In this document: one piece after another, positions 1 to 64,000 of the stretch
Layout of the letters: each line of letters starts with the position of its first letter
Numbering within the stretch: the stretch's first letter is position 1
From: Raja brachyura
Lineage: Eukaryota
Assembly: GCA_963514005.1 (NCBI GenBank)
Contig: OY740811.1
Coordinates: forward strand, 12,152,001-12,216,000
Length of the DNA stretch: 64,000 bases
Direction: 5' to 3'
Program-made: the position numbers and the translations under genes
The notes under the pieces: model-generated
The model's input: only the letters and a program-made list of their open reading frames with translations
What the model was told of the DNA's origin: nothing
Database searches by the model: none

Positions 1-2205
1 GCTATTTCAATGTATTTAAAGAATAATATTCAGATTTATGATGTGGGACCTTGTAAACAATGGCAGTGAGATGAAGCGTAAAATGCCATTTCGGGATAAT
101 GTTGCTTTAACTTTATACTCCTTCAAGATTGTTTCAACAGTACAAAAATTGAAAGTTTTCTCTGAATTATATTCCTATATTTTCTCCAGAAATGATCTCG
201 AATTTTCTGAAGAAATTTTCTTGGTGAATATCCATCTTTCTGAGCTTTTGAAGTTTAATCAAAAATGTCTTGCACAATTTACACCAAAGCTGCTGCAAAG
301 CACACTTGATTTTTACTTCTTTAAATTCCCTATATGAATGTATCATTGATGTAATAACCTTATCTTACTATATTTAAAAGACATATCAATAATTGGTAGT
401 AAATTGCATGGAGTCGTTGTAGTGCATTGATGTCAAAATTTTCCGATAATATCATGACAGGGGAATTAACGTAGGAATGGTTTGTAATTGTCATACAAGC
501 ACACAGATGCTGTTGCCACACTTATCCCATGTTATTTCATGTTTGTGGATACTGATGTCATAATGGATATTGGTTAAGGCAGTTGATAGAGTTGGGTAAT
601 AAGCTTGAGGATCGGCTTTGGAATTGAGGATTTGCAGAAAAATTAGTAATTGTATTGCTGCCTGGAGTAAATTAATGAGGTAGTCATTGCAATAGGAAAA
701 GTTTATTTCGTATCCTGATTAAATGGTTGCCCTTTCGGCACATCTGGGGTTTATTTAAATCGTTCAATAACTTTTTTTTCTTACTTGCTAGATTTTAGCA
801 TATGGATCAGCTATACAGATTTACTTTTACTTCTTTACTATAAAGCCTTTCATTAGAAAGGATTCCATGTACATGCTAAAAAATAATTTTATAATTAAAG
901 CGCTAATGTCCATTTTACAATTGTTCCGTTCTTGCTAGCATAACGTTTATATATTTATCACTAAAATAACATATTGCATAGCTTGTCCTATTTTGCTGTT
1001 TGCAAGTTACATAAACAAGTAATATAAAAAAACTTACACTAAATAAACATTATAGTTGATTCTTGTGTAAATAAAATAACTTTGAATCAAAGCTTAAATA
1101 TGCCTCAAGTCATTATATTTTGAAATAAACTATTTTTGGATTAAACTTGTTATTTTAGGCAATTCAGATTTATAAAGGGCTGTTTTTATACATCCATTAT
1201 CTGTTCAAATAATATTTTGACATTGAATATTTATCAGGATTATATTGTACATTTTGGATATTTAGAAACTTCATTCTTTCAGATGGAGAGCATGGATGCC
1301 TTTATCGCACTTGAGAATGGGTGTTATCTTGAAAATGAATGTACTATATACCAACGTATTGCACTGAATTAGAAGCATTTACTTTAAGTATGTACTTAAA
1401 TATAATGCGTTGTGCAGGGATGGAAGGAGGAATGTAGATGCAATAAACCATTACTTGAGCTAACATTTACTCAATATATTTTGCTGTGTCTTTATAAAAA
1501 GATTTCTGTACACTGATCAACTTGATCCTGGCATTAAGAAAACATTTGAGTAATTGGCTGTGACAGATGCCCAAAGATCTCTCTTGAGTGCAGTCTTTGA
1601 CGGTTACAGAAGGTGTACATATAGCACAGTCCTGGCAGTAGTAACTCCCTTGGGTAATTGGCTTTGATGGATACTGGTTTCTGCATTAATACAGATCTGT
1701 GAGCTTGCGTGAGCTGAATAATGCCATCTAATGCCTTGAGGATTCTTCAGCTATCAATATATTTAGAGCTTGCAGTAGTTTATTTCCTTTTTCTACCTAG
1801 CATCAGATTGTTTTTATGTATCAATTGTCCCCTAACCCCTCTCCCTCAATACTATTTGTGCCTTTATTTTAGATTAATTGAAGCCTCTTGTTTTTGACAT
1901 TGAGAAGAATAAAAAGGGATTTTAGCAGGCATAATGCCCAAATATAACCTTGCCCTCAGCTAATACCTACAGAATTACAGTCCCAGTAGGAATAACGTGA
2001 TAGCTATCAGGAATGGGAAGCCCGGATGATTTCTTTCCCCTTTAATATCTCTTTTTCTGCTTCTCTCACCATCTCTTCCAGTTTTTTGCTTTCTCTCTTT
2101 GTCTTTTTACTTTCTCTCATTTTAACTAAAGAATGCCAAAACTAATTTGAGTTGCCTATCACCAATCAGGTTGACATTAATAAATAACACAAGCACTGAT
2201 TGAGC

Positions 2206-2323
2206 TTGTCTCAACTCGAAACGTCACCTATCTCCTTCGCTCCTTAGATGCGGCTGCACCCGCTGAGTTTCTCCAGCCTTTTGTGTACTCTCGATTCTCC
2301 AGCATCTGCAGTTCCTTCTTCAA
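2206..2323 (+). mobile_element. Short Penelope-like element terminal (pLTR) fragment, 5'-truncated inside the hammerhead motif
   Basis: Body reads cgaaacgtcacctatctccttcgctccttagatg...ccagcatctgcagttccttctt, which matches the sequence following the GIY-YIG frame at 21260-21360. Flanked by a perfect 12-bp direct repeat cactgattgagc (2194-2205 / 2324-2335). Confidence 0.8.
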
Positions 2324-3180
2324 CACTGATTGAGCCATGAGTTTTCATGATTTGCAGCACAGCGATGCAAGCAAGTTGGTTAACAATTGACAATTGGAAT
2401 CGTTTAAAATATACTTTTAAAATTGTCATTGTTCACTAATGTTGAGCCATTCCAGGAATGTTTTTAAGGTGGGATTTCCCTGCAGTATTTTATTAATCTT
2501 ATTCATGAGCATCTTAACTTAAGAACATCACCCCTAGTCGTTTTATTGCCTCTTTTTCTTGCCTTCTGCAATGAGTTCTCTGTTTTCTTATTCATTCTAA
2601 ACTTCTCCCTCCACTTAAACTCTGCTGTGTGAATATTGCTCCAGAGCATTGCCATATGGTGTAGCCTATTTACTCGGACAGCCTTGATCACTTCCTTGAG
2701 GCCATCTCTAATTACTTCCTTGTATCCCGCAACTGCCAGATACCAATCCTGCTTTTGCCCTTCCTGTATTGTCCAACTCTCATCCAAATGATCCCCAAAT
2801 GTCCCCACCTTTGTTTATTCAGGTGCAAATTTTAACCAGTTGTCGAAAATATATACTTTAGTTATCCATCTATGACTCTGGTGGGATCGCATCAAGAATT
2901 TTGGCCGCAGTTTATAATGCCATAATAGTCTCCCCTCTTTCCTCACCTAAAGATAAGTAGGAGATGATCACAGACTATTTTGTCATCTGTCTGTTATCCT
3001 TCACATCCTTCCTCTGCTTTTAAGAGCATAAGAAATTGAAGAGGGGGTAGACCTTTTGGCCTCTTTAGCCTTCTTGCCAAGACATTAAGGCTTCCCAAAT
3101 CCTGGCTGTGAATCCATGGTACTTCCACATTCGGATTTTGGCTAGAGCCAGAACACGGAAACAGTCATAATCAAAATTCG

Positions 3181-3380
3181 ACACGCAGTGCTGGAGTAAC
3201 TCAGCTCTCAGACACGTGATGTTTTGGGTTGGGACCCTTCTTCACTCAGTCTGAAATCCTGATCAGGATCCAAAACATCATCTATCCATACCCTCCGGAA
3301 ATGCTGCCTGGCCTGCAGAGTTACTCCAGCACTTTGTGTCCTTTTTTGTAAACTAGCATCTGTAGTTCTTTGTATCCACA
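3181..3380. mobile_element. Degenerate fold-back pair of Penelope-like terminal fragments
   Basis: Left arm agtgctggagtaactc...gttttgggttgggacccttcttca is in inverse orientation to right arm ccaaaacatca...gagttactccagcact...agcatctgtagttc. Confidence 0.65.
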
Positions 3381-5719
3381 CAAGCAAAGTTACGCTAACA
3401 TGGTGTGCCAAACAGTCTTGCTCCAAAACTTGTTTTATCCATTTTTGTTCAACTGCCATTACCCGATTCAAATTTTAGAGTCCAATTATAGATAAAGTAT
3501 CTGAACAGCAGCAATTATAACATAATTAAAAGATTTTAATGTAGTAAAGCAATGCAAGACACTTCACCAGGCCATAATCAAATATAAATTGACACAAACC
3601 CCTCCATAAGATGATGTTGGGATAGTTAGCTAAAAGCTAGGTCAAAGAATGAGATGTTGAAGAATCTTTGGGAGGTGAGAGAAACAGATTGATAAAGAGT
3701 TAGAAGTAAATATAGGATTTTAGGACCCACGTAACAGCTAAAGACAAAGTCATTAATGTAGGGCGATGAAAATAGAGGCCAAAATTAGACACTGGAGATT
3801 TGATCATGATTGGGCAGGAGGAGGTTTTAGAACTGAGGGAACTGGAGCAGTTGTTATTCTGAGAATCAACCTGAGAGAGCAAGTGAGTGATGGATGAACA
3901 ATAACTTCTATGTACATGGGTTCATTATCGGAAGTTAGAATTTGGGTGACCTTAACCATGCTTTCATTAGATCTGGATTTAGTTGTGTAGAAATTGCCAA
4001 GAGTAACAAAGGTGTGGATGAGGCTTTCAGCAGCTGGTAGCTGAGCTGGGGCAGAGGTCCCATGTGTGCAATTTACCAAATGATTCTTGTAAAGGTAGGA
4101 ATATCTGAACCTCAAACAATAAAACTCAAATTCTTGATTTGTGCCGTGTGTGTTTATCTTGCAGCAGTTTACATTTGCGCCAATACATAAAAAGATATAA
4201 AAGTCCACATAAATTTGGCGTCCTTGGTTTGATGTGCTAAGCTATTTTATTTGCCCTATTGTTAATGCAAGACAGACCACGATTTGAATCTGGAATCTAT
4301 CTCGTCTTAACCAGTTTACCATGTGTGACACTAAAAAGAAGTTATGGTGTGTTTTATAACATTTCAAGTTTTTGGCTTGAAATTAAAATCTTGTTCAAGG
4401 AAGCTTTTTGTTTCTAACATGAGCCAGTTAGTCTTTTTTATGGAGATTTGTTGGGACTTGCATAACTCTCATGGTTGAATAAAACTGATGTGTGATCATG
4501 TTATAACTGCCACACTGGTAGCCCCCATAAGTCATGGTTTGTAATGCTAATAGTTAAATATATTAAAATCTGCTGAAACTCCTGGATATAATGACTAAAG
4601 AAAAGCAGGAACATTTGCCTTGATGGTACTCAATGCTTTCATAATAATGTAAAAGTTGATGAACATTATTACCATCTTTGAATAATTGATGTTCTAATTA
4701 ATCATGACATACAAGTACTGAGTTGTGTACTGAGTTGTTCAGCTCCAAGAGATTGAAAATTCAAGATGTTGTGCAGTTTTTCACTGATACTTATTCACCT
4801 TATGGGTGGTGTCTTGCAAATACATAACGGCAACAAATTATGTAAAAACAGGCCGCTAACTTGAACTAAAGCATCCCTGACCATAGGTGCAAGTAGTTCA
4901 ATGAACTTCACGCGTATCGGGTTTTGTAAACTTGAGATCCTGTACAATGTTACAAAATTGTAAATCAGTCCAGATTGGAAGCCAATGCATTGTGCTCTCC
5001 TACATATCTTTCTATCATCAAAGAAGCATGTAAAATGAAATAATCTGTATGATCTGCTGCTGCATGTAAAAATTACTGGTCTGTGCCAAACAGTTTTTAA
5101 CTAAGGTCGGCACCACCTGTGGATAGTCAGTGAAAGTGTGGCAGCTCAATTTGAATTAGTTGCCCAAATCTTTGGCAAAAATTGAATGAATGTTTTCATA
5201 CATGAACTTTAACTCAACCATTATCAAATTACATTCTACCATAGAAAATGACCTGGAGTGAGAATAGCTCAATCCTAAACCAAAGCCTGGATCAGATGAT
5301 AGGCCAGCTGGCAAAGATCCCTACTAAGGCTGTTTATCTCACTTTGCAAAGCTTGTTGTGTTTGGCTTCTGTGGCGAGTTTCCAGATTTGACTGAAACAT
5401 GTCTTAAGAACACAAGAAATACGCAGCTCAATGACATAATTCACAATGCGTTAGCAGACTAATAGAGCTACTGCCTCACAACGCCGGTGACCTGGGTTCA
5501 ATCTTTGCAAGCTTTGTTTGGAGTTTGCATGTCCTTCTCGTAACCACATGAGTTTTTTCTGGGTTCCTGCCAGGTGTCATGGACGTGCCAGTTGGTAGGT
5601 TAATTGGCCACTGCAAATAGCACCTATCGTGTGGTTGAGTGGGAAAAACTGGGGTAATTGATGGGAATGAGGGAGAATAAAAATTGAATTAGTGTAAATG
5701 CATGCTTGATGGTCTATGG

Positions 5720-6165
5720 CAGGGGTCGGCAACCTATGGCCCCCAGGCCGAATGCGGCCCACAACCCAAAATCACCTGGCCTGCAGGCGGTTTTATTTCC
5801 CCATAATCATCTGGCCCGCTGGGCTCCCGAGCAGCGGCTGGCCAGGCTCTGGCTTTACCACATCCTGTGCAAAGCCGCCGGCACGGCTGCGTACCTTCTG
5901 TGAACATGTTTAAGAAAGAAATGCATATGCTGGAAAAATCGAAGGTAGTCAAAGTGCTGGAGAAACTCAGCAAGGATTGCATGAGGCTGCCTCACCCGCT
6001 GAGTTTCTCCAGCAATTTTGTCTATCTTCTGTGAACACGTGATTTGATGCCTGCCATCCGGGGCAGGATGGGAACGGGACCCATGTGTACACGTGATAGA
6101 TGTGGCCAGCCATCCGCACACAGACGCGTCTCGGTCCATATGCAGAACAAGGTTGACGACCTCTG
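5720..6165. mobile_element. Non-autonomous hAT (Charlie-type) MITE
   Basis: 15-bp TIRs caggggtcggcaacc / ggttgacgacctctg (2 mismatches) and a perfect 8-bp TSD gtctatgg (5712-5719 / 6166-6173). Confidence 0.9.
5907..6025. mobile_element. Fold-back Penelope-like terminal fragment nested in the hAT MITE
   Basis: Inverted arms gctggagaaactcagc / gctgagtttctccagc and a 12-bp TSD cttctgtgaaca (5895-5906 / 6026-6037). Confidence 0.85.
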
Positions 6166-6279
6166 GTCTATGGGGACTTGTTGGGTTGGACGTCCTGTTT
6201 CCAAGCCATTTGACTCCATGAATCTTGGAACGGCAGAGGCCACATGCCTTTTATCTTGTCCACAAAAGCCTGCTCTACC

Positions 6280-6865
6280 ATTCACTAAGATCATGGTTGA
6301 ATTGAAGGTTTGCGCTAACTGTCTTCCTGTGTGATCTCATAATCCCCATATCCCATAGTATATAAAAATATATGTAATTTCAATGACTCAACATCCATTG
6401 GATCATGATGCAGAGAATTTCAAAATTGGACAATAGATCTTTCTTTGTCTTACATGGGTGAATTTTTTTTATGCTCTGCCGCTGGCTCCACACTTCCCCA
6501 CTCAGGGAAATTATGTTCACACGTCAACCATCACAATTAAATAAGCATAAAGAAGATTGCCTTCTATTCATCTAAACAGAAGCCAGTACAGTTCCAGTCT
6601 GCTCAATCTTTACTTATAAGAGAATTCTTTCATCCCAAGAATATACCTTCTGAACTTTTTCTGTACCACCTTTATTGGCAAGTTTATTGTTAAATAAGGA
6701 GATTAAAACTGCTCCAACTACTTCAGCTGTGTTTTTATTAAAACCATGCACATTTGTAGGAAGTCTTCCCTACTAGGAACTGTCTACCTTGCAATAAAGT
6801 CTGATATCCCATTTGCCTTCCTAATTATTTGCTCCACTTGCTTGTATACTTTGTGTTTCTCATAT
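6280..6865 (-). mobile_element. Highly degraded CR1-type LINE 3' fragment
   Basis: Degenerate similarity to the CR1 copies at 46534 and 49238 (ccattcactaagatcatgg; ggagattaaaactgctccaactacttcag; ccatttgccttcctaattatttg). Confidence 0.5.
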
Positions 6866-7541
6866 GTCCGGCATCACATGTTGAGGGGTGAAAGTTAAAC
6901 TGCAAAAGCAAACTTGATTTGAATGTTGTGGAAAAGTTTAAAAAATGTAATGTATATTTTCATATGTGCAACTTTTCTCCAATTACTGCTAGTTGACGAG
7001 CTTTTCTTGGTCCATGTTAAACTTCTTTTTAAAATATGTAAAAGTGCTGATAATTGCCATTGGATTATAGAGCAAAATCTATTTCGAAATAAATAGTTTT
7101 TCTTTTCATTTTTGAATGTGCAGTTCATAGGGTATTTGGTGAAAACCAAAGATGCTTCGTCTTAGTGCATAAAATATTGTATCTGTTCGATTTCAGTGGT
7201 CTAGCCATGGGTTCTAAACCGCTTTATTGTACACTGTTATGATTAACTTGCGTATTTTGTGTGATTTAATGTGTTTTTCTCAGTTTATTCAACAGCCCTT
7301 TATAAATAAATTACACGTTTCAACATTATTTGGCAGTTATATCTAGAGCAGCAACTAAGGACAAGATCAGATGCAGAGGAATCAGTGTGCAATCTCGAAT
7401 TCAATGATCACATCAAGTTAATAATTCAAAGATTATGATTTTTTTCTAATCTAGGTTGCAAAGCAACAATCAAATTTTTGTGAGATATGAGGGTATAATT
7501 GGAGTAAATACATTTATTTTACCAGGCAAAGTTGCAGCATA

Positions 7542-7834
7542 GAGGGTTACACAAAAAGCTGGAGAAACTCAGCGGGTGCAGCAGCATCTAAGGAGCGAAG
7601 GAGATGGGCAACGTTTCGGGTCGAGACCCTTCTTCAGACTCTGATTATTTGCTCCACTTGCTTGTATACTTTGTGTTTCTCATATGTCCGGCATCACATG
7701 TTGAGGGGTGAAGAAGGGTCTCGACCCGAAACGTCGCCTATCTCCTTCGCTCCTTAGATGCTGCTGCACCCGCTGAGTTTCTCCAGCTTTTTGTGTAACC
7801 CTCGATTCTCCAGCATCTGCAGTTCCTTCTTTAA
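7542..7834. mobile_element. Fold-back Penelope-like insertion with a hammerhead motif on each arm and a captured 72-nt local sequence between them
   Basis: Minus arm 7542-7640 and plus arm 7709-7834 are near-perfect inverted repeats. Perfect 15-bp TSD caaagttgcagcata (7527-7541 / 7835-7849). The spacer 7641-7712 is a copy of 6821-6892. Confidence 0.92.
7606..7640 (-). ncRNA. Minimal type-I hammerhead ribozyme motif (Penelope-type), intact core
   Basis: Minus strand reads agt-CTGAAGA-A-GGGTC-TC-GACCC-GAAA-CG-TT-gccc: CUGANGA box, perfect stem II, GAAA box, loopless palindromic stem III and a GUU triplet. Confidence 0.7.
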
Positions 7835-8039
7835 CAAAGTTGCAGCATAATTGTCAGAGCACATTTCCTTTAGTATCTTTGTGTCGCTTTCTAAGGTCGT
7901 GGTAACTAGTATTGTTCGCATTGGTTTTGAATTTATTGCGCCTAAAAAAAAAGTGGGACTCACTTGAACAGACCTTAGAAAACAATATAAAAATGACATC
8001 TGTAATTCATCGAATTGTAAAATAAGGAATAATGCAGAA

Positions 8040-8990
8040 GGAAGCATTCAGCCCATGTCTGAACCAGTCAAAAATGAGTTACCAACCTAATTCCCTCCAG
8101 CATAAAATCCGTAGCCCTTTAAGTAACGGTTGTTGAGTACACATTCGATCTGTTTTTCTTTAAATATGATGATCGCTGACTTTACTACTCATTCAGACCC
8201 TGACCACCTCTAGGTGAAAATATATTTCTTCATCTCCTCTATAATCCTCCTACCAATTAATTTAGATCTGTGCCCCCTGGTTTTTGACATGTGCTCAGGG
8301 AAATAGATCGTATTTATCATAATTTTATATGCTCCATTTAAGTCTCCCTTCAGCCTCCCCTATTCCAAAGAAACCAATCCTAATTCACCCAATCTTTCTT
8401 TATTGCTGCAATCTTCCTTTCCTGGCAGCATTTTTATAAATGCCCTCCATGCTGTTTCAACTGAAACTATATGAATGTGGTGACTGGACTCGTATACCAC
8501 GATTTAACAAATGTAATATTGCATAAGCTCCCAGATCTAATTTCACAGCTACTAAAGAAAAGCATCATGAATGTTTTTTTTAAACTACCTTACTGATCTA
8601 TTGTTATCATTTAAGGATCTGTGAGCACACACTCCAAGGTTACTCTGTGCCATTCAACGTCTTTCTGTTTATTGTTTTTTTTCCACTGTCTATGCACAAC
8701 CTCCCACTTTTCTGGATGAAATCCCACTTGCAATTTTTCTGCCTACCCAATCTCAGTGTTTGTCTCCCTAAAATGTAAAGCTTACTTCCCCACAGAGCCA
8801 ATATATGCAACTTTGCAGACTCCTTTACCAAGTCCCCTATCCCTAAGGCTAAGTAAGTAATGTAAACCACAAAAAGCAAAGAACCAATACTGCACTTTGT
8901 AAAACTTTAATGGCAATAGCTTTCCAGTCATTGCTTTCTTTTTCCTATCACTGAGCCAGTTTTGAATCTCTTTTGCCACCGCTTTCGATC
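8040..8990 (-). mobile_element. Degraded CR1-type LINE fragment
   Basis: Patches typical of CR1 antisense: attcagcccat..., ctcccttcagcctcccctattccaaagaaaccaatcc, tatgcaactttgcagact, cagccagttttgaatc. Confidence 0.5.
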
Positions 8991-11103
8991 CTCTACATCC
9001 TCACCACGCGCCATTTAACACCTTGTCGATAGGCATGCTAAAATCCAGCTAGTTTATTATGCCCATATAATCAGTATCAGAATTGGTTTATTATTGTCAC
9101 ATGTTTCTAGATGCAGTGAAAATAAAAAAATGCCAGAATGCAGAATATAGTGTTGCAATATTATAGCATTACAAGGACAGAAAAGGTGCAGATGAAAGTG
9201 CAAGGGTCACAATGAGATGAGTAGGATCGGGACTACATCCTTACTTTAATCGTTGAGCTGCCAGTATCCACGTACATGTATTATGAAAAATTCAAAGCAG
9301 CTCTGGTTCCAAAACATGCAGAGATCAAGAAAAATTACATGGAAAAGGAAATGTTCACATTTATTCTTGTAAAGATTTGGAGTCTGAGTAAACTGTCCCT
9401 GAGTGTGCACAGTATCCACGGACGATTTCTATTTATTTGCGGATACCTGACACACTGTGCAGTTGTATAATGACAATGTGCTGTTTCTGGCAAGTTGCTG
9501 ATCTTTAATAAAAGGCAAGCGATCAGGGCTGGAAGCAACAGAATAAATATCTTAACTTGTTGAGAGATGTTTGTGATCTTCCTGGCACGCACTCCACTAG
9601 GTTTCATTTCTTGTTAAAATAAAGATTAGCATGGTTGACAACAATATAAATGGTTACTTTGAGAACTTCCTATGTGTTTGACATCCTTTTCTGTTTCTGT
9701 TGAAAATGCTTTTTCAAATTGAGTATCTGAAAAGTCCACATTGCTTACTTAAATTTAATGCCCAATTTAAACAGTATAAAATTACTTGCTTTATATATGT
9801 CCTGGAAAATGATTGATGCCGCTTAAAGCTATCCTTTTGTTTTGTTCCAAATTTAATTTTGCATTCCATGATACTTGAAAAACACCAGACTGCCTCTTCC
9901 CAGAATTAGGTCTCTTTGAAGTTTACTTTTCAGGTTAAACCTGGCTCATTTTTGAGAGGACTTGGAATTTAATTAGGCAAGCTGTGTAATACACAAGATT
10001 TTTGTTTAAGCAAGGCGGACGATTAGTTTTAAATAACAGGTATAAGAGTTAGTGCTTTAGATTTGATATGATTGTCTTTTTGGCTGTATTGTCTTTTTAG
10101 ACCTCGCAGACCAGTACTATTTCTTCTGCAGCTGCAGGAGTGCTGAATGGATCTAATTAGAATGTGACTTGCCAGCATGAATTGACAGGTCATTTTGAAA
10201 TTGTCAGATCGGAGTATACTGACCGTCAATGTCCAGACCGTCAGCTGTCATCATCAAAAACGCCAAAGAAATAGACCAGTCTCCATAAACACTAAAATGG
10301 TATATAACTAAACTGGAATCTAACCTCTATTTATAGGAGGGCTGTAAAGTTCTTGAGCTTTGCTCTTCTGTTTGATGATGTTATATGGACCACTGTTTAG
10401 ATTACAGCCTAGCAATTGTTATTATTATAACCCATCCCGATTCCCATCCTCTGCCACACCACAACTCTATTGCCATCAATTATTTATATTTATAGACTTT
10501 TTTTTGCTGTTGCAGTTGAACGAATATACAGCCAAAGATGATGCTTTTTTGACCCAGTGGAGAAGTGCTTGTTTTCTTCACAAATTGTAAATTGACCATG
10601 GGGTTATCAACGCAGTATGCTTGGGGCAAAAAAACTCAAGTTGTTTGAAGCATTTTTACAGGTTCTTTGAAATAACAGTAATATACCATAATTCCATTCA
10701 CAGCTTTGCAGTAATGTTTGAACCCTTTAACTTGACTTTGCTAGATTTATTTTGTTAGGTTAGAACCACAGAACAATACTTAACGAAGCAGACTGATGTC
10801 AAACCATAGCAATATTATAAATAACTAAATAAATGAATTGTTGTAAAGAATATTTACTTCCAGGACATTAGCGATGGTCTTTTTCCCAGGATCACAATAT
10901 CTTGCAAAAGGTATAGTGAAAATTTGGTATTGGTTTATCATTGTTACATATACCAAGAGAGAGTGAAAATATGTGTTTGTGTGTTATCCAGTCAAATCAT
11001 ATCATGCATGGGTACAGTTAAGTCATGCACAAGTACAATGAGTAGAGAAAAATACCAGAATTGTAGAATTAAGTGCCACCGTTCTAATGTTGCATTGACT
11101 TGG

Positions 11104-11296
11104 AGACATGAGACTGCAGATGCAAAAAAACAAAATGCTGGAGGAACTTAGCAAATCAGGCAGCACATGTGGAAGGTAATGGACAGTTGATGTTTCAGGT
11201 TGGGTCCCGAAAGACCTTAGTCAAAGGTCCCAACCTGAACCGTCAACTGTCTATTTCCATCCAGAGATGCTGCCTGGCCCTCAGAGTTCCTCCAGG
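11104..11296. mobile_element. Old fold-back Penelope-like terminal pair
   Basis: ctggaggaact...acagttgatgtttcaggttggg versus cccaacctgaaccgtcaactgt...gagttcctccag in inverted orientation. Confidence 0.7.
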
Positions 11297-13585
11297 TCTT
11301 CGAGGTTCATTGCCTTTTCTTGGCAGTATAGTAACCCTTTCTCTTTGATCTAATACATTCTCTAATTTCTCTTGATAGCTATTTTTCCTGTATTTTACTT
11401 TAAAATAATCATGTAAACTATGTATTTTATAAATGTTAGCTATTGCTTGTTTGCTGTCATCCTTTTTAATTTAGTTAGCCTGTCTACTCAAGCCAACACG
11501 TGCATCACGTTACCTTTGCTCCAATTTAAGACTTAGATTTCAGATCAAGGCAAATAGCTTTCAGTTTTTACATTAAATAATTTCATTTTATGATTGTTAT
11601 TCTCTGAAGTTTAATTTACGGCACAGCATGCGGTTGATCTTTACTGAGGTTTGGTTTTGTTTCTTCTGAGGCTTGCTTTTGTTCTTGTCAAAGTCTACAG
11701 TAGAGGACACAAAAGTGCTGAGTCCTGAAGAACAAGGTTCAATCTTGTTAGGTATTAAGGCCGAACCATAACCACAGTTAAATGAACTCTTAATTTATAC
11801 TAATTGGACCATGTTAGGAACGATTTGGCATCAAATAGTTTGAGACTTGTTGTTCAATGCAAACATGGTAGATTGGATTAAACTAGAAATTGAGTTAGCA
11901 TTCAGTTTATGATCTCCAAATATATTATAAAATCAAGTTAACGAGCCTCCAGCACATTACATTTTAAACAACATGTGCTCATTGAGGTATGTGCAAATTG
12001 TCAGGTAAACCACCTGGTTCACTAGTTTTCTCTAGTTAAGGAAATCTGTCATCCTTGCCCCTATTTGTCTTTCTATGGACCGGAAGCTCATGCCGGGTTT
12101 AGGTTTATTTTGAAAAGATTTGTTTAGCATGCTATCCACACAGATCAGACAATCAGTTCAAACTCAAGTACAATAGATGGAGCAAAGGGGAAGATGCAGC
12201 ATGCAGAATATAGTTCTCAGCATTGCAGAGCATCAGTTCCTTAGACAAAGTCCAATGTCCTCATTGGCATAGAGGTGAATCAAACAGCACGCTAGCTTAT
12301 GGAAGCCTGATGAAAGAGGGGAAGAAGTCCCCTCCTGAGTCTGGTGGTGCGTGTTTTCAAGCTCTGTACCCTTTACCGGACAGGAGCCACGAGGACTAGA
12401 CTTGTATTTGCCTCAGTTCAGAAGTAAATGGAGATAAATAGTAATTGCAAACCTTGCCAATGAATGAAGATAAAAATGTAGGTACTTTTCCAATTAATAG
12501 TATTGTGGGAACACCCTTAACATAGAGAATATAGAGGTCAAGATGGCCCATTGTCATGGCAAGAGCAACAAGGAATGCATCATATCCCAGAGTCAAAGAG
12601 CAATAAGAATGATCCTTCCTGGTTTGGGGTGATTAGCCCCCCTGAGGCTATATAGTCTATAGAACAAAATGAAATGTTGATGCCAAACAATAGCTTTGAT
12701 CTCCTGAGTTTGAAGGATTAAAAAAAATAAATAAACCAGTTAGAAAAGTGAAGGATTTATATATCGCCAAACATTTCAGCATGTAATGAACACTTCCAAA
12801 TATTGAGAGGCCATTTGGATTGCTGAGTTTAAAAAAAGAAATCCAAATCATAATCCCATTAATCCTAGTGTTTGCAATTTGCCAGCTCGCAGTCATTCAA
12901 CAGAGGAAGGTTTAACGTTACCAGGTTTTAGATGGGATTGAAGTTTCCACTTCATGCACTTGTGCCGATTGTTGAATGTGTATTTTAAAGATCTATGGCT
13001 TTCTTTTGTACTACACTCCCACACCCGAAAGAGGCCTAATTTAGAAACTATTAACAAAAATGTTGGGATATTGAGACTTCCTGTGATCAAAATAAATGTT
13101 TTCTCAGTCAAAGTGCAGCATAAATTGAGGCCTCTGTGATAAGGTAATTATAGTTTCAACACAGCAACACTTCTTACAGAAGATCCTAAACTTCAGCATA
13201 TCTCAGGGAGGATGTACTGCCGATTTGTGTTTCATGGTGGTTTATTTTATAGTAGCAAAATGCCTGTTAAGATTTTGTTTAGACTGCATAATGACTACAT
13301 AAGTATGAACAGTGACTGGATGAGCAAGATTATAAATGACTAAGATTTACCAGCGGCAGCCTGGGGATGAGTTCTTCATTTGTGTCTTGCTGAGAGGACT
13401 GAAATCCTTTGAAGTTTCCAATCATTGCTGGATGATGTGCTGCGAGGGCATTTTTATTGAATTTGGCACTGGGCTTTTAGACTAAATATATAACTGGATT
13501 CATGCTATTATCTCAGAAGTATCTTTGCCCGCAATTAGAGGTTTTGCTCTTTGCTTTAACTTCATGCTGAAACAAATAGTTGTTG

Positions 13586-13600
13586 ACACTAGAGGGCAGC
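13586..13600 (+). promoter_or_regulatory. Candidate CTCF-binding motif
   Basis: acactagagggcagc differs at one position from the common CCACTAGAGGGCAGC core. This is a motif match only. Confidence 0.3.
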
Positions 13601-13872
13601 GCAACAGTTTTTAACCATAGAGTTTTGCCACTAACTTGCAGGCTTTGTAGAATTAAAGGGAATCATGTTTGTTCTAAATATGACAGTAATCCTGCAGAGA
13701 AACAGCTTTGAATTTGTCAGCTGTTTTCAAAAGTCTGTTTATAGCGATGATTTTCCCTCAATTTATCAGATTTCTTTCATTTTTTTCATGAAAAAGGCCA
13801 TAGGCATGTTAAAAATACAATTCCATTTAATAATTATTTGGATTTGGAAATCCTTTAACATCTCATTCACAA

Positions 13873-14034
13873 TCATCATCATCGGTGAAAACATCAACGG
13901 GCACGGTGCCTTACAATGCCATGTACGACAGTGATTGCAACTTGTACTGAAGTGTGGATGGCCATTGGCTCGCGAGGAGTTCATCCGCCCTTTGACAGGT
14001 CTTGTTTTTGGTCATGCTGGGGGTCCACAGCCCC
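13873..14034 (-). mobile_element. Short retroposon (SINE-like, probably RTE-mobilised) with (GAT)n tail
   Basis: Perfect 11-bp TSD ctcattcacaa (13862-13872 / 14035-14045). The minus strand starts with a G run (GGGG/GGGGG-CTGTGGACCCCC) and ends gatgatgatga. Confidence 0.8.
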
Positions 14035-15143
14035 CTCATTCACAAGAAAATAACTTATCTGGCTTCTTTGGAGTTGCTGATGTCCAAGTCAGATTCTATT
14101 TAAGGTCATATATTTGAATTGATTTTAGTTGATATAGTATAAGCTTAATCGTATGACTGTTTATACTTGTAGGAGTTCTCAAGTAAAGAATATATTCTAC
14201 AGAGGTAGTTATGAATGCTGAGCAAAAGGTGACAGCATTTGCAAGAGGGGGATGATAGAACAATATTGACGAGTTAAGTGTTTAGCAGACATTTGAAATT
14301 AAGAAAAGAGGTTGCACAATGGAAGGAAGAGGGCTCCAGAATAGTGCAATAGCTGTAAAAATTACATTGATCACTGTATATTGACTTTTGTATTTCATTG
14401 TATGTTACAAGATGAATGTTCACTCAGAGTTGCCTGGTAACTGAGGGAGCGCTGTATCTGCCATCTATCTAGTTGTCAATAGATTTAATTCCCATGGCTA
14501 CCTCACTGCTGATTGAGTTTCATCAGTTCTCACTCAAGTCGCCAAATGGGTGTTGTGTTCTGCTTGGGTAGGGCATTGCAGTAAAAAAAAGGCACCATAT
14601 ATTGATAATTCATGGAGTGCATCTTTTATCTTCAAAGTTGAGGAGGTGGGCCAGAATTGGATGTGATGCTGTGGGAGAAGGGGATTGTGCGATGTATTTG
14701 TAAAACTTGTTCTATCAATAGTGCCACTGAGTTATTTACCTCAAATCTATCAGTGACTGAGTTGAAATTACATTACCGATGTCCCTATCAGTTTTTTTAA
14801 ATTACACTTACAATTTAAATTAATTGTAGCTTTGTGGGGAGGGTGGATGAGTGGAAAACTATGATAAAAAATATTGAATTAGATTAAAAACAGCAATAGT
14901 CAGCTCTACAATAAATTAATGAAACTAAAAGATGTAAACCTCAGTAGAGAGTATCTCAATACAAATGTAACTTTCATCTTTGCATATTGAATAAATGATT
15001 GAGTGCTTCCTTTTAGAATTGTGTAGTAAATAGCAAAACTAGTAATAGCCTTGCTTACATTTTCAGGTCTAAAATCTTAGCATAAAACTGTTGCCAATGC
15101 TGAAGGAAATATCAGTCTAATTCTTTGAAGTGAAAACGTCCGA

Positions 15144-16743
15144 CGGTGCCCTCCATAATGTTAGGGACAAAGACCCATCATTTATTTATTTGCCTTTGTA
15201 CTCCACAATTTGAGATAAAAAATCACATGTGGTTAAAGCGCACATTGTCAGATTTTATTAAAGGGTATTTTTATACATTTTGGTTTCACCATGTAGAAAT
15301 TACAGCTGTGCTTATACATAGTCCCCCTATTTCAGGGCACCAAAATGTTTGGGACACATGGTTTCACAGGTGTTTGTAATTGTTCAGGTGTGTTTAAATG
15401 CCTCCTTAATGCAGGTGTCAGAGAGCTCTCAGTACCTAATCCTTCCTCCAGTCTTTCTCATCACCTTTGGAAAGCTTTATTGCTGTTTATCAAAATGAGG
15501 ACTAAAGTTATGCCAATGAAAGTCAAAGTAGCCATTATGAGACCGAGAAACAATAATAAAACTGTTAGAGACATCAGCCAAACCTCAGGCTTACCAAAAT
15601 CAACTTTTTGAAACATCATTAAGAAGAAAGAGCACTGGAGAGCTTACTAATCGCAAAGGGACTGGCAGGCCAAGGAACACCTCCACGGCTGATGACAAGA
15701 ATTCTCTCTATAATAAAGAAAAATCCCCAAACACCTGTCCGACTGATCAGAAACACTCTTCAGGAGTGTGGATTTGTTAATGACCACTGTCCGCAGAAGA
15801 CTTTATGAACAGAAATACAGAGGCTACACTGCAAGATGCAAACCACTGGTTAGCCACATAAATCGGATGGCCAGGTTACAGTTTGCCAAGAAGTACTTAA
15901 AAGAGTGACAACAGTTGTGGAAAAGGTCTTGTGAACAGATGAGATGAAGATTAACATATATCAGAGTGATGGCAAGAGCAAAGTATGGAGAAGAGAAGGA
16001 ACTGTCCAAGATCCAAAGCATACCGCCTCATCTGTGAAACATGGTGGTGGGGTATTATGGCCTGGGCAAGTATGGCTGCTGAAGGAACTGGCTTACTTAC
16101 TGTCATTTATGATACAACTGCTGATGGTAGTAGCATAAGTGTATTGACACATCCTATCTGCTCAAGTTCAAACAAATGCCTCAAAACTCATTAGCCATCG
16201 GTTCATTCTACAGAAAGACAATGATCCCAAACATAGAAGTTTTTCAAAACAAAATAATTGTAAATTCTTGAGTGACCAAGTCAATCACCCGATCTGAACC
16301 TAATTGAGCATGCCTTTTATATGCTGAAGAGAAAACTGAAGGGGACTAGCTCACAAAACAAGCTTAACTAAAGATGGCTGCAATACAGGTCCTGAAGAGC
16401 ACCACCTGAGAAGACACTCAGCAAATGGTGATGTCCATGAAATGCATTCTTCAAGCAGTCATTGCATACAAAGGATATGCAACAAAATACTAAACATGAC
16501 TACTTTCATTTGCATTACTTTGCTGTGTCCCAAACATTACGGTGCCCTGAAATGGGGGGTATAAACACTGCAGCAATTTGTACACGGTGAAACAAAAATG
16601 TATAAAAATGGCCTTTATTAAAATCTGACAATATGCACTTTAACCACATGTGATTTTTTTTCTATTACAAATCTCAAATTGTGGAGTGCGGAGGCAAATA
16701 AATCAATGATGGGTCTTTGTCCCAAACATTATGGAGGGCACTG
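15144..16743 (+). mobile_element. Tc1-like DNA transposon with long IR/DR termini (Sleeping Beauty-type architecture), full length but decayed
   Basis: ~215-bp inverted repeats (15144-~15357 / ~16527-16743), cggtgccctccataatg... / ...cattatggagggcactg followed by TA. Each IR has an outer and an inner direct repeat (ccataatgttagggaca / ccaaaatgtttgggaca). Confidence 0.95.
15495..16493 (+). pseudogene. Tc1 DD(34)E transposase pseudogene
   Basis: N-terminus MRTKVMPMKVKVAIMR..KTVRDISQTSGLPKST, GRPR motif, *TDEMKIN, SVKHGGG, ILQKDNDPKH, PSQSPDLNLIE, and C-terminus KGYATKY*. Multiple stops, frameshifts and an apparent deletion after DNDPKH. Confidence 0.93.
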
Positions 16744-17756
16744 TATGTGGAAATATTTGCTTCCTAGTTACAAGAGGCTTATAGCAAAGAGGACTTAAAA
16801 AGTGGAAAACTTGTCTTTTGAATTCATGTCACGTGTGAGCCATAACTATTGCTGGGGAATAGAAATCTTGGAGAACTAAATGTGTGGTGACACTAATAGT
16901 ACTTTAAGACATCTGCACCTCTGAAAGAGCTGAGTTTTGATCAGAAATGTTGCAATCCAACTTTAATTAGGAGGCCCATAGCATAATTAGTTTGAGGAAT
17001 CTGAAATAAAAGATATGGAGTCAAAACCCATAATTATTTATTTTTAAAAGATAAAATATTCGGAATGTGCAGTAACTTCATGACTGAGTTTTAAAATTGA
17101 ATGTTTGTTTATATTCCATTTTAAATTTGAACAATATTGTGTGCTTTTTATTCCTCAGTTATCATCCGTTAACACATCTTTGAGCATTAATTCCATGTGA
17201 CCAGTTTTATAACCAGTTTTTCATCAAATACAGAGTTGCGTGCATCAATATAAAACCAGCCATCTGGCCAGATCAGCCATCCCCCCCCCCCCCCCCCCTT
17301 CATACTCCACTATGGCACGCAATGTGGGACAGCTGAACCCATACAATTTATTTGATTCTTCCCAGCATAAAATGTAGCCAACATTTAAAAGACAACAGTG
17401 GCAAAAAGTACTTTAGGAGATAGAATGAGCTGAATCTGTTTGTGCCACGTTGTATTCATTAAGTATTGTTCTGTTGTATAAGTTAAAGGTAATAAGATGT
17501 TTGACAAATGTTCATGTGTTCCCCATGCTAATTATGCTTGATTTAATTAGTGTTCACTTATTTTTTAAACAATTTTGATTTCCAGTCTTTGCATATCTCC
17601 TATCTCATGAAACATATTTAAATATAGCGATAAAAAAAAGCATGGATCATTTTGGTCACTTGCATAAAATAATGATGTAAAATAATGCTGAGAAACTGCT
17701 AATAAATAAATGCCTGTTTATTACTTCAGATAGCATCTAACCTTTTCAGTTTTTTG

Positions 17757-18048
17757 GATTGATTGATTGAAAGATACAGCATGGAAGCAGGCCCTTTGGC
17801 CCACTGAATTCATACTGACCATCGATCACCCGTTCTCACTATTTCTCTGTTATCCCACTTTTGCATCCACTCCACACCCACCAAGGGTAATTTACAGCCA
17901 GCAATTAGCATGAACATCTCGAAGGTGTGCGAGGAAACCAAAGGAAATTTGTGCTGCCATGGAGAACATGCAAACTCCACCTAAGTAAGGATTGAACCCA
18001 GGTCTTTGGCTCTATGAGACAGCAGCTTTACTAGCAGTGCCACTGTGA
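17757..18048 (-). mobile_element. V-domain tRNA SINE (HE1-like)
   Basis: Antisense head cactgtga...ggattgaacccagg (B box), V domain gaacatgcaaactcca, and a CR1-like tail ending in (caat)n on the minus strand. Confidence 0.75.
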
Positions 18049-18435
18049 TACCTTCTGTCCATGAGTATTTTAAAATAGATATAGAGATTGAGAAATAATC
18101 TTAAAATCTTACTGTCCATACTTTATTGGGCGTTTTTCAAATGTCGGCACTTGAATGAATGATTTCTAGTTACTCCTGACAACACGAGTTCTTCTATTGT
18201 GCAGCTCACTATGGACAGAGTTTTTTTTGCATGAAAGTTAATTGAAAACTATTTTGTAAGCCTGCAAAGATTTCCAGGTGACCCGTTGAAACAAATTGTG
18301 TTGATGTATTGTCACAAGTTTACTTGAGCAAATAAGAATGAAATCTCTTAATAGTTCATCTATGACTATTGATTCTGAAAATATCCATAATTGATCTGAA
18401 CTACGATTTAAACCTTGAAAGAAATCACAATGATA

Positions 18436-18566
18436 GGGTCAGAAGAAGGGTCTCGACCCGAAACGTCACCCATTCCTTCTCTCCAGAGATGCTGCCTGTC
18501 CCGCTCAGTTGTTCCAGCTTTTTGTGTCTATCTTCGGTTTAAATCAGCATCTGCAGTACCTTCCTA
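18436..18566 (+). mobile_element. Solo Penelope-like terminal fragment with hammerhead motif (U4->A)
   Basis: gggt-cAgaaga-a-gggtctcgaccc-gaaacgtc-accc with a 4-bp stem I (gggt/accc). 10-bp TSD cacaatgata (18426-18435 / 18567-18576). Confidence 0.85.
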
Positions 18567-18787
18567 CACAATGATATCATGTTAGTTTGCAAATATTGGT
18601 CCTATAATAAATCAGTAAATAAAATTCTCGATCATATATTAACTGGCTGTTTAGATGGCTGGTTGCTTAGAATATTTTTTTTCTTTCTAATCAGTCCGCT
18701 ACTGTAAGAGCTGTGGGAGAAGTGTCTGGAAATTTGAAGAGGGGTGTAAATTCCAGCTCTGAGTTTGGAAACCATTTTGGAAATATC

Positions 18788-18890
18788 CTTGTGGCTCTGA
18801 AGAGTCTCAGAGTCTAAAGAAACGTCACCCAGTCCTTCTCTGCAGAGATGCTGCATTCCCGTTGAGTTACTCCAGCATTTTGTGTCTATC
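18788..18890 (+). mobile_element. Penelope-like terminal fragment with scrambled hammerhead stem II
   Basis: ctgaagagtctcagagtctaaagaaacgtcaccc followed by the same body. 12-bp TSD tttggaaatatc (18776-18787 / 18891-18902). Confidence 0.75.
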
Positions 18891-19389
18891 TTTGGAAATA
18901 TCGTCTTTGAATACATTCCCATTAAAGACATGAAATAACAAAATTGAAAGCATTCAAGACAGATATAATAAATTCTGATAAGGTTAACATTGTAAACAGG
19001 AAATTGTTCCGTAATGTTTGATACTTCGGTATCAATAGCCGGACATGAATGGTTAGATATTTTTATGACTGATTCCCATCATGTCCGGAGGAAAGTTTAA
19101 AAAGTACCTCATTGTTGAAAATAAGACGGGTGAAAAATTCCAAAGTACAAACTAGCCACGTGCCTGATCAGTGATGGTGCATGCATTGTAGATTATGTTA
19201 AAAGCCTTATGAAAAGATCAAAAAGCCCACAAATTGAACTGTAACACAATTCAATTACAAAATATTGTTTTATACTTCACTGAAGTAGAGGCCTGAAGGC
19301 AAATGGGAAGAGATTCTACTGTGAGCTTCTGCAGATCATTTTAATAGTCTTGTGAAATAAAATTAATACATTTTTCAATAGTTAAGTCT

Positions 19390-19586
19390 AGCGATATAGC
19401 ATCGAAACAGGCCATTTGGCCCACCGAGCTCACGCCAACCATTGATCACCCATTCACATTAGTTCCATGTTATCCCACTTTCTCATCCACTCCCAACCCC
19501 CTAGGGGCAATTTACAGAGGCCAATTAACCAACAAACCCGCATGTCTTTGGGTTGTGGGAGGAAGCCAGTGCAGAAGCCACAGGAA
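19390..19586 (-). mobile_element. 3' half of a V-domain SINE
   Basis: Similar to 17757-17940 (gaaacaggccatttggccca..., tgttatcccactttctcatccact..., gggcaatttacag). Confidence 0.7.
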
Positions 19587-19589
19587 TAG

Positions 19590-20245
19590 TGCAGGAAAAG
19601 AATGCAATGGCTGTAATGAAGGTAGATTGGAAGTTGAGAAATTCATCCCTAGCATATGAGAAGTCTGTTCAAGAGTCTGATGATAGTGGGGAAGAATCTG
19701 TTCTTGAATTAGTGATATGTGCTTCAAACGCATGCCCAACAGTAAAGGCGAGAAGAAAGAATGACCGGGGTATGAGTGATTCTTGAATATGCTGACTGCT
19801 CTCCCAAGGCAATGTGAAGTATAGATGAAGTGACTGGTGAGGGCGAGGGAAGGCTGGTTCATTTGATGGTCTATGATGCATTTACAACTCGCTGAAATTG
19901 TTCGCGATCTTGGGCAGAGCAATTGCTAATTCAAACTGTAGACATCCGGATAGAATGCTTTTTGTGGTTGATGTGTAAAAATTGGTACGGGTCATTGCCG
20001 AATAGCCTTCTGAGGAAGTAGAAGTGTTTGTGTGCTTTCTTGGCTATAACATCAATGTGGTTAGAACAGGATAAATTGTTGATGATAGACCCGGGATCTT
20101 GAAGATCTCGACCATCTCCATTTCAACGCCACCCTTTTCCTGAAGTTGATGACCGGCTTCTTAATTTCCTGATATTGAAGGAGAGGTTGTTGTCTTGGAC
20201 ACAATGCTACCAAGCTCTGTATCTCCTTCCTGTACTCTTGTCATT
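19590..20245 (-). mobile_element. Degraded L2/Rex1-Babar-like LINE reverse transcriptase C-terminal remnant
   Basis: ORF-track peptide IYTSHCLGRAVSIFKNHSYPGHSFFSPLLLG resembles the IY..RC..KA..I.KD..HPGH.LF..LPSG motif. Upstream remnants resemble VEMVE.FK.LG and LS.N..KTKE. Confidence 0.65.
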
Positions 20246-20489
20246 CAAGAGAATCCTTCAAACCCTTCTTCTGTTTGACAGAGCTTGAAGTAGTGTACCT
20301 GTTTCGGAAGTATGGCGTCAGGTATACAACATGGACTTGTGTATCAAAATGTACACTGACATTCTAATGTACTTCTCCGGTCCTGCAATGTCAGAGGTAT
20401 CAGTTTTGAGATGAGTAGCTGTCTGCTCTCTGAGATGTATGTAAAATATCTCTTGGCATAATTTTGAAGAACAGAGGGATAAGTCATGG

Positions 20490-20655
20490 TGTTCTGGCTG
20501 ATATCTATATCCTCAATCAATAGCACTAAAACAGATTTTCTGGACAATATCCTGTTGCAATTTGTGGGAGCATAACAGTGTGCGATAATTTCTTACATTG
20601 CCATAGTAGCAGCACTTTATTGGTTGTAAAGTGTTTTGGGACATGCTGAAATAGC
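20490..20655 (+). mobile_element. Deu-domain SINE 3' fragment with L2-type tail
   Basis: ctcaatcaatagcactaaaacagattttctgg...attggttgtaaagtgttttgggacat. Related patches occur at ~27135 and ~42012. Confidence 0.5.
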
Positions 20656-20859
20656 ACAGTAAGAGTGAAACATAGAACAGTCCAGCACAGGAACAAGCCC
20701 TTCAGTCCACAATGTCTGCTGAACATGATACCAAGACCATCTCCGTCTACCTGTACATAATCCATATGCCTCTGTTTCCAAATGCCTATCAAAGGTCTCT
20801 CTCATGCAAGGCACTCACCACCCTCTGTATAAAGAAGTTGCCCTGCAAATCTCCTTTAA

Positions 20860-21168
20860 ACCTGCACCTCCAACCTCATCTACTGCATCCGCTGCTCTAG
20901 ATGCCAGCTGATCTATATCGGTGAGACCAAGCGGAGGCTTGGCGATCGTTTCGCCGAACACCTCCGCTCGGTCCGCAATAACCAACCCGACCTCCCGGTG
21001 GCTCAGCACTTCAACTCCCCCTCTCATTCCGTAACCGACCTCTCTGTCCTGGGCCTCCTCCACGGCCAGAGTGAGCAACACCGCAAATTGGAGGAACAGC
21101 ACCTCGTATTCCGCTTGGGGAGTCTGCATCCTCTGGGCTTGAACATTGAATTTTCTCAATTCTGTTGA
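20860..21168 (+). pseudogene. Penelope-like element GIY-YIG endonuclease domain (5'-truncated, stop-free 102-codon frame, no start codon)
   Basis: My translation: TCTSNLIYCIRCSRCQLIYIGETKRRLGDRFAEHLRSVRNNQPDLPVAQHFNSPSHSVTDLSVLGLLHGQSEQHRKLEEQHLVFRLGSLHPLGLNIEFSQFC*. It shows NLIY-C..C-YIGET..L..RF.EH and L.P.GLN, diagnostic of PLE endonucleases. Confidence 0.93.
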
Positions 21169-21359
21169 CCCTTGCTGTCTCCTCCCCTTCCCACTTCTCC
21201 CCCAGCCCTCGGGCTCCTCCTTCTCCTTTTTCCTTTCTTCTCTCCGCCCCTCCCACCTCCCATCAGTCTGAAGAAGGGTTTCGGCCCGAAACGTTGCTTA
21301 TCTCCTTCGCTCCTTAGATGCTGCTGCACCCGCTGCGTTTCTCCAGCCTTTTGTGTACC
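20862..21359 (+). mobile_element. 5'-truncated Penelope-like retroelement (endonuclease + pLTR)
   Basis: GIY-YIG frame, pyrimidine tract, hammerhead motif and terminal body. 11-bp TSD ctcctttaaac (20851-20861) / ctcccttaaac (21360-21370), 1 mismatch. Confidence 0.9.
21265..21298 (+). ncRNA. Minimal hammerhead ribozyme motif in Penelope pLTR
   Basis: agt-CTGAAGA(21268-74)-A-GGGT-TTCG-GCCC-GAAA-CGTT-gct: stem II capped by UUCG and a 3-bp stem I (agt/gct with G.U). Confidence 0.7.
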
Positions 21360-22740
21360 CTCCCTTAAACTTTGCCCCTCTCATCCTGAAGAATGCATTT
21401 TCGTATTTTATTTATTCATCCGTGGAAAAGGGGCCTGACAGTCTATGCCTCTCATAATTTTATATATTTCTATCAGGTCTCCCCGCAACTTCCGGCATTC
21501 CAAAGAAAACAATTCAAGTCTGCTCAACCTCCCCTTGTAGCTATGCCCCCTAATCCAGGCATCATTCTGGTAAACCTCCTCTGCACCTTATCCAAAACCT
21601 CCACATCTTGCCTATGATGGGGCGACCAGAACTGCACGCAATACTCCAAATGCAGCCTAACCAAACACTATACAGCATCATCATGCGTTGTTGACTCTTA
21701 TATTCAATGCACAAACTATGGAAATAAGCATAGCAGACTTGCATACTAGACAAGCATACCAGACTGATTAGTCTTGCAAGAATGACACAATAAGTATACT
21801 GGTGGTTTGCTCCCAAGGTATAACAGAACATACACACATCTGTATATTACCTATAATGAGCAAGTGAGAATGAAACTGTACTGATAGGGTGCAAAATAGG
21901 CTTACTTTCTGGACCCAGGTCACGACTTAAAGCAATTTTGATAGGCAATTGAAATGTTCATTATTTTTCTTTTTACACTAATCATTTTAAATGTACAATA
22001 AATACTTCTGAGAGCTTGATCTCTGAGGTTTTATACCTCCTGCTGTTTCTTAATAAGATTTATTTGTTCTCACAGTTAGAATTGAGATGAGTGAAGGGAT
22101 TTATTCAAAGAAACAATAAATTATTGGATATTGTTATAGTTTTAGTTGTATTTCACCTATTTGTGACAGTTATTTACGATAAGCTCCTGAAGATCTGTCT
22201 GTAATTAGGTTTGAAAAAGAGAACGACTGTATTTTCAAAAATCACAGCACATTCCATATGAATCCACCATCTTTTCAGATTTAAAAACTATTTAACGTTC
22301 ATAATCCTCTAGCAATATTTTATTTAGTTGAAAAAAATAAAAATTGATTGTTAGAGCCTTTTTAAATTTTTAATGCATTTCTAACTTTTTTCAATAGTTT
22401 AGCATGCATCAATGGTTTGTCAGTAGTCTTTCAAAACAAATTGTGTGCAGAATTGATTAAATGTCAGGTTTGAGGCAGAGTTTTTACTATTTGATCTAAT
22501 GCAAATGAAAAAATACAGAGTAATTCTTGAGCAAAATGACAAAGATATTTTTAGGCCAAATTCTTGCCTAACCTGGGCGTGTCATAAATCACAAAATAAA
22601 ATTATTCAAAAATAATTTGCTTTAAATATTCTCACCTTCATTCTGCCTGAATTCCCTATTAGAACAAAGGTGCAGGAATGCCAGGGGTTCCTTTTTTTTA
22701 AGCAAAACTCACTGATCTATCACAGCAAATGACAGCCAAA

Positions 22741-23239
22741 AGCTCCTGTCCCACTTGGACGACCTAATCCATGAGTTTAGAAGACCCTAGACGAGTTGAA
22801 AAAAATGTCAAGGTCATGTTGACTCACCAAAGTAATAGACCTCTTACGACCTCCTACGAACCCCTTTGACCTCAGTCTTTCACACCAAAGACCAACTCCA
22901 ACTAGATACGAGTGGAAAATGATCACATGATAAAATTATGTCATGTTTGCATTTTCGATCCAGTTACCGACCTTCGACTATCTACGACTATCTACGACTA
23001 CCATCACGACCTACGAGTAAAAAGTATCAATTTTTTCCATGCCAACTTTTTTTTACTCGTGGACATTTTTTATCAGGCTGGAAAAAAAGCCGCAACCTAC
23101 GAGTACGGGGAGACCAGTCACGAGCATGAGGACGAGTTATGAAGACCTCCTACAACCTCGTGGCGACCATGCTGCGAGTATGAGTCAAGGGCAAACTTGG
23201 CAGAGATCGCCAATAGGTTGTGAAAGTGGGACCGGAGCT
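22741..23239. mobile_element. PIF/Harbinger-like MITE
   Basis: 16-bp TIR agctcctgtcccactt / aagtgggaccggagct (1 mismatch). Internal (t)acga(c) repeats. Shares atgctgcgagtatgagtc(a/g)agggcaaact with the copy at 42402. The TSD is degraded (aaa/tta). Confidence 0.8.
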
Positions 23240-23293
23240 TTACAAGCAAATGTTTGCCTGCAAATATTTGCCTTCAATAGGGGTCGCTGGCTT

Positions 23294-23482
23294 ATAGAAA
23301 CATAGAAAAATAGGTGCAGGAATAGGCCATTCAGCCTGCACCGCCATTCAATATGATCATGGCTGATCATCCAACTCAGTATCCCGTACCTGCCTTCTCT
23401 CCATACCCCCTGATCCCTTTAGCCACAAGTGTCACATCTAACGCCCTCTTAAATATAGCCAATGAACTGGCCTCAACTACCT
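23294..23482 (-). mobile_element. CR1 LINE 3' tail fragment
   Basis: Reverse complement of the 3' end of the CR1 at 47130-47293 (atagaaacatagaaaaataggtgcagg...ccattcaatatgatcatggctgatc). Confidence 0.85.
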
Positions 23483-23879
23483 TATGATCAGAAGCAAGTA
23501 TCTATTGAGTCAAATAGCATTATGGATAAACTTTTACTGTTATCCTGGCTGAGATCTATGGTTGCTGTGTGGAATTAACTGGAGACCTGAGTCTGATGGG
23601 ACCCATTTTCTGCATTTGGCTTGGATTAATATTCTGTACATGTGGCCATACCTTATAAGTACATTTCAGCAATTGCAAGTTTTTTCCTATTTTTCTGCAA
23701 ATACTTCCCAAAATTCCTTTTCTTCATTTATCCCATGTGAACAACAACTGGATTGAGAATATTTTGTTTGGAGTGATGGGTTGGTCATGTTTGAGAAATG
23801 TCATAAAGTTAGATTTGGATAGCTTGTGGTTAGGGGTTTAATTTTATCCCCCTTGAAACAAATACTAGAGACCCACCCA

Positions 23880-24003
23880 ATCTTTGAAGAAGGGTCCCGA
23901 CCCAAAACCCAGCAGCTTCGGCGGTTTTCTTTTTCCACAGATGCTGCCTGATCCACTGAGTTCCCCCAGCGCTTTGATTTTTGCTCAAGGTTCCAACACC
24001 TGT
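23880..24003 (+). mobile_element. Degenerate Penelope-like terminal fragment
   Basis: tgaagaagggtcccgacccaaaac...agatgctgcctgatccactgagttcccccagc. Confidence 0.7.
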
Positions 24004-27000
24004 GGTTACGTGTTTTTGATTGACCTAACCCCCTGTTGGATCAACAAGATGGCCTTCAGAGATCGTTAAAGATAGATTGTATGTTTGTATTTTCAGTATA
24101 CATTAAACAAATTATATGGTGAAGTGATAACGATGAGAGAAATTCCATATTTGAGAGGTAACAATATATAGAATTTTGATTGTTCCCTGTCTTGCTTTTT
24201 CTTTCATGAGGGCGTTTGAGGCCTGGCAACAGTGTTATTTTGTCCGAGCAACTGATTCTATCTAAGAGGCTTTTTCAGCAAGTATGAAAAGCATCATCAC
24301 TAAGCCAATGGTACTGTCAGTTGAGATGTACATGCAGGCATCATAGCTATGGTCAGTGAGTAGGGATCATGCACAGGAGCCCTTGTTGTTCATCACCGAA
24401 CACATCCATCACATTTTTTATCTGAACTGCTGTGCGTTCTATGGAGGCACATATGGAATCTTGAGTAAAACTCAAAGTGCTGGAGGAACTCAGCACATTC
24501 GGCAGCATTTGTGGAGACTGAATTGAATATTTTGTCATAAATCTGGATTGACCTGTGATCGAACAGAATTGAAAATGTTGTTAGAAATCTGACAAAATTG
24601 TGTTTCATGATGGGTCGGGTCCCATCTTCAAAGTGGACGTTTCAGGTTGGGACTCTACTTCAGACACACTTTCTGTGGTGATGGATAAAACCAGCTATCT
24701 TTCTGTGTTCAGCGAATCAAACCTCATATTTTCAGAACTGCATTGTGTCAGATATAACACATTTTTAGACTGATCTAATTAGGAAATTAGAGCACAGGTT
24801 TAGCTCCTTTGGCCTACAACATCCATGTGGACCAGCATATGCCTTGGAGAATCATGTACTTGCTTAGATTCTTCCAGACATATGAAAGTTACTACCCCTT
24901 CGATCCACTCGTGCACTAACCAATGTTTTAAAAAATTGTGTCATTATCTCCCCGCTTTCATCCAGTGGCTTGGCATATGAAGACAAGTATCATTTACCCT
25001 TATTGACTATTGCTCTCTGTGATTTGCTGCACCTCCAATGCCTGAGATTAAGATAGTTGTCTACATGAAATGTACCTAATTTGAGGTTGTTGGCAGTCTT
25101 AAAGAAAATGAACAACATTATTTTTCTTGGATATACGAACATTTTTAATCAATAATTTTCTCGTAAGCTTTCTCGTGACATGTATATTTTTTCTTTCAAT
25201 TTTTAAAAGATCCATCATGTGTTGCTTGTTTTTCTACTTGTAAATTGAATCACGAATGTGGTTTTTGATAATGGTAATTATTTTACCCTTTTTACTTGAC
25301 ACTAGCATTATTCTTCTGTTCAGTGTTTTCGTAGGTGAAGACTTGAATTTAGATTGTGTCCTCAGATGGGAGTATGCAAATGTTTAATTTTAGATGTGTT
25401 TAATTGATAGATAATGAGACAGTGAAATAGGTATTTTTGTCAGCACGTTTTGTTTTTAAACATGCAGGATTTATTTATTTTAAATCATTGAAATCGGGTC
25501 ATTCATGTATTTTTTTTACAGACAAAAAATCATATTGTCCATAAAATAAATTTGCTGTTGCTTTATTATAAATCTTAAATAGATGTAATCTACATCTGTT
25601 TAGATCTTTCCCAAGAATAGAGGCAGCATTACTATGCCTCCAACAGGCACTTACCATTTCATTTAGTTTTATCTTATGGAAGGTTGTAGCATTGTTTTAT
25701 TTTTATATAATAAAATATTAATCTGCATTCTGCCTGCAGAGTATAATTTCTATCTCTGTTACCGTACTGTGAGCTTCCTCCCAGCTGTGCACAGAGAACA
25801 TAAATGTTAAAGGGCAGAACACTTGTGCCAAGTTGTTTTAATATTTTATTTGTGGTGTGTTGAAATCCAAGGCTAAGTGAGTGTAACTTGTCTTGAACCA
25901 AGTTTCATGTCAACACAGTTTAATCCAGATTTATAACAAAACATTCAATTCTGTTCTGGTAAAATACGCGTAAATATATAAATAGTACAAAGTTACAATT
26001 ATGATGTAAAATGGACAGTTGGTTTGAATAATAATCATGCATTATGATATTTCTATGCAGTACATGTTTTAAGTAACTGGTATTAGGTTAACACTGTATG
26101 AATTTTTGATTATTTTCAGTACAATATTATTGTTGGCTACCAATGATCCTATGGTGCTGGTATGATTCGGTTACTCAATTGGATTGTACAATTTAAATGA
26201 GTTTATCTGGCAGTACCAGATGTCTCCGCGATTACTGTACTTGGAGTTAACTCTCCCGCTTCTGTGGGAAAGGTTCATGGATTTGAATACTATTTCATAA
26301 ATGAACATATTATAAATGAACACCTCAGGGTGTTAGTATGATGCTACTGTATTGTTAAGTGGTCACTTTTTTGGCTGAACAATTAGGCTGTAACTTCATG
26401 TGTTTGATTCGGATGGTCATCAGTGACCAAAGATTTTAACCCAATAGCACTGTTGCTATGTGACAAAAGGGTAATCTCTTCTCTTAAAGCATTTTGCACA
26501 AGGCAGGACTGTGGTGGAATATTCGGTATACGAGTGAGACTGTAATGGCAGAGACTTAATATTATGTCATATGCTATAGTTGGCACGGTGGCTGAATTAG
26601 GCTCTGGATTCATTGTTCACAAATACCACCAGCTCATGAGGGGTGTAGATAAGGTGGGTGGTTCAGTCCTTTCCCCAGGGTAGGGGATTGAAACTAGAAG
26701 GCATTGATTTGTGAGGGGGAAGATTTGAATGAGGCCGGACTGACTGGCAGTTGTTTCCATGCTGCATAACATCAATGATGATGACTAGCAGTATATTTTG
26801 TTTGCACTGTGATCTGTTTGTAGGATACTTTGCCTTGCATGCTACAACTAAACAGTGCCTCCCTGCAAAAAAACAATAAATGGTTAGGAATCTCATCAGG
26901 CCCCACTAAGCTGCACATGGTTAGTGTGTACTGATACTGTCACAATCCTTGGTTTCTCAAAGTTTTGTGAGTGATGTCCACGAGGATTGCAGACATTTAT

Positions 27001-28278
27001 GGTCACCCACTAGAGCCTTCTCAGCAAAATTAGAGGTGAGCAATAAAAGCAACGTTGCCAGCTTTGATAACATTCCAAGAGAAAACTAAAATAAATTACA
27101 GAATTTGGTGGGTAATATTTGAGGCATAGTATTCTGGCCAACATTTACCCTGCAGATTATTACACCAAAACAAAGTATCTGGTCCGAATTATAGGACTGC
27201 ATTCTATATGTAAGTTAGTTCAATAATATTTTGTATGCAGCGTTTTGAGATGTGATGGTTGCAATTTGGTTACATTTGTAGACTGTGGAAGTATTTATAA
27301 CCAACAGACGTAAATGTATATTGTGCTTGTTATTTTCTACTTTTTGAAATAGCCTCTCCAAATGTAACTGTCCTTATTGGCGATCGATCCTGTGTTTCAC
27401 AATCTAGTTGATATGTCAGGGAATATGAGGGTTCACGTCCATAAGTTTATATGAAGATATCTATTGACATCTTGTAAGCATATTTTTAATTATCTGTGAT
27501 AGTTTGATTTAAGTGCACTGAGTAAATTAGAGTGCATGATATAAGAAAAGGAAAATCTGAATGTTGGTTAGTGGCTGGACTTCTGCTTTATAAATGTGCA
27601 TTGACGTGCACAGCAATTGAACTCCATTGGCAAATGTTTGTTCTTTTGGATGTTTAATGGCAAACACATGCTGATTTTGTGAAGTTCTGAAGACAGAAAA
27701 ACCCCAGCTCATAATCTTGTTTAAGGTCAAACTTGTATGATAGTTTAATTGCCTATTGTCTATCAAATGTAACAGTTTGTGCAGCAGGAAATTTATGCTT
27801 TTTTTGGAGGGAAGGGGAAAATCAGCTTGAATTGATACGTCGAAAGGAAACATTTGGCAGACACATTTCCTTTGGCTTTCTGTGTTGGTAAGAGTTAATT
27901 TAATGATGCTAAAATCACAAAGAATACATTTTATAGAATGTTTTCTTTGTCTTTTAAAAGTAATTGCATAACTTAGGTTAGATTCTTTTGTTTTAAAGAG
28001 GTCAAGATACGAGACGGGGAGACTCCACTTTGTCTCAGCTGCAGTTTCCTTGAAACTATTTCAAATGCTGTATCCGACTGGGCAGTTATGTATATTGTTC
28101 ATCAAGACCATCAAAAATGCATTAGCAATAATTGTAATTGTTTCCTAATTCGTTGAAGAATTCTGCAGGGTTCTTCAAGTGTTTGATGTGGTTTTGTGAA
28201 ATTTAGGAAGGCGTCAAGGTGTGAAAGATTGCCATTGATGGAAGGCTTTCCACATATCCATTGAATATTAAAAATCTG

Positions 28279-28373
28279 TGGGGAGGAACTGAAGAAGGGT
28301 CTTGACCCAAAATGTCACCTATTCCTTTTCTCCAGTGACCCACTGAGTTACTCCAGCCTTTTTGTGTCTGTCT
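28279..28373 (+). mobile_element. Penelope-like terminal fragment with CpG-decayed hammerhead
   Basis: ctgaagaagggtcttgacccaaaatgtcacc. 18-bp TSD ttgaatatt(a/t)aaaatctg (28261-28278 / 28374-28391). Confidence 0.8.
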
Positions 28374-29494
28374 TTGAATATTTAAAATCTGATGGTTTAC
28401 AAGTGATAATAAGAAATTATTGTAACTAAGAATTTAATTGTTCCATTTCGGTACATGCCAATTAAAAACACTGGACTCGCTCTTTTGACTGATCTTTTTA
28501 AAATGACTTTTGAATATTAAAAAAATAATTCACAGAAACGATAGTTATTAACATTTTCTGTAATTTATAAACTTTCCTTTAGTATGTCTACTTTCATGCT
28601 GCTTGGGTTCATCTGGATCATGCTTGTCTCGTCTTTATTGCTTTATTGAAACTTGGACATATGAGCTTGCTGTTCCTATCAAATGAATTTGTTGGATATC
28701 AGCGGCCATCTCTTCGACGTCTACCCTAATCCCGAGCTGTGGTAGTCGATCATCCATATGATCATCACTTCTCATTTCCTTACAATGCCCAACTGAGTGA
28801 GGCATCACTCTTCCTGTGTTCATTCAAAGCTTGTTGATTTCCTTGAATCTTTTTTTTATCAGTTTCAGCAGACTTCAGCGGGTTTTACAGACTGAGTTAA
28901 AATAGATCATAACTGTCTGATTTAAACAGTCACTAAACTAGTTACACTATTCTTGCTTATCTTTCATTCTCTGGAGCCACCCCACATAGCACAATGCCCA
29001 CTGTTACACCAAAACAGTTCAAACAAAAGATGTTTTGATTCAAGAAAAGTAAAGTTTTATTGTTTCAGTTATAGAGACTGTTAAGTGCCTAGGATATTCA
29101 GTTGAGGCTGTCAGCTCCCCTGGCTACATGCTTAGGCCTGTAGAATGCAGAGTGCTTTGCTTGTAACTGCACCCGTTGTCTCCTTTCATTATCTGTTAAT
29201 GGTGCTCAACATGACAGGGCTGTGTGATAAATGGAAGCTGCAGTGAAACCCGGAGCTGGATTCTTTGTGTCTGAAAGTGGTGTTTGTGCTTGCTCTGGAG
29301 CACGCCACAGAAAAGTGTAGTCACTTTTAACAAGATATACTTCAAAGTGCATTTTAAATAATATGCTCAGAATCATTACATTGCAGCTTATTTAATAGAA
29401 AATTACAGTATGCTTTTTTCAAAGCCTGAAATGACTTTCTAATAAACTGTCTGTTATTGGTCCCTACAGACACAAAACTATAATAAAGGAAGGG

Positions 29495-29885
29495 ACTTGC
29501 ATTTAGCTCCTATCACAACCTTGGGGTGACCTACAGCCTTCACAGACAATTTTGAAATGTGGTCACCATTGTGTTGTAAAGAATGCAGAAGCCAAAGCCT
29601 TGTCTCAGAAGTGAGGTGTTGGATCAAATGTTCATTGACGATAGATATTGGCACCTATGGATCGGACACCAGAATTCTATTCTCTTGGTATTTTAAGATG
29701 GGATCTTTCACATCCACGTCATAAGGTGGATTATTATTAAAAAGATCCTAAGAATGCCACACTCCCTCGGTGTACTGCACTGTAGTGATGGCTTGGACTT
29801 TGCATGCGTCTCAACTGAGGTTTGAATGAACTCATGACCCGAAAGTGTTAAGATAAAGAGTGCCACCTTTCGGCCAAAGGCTGAC
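29495..29885 (-). mobile_element. Ancient Deu-domain SINE (SacSINE1/AmnSINE1-like) remnant
   Basis: Minus strand cagtgcagtacaccgagggagtgtggca resembles the Deu domain. An L2-type tail (ttgcatt...cacaacc...tttgaaatgtggtcacc) lies at the left end. Confidence 0.55.
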
Positions 29886-32800
29886 ACGTGATACTTATGA
29901 ATGAATTTTGGCACATTTTACACTTGCATTAAGCCATTTTGGATTGTGGTGAGCAGACAAATGCTAACTCATTGTTGAATGGAATGTTTTAACTTGGTTC
30001 AGTATTTTAGAAGCTTCAGGTGAAAATAGCCAATGTGCAATTTATTTTAATGATGCAAGCTTTTATTTCTCTTTCAAGGCGGCTCAGAAAAGCAGAAGAC
30101 GGCAGTGTTGTTGATACTTAGTGTACTGAGCATTAAATAATTGGAAAAACATGTCCCATTTGAAATATAAATGTTGTACACCAGTAGTGATTGAGACTAG
30201 TTGAGTATAATTAAATGCAGGTGTTAGATCAGGTATGGTGGACATTTATTTGTTGTAATGTTGATACGTTGTCATTTTGTATGGTTCAAATATATTATGC
30301 ATTCCACTCATAAAAATACATTGCAACATTGTCCATTCAAGAAAGCATTTTAAAATGGACCATTTGTCTTTTTTGTTATTAAAATTCTTCCATTAAATAA
30401 GTTGCATTGTTTTATAGAATACTAATGAGTAATTTGAATTCAACTTTGGAATGTGGAATCATTTAAAAAAACGACTTTGTCACATTGAAAGGAAAGGGTT
30501 AACAGTGTATTTAAATATTTTTTTTTATTTTCTTGGCTGTTGTGGTACCCTCCTTACAGCCAGCTACCTGAGAACATCTCAAATCAGGTTTTTAAAATAT
30601 AATGATTCAAACAATGGGAAACAAAGTTAATTAATGCTAATGTAGTCAAGTGGTTCTGTTTACTGATCTGGTGAAAGGTTATTTGAAAAACCCAACACAA
30701 ACTATTTTGGAACATTTCATCTTAACCTCTCTGGTGAGCATCAATCATAGTACTCAAGAATGAATGACTGCTTTCTTATTACAAGTCATAGCGTTCATTG
30801 CATCTTTTTTTTCCCCCATGTACTTCCATTGTTGATTAGAGAAATTGTCTTTGATTAATTTGCAGTTGAAAATGGCATGTCTGCTTCTGTGGTTTTGTGA
30901 GTTTGGGATTGATTTCAACTGTGACAGGTGTGGAGCACTTACAAAGCCACTTGGTTATGGAGCTTATTTTCAAGCGGTGTTTTTCCCATGAGGCGCCTCT
31001 TATTGAGTAGCTAATGTACAGTGTGTCTTCGCAGTAAGCCAGAGCAACGTGGTGTTCAATTTTTATTGATCTGTCATGCTTTCAGGGTGAGACGGTCATA
31101 ACTGTTGATAAGCCATCTTGATTAAAATTATTTCGTGTTTTAAATTATGCTCATAAAGCCTGTGTTTTTGAGACTATTTTGATTAGCTTGTATTTAAACA
31201 TATCCTTATTCAGCCTTAAATAGGCTGAAACGTAGCCTACGTCTGCTGCTTTGAATTGTCAAGAGACATTTGACAATTTCCCCCCCCCCCCCCCTCGATC
31301 TGTGTACATTCATCTGAGCAGTGCATTAATATTCCACACAATAGCTATAGATCTGAGATGCAGATGACTCCGGGGATATTGTCTCTAATATCTTGCTTGC
31401 TGATGCATTTCTGGCTGACCATGCCATTAAGAACAGTCATCAATCACAATCTAGTTCTTCCTGTGCTTGACTCCAGTCCTGGTTTTTCCTGGTACTTGTT
31501 GTTGGAGGTTTGTTCTCCTTCACTGGTGTCTGGATAAAGAAGACTACGTCAGGCATGTGGAGTGTCTGCAGCACAGCTGAGCATGGAGTGTGAAAGAAAC
31601 CACAATCTGCACTGACTCCGGTAACCATTCAGCTCTGATTTCCTTCGCTGTATATGTACAACGGTGTGCTCTTTTTAACTTGCCAGCTCTGTCCTGGCCA
31701 AGCTTGATTGAGAAGCAAAGCAGCAGGCCTCTTTGTTATCAAGTGCCTTCTCTCCATGGGCTGTGGCTGTTAACGGATACAGCAGCGCTGACATTGTTTA
31801 GCCTGGTTGTTGGATTAGGCCCAGGCCATGAAGAAGGTCCGCTGGGGTCAGCTGAACAGCTGCTAGAATTGCGGTAAAGTTGTTGCTGTCACCTCAAGGA
31901 ATTTTGAAGATTAACAGATTGTACTGACTAGGTTGAGGGGAAGAGCTGGCATGGAAAAAAATGAAAGCTGCAACAAAAACCATTTCCTCTCGGTTATCTC
32001 TTTTATCACTATTTTTCTCATGTTGCTGAACTTGTGTGGGAGTGTCTGGAAGTGGAATGTCTTTTATGTTTTTGTCTGGTAACTGTGCAAAGTATGTGAT
32101 TAGTTTTTTATCATGTATTTACACAATACCGTAAAGCCAGCAAGCACAGGTCGTGAAAATAGGACCTGCTTGACCTGTTTACGCATAAGGTTTGTTTTGT
32201 GGGGGAAATCAAAAAGCTTTATTGCCTTTGTCTCATTGCCATCTCCATGCTACTGTGTGCACATGTGTCTCCGATCACTGTGGAGCACAGCGTGCCTCGT
32301 CAGCCACCCCCAGCAGTATTAATTATACACAAAGAGAAAATTATCAAGAAAATAGGAGACTGTTTTGTGTACACACAAAAAAAAACACTTCTCGGGAACT
32401 GTTGATAGAAAAGCTTCCGAAACACAGAGTCCTTGAGTGATTGTTATACTTTGGCAATCGGCGCTTGGCAGACAGCTCCAGGAATGTCATTCGATCTGAC
32501 TGCATGATAGAATTGGCTAGGATTACATTAGTGTTTTCTATGGCTGTTGAAAGTGATGCATCAGCGAGTGGTCTTCAGTAACACATTTTAACTATTTGGT
32601 CTGTTTGTTTTAGTTGCTTTATGCATTAGGGTGTTTGCTTGAGTTTGTAGTATTTTTCGGTTTTGTCTCCAAGTGCTTCTGAGATTAAAGCAAGCAGGTT
32701 GTTAACATACAGCTCACAGTTTCCTCTTTTTGAGACATTGACGAGAATAAAATATCACAAGAAAACAATATCAAGCTCTTAATTACAGATGCAAAATGAC

Positions 32801-33306
32801 TTTTTGTCTTGTGTTGCCTGAACTTACTGTAAAACAACCTGCATTGTTTATGTTTTTTCCCCTGCTCGGTTTTGATGTGTTGGATTATGTGATGTTTACA
32901 CCAGATTTGCTGTAATGCACAGGATACAAGTATCAGAAAGATTGTGTAAATGTGACTCAAACTGATTTATAAGGCTGATGCCTAAAAACAGCATATTACT
33001 TGGACCTATTCTTACCTTCAACGTTGTTTTAAACTTTTTAATTAATTGTACTATTTGTGTGAAAACAAATTGTGAATTCTGAATTCAGTACACCAATATG
33101 TTCTATACTTTTCGGAAAAAGAGCACTCGGTCAACAAGCAAAATTTAAAATTGCCTGTGCCCGTGTATTTTTTCAAAATTAACGGATCCACACTGTACTT
33201 GTAATTTTTGGCATATTCTTTTTTAAAAAGCTGAGGAAAAACCATGCAATAACTTGGGTTTCAACCACATGTTGCAAGTTTATCTAAGGAAGTTATTCAA
33301 TGTTAA

Positions 33307-33405
33307 GTGAAAAATAAACTGCTGGAGCAATTTAGCAGGTCAGGCAGCATCTGTGGAGGGAAATAGATAGATGATGTTTTAGGTCAGGACCCTTCTTCAA
33401 CACTG
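33307..33405 (-). mobile_element. Penelope-like terminal fragment
   Basis: tgctggagcaatttagcaggtcaggcagcatc...ggtcaggacccttcttca, flanked by the direct repeat ttcaatgttaa. Confidence 0.7.
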
Positions 33406-34199
33406 TTCAATGTTAATCTTAATTTGTATCAGAATTCCATCGAGGAGGTGTGATTGATACCACAACGCAACAGCTTTAAAATGTGAGACCTTAAAAGCAG
33501 CTAAGGCTCCACGAATAAGACGTTCACAGAAGGAATACCCTGGACAAATGGCAAGCAACTCTTTTTCCGATTAAGTTTTAAATAAAGTAATTTGTGGACA
33601 GTTCCATCTATGCATTCACTTTCTGATTTGGGGTCACGTAATGGTGTTGGTTAATACAAAAATATAGATTTTTGTGATGGCATTCATAAGCCATTTTATT
33701 TTTGGTTTCTCAAACGTTAAACTTATTGCAAGTTTATAAGTTAATTCAAATAACTTAGTCTAACTTATGTGCACCATTTTAATGCATTAATTCCTATGGC
33801 CTATACCAATTTTAAATTTAGTTGGTTTTTCGACCTAAGACATTAACTCTGTTTCTCTTTACACGCATGCAGCCTGACCTGTTGATATCTCCAGCATTTT
33901 CTGTTTTTGCTTTCCATTAAACTGAGCCAAATAGAAATGATTTGTCTTCTAATGTCCACGACTTTCTTCCAGCACAGTTGCCCAAAATGCCACCTGTCCT
34001 GGATCATATTCATGGGGCATCAAGCCTGAAGTAAATTAAGCACATTAGGTTGAATTGGCAGAAAATGCATCGAAGTGCTGATGGTTTTGCATAACTGTGA
34101 AATTAATCCAGGTTTCAAGTAATGTAAAACTGAGCTGTGAATTTGAGCTACAGATCAAGTGTGTTGTATTTTCAGTAGATTTCAAAGCAACCTAAATTT

Positions 34200-34410
34200 T
34201 GGAAATAAAGTAGAAAATGTTGGGAACACTCAGCAATTCAACAGTGGAGTGAGAAATGCCGTTAATGTTTTTGGGCTTGTCAGAATTGAACATTTTCTGA
34301 TGAAACTCTTCCAGTTCTGATGAAAAGACATCGACCTGAAAATCTTTGTTTTTCTCCAGGTACAGTTTGACATGCTGCGTGTTTTCAGCATTTTCTGTTT
34401 TTATTTCGGA
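34200..34410. mobile_element. Old fold-back Penelope-like pair (CUGAUGA variant)
   Basis: gaaataaagtagaaaatgttgg... versus ...cagcattttctgtttttatttc. Central ctgatgaaaagacatcgacctgaaa. Confidence 0.55.
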
Positions 34411-35107
34411 TCAATAGTTTTTTTTGTCTTAAATTCCTGGAGCTTTACTTAAATCTATTCCATTGAACCTTTTACCATGTTTTCCACTGAACTAAGCTGT
34501 GAGTAACGTGCACTGATATTTAGCATATTTTTTATTAAAGTGAATTTCCTGATTTGTGGTGCTGAATGAGCCCAGGGTAGCATTAATTCGTGGTGTCACT
34601 AGTGTCAATATGCACACTTCTGCTTGTAGTTCTGTTAAAGCCTTTAATGTGAATCTCAACACTTCAAACATTCTCCTTCAAATTGTATCTCTAAGCCTTT
34701 GAACCCAAAGAAATCTGCTTTGAAAGTACACGTTTAGTGTTTTTTTAAAAAGACTTTTCTCTATGTAATTATGAAAAACCATTAAATCATTATTCTCAAA
34801 ACTCTTAAACAAGGAATACCCAGACCATAGGAATTGTGCAGTGTTTTAATATTCAACACCTGCAACTGAATTATTTTAAAATATATACAGATTTAAGTAC
34901 ACATTAGAAAAAGTATTTGGAACCTTGGATAAAGCCTTATTTTATTTTCAAGTTTATTTTTCCATTTGGTTTAGATTGTACTTTGACACTGCTAAAATGA
35001 ATTTTGGTGCGACTTCAATTATGACATTTAAGCTGTAGTAAGATAAAATTAACCAAGTGCAGTAGTGACATTTGAACACATGGTTGTTGAAGGATGAAAC
35101 TTTTTTT

Positions 35108-35485
35108 AAGGTAGAGAAAATGCTGGAGTAACTCAGCGGGACAGGCAGCATCTCTGGAGAGAAGGAATGGGTGACATGTCACAGGAGTGGGCGGGACAGA
35201 GATAGAATGTAGTTGGACACAGTAAGACTGGTGGGAGAACTGGGAAAGGGGAGGGGAGGGAGAGAGAGGGAAAGCAAAGGCTGTTTGAAGTTAGAGATGT
35301 CAATGTTCATACTGCTGGGCTGCAAGCTACCAAGCAAAATATGAGGTGCTGTACCTCCAATTTGCACTGGGCCTCACTCTGACAATGGAGGAGGCCCAGG
35401 ACAGAAAGGTCAGATAGGGAGTGGGAGGGGGAGTTAAAGTGCTGAGTAACCGGGCGATCAGGCGGACTGAGGGGAGGTGTTCACT
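35108..35485 (-). mobile_element. Penelope-like fragment with frameshifted GIY-YIG C-terminus; hammerhead segment deleted
   Basis: Minus-strand translation patches VTQHFNSPSHSLSDLSVLGLLHCQSEAQCKLEVQHLIF and LGSLQPSSMNIDISNF parallel 21000-21165. Confidence 0.85.
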
Positions 35486-36461
35486 GTGTTTGGTTATAAC
35501 AACACTTGATTCCAACATATGGCAGCTAGTGGAACTTCATTGATTCAAAAGATGTGTGAAATATGTTTTGTAAAAGCTGGTGTATAATTTTTTTTTTTTT
35601 TTTAATGGACTTGGATACTGCTTTGTTTCAAGGATATGTGATTAGGATATATGGTCATTGGATGGATGACTTGCCATCTATTTTGAGAATTGAAGCTATT
35701 CAACGGCAAATTTCAAACAAAGAATGACTTTTGTAAAACATAGCTACGTTACTTTTCCTTGTATACGATGCCATAATTTTGATTAAGTTCACAAACTTTA
35801 AGGCAGTCACATATTGTGAACATTATCATATTTAAATGCATTTTGTGAATGCTACTGATTCGAACAACAGTCTTGATTGCTATAATCTTATCATGGAATA
35901 TGAAGAGTGTTTCTGATAATTTGAAGCTCTTTGAAACACTGCTGGTGGAGGGTCTTTGAAGTGGCCACTGTCTCATGTAGGATGTGCAGCATTCAGTGGA
36001 CAGCAAACGGATAATATCCCGACAATTAATTCGGAGATATCAGTGTTATTCAGGACACTAGAATTAACAACCCTGCACATCTTTGTACAGAATATTTTAT
36101 ATTAATTGAGAAACCAGACAGGGTGTATTGGTTCAGTATATATCTTTAAATCTGCCTGTACCAGACAGTAAAAAGTAGGTTGTGTCAAGTCTTTGGCTTG
36201 GGATTTGATCCCACACGGTTCTGACTTGCATGTACCGCCCACAGGTGCATTTCATCAGCTGCAGATAATATTAAACTTAGTTTAAAATAAAAATAACAAA
36301 TTAATGTAATATATTAAAATTGCTTAATATTTCATGATGAATATGTGTTATATACGGAGGTTGTCTTTAAAGAATACAAGCATGAAATTGATAAACTCTT
36401 TGGAAATAATTTAAACAACTGTGCTAGATCACTTCAAAGGTTGACTTCAAAATAAGATGGT

Positions 36462-36721
36462 CTTTAGAGATACAGCGCGGAAACAGGTCCGTGCCGTCCA
36501 GCAACCGCCCTGTACACTACCACTGTTCTTCATGCTAGGTACAATTTATAGTTTTACTATAAATCAAGTAACCTATAAACCTGTACAATTTTGGAGTGTG
36601 GGAGACCACCCGGAGAAAACCCATGCGATCACAGGGAGAATGTACAGACTGCACCCGCAGTCAGGATTGAACTCGGGTCTCTGGTGCTGTAAGGCAGCAC
36701 TCTTATCACTGTGTCACTGTG
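36462..36721 (-). mobile_element. V-domain tRNA SINE
   Basis: Antisense B box caggattgaactcgggtctctgg, cacccggagaaaacccatgcgatcacagggagaatgtaca, and tail tttagagatacagcgcggaaacagg. Confidence 0.75.
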
Positions 36722-37504
36722 TCGTGCAAGTGTTGTTCAAAAATGTGCACTATCAACAAAGGTAGTTAGAGAGTAATTCTGGTTTGATTCTGCACAGCTA
36801 CATTTCACCAATTAGGCTAAAATTATGGATGTATTTTGTTGGTGGCACCCAGTTTGGAACTGCAACACATTTTGTGAAACAACCATTGATTTAATATTGG
36901 TCTTTCATTTTGACTCTAATGTGCAAGCTGGAACACCTGTTGGGACTTTGTTAGTCACTGCAGCATTTCAATTGAACTATTAAATCTGTGTTCTAGATTT
37001 TAACTAAATAGCTACATTGGGACTTAGCCAAAGTCTAAGCACATCTGTTCTATAGAAAATGCTTCTTCAATAGCTCCTTATTGCCACTGGTTATTTCACC
37101 TACGCATGGAAAAAAAAGGTTTTGAAATACGCTTTCAATTTACTGATGGCCATTGATACTTCTTGATTTCTCATGAGGTACATGGTTTGTACTGATGACT
37201 GAAATGGTTTTAACAATCTGTGATTTTAGCAAATTGGACATTTGGGTTAAAGTAGGATTTTGTAATTCATTTAAACATAATTTTGGACATTACAGATAAA
37301 CTTGCATTGCCAAAAAGGGAAAACGTGCTTAAAGTACAGCTCACATAGGTATTCATATCACAAAGCCAGTGGTATGCAGTTTATCATGGTTTGAAGAGAG
37401 ATTTCATGAGATTATGATTCACGGAGGGCTACTTGTTCAAATTTGGATGTACTATCAAAGAAAAAAAACATGGCAATTAAAAAATAAATAAAAATAAAAA
37501 TAAA

Positions 37505-38373
37505 GCTGGGATCCCATTGTGATGTTCTTGTGACGTCAAACTCGTCATGGTCAGGGCAAGTGGGAAAAGTGATTTTTGTAACGTTTAAAATGTGAATAAC
37601 TTGTAAAATATACCTTCAATCTGAACAAAATTTGTTTCATTTACATCACAGGAAAATAGTGAGTAAGGTGGGCCTAAAATTGTAGCACTATCGTGTACCG
37701 TTGTGGAGGGATTTTGGTCGGACGCACTAACTCACAGGCTCTCTCTAATGTATATTTATGAGTGGGACCAGTTGGGTCCCTGTTACACAGGAGGTCTGGT
37801 CCCCCAACACAACTCATTCCGCCAACGCAATATTCAACCACTCGCCCATGGCCCCCATCGGAGGCCTGGTCCCCCAGCGCAGTCCGTTCCCAAACTCAAT
37901 ATTACACCACTCATCCATAGCCCCCAACTGTGCAGGAGCAGCTCATTTTCCCTTATGCACCCTCCCTCTTTTTAAACTTTAAAAAAAAAATCCATTTGCA
38001 CTTGCTGCCAGGTAAAAAAAATCCAATTGCAGTTGCTGCCAGGACTCGGTGTCCTGGGATTTGCAACATTGTAACGGGCAGGGCCAGCAATTAGATTCAG
38101 TTTTTTTACAGTGAGATGTTAAGTGAAAAGTTAAATGTGTAAAGTTTTAAATGTGAAAAACTTGTAAATATATAACATAAATCTGAACGAAACTTGATAC
38201 CACACACCACAGGACAATGGTGAGTAAGGTGGTCCAAAAATTGTAGCGCTATCCTGTACTGTTTTGGCATAATTCAGGGCATCGGGGCATGAGTCACAGA
38301 CAGACACACAGGCAGACTCACAAACAAACAAGATGAGAGTTTTAGTAAATATATATAATATATAGTAGATAGA
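37505..38373 (-). mobile_element. Two head-to-tail non-autonomous Helitron-like fragments
   Basis: Minus-strand 5' end A|TCTATCTACTATATATT at 38373. Subterminal hairpin gggaccca-ac-tggtccc at ~37764-37780. A ~130-bp block is duplicated (37580-37705 vs 38140-38265). The terminal CTRR is not seen. Confidence 0.55.
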
Positions 38374-41300
38374 TGTGCTAAGAGCAGGAAAATGGGACTA
38401 ATTGAATACCTTTATCGAAGGAAAGGTTTGACCAGGAACCCTACTGATGCCAAAGTGGGCGTTTGCATGGGTATGCTTCTGTGAACCCCGTAACCATTTC
38501 TCCGAAGTATCATCCGCAAATTAATCTTTATAGTGACTATTGGAGGTTAATCAGAAGTGATGATGATTCACCCTTAATCATTGTCCAGAAATGTGCATTT
38601 TCAGCAAGTGAGGCTGGAGAGTAACAAAGTCCTGGTTAAAATACCCAGCTAAAATCCACAAACTTGGCAAAAATTTGGTTTTCAGCCTGGGTCCTTTCTT
38701 ATCAGTATGATATACCGACCGGATATAATTCTATATTAACAAAGCAACGGATAACCAAGTTTTTAATCAGTTATTTTTAGCAGCAGTGATTAATAAAAGG
38801 TTCATTTTGTATGCTTGGAACAATGCAGGATTTTCAAACTTTATTTTTTCTTTATTGACAGTTTTGTAATTACAGCCATATGTTCTTTTATTCATATTAG
38901 CTAACTGTTACTTAAATATTTAAAGATGAAACTGGCAGAGGTTTTTGTAGGATGTCTGCTTTTGAGTTCTAGTACGTAAATGCTCGCCATAATATCTTTG
39001 TTGCACTGGCAATTGGTACAGCTTTACCTTGCAGCAGCTGTCAGTCGTTACCGTTACAATATAGTCTAACATCTAAATTAGTAATAGACTGGCGTCATGT
39101 AAAGAGTGGTAGAAATGTTTAATAAGTATATGGCTCTTATTAAATTCATTTAGAAGTAAATTCTAGCTCAGATACTCTGGGAAAGGTATCTATTCAGACG
39201 TTTCTAATATTTTTGTTTTGCTTTGCAATTATTTTAAATGGGCACTGAGGAAATGATTTCAGAAAGTGGAAAAAAAATCTAATACTGTAAAAATGTAATT
39301 AGTCATGGAATTAATTAAAAAAAATTAAGCTATTTACATGTAGATGCACTCATTTTCAAGTTATTACTGTTTTCTTCAATTCATTGGTGATCTCCGTTGC
39401 TAAATGCAACTGCGTCTTATGTAATGAATGGTTGTGTGGCTGTTGATTATGTTGGGGTTGGCACCATAGAGGGTAGCAGGTGCACTTACATTCAATGGTC
39501 AAAGTGACTTTTGCTGCAAGATAATGCTCAGTGATATTCTTACTGTAAATTGTCAGAATGTTAAATCATGCACACTTGTGTCCATTTTGAAGTTGTCCCA
39601 AATTCCCAAAATTGAGATCCCCCCCCCCCCTGTATTTGGTACGCAAAATGAGCTAAATTTAAACATCATATTTTTCTCTTTTTGTTGCACATATGACTGA
39701 ATATGATAATATCTAGACAAGGATATTTATAATATTAAAAAAAGGGGTAAAATTGGACTGGTTAGTAATTATAAGGATTGCTTCATGAATCATGTTTCAT
39801 TTCCTCTTTTTAACTGCAGGAACTCTTTCTTGTGGTGTTTGTAGAGGTGTAAGATATTTCAGGAATCTTACCTCTGCGTATTAGGGGGTTTACCTTAACT
39901 GTAGTAGAATTTGGCACATCATCTGGTCCAAATGGTGAATCATTTTGGTTTCAGAGCTATTATTCTGTTGTTTAGTGATCAAAATACATAAGCTGTTGTG
40001 GCTACATCACAGTTGTTCAGCCTTGTCCCATGTAATTATGTATTAGAGCCCTGGTGATAAATTTTAATGTGTCAAACTGTCATTTCTTAAATATATTTTA
40101 TTTTGTATTTACTAATGAGGCCGTTTCTATCTTGGCACTGTACGTCCCTCCCCAGACGTTCCTGTTTTAACACCTCAACCTTTTACATGGGGGAAAACTC
40201 AGGTGTGCAAAACCTAATTTAATTTACTACCTTTTCACCTCAATTCCTTACTGATATTGCTCAAGATTGATTGGGTAACTTTTAACAATTCGCAGTAGCT
40301 ATCATTTAAGAAATTAATAGTGGCCAATATAGTTAAACCGTTTCTAATCAGATGAAAGAGTTGCTAGATAATGCTCATTAGTGTGATCTTCTTGGCTTAT
40401 TCTTCCTTCCTAACATTCGTCACCTTCATCTCCCTCACCCCAATAATGTTTGGGTCTGCATGGCCGCTATTCAATGGATAAATTTGATCGCCCATCGGAG
40501 AGATGGCCCTAAATTTAGTTGTACGTTCTGATTGATAATAGTATTTGGCTAACATTTTTAACTAGGTTAATTTTCTTTTGATTAGCTGATGGTAGCATCA
40601 ACTATCTTATTTTCAAAATACGATGTGCCATCGTATATCAACAAAAGGACACATAGCATAACTTAAATTTGTAACACCATCCTTTTGTCTTTGTAAGCTT
40701 GTTTTAATTTGCTTGGTTTATTCTGTTTAATTTATTGCGTGAATTGTGTTTTTAAGAAATGGCAACATATTTGATGGAAATTTTAGCTTTGGCCTGTTTT
40801 CAGGTGAATATTTTGAGGAATACAGGCAATTTGTTTTTGTGGTCACATTGTTAGTTCTGGATTACATCTTTTTTTAACCTTAGAAAGGTGCTTTATGTTC
40901 TTCTAAATCAAAGGCTTCCCCCATGGGTAGTGATTGGCAATTCAGAATCTGTTTACTGTAGAATGCATTTTGTATTTTCTTTCAAGTCACTTCAATAAAA
41001 GAGTGTATGTCTGAATTTTAAATTGCAGTTTTGGTTCTTAATGGGATCTATTAAATGAGATTTGTGGTTTTGGGTCAATGAATGTTCAATGAGCTGACAT
41101 TTTGGTATGCTCTTTTCTGATCGGCCACGGTTTATGAAATGCTTTATATTTGGGAAGAGAAGAAGAGGTGGTTAGTGGGGATGTTTTAAGTAAAAATAAT
41201 TTCCGCGATGATACCAACAGTTAATGTTGAATAGTCAGGATAATTTCCATTATAGATGTTTCGATTAGTTCATTGTTGCTAATTAGTGAACAAGTTGCAT

Positions 41301-42106
41301 CTGAAACATGTTCTTTTGATGGGATTAGTAATTGAATGAATAGAAATCCTGAAATTTCAAGCTTTATTGAACTTTTTAATGGAATTCATTAAAAATGAGA
41401 TGAAAAGCTACTCTGCCATTTCTGTACTTTACATACAGTAATATAGCTGCATAATTTATAACTAGATTATAGACCTCTTTGAAATGTGCGTAGTCTGGTG
41501 CTCTTGCTCATGAAGTGTCCTTTACTCCATTAAGATTAAAAAAGCAGATTTTCCCATTAAGAGAAATTTGTGATCTTTTCCAGTGTTTTAATGGACTGAC
41601 AAGCCTGCCTGCCTACTGTAATGTTGCAGTCTTGTTTATAAAATTGTTGCCACAACTATACTTAACCCAGTGTGCGATGATGTCCAGCTGATGAGAATTG
41701 GCCCACGTTTGTTCCAAGCAATAAATGATCAAAGTAGTTGCACTGTGCCGTGAGGTATGTGAACGTAAACCTCTTGCAAAATAACAACCTTTATCCTTTT
41801 ATTTTGTCCTTCCCAGGAATTTGCATAGTTGTTGCATGAATACATGGTAGCACTTCCTGTCTTGCTTTCACTTCATTGTTCCGCTGATACTGCTGCACTG
41901 GTTTTTGTGTGAGGCACTAAATCAAATGGCTGTGTGTACTCTTGTGTGACTCTTGTGTGACGCTAAAGATCTCAAGGTGGTAGGGTTTTAGGGTAATTCT
42001 TCCATCTTGTCTGGCCAATATTTATCTTTCATCCAGCATCACTAAAACAGATTTTTCTGGTTATAAGCGTGTTGCTGGATGAAGGGACATTGATGTGAGA
42101 TGTTTT

Positions 42107-42322
42107 GTAGAAACAAAGAGCTGCAGACGCTGGTTAATATACAAAAGAACACAAACTGTAGGAGTAACTCAGCAAGTCAGGCAGCATTTCTGGAGAACAT
42201 GGGTAGGTGATGTTTCTGGCCGAGACCCTTCTTCGGTCTGAAGAAGGGACTCGACCCAAAACCTCCCCTGTCCATGTTCTCCAGTGATACTGCCTGAAAT
42301 GCTGAGTGCGTCCAGCACTTTG
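42107..42322. mobile_element. Fold-back Penelope-like terminal pair
   Basis: ggagaacatggg...gagacccttcttcgg | tctgaagaagggactcgaccc...ccatgttctcc arms. Followed by a tandem duplication of ttgttggagtaactcagcatt. Confidence 0.8.
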
Positions 42323-42401
42323 TTGGAGTAACTCAGCATTTGAAATGTTTGTTGGAGTAACTCAGCATTGAAGATGTTTTATTGGGGCACCAATGGGGTA
42401 A

Positions 42402-42732
42402 AGGGCCTGTCCCACTGACGCGACCTCTCAGCGACTGTCTTTGAACTTCAAGCACTCGCCTGAAAAACCTCCATAGGCCCTCGACTGCCTATAACTACAT
42501 AGCAACCCCACTCCACTGCACTAAGAGTTCAAAAGAACCATGCCGACCAATTTTTACTCGCGGAAAGTTTTTCAATATGCTGAAAGATTTTCCTTGACCA
42601 CGAGTATGTGAGAACTTCCCTCGAGCATGAAGGAGATTCCACTGACCTCCTAGGACCACAATGCTGCGAGTATGAGTCGAGGGCAAACTCTTCTAAACTC
42701 GGAGATTAGGTCGCCGCAGTGGGTCAGCCCCT
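42402..42732. mobile_element. PIF/Harbinger-like MITE
   Basis: TIR agggcctgtcccactg / cagtgggtcagcccct and a perfect TAA TSD (42399-42401 / 42733-42735). Internal similarity to 22741-23239. Confidence 0.85.
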
Positions 42733-42929
42733 TAAGGGGTTAGTTTCCATAACTTATCGGATCTATGAACTGCTGCATAGATTGCTGAAAAAGGCAGCAA
42801 TTTGAATAAAGCTCTATCTCTGGACAGCTTGTGTGTCTTGACAATTAAATAATACCATTGATCTATGTCGGTGTTCGGTTATTGCTTAGCTGTTTTCTCA
42901 ATGGGAGAAAATAGAACATTAAAAAAGTA

Positions 42930-43095
42930 CAGACACAAAGTGCTGGAGTAACTCAGCGGGTCAGGCATTAGGGTTAGGCATTTTCTCCAGAGATGCTGCC
43001 TGACCCGCTGAGTTACTCCAGCATTTTGTGTCTACCTTACTCCAGCATTTTGTGTAATCTTTGGTATAAACTAGCATCTGCAGTTCCTGCCCACA
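42930..43095. mobile_element. Fold-back Penelope-like fragment inserted in a CR1 tail (CR1 continues antisense to ~43360)
   Basis: agacacaaagtgctggagtaactcagcgggtcaggca / tgcctgacccgctgagttactccagcattttgtgtct is a near-perfect inverted pair. Confidence 0.85.
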
Positions 43096-44389
43096 TAAAA
43101 ATTACAGCACAGGAACAAGCCCCTTATCCCACAATGTCCATGTCAAACCTGATGTAAAGACAAACCCATCTCATCTGCCTGCACCTGATCCATATTCCTC
43201 CATTTGATGCATCACAATGTGCATATCAATAAATCTCTTGAACACCACAATCGTATCTGCCTCCACCACCGCCCTAGGCAATGGGTTCCAGGCGCTGATC
43301 ACCCTCTGTGATCGGTGCCAAACACTGCTTTTAAACTGACCCCCTCACATTAAAGCTATAAAGGGTTAGGATAATAGCAATTGATAACTGGAAAACAAAG
43401 AAAATGTAATTATATTAAGTAGTTCTGACAAGGACAATACATTACAAAGTAGTGAGAAGGGTTTTTAAAATGTCATTATCAGTGATCACTGTGTTTAAGG
43501 AAAGTATAAAGCTGTGGACTGATTTGAATATATTTCCATTATCATCCTACTTGCAGTTATCTTGAGTATTCAGAATTGTGCCGCATACTTTAATTTCCCA
43601 CCAAATCATTTAATTCTGCACGTGGCTCCAATCAGCTGGGTTGCCCATTTGATATCAATGCAAATAATTTGTTTGAGATAATTGTCTCAATCTGCTGCCT
43701 TTTAGATTCCATCGCATCCCTGCTTCTTGCAAAAGCATGTTGAATAGTTTTTGTGCTCTGTATGGTGAGGAAGTAAGCTTTCAACTCCATCTCAGTTCAC
43801 TTCATATCCACAACATTGCTTGTAATCCATGCTCTGTTACTTTATGACATGCTTTACATGCATCCTGTGTTCTTCTTGTCCAACACCAGATCCTACTTGC
43901 CTATCATTCTTGTCTTCCCTAATCTATTTTCCCTGCCTCAAGCACAGAGAATTCAAAATCCCCAAGCTCATCATTTAAGCGCTTTCACAGCCTTGACGCT
44001 AGTTGCATCTCCATCCCTGAACATATTCTAAATTTGCCTCCAGTGTGTATTCTTTTTCTTTCGAGTTGAACCAACACAGTGCATAGTGGGGGTGGGGCAA
44101 GGGGTAGCCAGTGGTGCGGGTAAAAGCAAAATGCAGTAAAACCTTCTGATAAATTGACCCCCTTGGGACTTCTGCGATAGTAGTCTGACAGATTTTCTGG
44201 AAGATTGGATGTTACTCTTATTTGTACCCAAATACCTTTCTACATGTTATGACTGTAACTTAATATATTTTCTGCTGCACTTAAACAGTATGAGAAATAC
44301 ACAGGCCAACTATACCCTGGTTAGACTTAAACCAACCCATGTTCCAGATGGAACTCTGTGGGTCATGCAACATCTGTGATGTGAACTGG

Positions 44390-45050
44390 ATAGACGACAT
44401 TTCAACCTGAAATGTCGTCTGTCTACTTCACTCCCCAAATGCTGTTTATCTCGCTAAAATTCTCTAGTAGTATGGTTTTTTTGCTCAGGAGTCAAACATC
44501 TGCACCCTTTTGTATCTCCACATTCCTGATTCCTGGAGTTCCGGACTGGGGAGGAAAACGCCAGAACAAGTTTTTTTTTTTTCTTTCCCAAGATGTTGCC
44601 TGCCCTGCTGAGTTGCTCCAGCACTTTGTATAAACTCAGTATAAACCAGCATCTGCAGTTCCTTCCTGCACAGAATAAACTGGAATGCACTCAGTCGGTC
44701 AGGTAGCATCTTTGGAGAAAACATTGTTAATATTTGCAGTTCATAATTTTCATCTGAACTCTTTTCATATAAATTATGGGAACTAGTCGATGCATGAGGG
44801 AAAGAAAGAACAAACAGAGGACTCTGGCACACTGGAAAACAAGCGAGATGGGATGATATGCATGACAACAGGGAGGTTAATGCATCTGGAAAACAAAGAA
44901 AAGATAGATAAATAGGAATGACGGAATCATTATCTGTAGACTTGTTAAAATGATGAATTAAATGTTAAGTCTGGAGGGCTCAAGTTCCCTCTCAAAAGAT
45001 GCAGTGTTGTTCCTTGAGCTTGTGTGGTTCTTCATTGCAACACGACAGGA
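44390..45050. mobile_element. Cluster of degraded Penelope-like fragments
   Basis: tagacgacatttcaacctgaaatgtcgtctg palindrome, gatgttgcctgccctgctgagttgctccagcac, and an antisense endonuclease-tail remnant near 44960-45050. Confidence 0.55.
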
Positions 45051-45859
45051 ACGAGGGTATGTGGCACATGTAATAGGTGTTGGTGCTATAAGAATTGTAT
45101 GAAACTGCTCTTTGGTTTCGTGTTGAATTTACCGGAGATTTTGTCTGTCTCTGGGGTGAAAGTCACGGCAAGTAAATGATGCCCCTTGCTGTGAGTTTTT
45201 ATTTGATTAAATCTATTTTTAAAATTTTCAGTAATTCAGAGATACTGAAAGATTGAATGAATGGTACTGCTTGATATAATTACATTTTTGTCCAATACCA
45301 GGAATGGAACACTGAATGCTATGCATAAATTATTTTGTGTTATTTATATATAATTTATTTATAATTCTTCTGTGTCCAAGTGCCCGTGATGCTGCTGCAA
45401 GTAAGATTTTCATTGTACCTGAACTTTATTGTACTTGTGGACATGACAATAGTCCGAATAGTTGTCCAGTGTAAGAAGGGTCCCGACCCAAACCGTTGCC
45501 CTCCCTTTTACTTTGTGTGGATCTTCGGAGTATACCAGCATCTGCAATTCTTTTCTACACAAGATGACAACTTGTCTAAGCTTCACTTGATGAACTCTCA
45601 TTCAAACAGCAGTTCATTCGATTGATTATGTCATTCGATTGAAGTCATAAATGGCGTAAAATAAAAAACTTGCCTGTACTTTTAGAGTTCCAGAGATGTG
45701 ATTTATCAAAAAATAATGAAATGAGTATTTACATTGTACATTGGTTTTGAAGATAAACCAGAACAGAAAGAAAACGTGAAAACAGAAATTAGTGGAAAAC
45801 TTATAGTTACAAAACATTTATCATCAGTGGTCATTCACAACCTTGGATAGTTTGCTGGA

Positions 45860-46505
45860 TATCTCATCCTGATGTGCTGATTGCAGATAATGTGCAGCAG
45901 TTCACAGTCGGGTGAACTGTGAGGTTCCGAAAGAACTAACAGTTCATCTCTGGAAAGCCACCCATCTCATTTTCCATAAGGTAATGGAAAGACAGAGAAC
46001 GCTGTGAAAGCTGCCAAGTAACTTTTCAGCCATTTGAACTTGTTAGCCTTTCACAAATCCTCATAACTGATGAACAGCTCTGTGCAGAGTTTTGGGAGCA
46101 TATGGACTTCAACATAACTCCCCATTACGGAAAGACTGCTGGCACCCAAAGCATGAAAAAATTAGGACAGTTGTAAATAGCCACAAGAGGACAATTTCAT
46201 AATTCAAGAGAGATTATAACGATTTGTTACTGGGAAGAATTGGACACAGCAAGGACGAATCTGACAGACATCAGATGCGGCAGAAGGCAGTTGGGACTTG
46301 ATATGAGCCATACCACGGAAATTAGGTCAGGATAGACTAAGGTGTTCCATTTTGGAGTAATCAGGGAGCATCTGAACAGTTTGTTGACCAGATGTGGAGA
46401 CATCAAAGAATGTACCACTGAAGCTGAAAATGAGAATGCCACAGGTTGACAACAGACCCTGATAAAACTGCACCCAATTAGGTCTACACCTTGTAGGACA
46501 GTACA
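45860..46505 (+). pseudogene. Gypsy/Ty3 LTR-retrotransposon integrase remnant
   Basis: PDVLIADNVQQFT (45868; cf. PD.L.SDNGPQF) and PSHFP*GNGKTENAVKAAK (cf. SP.YPQSNG.AE.AVK), followed by LPITERLLAPK. Many stops and frameshifts. Confidence 0.75.
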
Positions 46506-46533
46506 TTGATAAATTATTGGAAGAATTTTGGCT

Positions 46534-47293
46534 AACATCTCCATGTTTGCAGATGACACAAAGCTGGGAGGCATTGTGAGCTGCGAGAAGGATGCTGTGA
46601 GGTTGCAAGGTGACTTGAATAGGTTGGGTGAGTGGGCAGATGCATGGCAGATGCAGTATAATGTGGATAAATGTGAGGTTATCCACTTTGGTGGCAAGAA
46701 CAGGAAGGCAGATTATTATCTGAATGGTATCAGATTAGGAAAAGGGGAGGTGCAACGAGACCTGGGTGTGCTTGTACATCAGTCACTGAAAGTAAGCATG
46801 CAGGTACGGCAGGCAGGTACAGCAGGCAGCGTAGGTTCACCAGGTTAATTCCCAGGATGGTGGGACTGACATATTATGAAATAATGGGTCGACTGGGTTG
46901 TATTCACTGCAATTAAGAAGGATGAGAGGGGATCTTAAAGAAACATAAAATTCTTAAAGGCTTGGACAGGCTAGATTCAGGAGAATTGTTCCCGATGTTG
47001 GGGGAGTCCAGAATCAGGGGTCACAGTTTAAGAATAAGGGGTAGGCCATTTAGGACTGAGATAAGGAAAAACTGTTTCACCCAGAGAGGTGTGAATCCGT
47101 GGAATTTTCTGCCACAGAAGGCAGTAGAGGCCAATTCACTGGATGTTTTCAAGAGATTTAGTCTTGGGGCTAAAGGAATCAAGGGATATGGGGAAAAAGC
47201 ATTAGATGTTAGATGATCAGCCATTATCATATTGAATGGTGGTGCTGGCTCGAAGGGCCGAATGGCCGATTCCTGCACCTATTTTCTACGTTT
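46534..47293 (+). mobile_element. 5'-truncated CR1 LINE (RT C-terminus + 3' UTR)
   Basis: NISMFADDTKLGGIV...LQGDLNRLGEWADAWQMQYNVDKCEVIHFG and RGHSLRIRGRPFRTE..KN.FTQR.VN.WN.LP, ending tcctgcacctattttctacgttt. Confidence 0.95.
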
Positions 47294-49634
47294 TGACCAT
47301 TCTGCTGAGTTTTGTTGATTTTCTATATTTGCAACGTGGCCAGAATGAGGGTATGTGATATATTGAATATTGATTGATTTCACTTTATGAAAAAGCAATG
47401 TGACCCACTCCTTTCAATGTTATTGCAGTATTGTGGAGTTTACCAGTGTCCCTTTTGAACTGTGGGCACACTAACTAATTGCAGGAAATCCACTGTAAGA
47501 ACCATACTGTAAGTTTTTCTATTTAATAAAATATCTCTCTCGTTAATTTGAATTGCAATCTATTTTTCCATATCTGACAGATACTGAGACGGTCCAGTAT
47601 AACAATATTGCATTTTCTTATGAAATTTTAAATATCTGAATTATTAACTATTATTTTATCTAAGGTGAGTATTTTCATTTTCTCTCTCCAAAATGTTCAA
47701 CCCTTACTACTTCTACTTCACTCACAGCCTCCTTATATGTTTTCAACTACAGTTTCTCATCTTTGCTACATCACTTGGTATAGCTGTGTATCTTTCCGAA
47801 GAGGATCACCTTGAATAAAGTCATAAAAATGTTATGTGACTGCAAGGATTTACAGATTTGCTGAGAGCTTTCATATCAGAAATGAAAGCTATTTTTAAAG
47901 TTTATGCACAGAACTATAACTGATGATAGAAAGTACCATTTTGCTAAACACAGGAACAGTGAGTAATCGTCTTCCAAGAAGCTTCTGTCAGGTTTTCCTT
48001 GAAAACGTAAAGCCCCTCCTCTCCTCAAAACAGTTTTAATGAGTAAGTTGTAAGAAGCTCAAGAAGCAACTCCATATTGTCTTCCCATTATGTGCTTCAG
48101 AAGTCATTAAAATTCAGTTAATGTTGAAAATAATAAATTATTCTTGAGCATGAGATCGCACATGCATGGGCCAAATGGCCTACTCATCTGATCTGATTGT
48201 TGATTTCCACTCCACTTCCCTGCCTGATTTCCCACCTTTCTTTCTTCCTCAACGTTGGAGTCATCCAAATTTGACCAGAACAGCGCTCAAATCAATAATA
48301 CTTTGATGTCTCCCTCATTCTAATTTTCTCATTATTCTGAGCTGAAATCTATTCAGTCTGTTACTTTCTTTGAATAACTTGTTAATTCAATAGACAGTCC
48401 AAATATCATAACGTGTTGATTTGGGGTATTTATTATTTGTTCTGCTTTTCTCAATGGGTAGTGAGTATCTAAAAGCTCCTCATAGTCTAATTATAACACT
48501 TTTTCCAGTTCCAAGACACACTCAGCATTTCTCTCAGTTCTCCTTGCAAAAGGAATGGGAAGAAGCATTTTTGCTGTGACAACCCCTAGGGTGGAACAAA
48601 ATGTATTTTCTGTCAGTAAATTATACTTCTAATCTGGAAGCTCTTCATACAGTTTGGTGTGTGTTATCATCTTCCATCCAATCCGAGTTGAGATTGAATG
48701 ATTTATAAAATGATTAAATATTAATTGTGTTTGCTTGTAGTTTATTTCACAAATTCGCAAGTCCAATTATGATTACTTTTTTCACCTTGAGGTTGTCCCA
48801 CAGTGTTCGGGTGCCCACAGTTCAAAGTCATTTGATACTCTTGATTGTGTATTGCCCTTGCGGCATGCTATCAGGTCAGCTACTCTGTGTAACGTACACA
48901 GTCTATGTTTACTGTTGAAGTTCTTTCTTTTTCTGCTGGAACAGTCCAGCTTCCATCATTCAGGTTTGTTCTGCTTTGTTATTGTTTTTCGGATATATAG
49001 GCAAGTTGTAGATTTTGCAGTTTAAGCCTTCTAGTTGAGGATATTTTAAATTAAGTGATTAATTTTGTAGATAAGTTACACTTATTATAAAGAATTATAC
49101 ACATTAATTGAGCAATTATTTTACATTGAGTCAGATAACCGTACCGCTCTTGCGATTTATAAATTGGAAAAAAATCCCGCTTTTTACTGGGTCTGATTTC
49201 AAGATTCTCAAAATTAGTACTTGTTAATGGAGACATTACTGTGTCTATTTTGGCATGTAATGTTGAGACTCTATAAGAAACTGGTAAGGCCGCATTTGGA
49301 ATATTGTGAGTACTTTTGGGCACCATATCTGAGGAAGGATGTGCTGACTCTGGAGAGGGTCCAGAGGAGGTTTACAAGAATGATCCAAGGAATTAGTAGG
49401 TTAACCTAAGGTGAGTGTTTGTCAGCACTAAGCATATACTCACTGGAGTTAGAAGAATGAGGAGGGGGACCTCATTGAAACATACGGAATAGTGAAAGGC
49501 TTGGATAGAGTGGATGTGTAGAGGATGTTTCCATTAGTGGAAGAATCTAGGACTAGAGGTCATAGCCTCAGAATTAAAGGACGTTCTTTTAGGAAAGAGA
49601 TGAGGAGAAATTTCTTTAGTCAGGGGATGATGAA

Positions 49635-51550
49635 CAGGGCACGAAATTAGCGGTTGCCCGGGTGCCAATGACCACCCAAAGTGCCGCCGGGCAACCTAAA
49701 CACCGACTCATTTTGTCCGGCATGGCACGCAAGTACTGGTTAATACTGGTTTATACTGATAGACACAAAAAACTCTAGTAACTCCGGGTCAGGCAGCATC
49801 TCTGGAGAATAGGAACGTGACATCTCGTGTCGGCGGCGGCCGTATTCCTCTAGAATCTTTGATTGCGGGGCAAAGATACTAGGTGCGTGGTGATGAAGGG
49901 TTGGAGCGAATGACGGGCCTCATACAGCGGCAGCAGCTCCACCGCCTCCTCCCGCGCCGGCCTCGGCGTGCGAGAGGAGTTGATTTGAAAGCGCTGTTGG
50001 TGGATTTGCAGGCAACGGCCGCTATCGCCCTGATAACGGCTGTTGCTTACAATCCGTTAACGGCGTTTTCAAAACAACCCCTCTCGCACGCCGAGGGAGG
50101 GAGGGGGAGGTCTCCTTCCGCCGTCTGAAGCAGCTGCACTGCTCGGCCCCGCACCCTACCTGTCGGCTGGCGGAGGAGGGGAGGCGGTGGCGAGGAGATC
50201 CCAACCGCCTCCCCCTTTCGCGGTGGCACTTTGGCGTTGGACAGGGACGGCCAAGGCAGCGGGGCGATGTTGTCCGAGGAGCGCTGACCTTCCTTCCTCC
50301 CCACCTCCTCTGCCCCTTTCCCATCCTCTCTCGCCCTCTCTCTCGCCCGCTCTCGCGCCCGCTCTCGCTCTCTCCCCCTTCAGTCCTCACTTACATTCCC
50401 TGTGCTACCCTACCCACCTCGCATTGATTCCCCTGCCCCTCTCCTGAAGAAGGGTCTCAACCCGCAACGTTGCCTATTTCCTTAGCTCCATAGATGGTGC
50501 CTCACCCGCTGAATTTTTCCAGCATTTTTGTCCACCTCCATTCATCCTGTACTGATCCCCGCCATTCATCCCGCACTTATACCCCCATTCAACACCACTG
50601 ACATCCCCCGTGCTCTCCCCTCACAATTTTACATACTCCAACCAACACGTACTAATTCACCTGCCTCAATCCATCCATTCCGCACCGATTGACTTCTCAA
50701 CCCCCACTCCCACCCCCCCCCCCGCCATCTATCCACCCCGCACTGATTCACACACCCCCCCCCCCCCCCCCCCCCGACCCTATTGTGCTTCATGGTCTTC
50801 AGAGCGAACGTTGACTATGGTTGATAACTGAATACAATCAAATGTGTTTTGATTCCCAATGTTATTATTTGTTTTGACACCTTTAAACATATGTAGTGTG
50901 CATGGTTAATCATATATGTTACCATGGTCCAGGATTTATTGACACAGGTTGATCATATGCTGAATAATCCAACCACATTTTTGTTTGCAAGTGGAAAGGA
51001 CTAATATAAATTGCATTAATTGCAATGTGTAAAAAGAGTTGAGATATTGTATTATAATTTTGCTGCATGTCATTGTGGTATATATCATGTTTTGATTGGT
51101 GAATATGTTTAGTTTGTGAGTTATTTGAAGCAGAAATAATATTTGAATGTAGACAAAAGGGCTGGAGAAACTCAGCGGATGCGGCAGCATCTATGGAGCG
51201 AAGGAAATAGGCAACGTTTTGGGCTGAAACCCTTCTTTAGACTGATGGGTTTCGGCCTGAAACGTTGCCTATTTCCTTCGCTCCATAGATGCTGCTGGAC
51301 CCACTGAGTTTCTCCAGCACCTTTGTCTACCTTCGATTTTCCAGCATCTGCAGTTCCTTCTTGAGCATAATATGTGAATGCTTCATTGAACATAATTCTA
51401 ACTGGTAACTACGCACTTCGTCCGAGCACATTATCGCATGCGTCATGCAAACCGTCTTAAATGACCACCTAAACTGTCATTTGGCAACCTAAAAAGCTGT
51501 CAAGGTTGCCCGGCTGGCAACTGGGGAAAAAAAGTTAAGCGAGAGCCCTG
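49635..51550 (+). mobile_element. Composite non-autonomous hAT-like DNA transposon, copy 1 (5-bp TSD, hAT5-like)
   Basis: Termini cagggcacgaaatta / ttaagcgagagccctg. TSD atgaa/atgga, defined by the interrupted CR1. Subterminal ggcaac/gttgcc motifs. Colinear with 55257-58466. Confidence 0.85.
51150..51366. mobile_element. Fold-back Penelope-like insertion inside hAT-like copy 1
   Basis: ~85-bp inverted arms and a 14-bp TSD ataatat(t/g)tgaatg (51136-51149 / 51367-51380). The empty site is present at 58284-58297 in copy 2. Confidence 0.92.
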
Positions 51551-51642
51551 ATGGATCTGTGGAATTATTTGCCGCAGAGGGCTATGGAGGCCAAGTCAGT
51601 GGATATTTTTAAGGCAGAGATAGATAGATTCTTGATTAGTAT

Positions 51643-51775
51643 CTTCTATCGTGTGGCGTGCACAGCCTAAAGTTGTAGGACAACTTGTTCTATTTGATCT
51701 TCTGTTTGTGCACGTCGAGTTGATTGCATTAGTCGAAACAGGGTGGACCACGTGAAGGTTGCAAACTTCCATCCC
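51643..51775 (-). mobile_element. ~133-bp retroposon headed by an HDV-like ribozyme
   Basis: 11-12-bp TSD (c)ttgattagtat (51631/2-51642 / 51775/6-51786) inside a CR1. Minus-strand 3' end ...cacgatagaag. No Pol III A/B boxes seen. Confidence 0.85.
51722..51775 (-). ncRNA. Minimal HDV/CPEB3-like self-cleaving ribozyme (P4 absent)
   Basis: GGGAUGG(P1) AA GUUUGCA(P2) ACC(P3) UUCACGU(L3) GGU(P3') CCACCCU(P1') GU UUCGA C-UAA(J4/2) UGCAAUC(P2'). G1.U wobble, L3 identical to the CPEB3 ribozyme L3, and one mismatch each in P1 and P2. Confidence 0.8.
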
Positions 51776-52260
51776 TTGATTAGTATGTGTGTCAGTGATT
51801 ATGGGGAGAAGGCAAGAGAATGGGGTTAGGAGGGAGAGATAGATCAGCCACGATTGAAGACTTAATGGGCTGAATGACCTAATTCTACTCCTATTCCTTA
51901 TGACCTTATTTTGCAACCAAATTCAAACTTCAGCATTCTAACTCCACGAGATATCATTTGGTTTATTATTTTTATTTTGTGCATGGCACTTTTTTTCCAT
52001 CTGTTATATCTCTGTTATGGATCGTGGCTATTACGATGAAACTGTCTACTTACTTAAAGATGAGTTTTCCCAATGGTATTTGATACAGCTTAGCATTCAA
52101 TGGTTTACTTTAAAGTTAAATTTCTCTATGATTTAAACCAATATAATTGATTTGACTGAGAAATGTCCCATCATCTACGATTGTAAAATACTGCCCAGCA
52201 GCAATAATTTGAGCAAGTGGCATGATTTGTTTTATTCCTCTGCTGCAAGACATTTCATTT

Positions 52261-52460
52261 NNNNNNNNNNNNNNNNNNNNNNNNNNNNNNNNNNNNNNNN
52301 NNNNNNNNNNNNNNNNNNNNNNNNNNNNNNNNNNNNNNNNNNNNNNNNNNNNNNNNNNNNNNNNNNNNNNNNNNNNNNNNNNNNNNNNNNNNNNNNNNNN
52401 NNNNNNNNNNNNNNNNNNNNNNNNNNNNNNNNNNNNNNNNNNNNNNNNNNNNNNNNNNNN
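52261..52460. other. Assembly gap (200 N)
   Basis: Run of N. Confidence 1.
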
Positions 52461-52782
52461 AAAGGCTTTGCTGATGCATTAACATCTGTGAAAGAATAGA
52501 CAAGCTAACGTTTTTGAGGTGGACTCTAGATTGTATCCAAATCTTCTTTGGGGTTGCTGCCTTTTACTTTGGGATTCAAATACCAGAGTTATCTTCATTC
52601 TGTATGAAAACAACTCTGGAGAAGTAGATGAGTTTCTTGTTGGGCAATTTTTTTTTTTGTATCCTGTCTGGGAGAACAGAGGTGTTTGTACTTCCCTGAC
52701 TTTAGCGATCGCTATAGAGGTTATGGTATTCAAGGTGGAGGTTTTTCGGAGAAAAGGGCATCATCTTTAGGACTTGAATATT

Positions 52783-53048
52783 CACAGTGGCGCAACGGTA
52801 GAGCTGGCTGTCTAACAGCGCCAGAGACCCGGGTCTGATCCTGACTATACGGACACTGACTGTGCAGAATTTGCATGTTTTCTCTGGGTGTCCCGGTTTC
52901 CTCCACATCCCAGTTTGTACGTTCATTGGTTTCCTGTAAATTGCCCCAAGTGCTTTGGATGTGAAAGTGGGATAACATAGATGTGCGGGTGATCAATGGT
53001 TGGGGTGGGGCGAAGGGCCTTTTTTCCACGTTGTACGGCTAAACTCTA
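52783..53048 (+). mobile_element. V-domain tRNA SINE
   Basis: cacagtggcgcaacggtagagc (A box), gacccgggtctgatcc (B-box remnant), ttgcatgttttctctgggtgtcccggtttcctcc, and a CR1-like tail. Confidence 0.8.
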
Positions 53049-54449
53049 AGATCTGGAAAAGTGGCAGAATGAGGGTAGAACTATTTAAGGGTAGAACTAT
53101 CTTTTTGGATGTGGCATCGATTTATTTAGGAAATATGGAGAACTGCAAACTACTGAAATGACTGAGAAAACGTCAGAGTAGGGGTGCTAGTAAGCAGCAG
53201 AAGCCCATACTTGTTCACTACAGAAATATTGTATCAATAGAGGTGTATCAAAAGTGCAGTATTAGAGGGAAGTGCAAATCAAATGTAAAATTATGGAAGA
53301 TATTGGCTAAATAATTTACATATTTCTGATGCAGTGGGGGGGGGGGTTGTAAGTGGAGCGTTGATGACAGATGTCAAACTTAAAATTAATTCCTTTTATT
53401 CCCTTATTCCTGCACCTTATATTCTCAAAAAGAATTTTGATGGGGTGATTTTCTCATTTTGAAGTGTTGAAGTGAGAATTGTATGAAATATACTTAACCA
53501 TTTAACTTGCATATTTGACCTCCAGACTCAACCCTTTTATTTGCATAGTTTATATCTTTGCTTTATTTGATTTTTCAGTAGTCTTTTATGTGTATTTGCA
53601 GTCTAAGGCTGATATTATTAGTTCTGAAGCTGATAGTCTCTGAATTATGGCATTTTCTTTGCATTCAATTGTTGAAATACAAATCTTCAGATTTGGATCA
53701 TATATTTATTCTCATTAGGTGTTCTGCTTTGCAGTCAGCCTGGAGTTAGGGTTTTCATTTTTATTTTGTCTTCCTAAAAGTGATAATAACTAATGTCCAC
53801 CCTTACTGTCTAATTAAGTTATTAGAGTGGTGATTTTATTTAATATGCAATGTAAAAGTGTGTGGATGGATGGGTAGGGGACATACACGGGCTACATCAC
53901 AACTGTCCTGCTTTCTGTTCTGTGCAATGATTTTTCTTTCTGCTGTTTTAAATGTTCAATTAAATGTTTTCATGGCTGTTTCTCGCACCCGTACCAGCTC
54001 TGCTTGTGATCCGCATGGCTTACTGATTTACTGCCCTATATCACCTGTTTACCAAGAAAACTATTCATGCATGTTTGATGCTCATTAGAGTTTAAGTTTG
54101 AAGGCACAACGTGAGTATTGACCTGTCTCATTATTGGATCACTGGGTGGATTTCATTTATACACAGTGTGATATGATCAGTTTTGAACTCAATGCTCTGA
54201 ATTACTCTTCCTTTTCTGTTGGGAAAGCTAAATTGCCAGTTTGAATTCCAGCTCCTCCGATTAGTTTAAAAAAAATGTTCTGCTCTTTGGCACATGAAGT
54301 GTTCTTAAGACCTGTTGGAATTTACAGTTCATCACCTAATTGTTTACCTGTTGTCAATTGATGGATGGTGAACAGCACAAACAGGCCTTTTGGCCCAACT
54401 CGTCCATTGCCAATCAGAGTGTCTATAGAGTGTGTGCTTGGCCCATATT

Positions 54450-54553
54450 TTTCCCGAAACATCGCCAATTCCTTCGCTCCATACATGCTGATTTTCTCCA
54501 GCATTTTGTGTCTACCTTCGATTTCACCAGCATCTGCAGTTCTTTCTTAAACA
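54450..54553 (+). mobile_element. Penelope-like terminal fragment within a CR1 3' remnant
   Basis: cccgaaacatcgcc...ttccttcgctccata...ccagcatctgcagttctttcttaaaca. Confidence 0.75.
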
Positions 54554-54697
54554 TCCCTGTGAATCTTTTCTACACTCTCTATAACTTAGTCATATCATTC
54601 CTGTAGCAAGTCGATCAGAACCGCACACGATACTCTGTAGGTATACAAAAATACTTTTGTATACTTGTATATATAAATACACAAAATACTCTCCTCC

Positions 54698-54845
54698 CCA
54701 TAAGACATAGCAGTAGAATTAGGCCATTCAGCCCATTGAGTCTACTCCACACATTCAATTACGGCGATCTATTTTTCCCTCTCAACCCCATACTCCTGCC
54801 TTCTCCCCGTAACCTTTGACACCCTAACTAATCAAGAATCTTCCA
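54698..54845 (-). mobile_element. CR1 LINE 3' tail
   Basis: Reverse complement of 51776-51905 (agaattaggccattcagccc..., ctcaacccca..ctcctgccttctcccc, actaatcaagaa). Confidence 0.8.
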
Positions 54846-55256
54846 ATAAATATACCCAGCAGAGATTGGTAGATTCTTTATTATTCATCTCAAATACTCA
54901 GCCACCTTGTATGTCATGTCCAGGGTTAAATCCCAGTCCTTGCTGTGTTTGATGATCTTAGCTGGGTTATCAATAATATGCTTGCAGTTTGTTTAAGGGT
55001 TGCTTGTTCAGGCAGGAAGACTCGATGATATTGGCAGTTAACCTCCAACATGGTTGTTGGATGTGAAGATGGAATTGGGTGTTTTTTGTTTTCTCCCTTG
55101 AATTCAAATATCCTGTTTAATAAGGTTACATTGCAAGGCTCTTGTGATTAACAGACAGTTGGATGGGGTACCAAAAGTAATCCACTGCTGTGAAATTTTA
55201 GATCAATGTTATGGGCTGAAAAGGGGTGGAGAAAATGCCAAGCATGAATAGAAAAG

Positions 55257-58200
55257 CAGGGCTCGAAATTAGGGATTGCCCGGGTGCCAATGACCACCCA
55301 AGGTGCCACCGGGCAACCTAAGCGTCGGGTAATTTTGCCTGGCTTGGCACTTGCAGATACTGGTTTATACTGAAGATAGACACAAAAAATTGGAGTATCT
55401 CAGCGGGCCAGGCAGCAATCCTGGAGAGAAGGAACGTGACATTTCGTGTCGGCGACGGTAACAAGCAAAGATACTAGAGGAGTTCCTCTAGTATCTTTGG
55501 TAACAAGCTGTAGTGCGGGGCAAAGATACTGTGTGCGGCGTGACGGACGGTCGGAGCGAATGACGTGCCCCGCACAGCCGGCAGCGGCTCCTCCTCCTGT
55601 CCCGCACCCTGCCCGCCCTGATAGCGGGTCGCTGCTTGCCACTCCACCATATCCGCTTTCAAAACAAACCCGCAAGCCGAGGGATGGAGGGGGAGGCCTC
55701 CTTTCGCCATCTGAGGCACCTGCATCGCTCGGTGCCCCCCGCACCTTGCTGTTGGCTGGCGGAGGAGGCGATGCGGTGGCGAGGAGATCCCAACTGCCTC
55801 CCCCTTTGGCGGGTGGCACTTGGCGGTGGACAAGGGACAAGGCAGTTGGACGATGATACCGGTGTCCGACGAGCGCTGACCTTCCTTCCTCCCCAACACC
55901 ACCTCTCGCTCTCTCGCGCTCTACTCCCGCCCCCCCTTATCCTGAGACCCTCCTCCTCTCCATCCCGCACTGATCCCCATTCCCGCCTTTGTTCAGATCC
56001 TCACTGACATCCCCTGTGATCCCCTCCCCATCTACCCCCCCCCCCCCCCCAATCTATTTCATCCCTGCGCTGATTACCCTATCCATCTATACTGGTCCCC
56101 CAATTCATCCTGTACTGACCCCCTTTCCCATTCATCCTGCACTTCTCCTCCATCCATCCTGTACTGATCCCCCCCCCATATTCATCGCGTTCAAACCTAT
56201 CCTCCATTTAACCTGCACCGATCCCCCCCCCATCCATCCTGTAGTGATCTCCCCATTCATCTTTTACTGATCCCCCTCCATTCATCCAGTACTAGTCCCC
56301 GCCCATTCATCCTGTACTGATCCCTCATATATCCTGTACTGAACCCCCCATCCATCCTGTGGTGATCTCCTCATTCATCCCTGTACTGATCCCCCCCCCT
56401 TTATCCTGTACTAATCCCTTCATTCATCCTGTAGCGAGCCCCCCCATTCATCCTGTAGCGAGCCCCCCCATTCATCCTGTAGCGAGCCCCCCCCATTCAT
56501 CCTGTAGCGATCCCCCCCAATTAATCCTGTAGCAAGACCCCACCCATTCATCCTGTAGCAAGCCCCACCCATTCATCCTGCAGCGATTCCCCCCCCATTC
56601 ATCCTGTAGCGAGCCCCCCCATTCATCCTGTAGCGAGCCCCCCACATTCATCCTGTAGCGAGCCCCCCCATTCATCCTGTAGCGATCCCCTCACATTCAT
56701 CCTGTAGCGATCCCCCCCCCATTCATCCTGCACAGACCCTCCGATCCACACTGTACTGACCACCCCCCCATTCAATCCTGTACTGAACCTCCCATTCATC
56801 CTGCGCCTATCCCCCACCCCCCATTCATCCTATACTGATCCCCCCCCCCATTCAGGAAGAATGGGGGGGGGTCTGTTTGAAGAAAGGTCTCGACCCAAAA
56901 CGTTGCCTATTTCCTTTGCTCCATGGATGCTGCCCCACCCGCTGAGTTTTTCCAGCATTTCTGTCTACCCCCCATTCATCCTGTACTGATCCCCCCCCAT
57001 TCATTCTATACTGAACCCCCCCCATCCGTCCTGTACTGATCCCCCAATCCATCCTGCACAGATCCCCCCTTCCATCCCGTACTGATCCACCCCCCCATTC
57101 AATCAACCCCTCTGACATGCCCTGCGCTCTCCCCCTCACAATTTTACTACTCCAACATGCACTAATTCCCCTGCCTCAATTCATCCATTCCACACCGATT
57201 GCCTTCTCAACCCCCCCCCCCCCCATCTCTCCATCCCACACTGATACACACCAATCTCCCCCCCCCCCCCCCCCCCCCCCTCCGCTGGAAATGTCTTCAG
57301 AGCGAACATTGACTGTGTTTGATAATGGAATGCAATCAAATGTGTTTCTATTCCCAATGTTATTATTTGTTTTAATCCATAAAGATGGGTTAATTAAATT
57401 GTGAACTCGTGAAACATTAAAACCGCAGTGTTCGATTGTCACTGCTACCGTTGACACGTTATTACAGAATTCATTTTAACGGCAAATCAACGCTCTTAAT
57501 ATGGATTATCAGTACTGTAGATATTTAATGAGCAACATTCACAACTATACGTTGGATATATCCAGGTTTTACTTCTACAGTCGGTCATGTACATCACAAA
57601 TTCGGTCAGGAGATATTTCAGTTGAAATTCTAACGTTAATTCTGAAGTGGGAAACAGCATTTATCAATTTTTTTAATCTGGTGCGTACAAACTGGGTATC
57701 TTCATAGCTGTTCACAGTGCATACATCTAATCTGAATGTCCGGTAATGTGGCGTTTTGACACCTTTAAACATATTACCAAAAGAACATTTGCTGCAGTTA
57801 TGTCCTTTCGTCATCTCTTGTCAGTTAGTGTAATGTTTAATCTGTCAGATGGGTATAGTCTGTTTTAACAGCTATTATCATAAAATGCCTTTATAAAATT
57901 CCTTGCAACCTGCATATTTTTTTGTGGGTAAATTATGTGGGAAGCGAGAGTGTTTCTGTACCAATAGCAATAACGACCCATGCTGTGGCCATGTCATGAT
58001 AATTTTCGGTTCTTCACAGAAAACATGCTTGCATCAATCTGTAGTGTGCATGGTTAAGCATATATATTACCATGGTCCCGGATTTATTGACACAGGTTGA
58101 TCATACGCTGAACAATCCAACCACATTTTTGTTTGGAAGTGTAAAGAAATAATAGAAATTGCATTCATTGCAATGTGTAAAAAGAGTTGAGATAATGTAC

Positions 58201-58466
58201 TGTAATTCTGCTACATGTCATTGTGATATATATCATGTCTTGATTGGTGAATATGTTTAGTTTGTTCTTTATTTCAAGCAGAAATAATATGTGAATGCTT
58301 CATTGAGCATAATTCTGACTGGTAACTACGCACTTCGTCCGAGCACAATATTGCACGCGCCATGCAAGCCGTCTTAAATGACCACCTAAACTGTCATTTG
58401 GCAACCTAAAAAGCTGCCTAGCTTGCCCGACTGGCAACAGGGAAAAAAAGTTAAGTGAGAGCCCTG
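55257..58466 (+). mobile_element. Composite non-autonomous hAT-like DNA transposon, copy 2 (3.2 kb, 5-bp TSD)
   Basis: Termini cagggctcgaaatta / ttaagtgagagccctg and a perfect 5-bp TSD aaaag (55252-55256 / 58467-58471). Colinear with copy 1, plus an expanded minisatellite and ~650 bp extra. Confidence 0.9.
56060..57100 (+). repeat. C-rich minisatellite, unit ~20-23 bp (c)n-attcatcctgta(gcgag|ctgat)
   Basis: Dozens of units. The most homogeneous block, ccccccattcatcctgtagcgag, lies at ~56420-56720. It is interrupted by a Penelope fragment at ~56877-56968. Confidence 0.95.
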
Positions 58467-60297
58467 AAAAGGTTTAAATATCTAGCCAGCGATTCTTAAC
58501 TCGTCTCTTATTTCAGATGATTTGCATTTTAATAACAATATTTCATCCTAAAATTGTAAGATTAAGATATTTTTTCAAGCAATGGTGAGATATTTTTGTT
58601 TTTTGAAACATTGATTGAAAATAATGATGTTAGGGAAATGGCATTGCTAGGAGTCTTTTGGAAATGGTGGAAGAGTTGGAAGCCTGTCACTATAATATGA
58701 CATTTAACTGTAAAGGCAAGCTGTATGAATCTACAAAGGAGTTAAACTTATTCTTTAATTTTCATGCTGGAAGTATATAATTTGTTGTGGATATATGGTC
58801 CTAACAGGATATCCTGGTTGACTGGCAGTTTATGGTCGATCATGCTTCAAATCGGGTTTATTATTTTTGAGAAATATGTGCATTTTCTGCATGATTTATC
58901 TTGTCAGTAGTGATTGTGTTGATACTCATTAGCATTCCAGTGGACCTCATTATTTTCTTATATCCAGTAGCTATCCTCGTTTGTAACAGATTGGCTTAGG
59001 CCCAGGCCATTTGGGCATGTTGTAAGAATTATCAGGACCAGTCTCTATCTTGTATGTGCAAACAAGATTGCATGATTTATGTTAAGTAATATGCACCAAC
59101 AATAGAAATTAGTAAGATGATGTTTGTCTGAAGTTAATTTAAAGGGTAATTTCTGAGTGAGGTTATCTTTTTAATCTGGTATGTTTTAGAAAGTACTGAA
59201 TATGCAAAACCAGAATACTGTATTTATTTGTAATTTAAATGCCTGGAGTACCAAATTAGTCTTGTTTTGGTCTTTTAAGCATTGAACACTAGCTTACTAG
59301 AGATGCTTTTTAATTCGCAGACATGTTTAATTGAAGTTGGAGTTAAATATTGGGATGTGTTTATACAATGCGTTAATTTTGTAATTCAGTTGCACTAAAT
59401 GTGCGATGGGAAGGAATGTAAATTCTAATATTTTGTGCATTTCTTGGTGAGTTTACGTCTTCCACGATGGCTAACTTAAAAATATAACATCATGTAAAGG
59501 GCTCATAAGGGCACCAGGCCAAAATGTGCATAAATAAACTTTTCTGATTAGATTCAGACAGGCAACCAAAGAATGACGTAATATCTTAAGGTATTCAGTT
59601 AGCAACAATGCTGGTCTCATCTAACTGGAATGTAAATGTTACCCAAATTACTGTGCCTGAAAATTCTTATGGTCTCAATTACTGTCTCAATGAGCAGTTC
59701 TCATGTTTAACTATCACATTAATGCAAATCATACCAGTAAGTGTGGAAAGATGGACACCCCATGCTGGCTAATGTAATGGGTTCATGAGTAGTTTCAAAG
59801 ACTTACAGAATTTTATTCCAGTAATTTAGGTTTGTGAGCATAATAAGCATTTCAGTTTTTTTTTAAATTTCAGATTGCCAGCATCCTTTGTAAAAATGTC
59901 ATGTCTAAGTTGAGAGTTCTTTTCCTCCTCATAGTCGTAGAATTTATAACTTTGAGTCCAAATGTTGAAGGTGTCTTGAGATGAAATATGAATCCATACT
60001 CTCATCCATCTATCCAAGTTCTTGTTAAAAATCTATTTATGGGTAGTAGATAATGTTGGCAAGATCAGTATTTACTTTTTAACCCCCAAGTACCTAGGAA
60101 AAGATGGAATGGGAAATATATTTTATATTTGTTGTCAATATGGCGTATGATTTGGAATTGTTCTTCTGCCATTTTCCTGCATGATGGAAGCTGTAGAGTG
60201 GGAATTATTGGAGCAATCTAGGCAAGTAACTGCAGTGCCAATGATGAACAGAGTAAAGGTCTTTTCTCGCCTCCAGCCCTTCACCCTACTCTCTTTC

Positions 60298-60395
60298 AGG
60301 CTGAAGATGGGTCCTGAACCGAAACGTCACCCATCCTTTTTCTCCAGAGATGATGGCTGACCCACTGAGTCACTCCAGCACTTTGGTGTCTATCT
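60298..60395 (+). mobile_element. Penelope-like terminal fragment with hammerhead-like motif
   Basis: ctgaagatgggtcctgaaccgaaacgtcaccc...tctccagagatg...gagtcactccagcactttggtgtctatct. Confidence 0.8.
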
Positions 60396-62809
60396 AAGGT
60401 TTAAGGTGCTGCAATAAGGACCAATTAAGTTACTGGTTTGCCTGGGATGGTGTTGCCTTGACTAATATTCTTCATTTGACTGATCCCATGCACAAAAATT
60501 AGATCAGTTAGTTATTTGCTGGAATTTGGCTGGTGCAGAATAGCTTTCTTGTATCGTGCTTTCGTGGATCATAGAAATATATATCTTATAATATGTTATT
60601 TTAAATCTTCCAAATCTGGTTCTGGCATATGTTTAAATTATCAGTTACATCTGAATAAAGGAAAAGCACAGGCCAATGTATTGGATTTTTATCCTGCATT
60701 ATTTAAGATAATTAATGTGTGTTGTACACAGGATGTACAACACAAATTGTCCAATTTTACACAAAAAGTAACACAAGTGTTAACACATTGTCCCATTTTA
60801 TCATTTGCCACATTAAATGTCAAAAATGATGTTCAACTTTGAAAATTCAGCATCGGAGGGAGTAATTTGACAACTTATCTCGGTCAACACATGGCTATAA
60901 GAGCAGCGAGCAAGAACAATGGTAGTTCAGCTAGAATGCCCTCTCTGATCCTCGAGCAGTAATCCTTACGAGAAAGAGGTTTTAAATAGAGATCAAATGA
61001 GAATCGGATCAGGTGTAATTGTGGCATCTTCCAAAAACTGCTCGATAATCTATTTGCTAAAATTTGTTATTTGGATGAATCACTGAAACTCTTCTGGCCA
61101 TGAATTGTCTTCCAATTTCATCTTGAAGGATTAAAGTAAGACAACTACTGTTGAGAATAAATTTGCTCAATTGGCCGTCAGGTGCTTTGCGATATTGAGT
61201 TGTAAAAGCTGCCATATAAATTGATCCCTTTTGTGTTTTTTGGGTGCATTTTTAGTGGATTTTTCTTTTCATTAAGTTTGTCGTTCCCAAGCTGCCTGCT
61301 TAATCTTTGTGTAGTTTTATTTTTAGAGCATATTTAGTCACATGTTTTGATTTAAATGATTTTGACTGGTGTAGATTTATTCTGGGAAATGGTGGTCTAA
61401 ATTCTAATTTGAATTTAACGCATTAAAATGTTCACAAGTATTGATGGATATGTTCGAGCATTTAATATTTAAGTAACAAAATACAACATGTCTAAAAGGA
61501 AAGAAAGTTATTGTTGCAGAGAAATTATTTTTTAATTTGGGGAAATTTGCAGCTGGGTATGTAGCAAAGGTAAGGGGTCATTTGCAGACCTGCACGAAAC
61601 AAGTCTCATTATCAGGACTGTTGAAAATGTGAACAAAGGGTGGTGGTTAACTGAAGTAGAAATAAATTGCTTGAAACTGTATTCAGCTTCTTGGTCCAGA
61701 GGTTCGAGAATGCATTTCTGTTGTAGATGGCAAGTGTATGTACATTTCTCATTAGTAATCGAAAGGCCTGACCTTTCATAACAAACCTAGAAGATTTTCA
61801 TATCAAAGCATTAGTCTGACTTTAATATGTTTTAGTGTGTTTTTAGCTTTGTGATTAATTTGCCAGCAATGTGCAACCTTAAGGCGTTGTGTACATTTTT
61901 CCAGCACATTATTTAAAATGCCAGTCCACATTTGGGTTGGTTTTCTTTTTTTTCCAGAAGTAATATCTTTTTAACAGTATGTGGATCTTAGCCCCGGTTC
62001 CCCGGCTGAATAAATGGAGTTTGTTTTCATGAAAATATATCCAATTTGTTTTAACTGTTATGCTGCTGTTGTATGAAATTCAGTTAGGGGCAGTGATATT
62101 AGCATCTCCGCTAAAATAAACAAGGCCATGATGCTAAATCCTGAATTTAAAAATTTGATCTCGGCAATTTTGCCTGTTTTAAGCAAAGGAAAACAATTCA
62201 AATTTATTTGCTTTCTAAAACAGATAACCATTTAGCTGCTTAATTTGGATGAATGCTCAAAATGAATTGCCTAAATACGACCATCCACGCAAGATTAAGA
62301 ACCTTCATTTTGAAGGAACCAGATTAATCAATAGCAGTAAGCTTGGATTTGTTAAGGAAGGCTTATCTGTCTGACCAATGATATTTTGTAAGATAGCAAG
62401 GATTATTGATGAGAGTAGTGTATTTGATGTAGTCTACATGGATCTCAGTTTGTCTTTTGCAAGTCCCCCCTCCATAGCAAAGTGATAGCGTTATGGTCCA
62501 AGGGGGAGTGACAAATCAGATCCAAAAATGACTCGTAGAAAGCCAAGAAGTACACAAATGATTTCATTTTACATTCCTTCTCATAGCACATTTAGTGCAA
62601 CTGAATGACAAAATAAGCACATTATATAATCACCGGCCAATATTTAACTAACTCCAACTTCAATGAAACACGTCTCACAGTCTTTTACCCCGTGTAGGGG
62701 AGTCTAAAACTAGAAGGCACTGGTTTATGGTAAGAAAATAAAGATTTAGGTTTAGTTTTATTATTGTCCTCTTCCTCCGCTCCAGGGAAAACGGTCTCAG
62801 TCTCACCAG

Positions 62810-62966
62810 AAAAGGACACAAAATGATTGAGTAACTCAGTGGGTCAGCCAAAATCTCCGGAGAACATGGGTCGGCGACGTTTCGGTTCTGGACCCTTCTT
62901 CAGGGCGGCGACGTTTCGGTTCGGGACCCTTTTGTAAACCAGCATCTGTAGTTCCTTGTGTCTACC
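62810..62966. mobile_element. Fold-back Penelope-like fragment with tandemly duplicated hammerhead segment
   Basis: ggcgacgtttcggttctggacccttcttcag followed by ggcgacgtttcggttcgggaccctt. Sits inside an antisense CR1 remnant (62770-63056). Confidence 0.75.
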
Positions 62967-63074
62967 CAGCCGAACCAATCTGTCCTTATAACTCAAGCCC
63001 TCCAGTCCCAACATGATCCTTGTGAATCTCTTCTGTATCCTCTCCAGCTTAATTGCACCTTTTTCAGGATGATT

Positions 63075-63705
63075 TGTTCAAGTGGAGAGAAATACAGCAA
63101 ATACAGTTTAATGCAAAGCAGAATTTAGTATTGCATTTGGAGAGGTGAAAAAGGCAAGGACTCATGCAGTAAAAGGATGGATGTAGAAAAGTGTGGAGGA
63201 GCAGAGAAATCTTGGAAAATAATTTAATAAAGCTTTGCCTTTGAATGGAACTTGTGTTGTATATTTATCTACAGATTTGTATACGAAGCAGAAAAGGACA
63301 AGGCAGTATGGTGATTAAAGGGTTGCTTTCCTCCAAGCAGAGAATATAAGAACAGTGAGGTTATGTTAGTGTATCAGGCTGTATCTGGAGTATTATGTAC
63401 ATCTCGGGTAATTACATTGCAGAAAAGCTGCGGTTGCAGCGAGAGGGTGCAGAGAAGATTTATGAGGATGTTGCCAGGACCAGAAAATTAGGGTTGAATT
63501 GATAGGCTGCGGTCGTTCCCCAGCTCTAGTGGTTGAAGAGAGACTTAACCCTCATCACATTTAAGCAGTACTCGGATGTGTATTTGATGAGCTGTTACCT
63601 GCAGGGCTACCGACCAAATGTTGGAAAGTAGCGTTAGGTTGAGTAGCTGTTTGACTTGGAATGGAACAGATATGCTGGGCCAAATGGCCACCTATGTTGT
63701 ACATT
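63075..63705 (+). mobile_element. Degraded CR1 LINE 3' fragment
   Basis: gagagggtgcagagaagatttatgaggatgttgccagg (ERVQRRFMRMLPG) and tail ctgggccaaatggccacctatgttgtaca. Confidence 0.65.
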
Positions 63706-64000
63706 TTCAACAGTTCTTTTGTAGTTAAATGTAATTTTGACATTTTTGTTTATACAAGAAAAATAAACAAAACACCCAATTCAAAGCTGTTCAATAACAT
63801 TTACAGTACAGATTAATGAAAAGGAAACAGTTTAAATTTGGTGGTTGTTTATGCCAATGCCAATTTTCACATAATACTGTTTAAATTCTCAGACCACAGC
63901 ATAATTAAAAACACTTTATACAATCCCTTACTATTTTGTGGTGGAAGAATATGGGATGCTTTGAATCTTGTTCTGACCAGTTTGCCAAAACTATTTTGAA

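Follow-up and report, generated by a model that had tools for sequence, protein, structure and literature searches.

A window of 64,000 nt from Raja brachyura (the whole stretch of DNA analyzed) contains 39 arms of a single ~95- to 135-nt module, distributed over ~27 independent insertions, or 1 per 2.4 kb (Table 1). Judged from its sequence, the module is the 3′ terminus of a Penelope-like element (PLE), consisting of the pLTR end and an optional "tail," because in two copies (E8 and E15) it lies directly 3′ of the end of a GIY-YIG endonuclease (EN) ORF. A profile made from window copies gave 39 matches at E<1e-3, 44 at E≤1, and 0 in the reversed window; an earlier profile gave 37 matches in the window versus 0 on the control. 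With arm boundaries and 5′ positions set by hand (boundaries of E10b and E14 are rough), the 29 module loci, ~27 of them independent, total 3,930 bp, or 6.2% of the window. The first-pass annotation, which counted ~20 insertions at about one per 3 kb, was right about the high density and too low in number. Its motif sites were all recovered [7611-7637(−), 21268-21294(+), 7708/9, 18440, 28289, 42238, 50444, 56877/8, 60301, and 62877-62903(−)]; the one at 7709, listed as a motif "variant," is actually a 5′ truncation joined by microhomology. Most loci are separate insertion events, as it had held, except that 49743/55345 and 50444/56877 were carried along within two copies of a DNA transposon and do not represent four events. 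A host gene search with Pfam covered 147 of the 317 stop-free frames of at least 55 aa and gave no match; short exons may be present.

Table 1 Module copies and associated features in the window
Feature	Position	Strand	TSD or other evidence
E1: single tailed arm, begins in stem II	2206..2325	+	12-bp TSD 2194/2324
E2: head-to-head pair, tail on right arm	3178..3385	.	
E3: head-to-head pair without hammerhead, tail on left arm	5907..6028	.	12-bp TSD 5895/6026
E4: young pair; left arm (−) untailed, intact hammerhead; right arm (+) tailed	7541..7837	.	15-bp TSD 7527/7835
E4 filler: 69 bp identical to host DNA 6824-6892	7644..7712	+	
E5: older pair, left-arm tail partly deleted	11098..11310	.	
E6: single tailed arm, begins 4 nt before core	18436..18570	+	10-bp TSD 18426/18567
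E7: single untailed arm	18788..18895	+	12-bp TSD 18776/18891
E8: C-terminal GIY-YIG endonuclease, 5′-truncated Neptune-like PLE	20860..21168	+	Pfam PF01541
E8: pyrimidine-rich 3′ UTR, endonuclease stop to hammerhead	21169..21267	+	sequence
E8: untailed module, intact hammerhead core 21268-21295	21268..21362	+	weak 11-bp TSD 20851/21360
E9: single tailed arm	23880..24015	+	
E10: two same-orientation pieces, 24435-24517 (body and tail) and 24600-24663 (hammerhead region)	24435..24670	−	
E11: single untailed arm	28279..28375	+	18-bp TSD 28261/28374, 1 mismatch
E12: single untailed arm	33305..33406	−	11-bp TSD 33296/33406
E13: old arm, subfamily D	33822..33912	+	
E14: old subfamily D head-to-head pair, core variant N7=U, tail ambiguous	34200..34408	.	
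E15: second EN-bearing 3′ end, untailed, hammerhead deleted	35104..35482	−	frameshifted GIY-YIG piece 35284-35462
E16: pair joined at core start, tail on left arm	42105..42330	.	
E17: pair without hammerhead, telomere-like filler, right arm tailed	42930..43097	.	weak TSD 42922/43097
E18: old pair, tail on right arm	44330..44520	.	
E19a (+, tailed) and E19b (−, subfamily D): tail-to-tail neighbors	44575..44765	.	
E20: tailed arm, internal deletion	45466..45561	+	
E21: arm inside DNA transposon copy 1	49743..49835	−	paralog E25 55345-55455
E22: arm inside DNA transposon copy 1	50444..50538	+	paralog E26 56877-56972
E23: pair, right arm tailed	51148..51368	.	14-bp TSD 51136/51367, 1 mismatch; empty site 58284-58297
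E24: tailed arm, begins at stem II end	54453..54555	+	
E27: untailed arm and ~40 nt of pyrimidine-rich sequence upstream	60260..60395	+	
E28: untailed arm (−), partial hammerhead duplicate, tail-only piece (+) 62931-62960	62808..62960	.	

The E8 endonuclease matches its Pfam family with an E value of 4.4e-05, above cutoff, and its best match (88%) is LOC129700131 of Leucoraja erinacea (little skate); the E15 piece was identified by tblastn and blastn. Both EN copies begin downstream of the RT-EN linker, and no RT piece was found in the window; RT domains are present in the endonuclease relatives and in their relatives. Of 78 full-length relatives, 71 have the linker CX2-5CxxC, as do the named elasmobranch matches; in P0002 it fits only if the last residue is relaxed. 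Among C-terminal EN+ PLEs, this linker marks Neptune/Nematis (PMC8557442). The element is provisionally assigned as Neptune-like, by a motif that is shared with Nematis and read in relatives rather than in the window copies. Short copies cluster with the EN-bearing ones (E8 with E1/E4, support 0.92; E15 with E17b, 0.74) in a weak tree of ~100-nt alignments and only 2 EN-bearing copies. A reading of the tail as an ORF start is not supported here, module translations having no match to a profile of the relatives' N-termini. No full-length element, partial tandem pLTR, or transcription start site lies within the window.

All seven TSDs reported previously are real, each locus scoring at least 10, and an eighth (E12) was absent from that list. 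Such scores occur in 8/29 loci versus 4/1,492 random flank pairs. E8 and E17 carry weaker TSDs (score 8; null, 52/1,492), and a credible TSD is absent at the remaining 19/29 loci; an apparent TSD at E19b was rejected as an artefact of module sequence. For the insertion at 51136, a sister copy provides the empty site: both flanks align to it, overlapping by the TSD, which is thereby proven. TSDs are 71% AT versus 61% for the window, a difference given without a significance test. The TSDs and the empty site bear out the earlier view of these copies as insertions rather than deletion relics. They also bear on an origin at the DNA level, either as solo pLTRs after recombination or as MITE-like palindromes moving as DNA. 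The inverted structures do look MITE-like, and two arms did travel as DNA transposon passengers; however, TSD length varies from 10 to 18 bp, the arms are asymmetric with variable 5′ ends, and the empty site indicates a clean insertion. This origin is refuted for TSD-bounded copies and, for the family, scarcely credible. The copies' own TSDs had also been taken to mark a separate unit. That step fails because 5′-truncated retrotransposon copies carry TSDs as well, among them, with a weak TSD, the EN-bearing copy at 20860.

The copies have two 3′ ends, tailed and untailed, and their 5′ ends are concentrated: 30/39 fall within a ~30-nt zone at the hammerhead, from −10 to +21 (C3=1). The stop rate is 0.046 per nt in this zone versus 0.004 elsewhere (~10×; p=1e-10), the body rate being lowered by very short arms that the search misses. 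The concentration persists among TSD- or junction-bounded arms (17/22; p=6e-6) and with one arm per event (11/14; p=3e-4). Only 3/39 arms extend >10 nt upstream of the core, leaving 36/39 without upstream element sequence. Plain random truncation is insufficient, as there are fewer far-upstream arms than steady truncation gives. Head-to-head pairs have exactly one tail in 8/9 cases and two tails in 0/9, and the 5′ stop positions of paired arms correlate (r=0.94; permutation p=0.005; Spearman p=0.07; n=8). The nearest arm was the partner in just 2/8 pairs, which bears on whether a pair derives from one template or two. At the E4 junction, 65 bp were copied from nearby host DNA, and the last 4 bases of the filler double as the first bases of the right arm (microhomology). 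Of 13 other fillers checked for local templating, none was convincing; a 17-nt match for E28 was rejected as its own duplicate. The 5′-end zone, one-tail pairs, correlated paired stops, and host-copying junction were not found in print.

The earlier identification of Penelope-like termini with a minimal hammerhead and loopless stem III was correct. The window motif has CUGANGA and GAAA boxes, an extra base, helix II, a palindromic 15.2-16.2, and NUH, in agreement with the published minimal type I consensus (PMC4209133, Fig. S3). Core and stem II are intact only at 7637(−) and 21268(+), as noted before, so that 2/21 arms spanning the ribozyme have an intact hammerhead. Helix II is 89.7% paired across copies and helix I 48.5% (2, 3, 4, 0, and 1 bp in five copies; 2 to 3 bp in intact ones); E6 has a 4-bp helix I and a changed U4. 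The UUCG variant of stem II, described as keeping the pairing, is not compensatory, since one side alone is altered (U-A to U-G). Across five subfamily majorities (E20 excluded), 10/11 core positions are invariant, compared with 5/19 just downstream (p=0.002) and 31/57 in the whole body (p=0.04). The idea that the core is better conserved than its flank stands on these two comparisons but not against the distal body (26/38; p=0.25, no significant excess). Among copies, non-CpG mismatches are fewer in the core (13/224) than in the body (239/1,735; p=0.0004); selection on copies was rejected as the explanation, as source-element diversity and homology-based boundaries inflate the difference. Covarying pair counts did not exceed shuffles (31/500) and RNAalifold predicted no consensus structure, both being weak tests on decayed copies. 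The 15 Rfam matches at E≤1 include no hammerhead, and each lies under its gathering score; the miRNA matches among them are the inverted pairs. ViennaRNA did not favor the active fold in dimers, with an energy model that leaves core contacts out.

These data bear on the proposal of a retrozyme-like unit, in which hammerhead cleavage and ligation would yield linear or circular RNAs of unit length for reinsertion. The minimal hammerhead is genuine and its core nearly invariant across subfamilies, and animal retrozymes have been proposed as pLTR-derived (bioRxiv 10.64898/2026.07.22.740005). For the window, however, the proposal is largely refuted and very improbable: there are no head-to-tail unit arrays (only partial duplicates, in E10 and E28), the cleavage site is the start or end of no arm (0/39 5′ ends, with none in +22 to +35), the core is non-canonical and broken in 19/21 arms, and the double-hammerhead fold lies 12 to 35 kcal/mol above the MFE dimer in 5/5 copies folded. 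The hammerhead is probably a passenger that does not define the insert and decays in copies, and ribozyme activity (weak, dimer- or protein-assisted) would belong to the source elements.

The stop zone, single tails, correlated ends, and filler are consistent with a model in which both target strands prime, at two start sites internal to the RNA. We consider it likely that the copies were dead on arrival, being 3′ ends from several Neptune-like subfamilies that the element's RT and GIY-YIG endonuclease inserted. The element protein would make a staggered cut, yielding the 10- to 18-bp TSD, and reverse transcription would begin inside the RNA at either of two sites ~35 nt apart, the choice of site giving a tailed or untailed 3′ end. 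Both cut strands would often prime, each at a different site, to give a head-to-head pair with one tail, and repair would ligate the two cDNA ends, at times with microhomology or local filler. The cDNA would mostly stop at the hammerhead or slightly upstream, preferably by run-off at an RNA 5′ end located there (a pLTR start site) or alternatively by stalling at the ribozyme, folded or bound by protein; the two are indistinguishable here because the window holds no full-length element or start site. A PLE protein has been reported to cut and extend both strands, to initiate internally at two sites, one on each side of the tail, and to dispense with hammerhead cleavage (PMC11167929). Fold-back self-priming likewise predicts matched arm ends (PMC3846280).

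A SINE-like reading is kept alive by the sharp accumulation of 5′ ends at the hammerhead; it posits a non-autonomous ~100- to 135-nt element, short masters, a promoter near the hammerhead, and Neptune protein acting in trans and needing the module alone. The missing upstream sequence and the TSD-bounded units of 97 to 135 bp suit it, internal initiation would let any module-holding transcript serve as template (extrapolating from PMC11167929), and non-autonomous PLE derivatives are known (Chlamys/MRC1; PMC8557442). We regard it as unlikely: 5′ ends scatter across 30 nt rather than a single base, the weak tree gives no lineage distinct from EN-bearing copies, the core is decayed in most copies, and there is no tRNA head, no tRNA/5S/7SL Rfam match, and no A/B box pattern in any of 39 arms. 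Tentative, and less likely than not, is a broader proposal that the module is a discrete product (~100 to 135 nt) of the Neptune cycle and not random truncation debris, made by run-off from 5′-proximal internal start sites or by short masters that propagate themselves, with insertion by a dimeric PLE protein that primes on each target strand at a different RNA site. If so, skate genomes would contain a short retroelement that is very abundant, headed by a ribozyme, and independent of Pol III, together with a fossil record able to test the unresolved PLE insertion mechanism.

As an element the family is ordinary; scattered minimal hammerheads are already known, and PLE expansion is known from the whale shark (10.1101/443036). 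Its value is mechanistic, PLE inverted repeats, one-sided tails, and the hammerhead's role being unsettled questions. So dense a family supplies many countable junctions as clues to PLE insertion: a single window already displays templates that were not cleaved, pairs with a single tail, arm ends that match, and 5′ stops gathered at the ribozyme. Counted across a genome, such junctions could test double priming and place the RNA 5′ end without bench work.

Several features of the window copies, namely motifs that are single and truncated, pairs in inverted orientation, tails on one side only, and TSDs of variable length, are published PLE hallmarks. Neptune EN+ PLEs share the C-terminal GIY-YIG domain, with the CX2-5CxxC linker in relatives (Arkhipova 2006, via PMC8557442), as well as heavy 5′ truncation, an inverted truncated copy, variable TSDs, and a 30- to 40-bp tail at one end only (PMC8557442); by contrast, the window copies are truncated to an extreme degree, with a concentration at the hammerhead, and neither a full-length copy nor a partial tandem pLTR accompanies them. 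The motif resembles minimal type I hammerheads (Cervera and de la Peña 2014, PMC4209133) in its U-rich leader, CUGANGA with one extra base, helix II, GAAA, palindromic loopless helix III, and NUH. It differs in the short helix I of intact copies (only 2 to 3 bp), a length of 2 bp also being seen in the Drosophila and Culex rows. In that source, metazoan PLE motifs are mostly single and "probably related to truncated PLEs," opposite-strand pairs are reported too, and the Fig. S3 rows examined include no shark, skate, or ray. The window density far exceeds its counts (~4,000 and 9,000 per genome), which cover descriptor-matching motifs only. The copies resemble Anolis Poseidon_Ac (Frangieh et al. 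2024, PMC11167929) in having two 3′ ends, one on each side of a tail that follows the hammerhead, in being templated by uncleaved RNA, and in their AT-leaning targets; that element belongs to another clade, the biochemistry being that of Poseidon, not Neptune, and the parts of the paper examined do not treat inverted genomic pairs or 5′-end clustering. Animal non-LTR retrozymes (PMC7229834; bioRxiv 10.64898/2026.07.22.740005) are similarly non-coding and pLTR-related, with a type I hammerhead and TSDs of >4 bp, but are defined by 150- to 450-bp tandem units with consecutive hammerheads, whereas the window copies are single or head-to-head.

A profile built from copies in the window found 39 matches to the Penelope-like element (PLE) terminal module at E<1e-3 and none in the reversed window. 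With boundaries set by hand, these 39 arms (single module copies) were grouped into 29 loci, two of which are passengers duplicated within a DNA transposon, leaving about 27 independent insertions. The hammerhead motif is present at every position cited in the first-pass annotation, which rightly described a dense family but set its density too low, at about 20 insertions or one per 3 kb; the value is one per 2.4 kb. The seven target-site duplications (TSDs) it proposed all score at least 10, as does one more at 33296/33406, giving 8/29 loci compared with 4/1,492 random flank pairs. Two further loci have weak TSDs, and flank comparison found no credible TSD at 19 of the 29. An empty site is available for the insertion at 51148-51368: the sister copy aligns to both flanks (91% and 92% identity), and the alignments overlap at 58284-58297, a 14-bp TSD.

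The family is a real, dense set of truncated Neptune-like ends. An open frame at 20860-21168 codes for an endonuclease (EN) domain of the GIY-YIG type; 3′ of it come 100 nt of pyrimidine-rich sequence that lead into a module, and a second endonuclease piece (35284-35462, minus strand) likewise continues into a module. No reverse transcriptase (RT) piece of the parent element was found within the window. The best of 27 EN matches come from little skate (88%, 75%), whale shark, zebra shark, and rays, which makes a skate the probable host. These elasmobranch matches and 71/78 full-length relatives of ~900 amino acids contain the CX2-5CxxC linker, given for Neptune and Nematis in the available text of PMC8557442. 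A zebra shark gene model reads beyond the EN into a terminal peptide resembling the translated window hammerhead, a hint that the motif may be common to elasmobranchs. In the named elasmobranch gene models P0001, P0002, and P0018, the EN fragment has been taken in as the final exon, whether wrongly or through co-option.

Layout of the terminal module (C3 of the hammerhead core = 1)
Feature	Module positions
Core box	1-7
Extra base	8
Helix II	9-20
GAAA	21-24
Helix III (palindromic) with cleavage triplet	25-28
Body	to ~92
Tail (optional)	to ~128

This layout agrees with the Fig. S3 consensus in the supplement excerpt of PMC4209133. Thirty-eight arms were assigned by eye to five subfamilies, and the majority strings were compared. 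The core is invariant at 10/11 positions, the exception being a CpG; in the first box, variation is confined to N7, where the ribozyme tolerates it. Invariant positions number 5/12 in helix II (Fisher p=0.03 versus the core). The expectation that the core is better conserved than its flanks was borne out against positions 29-47 (5/19, p=0.002) but not against the distal body at 48-85 (26/38, p=0.25), and this pattern suggests selection on both core and distal body in the source elements. The subfamilies differ at the cleavage site (positions 28-29) as if one CpG, retained in the copies at 7709 and 62903, had decayed, from which the source triplet was probably GUC. Counting against activity are an intact core in only 2/21 arms that span it, a helix I of 2-3 bp in both intact arms, and a double-hammerhead fold well above the minimum free energy dimer. 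Also against activity, covariation in the hammerhead was within the range of shuffles, RNAalifold predicted no consensus structure for the module, and Rfam gave no hammerhead match in the window. Minimal hammerheads are described as cleaving weakly as dimers (PMC4209133, in part) or only with PLE protein (PMC11167929, in part).

The 5′ ends of the 39 arms, assigned by hand, fall at −10 to +21 (30 arms), at +36 to +62 (6), or further upstream (3), and none falls at +22 to +35, the interval spanning the cleavage site. The stop rate is ~10-fold higher in the hammerhead zone, and the zone persists in boundary-defined arms (17/22) and with one value per event (11/14). The inserts hold sequence flanking the cleavage site on either side and none begins at it, so the template was uncleaved RNA, which Poseidon_Ac uses in vitro according to the accessible part of PMC11167929. 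The stop zone could mark either the RNA 5′ end or an RT stall. Because the Penelope start site is located in the pLTR (PMC8557442, in part), a start at the 5′-proximal tail would give run-off after ~100-135 nt; we favor run-off at the RNA 5′ end, with stalling at the hammerhead zone as the alternative.

The module has two 3′ ends, tailed and untailed. Single-arm events include 8 tailed and 9 untailed, and exactly one tail is present in 8 of the 9 head-to-head pairs and two tails in none. The ninth, an old pair at 34200-34408, has no tail scoring against the tail profile, which was derived from 12 of the same tails it scored; the tail of the pair at 11098-11310 is weak (E=0.58). Discordance in 8/8 pairs has p=0.004 under independent arm choice, or stands at 8/9 if the old pair is taken as a miss. 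The locus at 62808-62960 has an untailed arm opposite a tail-only piece. Beside the loci at 42105-42330 and 42930-43097, pieces from the module's 3′ part are duplicated internally over short spans (42312-42367, 43037-43089), which suggests that the 3′ junction saw renewed priming or slippage.

Stop positions of paired arms are similar (r=0.94, permutation p=0.005, Spearman p=0.07, n=8, with the 5′ end of arm E4a in the pair at 7541-7837 entered as −5, not −2). Fold-back self-priming, proposed in the available portion of PMC3846280, explains these matched ends but is a poorer fit to the host-DNA filler of the 7541-7837 pair. There, the 69-bp bridge between arms (7644-7712) is identical to host DNA at 6824-6892, ~640 bp upstream, and meets the right arm via a 4-base microhomology; it is a local templated insertion, and the exact match also shows that the event is young. 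The filler at 42968-42978, between the arms of the 42930-43097 pair, approximates two telomeric repeats; no other such 11-mer occurs in the window, and 9 of its bases recur at 43362. Chance, local copying, and telomerase RNA capture are alternatives. The Poseidon_Ac protein cuts and extends both strands and initiates at two internal positions that delimit the tail (PMC11167929, in part). If both target strands prime, one at each internal RNA site, this would explain why TSDs abut both 3′ ends and why pairs have a single tail, and would account for the tail-only arm and the filler.

Other elements include two copies of a noncoding DNA transposon (49635-51550 and 55257-58466, 73-92% alike) whose terminal inverted repeats are short and whose apparent TSDs are 5 bp long (exact in copy 2, 4/5 in copy 1); their ends may be hAT-like. 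Two Neptune modules travel inside each copy, which also contains a C-rich ~24-bp minisatellite that is expanded in copy 2. A 1.6-kb element at 15143-16744, whose terminal inverted repeats of ~216 bp are 83% alike, resembles a Tc1/mariner-type relic. LINE reverse transcriptase fragments, apparently CR1-like, lie at 46513-47293 and 23298-23486 (weak RVT_1 match), and an assembly gap of 200 bases occupies 52261-52460.

The first-pass annotation likened the family to a SINE or retrozyme. SINE identity is not established, and the family is not a retrozyme: no arm starts at the cleavage site, and retrozymes are tandem units (PMC7229834; bioRxiv 10.64898/2026.07.22.740005, both in part), present in the one chondrichthyan of the latter. 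By title and abstract start, in mostly open-access literature, no paper was found on skate PLE hammerheads, on the grouping of 5′ ends there, or on how many tails the pairs carry. The portion consulted of PMC4209133 already reports minimal hammerheads mostly as single motifs, probably from truncated PLEs, plus opposite-strand pairs. Likewise described for PLEs are truncation from the 5′ side, copies in inverted orientation, and a tail at one end (PMC8557442, its preprint, and PMC8969392, in part), as well as 8- to 10-bp TSDs and unrelated DNA captured between pLTRs (PMC3846280, in part). What the junction statistics add on PLE mechanism is modest but can be tested.

Follow-up and report, generated by a model that had tools for sequence, protein, structure and literature searches.

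A copy of neighbouring DNA between the inverted arms of a Penelope-like element in the skate Raja brachyura

Results

The window analysed here, a 64-kb stretch of contig OY740811.1 of the Raja brachyura assembly, carries at 7542–7834 a head-to-head pair of Penelope-like element (PLE) repeats enclosed by a perfect 15-bp target site duplication (TSD; 7527–7541 and 7835–7849 on the + strand, 15/15 identical), the right copy of which begins with a CA that may double as the last bases of the element. The left arm (7542–7640, − strand) is an inverted, tail-less copy of the PLE 3′ repeat (pLTR-like) and ends 3 nt upstream of the CUGA box. The right arm (7709–7834, + strand), recognised by profile match, is a sense copy that starts with UGAAGA, the C of the box being replaced by a G from the donor described below, and it is 31 nt longer at its 3′ end than the left arm, the extension (7804–7834) being the PLE ‘tail’. 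A tail profile built partly from this very copy matched at 7802–7836 (E 2e-9), and the same profile gave no match in the left arm. The two arms differ at 2 of their 95 shared positions, and each differs at 7 or more of 95 from every one of five other window copies tested; since they are closer to each other than to those five, the arms share one source and are young. Four element bases of the left arm (7637–7640) are missing from the right arm.

Assignment of the arms to a PLE comes from a reference copy of the subfamily at 20860–21362 (+ strand), which is 5′-truncated and comprises a GIY-YIG endonuclease, a linker and the same 3′ repeat. Its ORF (20860–21168) matches the Pfam GIY-YIG domain (E 4e-5), is 88% identical to a Leucoraja erinacea protein, and has two Cys before the YIG and two His downstream (CCHH motif); the 3′ repeat (21265–21362), which differs from each arm at 7 of 95 positions, follows. 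Because the same repeat thus lies behind a C-terminal GIY-YIG ORF, the arms are those of a PLE, and the identification made in the first-pass annotation is borne out. The reference copy is itself apparently inserted in a CR1 remnant, has an 11-bp near-TSD and ends at the same tail-less point as the left arm. Among the features expected of EN+ PLEs, the GIY-YIG domain with CCHH is found in the subfamily copy at 20860–21168 and not in the insertion itself; the insertion has the inverted, 5′-truncated pLTR with a one-sided tail in the 30–40 bp range (31 nt, right arm only) and the TSD (15/15). In its head-to-head arms, tail of 31 nt on one arm, TSD, hammerhead-like motif and C-terminal GIY-YIG, the family resembles EN+ PLEs as described (PMC3846280, PMC8557442, PMC11167929). 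No PLE reverse transcriptase (RT) is left in the 64-kb window, and relatives elsewhere carry RT motifs. A CX4CxxC linker is present in a whale-shark relative that is 66% identical, the window copy being truncated before that motif; with a CX2-5CxxC motif in the RT–EN linker described as the mark of Neptune/Nematis (PMC8557442), the family of the insertion looks Neptune/Nematis-like.

Between the arms lies a 72-nt segment (7641–7712, + strand) that repeats positions 6821–6892 of the left flank on the same strand, with 71 of 72 positions identical. The sole mismatch is at position 3, where the donor has A and the copy G, so that 6824–6892 equals 7644–7712 over 69 of 69 positions, and identity ends at both borders. 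A sensitive blastn search with the donor against the 64-kb window returned only these two segments, and the 72-mer is absent from the other PLE copies within the window. Exact matching of the spacer to DNA within 3 kb extends to 65 nt, a length that none of 280 random segments of the same size reached (maximum 16 nt). The last four bases (7709–7712, TGAA) are common to the donor copy and the right arm, and the first 4–5 nt are possibly element-derived; removal of the 4-nt right overlap and of up to 5 nt on the left leaves 63–68 nt that are purely captured. As far as an assembly can show, the feature is real and the outline description correct: a duplication in the same orientation, lying between inverted arms inside a perfect TSD, and a local copy rather than a dispersed repeat, no other match being present in the window. 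The distance of 820 bp given for the donor applies start to start in the filled allele; measured from the TSD, the donor lies 634–706 nt away.

On its left the donor is continuous with a decayed LINE RT remnant with several stops (6472–6864, − strand), which we take to be of CR1 type from its motif, the database names being generic. When 11 named cartilaginous-fish RT proteins were used as tblastn queries, 10 aligned within this interval on the minus strand, with E values of 3e-4 to 1e-18 (the best at 40% identity over 137 aa), and an exhaustive search with the remnant gave three unnamed matches (E 1e-4 to 7e-4). Forty-four nt of the donor fall inside the CR1 alignment and 28 nt beyond the aligned part, which agrees with the earlier description of the donor as spanning the end of a decayed CR1 and its flank. 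Because the CR1 homology continues for 350 nt to the left of the 72-mer and ends inside it, copying went from donor to insertion, and a transfer of the spacer into the donor position is ruled out. The donor also differs from the other CR1 pieces of the window, and since the remnant is heavily decayed, another CR1 copy seems an unlikely source of the 69/69 match. Elsewhere in the window, 15143–16744 has inverted ends of ~220 nt around 1.2 kb, with CAGTG after TA at one end, and presumably is a decayed Tc1/mariner transposon.

At the right junction TGAA is common to donor and element, which differ on either side of it, a perfect overlap of 4 nt; an overlap of at least this length is expected at ~1.9% of random junctions (chance 0.019), which makes a microhomology-guided template switch the likely cause, as had been proposed. 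At the left junction, judged against the endonuclease-linked copy, the arm ends at 7640 without perfect overlap, and an overlap arises only through a 2-nt slip or if CTGA is read as the right arm’s own start. Microhomology at both junctions can thus be upheld for the right one, whereas on the left it is imperfect and depends on the parse. Positions 7641–7645 could be donor with a later mutation, or left arm with a 2-nt slip (4 of 5 bases matching the donor), or the CTGA of the right arm, in which case the donor would have been inserted inside the box with TGA repeated, a reading that also suits later repair. The sole mismatch between donor and copy is the base predicted by both element-derived readings, which would favour these two.

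The left arm contains a hammerhead-like motif with complete core (7610–7637, − strand, read from the sequence), consisting of CUGAAGA, a 4-bp stem II, GAAA and a palindromic ACGU. The CUGANGA and GAAA core around stem II has one extra A before stem II in this arm, and in the right arm it lacks what we take to be C3 of the hammerhead core numbering. Stem II is paired in 91% of cells across 17 copies, without covariation support (the score was reached by 181 of 500 shuffles), and no Rfam hammerhead matched at gathering or E-value thresholds; PLE hammerhead motifs have been described as minimal, without helix III. A repeat profile built from 13 window copies gave 39 matches, a dense population for 64 kb. 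Seventeen of these begin in the first four profile positions and four of the 17 continue into element-like upstream sequence, leaving 13 of 39 without detectable upstream element, both arms included, a count that is rough since the profile start was set by the analyst and the upstream linker is variable. The CUGA box is accordingly a family-wide 5′ endpoint and not special to the capture event: the junctions do lie at the box, as first noted, and so do the starts of other copies. The position equivalent to the ribozyme cleavage site lies after 7735, 26 nt from the junction. A junction at the cleavage site is thereby ruled out, and both arms therefore come from uncleaved RNA, in agreement with the report that PLE insertion did not need ribozyme cleavage (PMC11167929).

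Nine head-to-head pairs were chosen by eye from the profile matches. Tails occur on one arm only in seven of the nine (one match being weak), on neither arm in two by the script’s rule, and on both arms in none. Four pairs have centres of at least 10 nt, which were checked for local templating, and the other five have centres of 0–7 nt; only the pair at 7542–7834 has captured local DNA. Since eight of nine pairs have no capture, head-to-head arms form without it, and capture as a general route to arm formation is ruled out; the view of the insertion as a direct footprint of the process behind the inverted pLTR structure is not supported. The tight-centred pairs at 42145–42325 and 51147–51331 persist without a patch. 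The pair at 51149–51367 has a 14-bp TSD, backed by a paralogous empty site within the window: the stretches 50889–51551 and 58037–58467 are ~91–92% identical, and the latter is without the pair. At the boundary between tail and target, CA or ACA is found in all seven tailed copies inspected (2323, 5909, 7834, 18567, 45559, 51367 and 54551), which suggests a 2–3 nt pairing at the outer priming site. The joint of the pair at 42934–43095 holds an 11-nt telomere-repeat-like stretch (42969–42979, TTAGGGTTAGG), which may be there by chance; PLE RTs are relatives of telomerase. At 62813–62961 lies a complex PLE unit in which the 5′ hammerhead-like part is repeated and the right arm consists of the tail only, a structure consistent with repeated template jumps.

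A second possible capture was found in an older PLE copy (24469–24665, − strand), which is interrupted by two tandem copies of local DNA that are inverted relative to their donor at 25912–25956 (+ strand): 24517–24557 is 88% identical over 41 nt (E 4e-9) and 24561–about 24610 is 82% identical over 45 nt (E 2e-6). The copies are thus 12–18% diverged from the donor, which lies ~1.3 kb away and matches only these two in the PLE. They replace ~20 nt of the element and are followed by a doubled 5′ hammerhead-like part. They sit in a single-orientation copy, not at a head-to-head junction; there is no palindrome, and no TSD was detected around 24469–24665. Donor and copies could alternatively represent a small dispersed repeat. 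A scan for local duplications, from which the tandem array at 56–57.4 kb was left out, listed 34 non-PLE pairs. In four of them both segments are shorter than 100 nt and occupy distinct places less than 3.2 kb apart, namely the two PLE captures, the adjacent tandem 37790–37926 and a weak 79% match (9082/10929). Because PLE sequence, counted with margins of 15 nt, makes up 6.6% of the window, the tie between the second local capture and the PLE is suggestive only. The tandem duplication at 37790–37926, with no PLE adjoining, lies between the copies of a 144-nt direct repeat (37564–37706 and 38125–38267, 81% identical, 419 nt apart).

No host exon was detected in the window by splice-site exon scans or by Pfam scans of 12 frames and of 94 further frames, the latter taken mostly from 1,245 open frames of at least 30 aa; the sole match in the 94-frame scan, to ALKBH8_N, was below the cut-off and we take it to be a LINE fragment. 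On the + strand, T outnumbers A in 25 of 32 bins, a skew of the kind that suggests + strand transcription, and the window probably represents a long intron in a gene on that strand. If the element’s cDNA made them, both captures are compatible with a + strand template, the first ambiguously, since either cDNA end could switch; this fit is a lead towards a host RNA template and not evidence for one. For the second capture, the + strand is the strand that resection would remove, which would favour RNA or a D-loop as template.

Discussion

We propose, with a probability of roughly 0.6, that the insertion arose in one event, in which twin target-primed reverse transcription was completed by a patch copied from a local template. 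The PLE endonuclease would have nicked both strands 15 nt apart, the spacing shown by the TSD. The tailed right arm would have been primed from the bottom-strand nick at the outer RT start site, and the tail-less left arm from the top-strand nick at an inner start site, 31 nt further in. The tail asymmetry points to this step, as does in vitro work on an anole PLE, whose protein nicks and extends both strands and whose tail is the stretch between two RT start sites (PMC11167929). Two-strand priming at two start sites, as in that system, would account for one tailed and one tail-less arm around an intact TSD, and a 31-bp tail on one inverted pLTR has been described (PMC3846280). Both cDNAs would then have stopped at the CUGA box, in keeping with the endpoint usual in the family. 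Two antisense ends of this kind cannot pair; the usual 3-bp joint may derive from a CAG-T-CTG quasi-palindrome, and joining through it at the box is suggested by the pair centres at 42236 and 51240. In the present case one end, most simply that of the right-arm cDNA, could have paired through the 4-nt TGAA with the left flank at a point 634 nt from the nick and, after copying ~65–70 nt and being released, joined the other end via an imperfect match. The template of the patch would by default be DNA (an exposed strand) or else nascent RNA, the polymerase could be the PLE RT or a repair polymerase, and the patch would be an end-joining accident, with no function implied. Templated insertions in direct orientation have been explained by one end using the opposite, resected end as its template (PMC7165422).

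Several observations speak for a single event: the intact TSD around the whole unit, the near-identity of the arms (2/95), the one-sided tails in seven of nine pairs, the TGAA overlap and the second capture. In addition, the left arm needed a template of its own, because its element bases 7637–7640 are absent from the right arm. There are also points against it. The top-strand primer end and the start of the left arm are without perfect microhomology, the length and distance of the tract are atypical when set against polymerase theta and L1, and the second capture is without detectable TSD and away from any head-to-head junction. The in vitro data come from a Poseidon-clade element and the insertion’s family looks Neptune/Nematis-like; moreover, the model is built on one 64-kb window of the assembly. 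Divergence does not order the events, since the comparison of the arms (2/95) with the spacer (0/69) is a test without power (Fisher p 0.51). Finally, the patch could equally be parsed as 68 nt inside an intact CTGAAG with TGA repeated, which would fit a later event.

It could be that the insertion was formed in two steps, a less likely but serious alternative, in which a 100-bp near-perfect palindrome with a 3-nt centre was inserted first and an apex break or stalled fork later led to an out-and-back template switch to the nearby flank, adding the 68 nt; the capture would then be silent on arm formation. Read in this way the junction resolves into CTGA, donor and TGA-AG, the donor has bases resembling the element at either end, the arms have lost no sequence, and the spacer is no more diverged than they are. 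Tight palindromes are unstable, and the unit is predicted to fold as a very stable DNA hairpin (−129 kcal/mol); iterated copies that replace a short stretch, as at 24517–24610, are a repair signature. However, hairpin-apex breaks usually delete central bases and none are missing here, the tight pairs at 42145–42325 and 51147–51331 have endured unpatched, and the second capture occurred in a single-orientation copy without a palindrome. Unless later repair was at work, the head-to-head junction would have to have been closed at the target site and not preformed in RNA.

Another possibility, which we consider highly improbable, is a true fold-back, whereby the first cDNA strays onto the flank, snaps back and copies itself into the second arm, the scenario nearest to the wording of the first-pass annotation. 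It resembles the self-priming proposed from palindromes at PLE inverted junctions (PMC3846280), R2 is known to show snap-back synthesis on its cDNA or on nearby rDNA (PMC11371274), and the arms are nearly identical. Yet a copy of the right-arm cDNA would begin with the donor’s GGGG before TGAAG, and the left arm instead has AGTC, as does the element upstream; nor would a fold-back be expected to end the second arm at the tail boundary, where it ends in most pairs, and a palindrome preformed in RNA elsewhere cannot hold DNA of the new site. A simple snap-back off a finished right-arm cDNA, a fold-back in the literal sense, is disfavoured by the four bases 7637–7640, which are present in the left arm and lacking from the right. 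For the inverted arms of PLEs in general, self-priming was put forward as a hypothesis (PMC3846280), and two-strand priming has in vitro data (PMC11167929). Scarcely credible is a non-local origin, whether through a mistake in assembly or consensus or through sequence brought in from a duplicate of the region elsewhere in the genome. In its favour, identity beyond the junction is 69/69, hairpin-forming DNA is hard to sequence and the window is scaffolded (200 N at 52261–52460). Against it, the perfect TSD encloses junctions that lie at element-specific positions and show microhomology, the arms differ at two sites, the donor joins a decayed CR1 edge to flank unlike the other CR1 pieces of the window, and the 12–18% divergence of the second case from its donor is not expected of an assembly slip.

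Among known systems, the templated insertions of L1 come closest in that a retrotransposon insertion acquires a copy of non-element genomic DNA lying close to its target. In tumours, a survey of 3,598 truncated L1s yielded 22 cases, typically below 250 bp and with templates typically within 15 bp of the site (bioRxiv 10.1101/2024.08.27.596794); three templated insertions were reported from L1-induced cells (PMC11702581), and SDSA-like switching has been proposed for such events. The PLE case differs in element class, in the distance of the donor (634–706 nt) and in that the patch lies where two cDNAs of one and the same RNA segment meet. L1 twin priming, as described in these two L1 studies, is similar in that both nicked strands prime cDNA, the TSD is kept and the inversion joint is closed by microhomology end joining; in contrast, the L1 arms are adjacent RNA segments, with a median overlap of 22 bp when duplicated, whereas the PLE arms represent the same 95 nt, which requires either two rounds of copying of the RNA or the use of two RNAs or of tandem repeats. 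In Adineta vaga, unrelated sequences are captured between solo pLTRs within TSDs, but in the accessible text of that report they are not traced to the neighbourhood of the insertion and the inverted junction is explained by self-priming (PMC3846280). R2 snap-back shares with our case that the cDNA 3′ end primes extra synthesis on itself or nearby DNA before joining, and differs in involving one cDNA and a site-specific target, with no second RNA-templated arm (PMC11371274).

Insertions made by polymerase theta or MMBIR are likewise direct or inverted copies of flanking DNA joined at short or imperfect microhomology, sometimes iterated as at 24517–24610, but their primary tracts rarely exceed 10 bp, and the templates described or looked for lie within ~100 bp (PMC7165422, PMC8421209). 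At 45–70 nt from 0.6–1.3 kb, the PLE captures are beyond that tract length and distance. We therefore do not class the insertion, with 63–68 nt copied from 634–706 nt away, as a polymerase-theta templated insertion, given tracts rarely above 10 bp (PMC7165422), although the capture may work in a similar way. Our literature search, with most subscription papers outside it, turned up no PLE junction reported to contain DNA of local origin; the accessible parts of a retrozyme preprint (10.64898/2026.07.22.740005) and of a Chlamydomonas mutation paper (PMC9977147) contain nothing on local PLE captures, and motif scans of a prokaryotic genome collection gave no matches to related loci.

A more general idea, that the PLE RT routinely jumps from its own RNA to a nascent host transcript or R-loop at the locus and back, seems doubtful to us. 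If it were true, PLEs in shark and skate introns would carry short, sense-templated captures from within ~1.5 kb, and each head-to-head unit would be assembled at the target from a pair of independently primed cDNAs. What can be said is that ~70 bases of neighbouring sequence sit in the middle of the insertion. They are a genuine, though rare, junction scar, of a type familiar from L1 and R2 and here met in a new element class. A spacer made of neighbourhood DNA indicates a joint still open when at the target site, and the worth of such spacers lies in their use as genome-wide markers for testing twin priming against fold-back and DNA against RNA templates.
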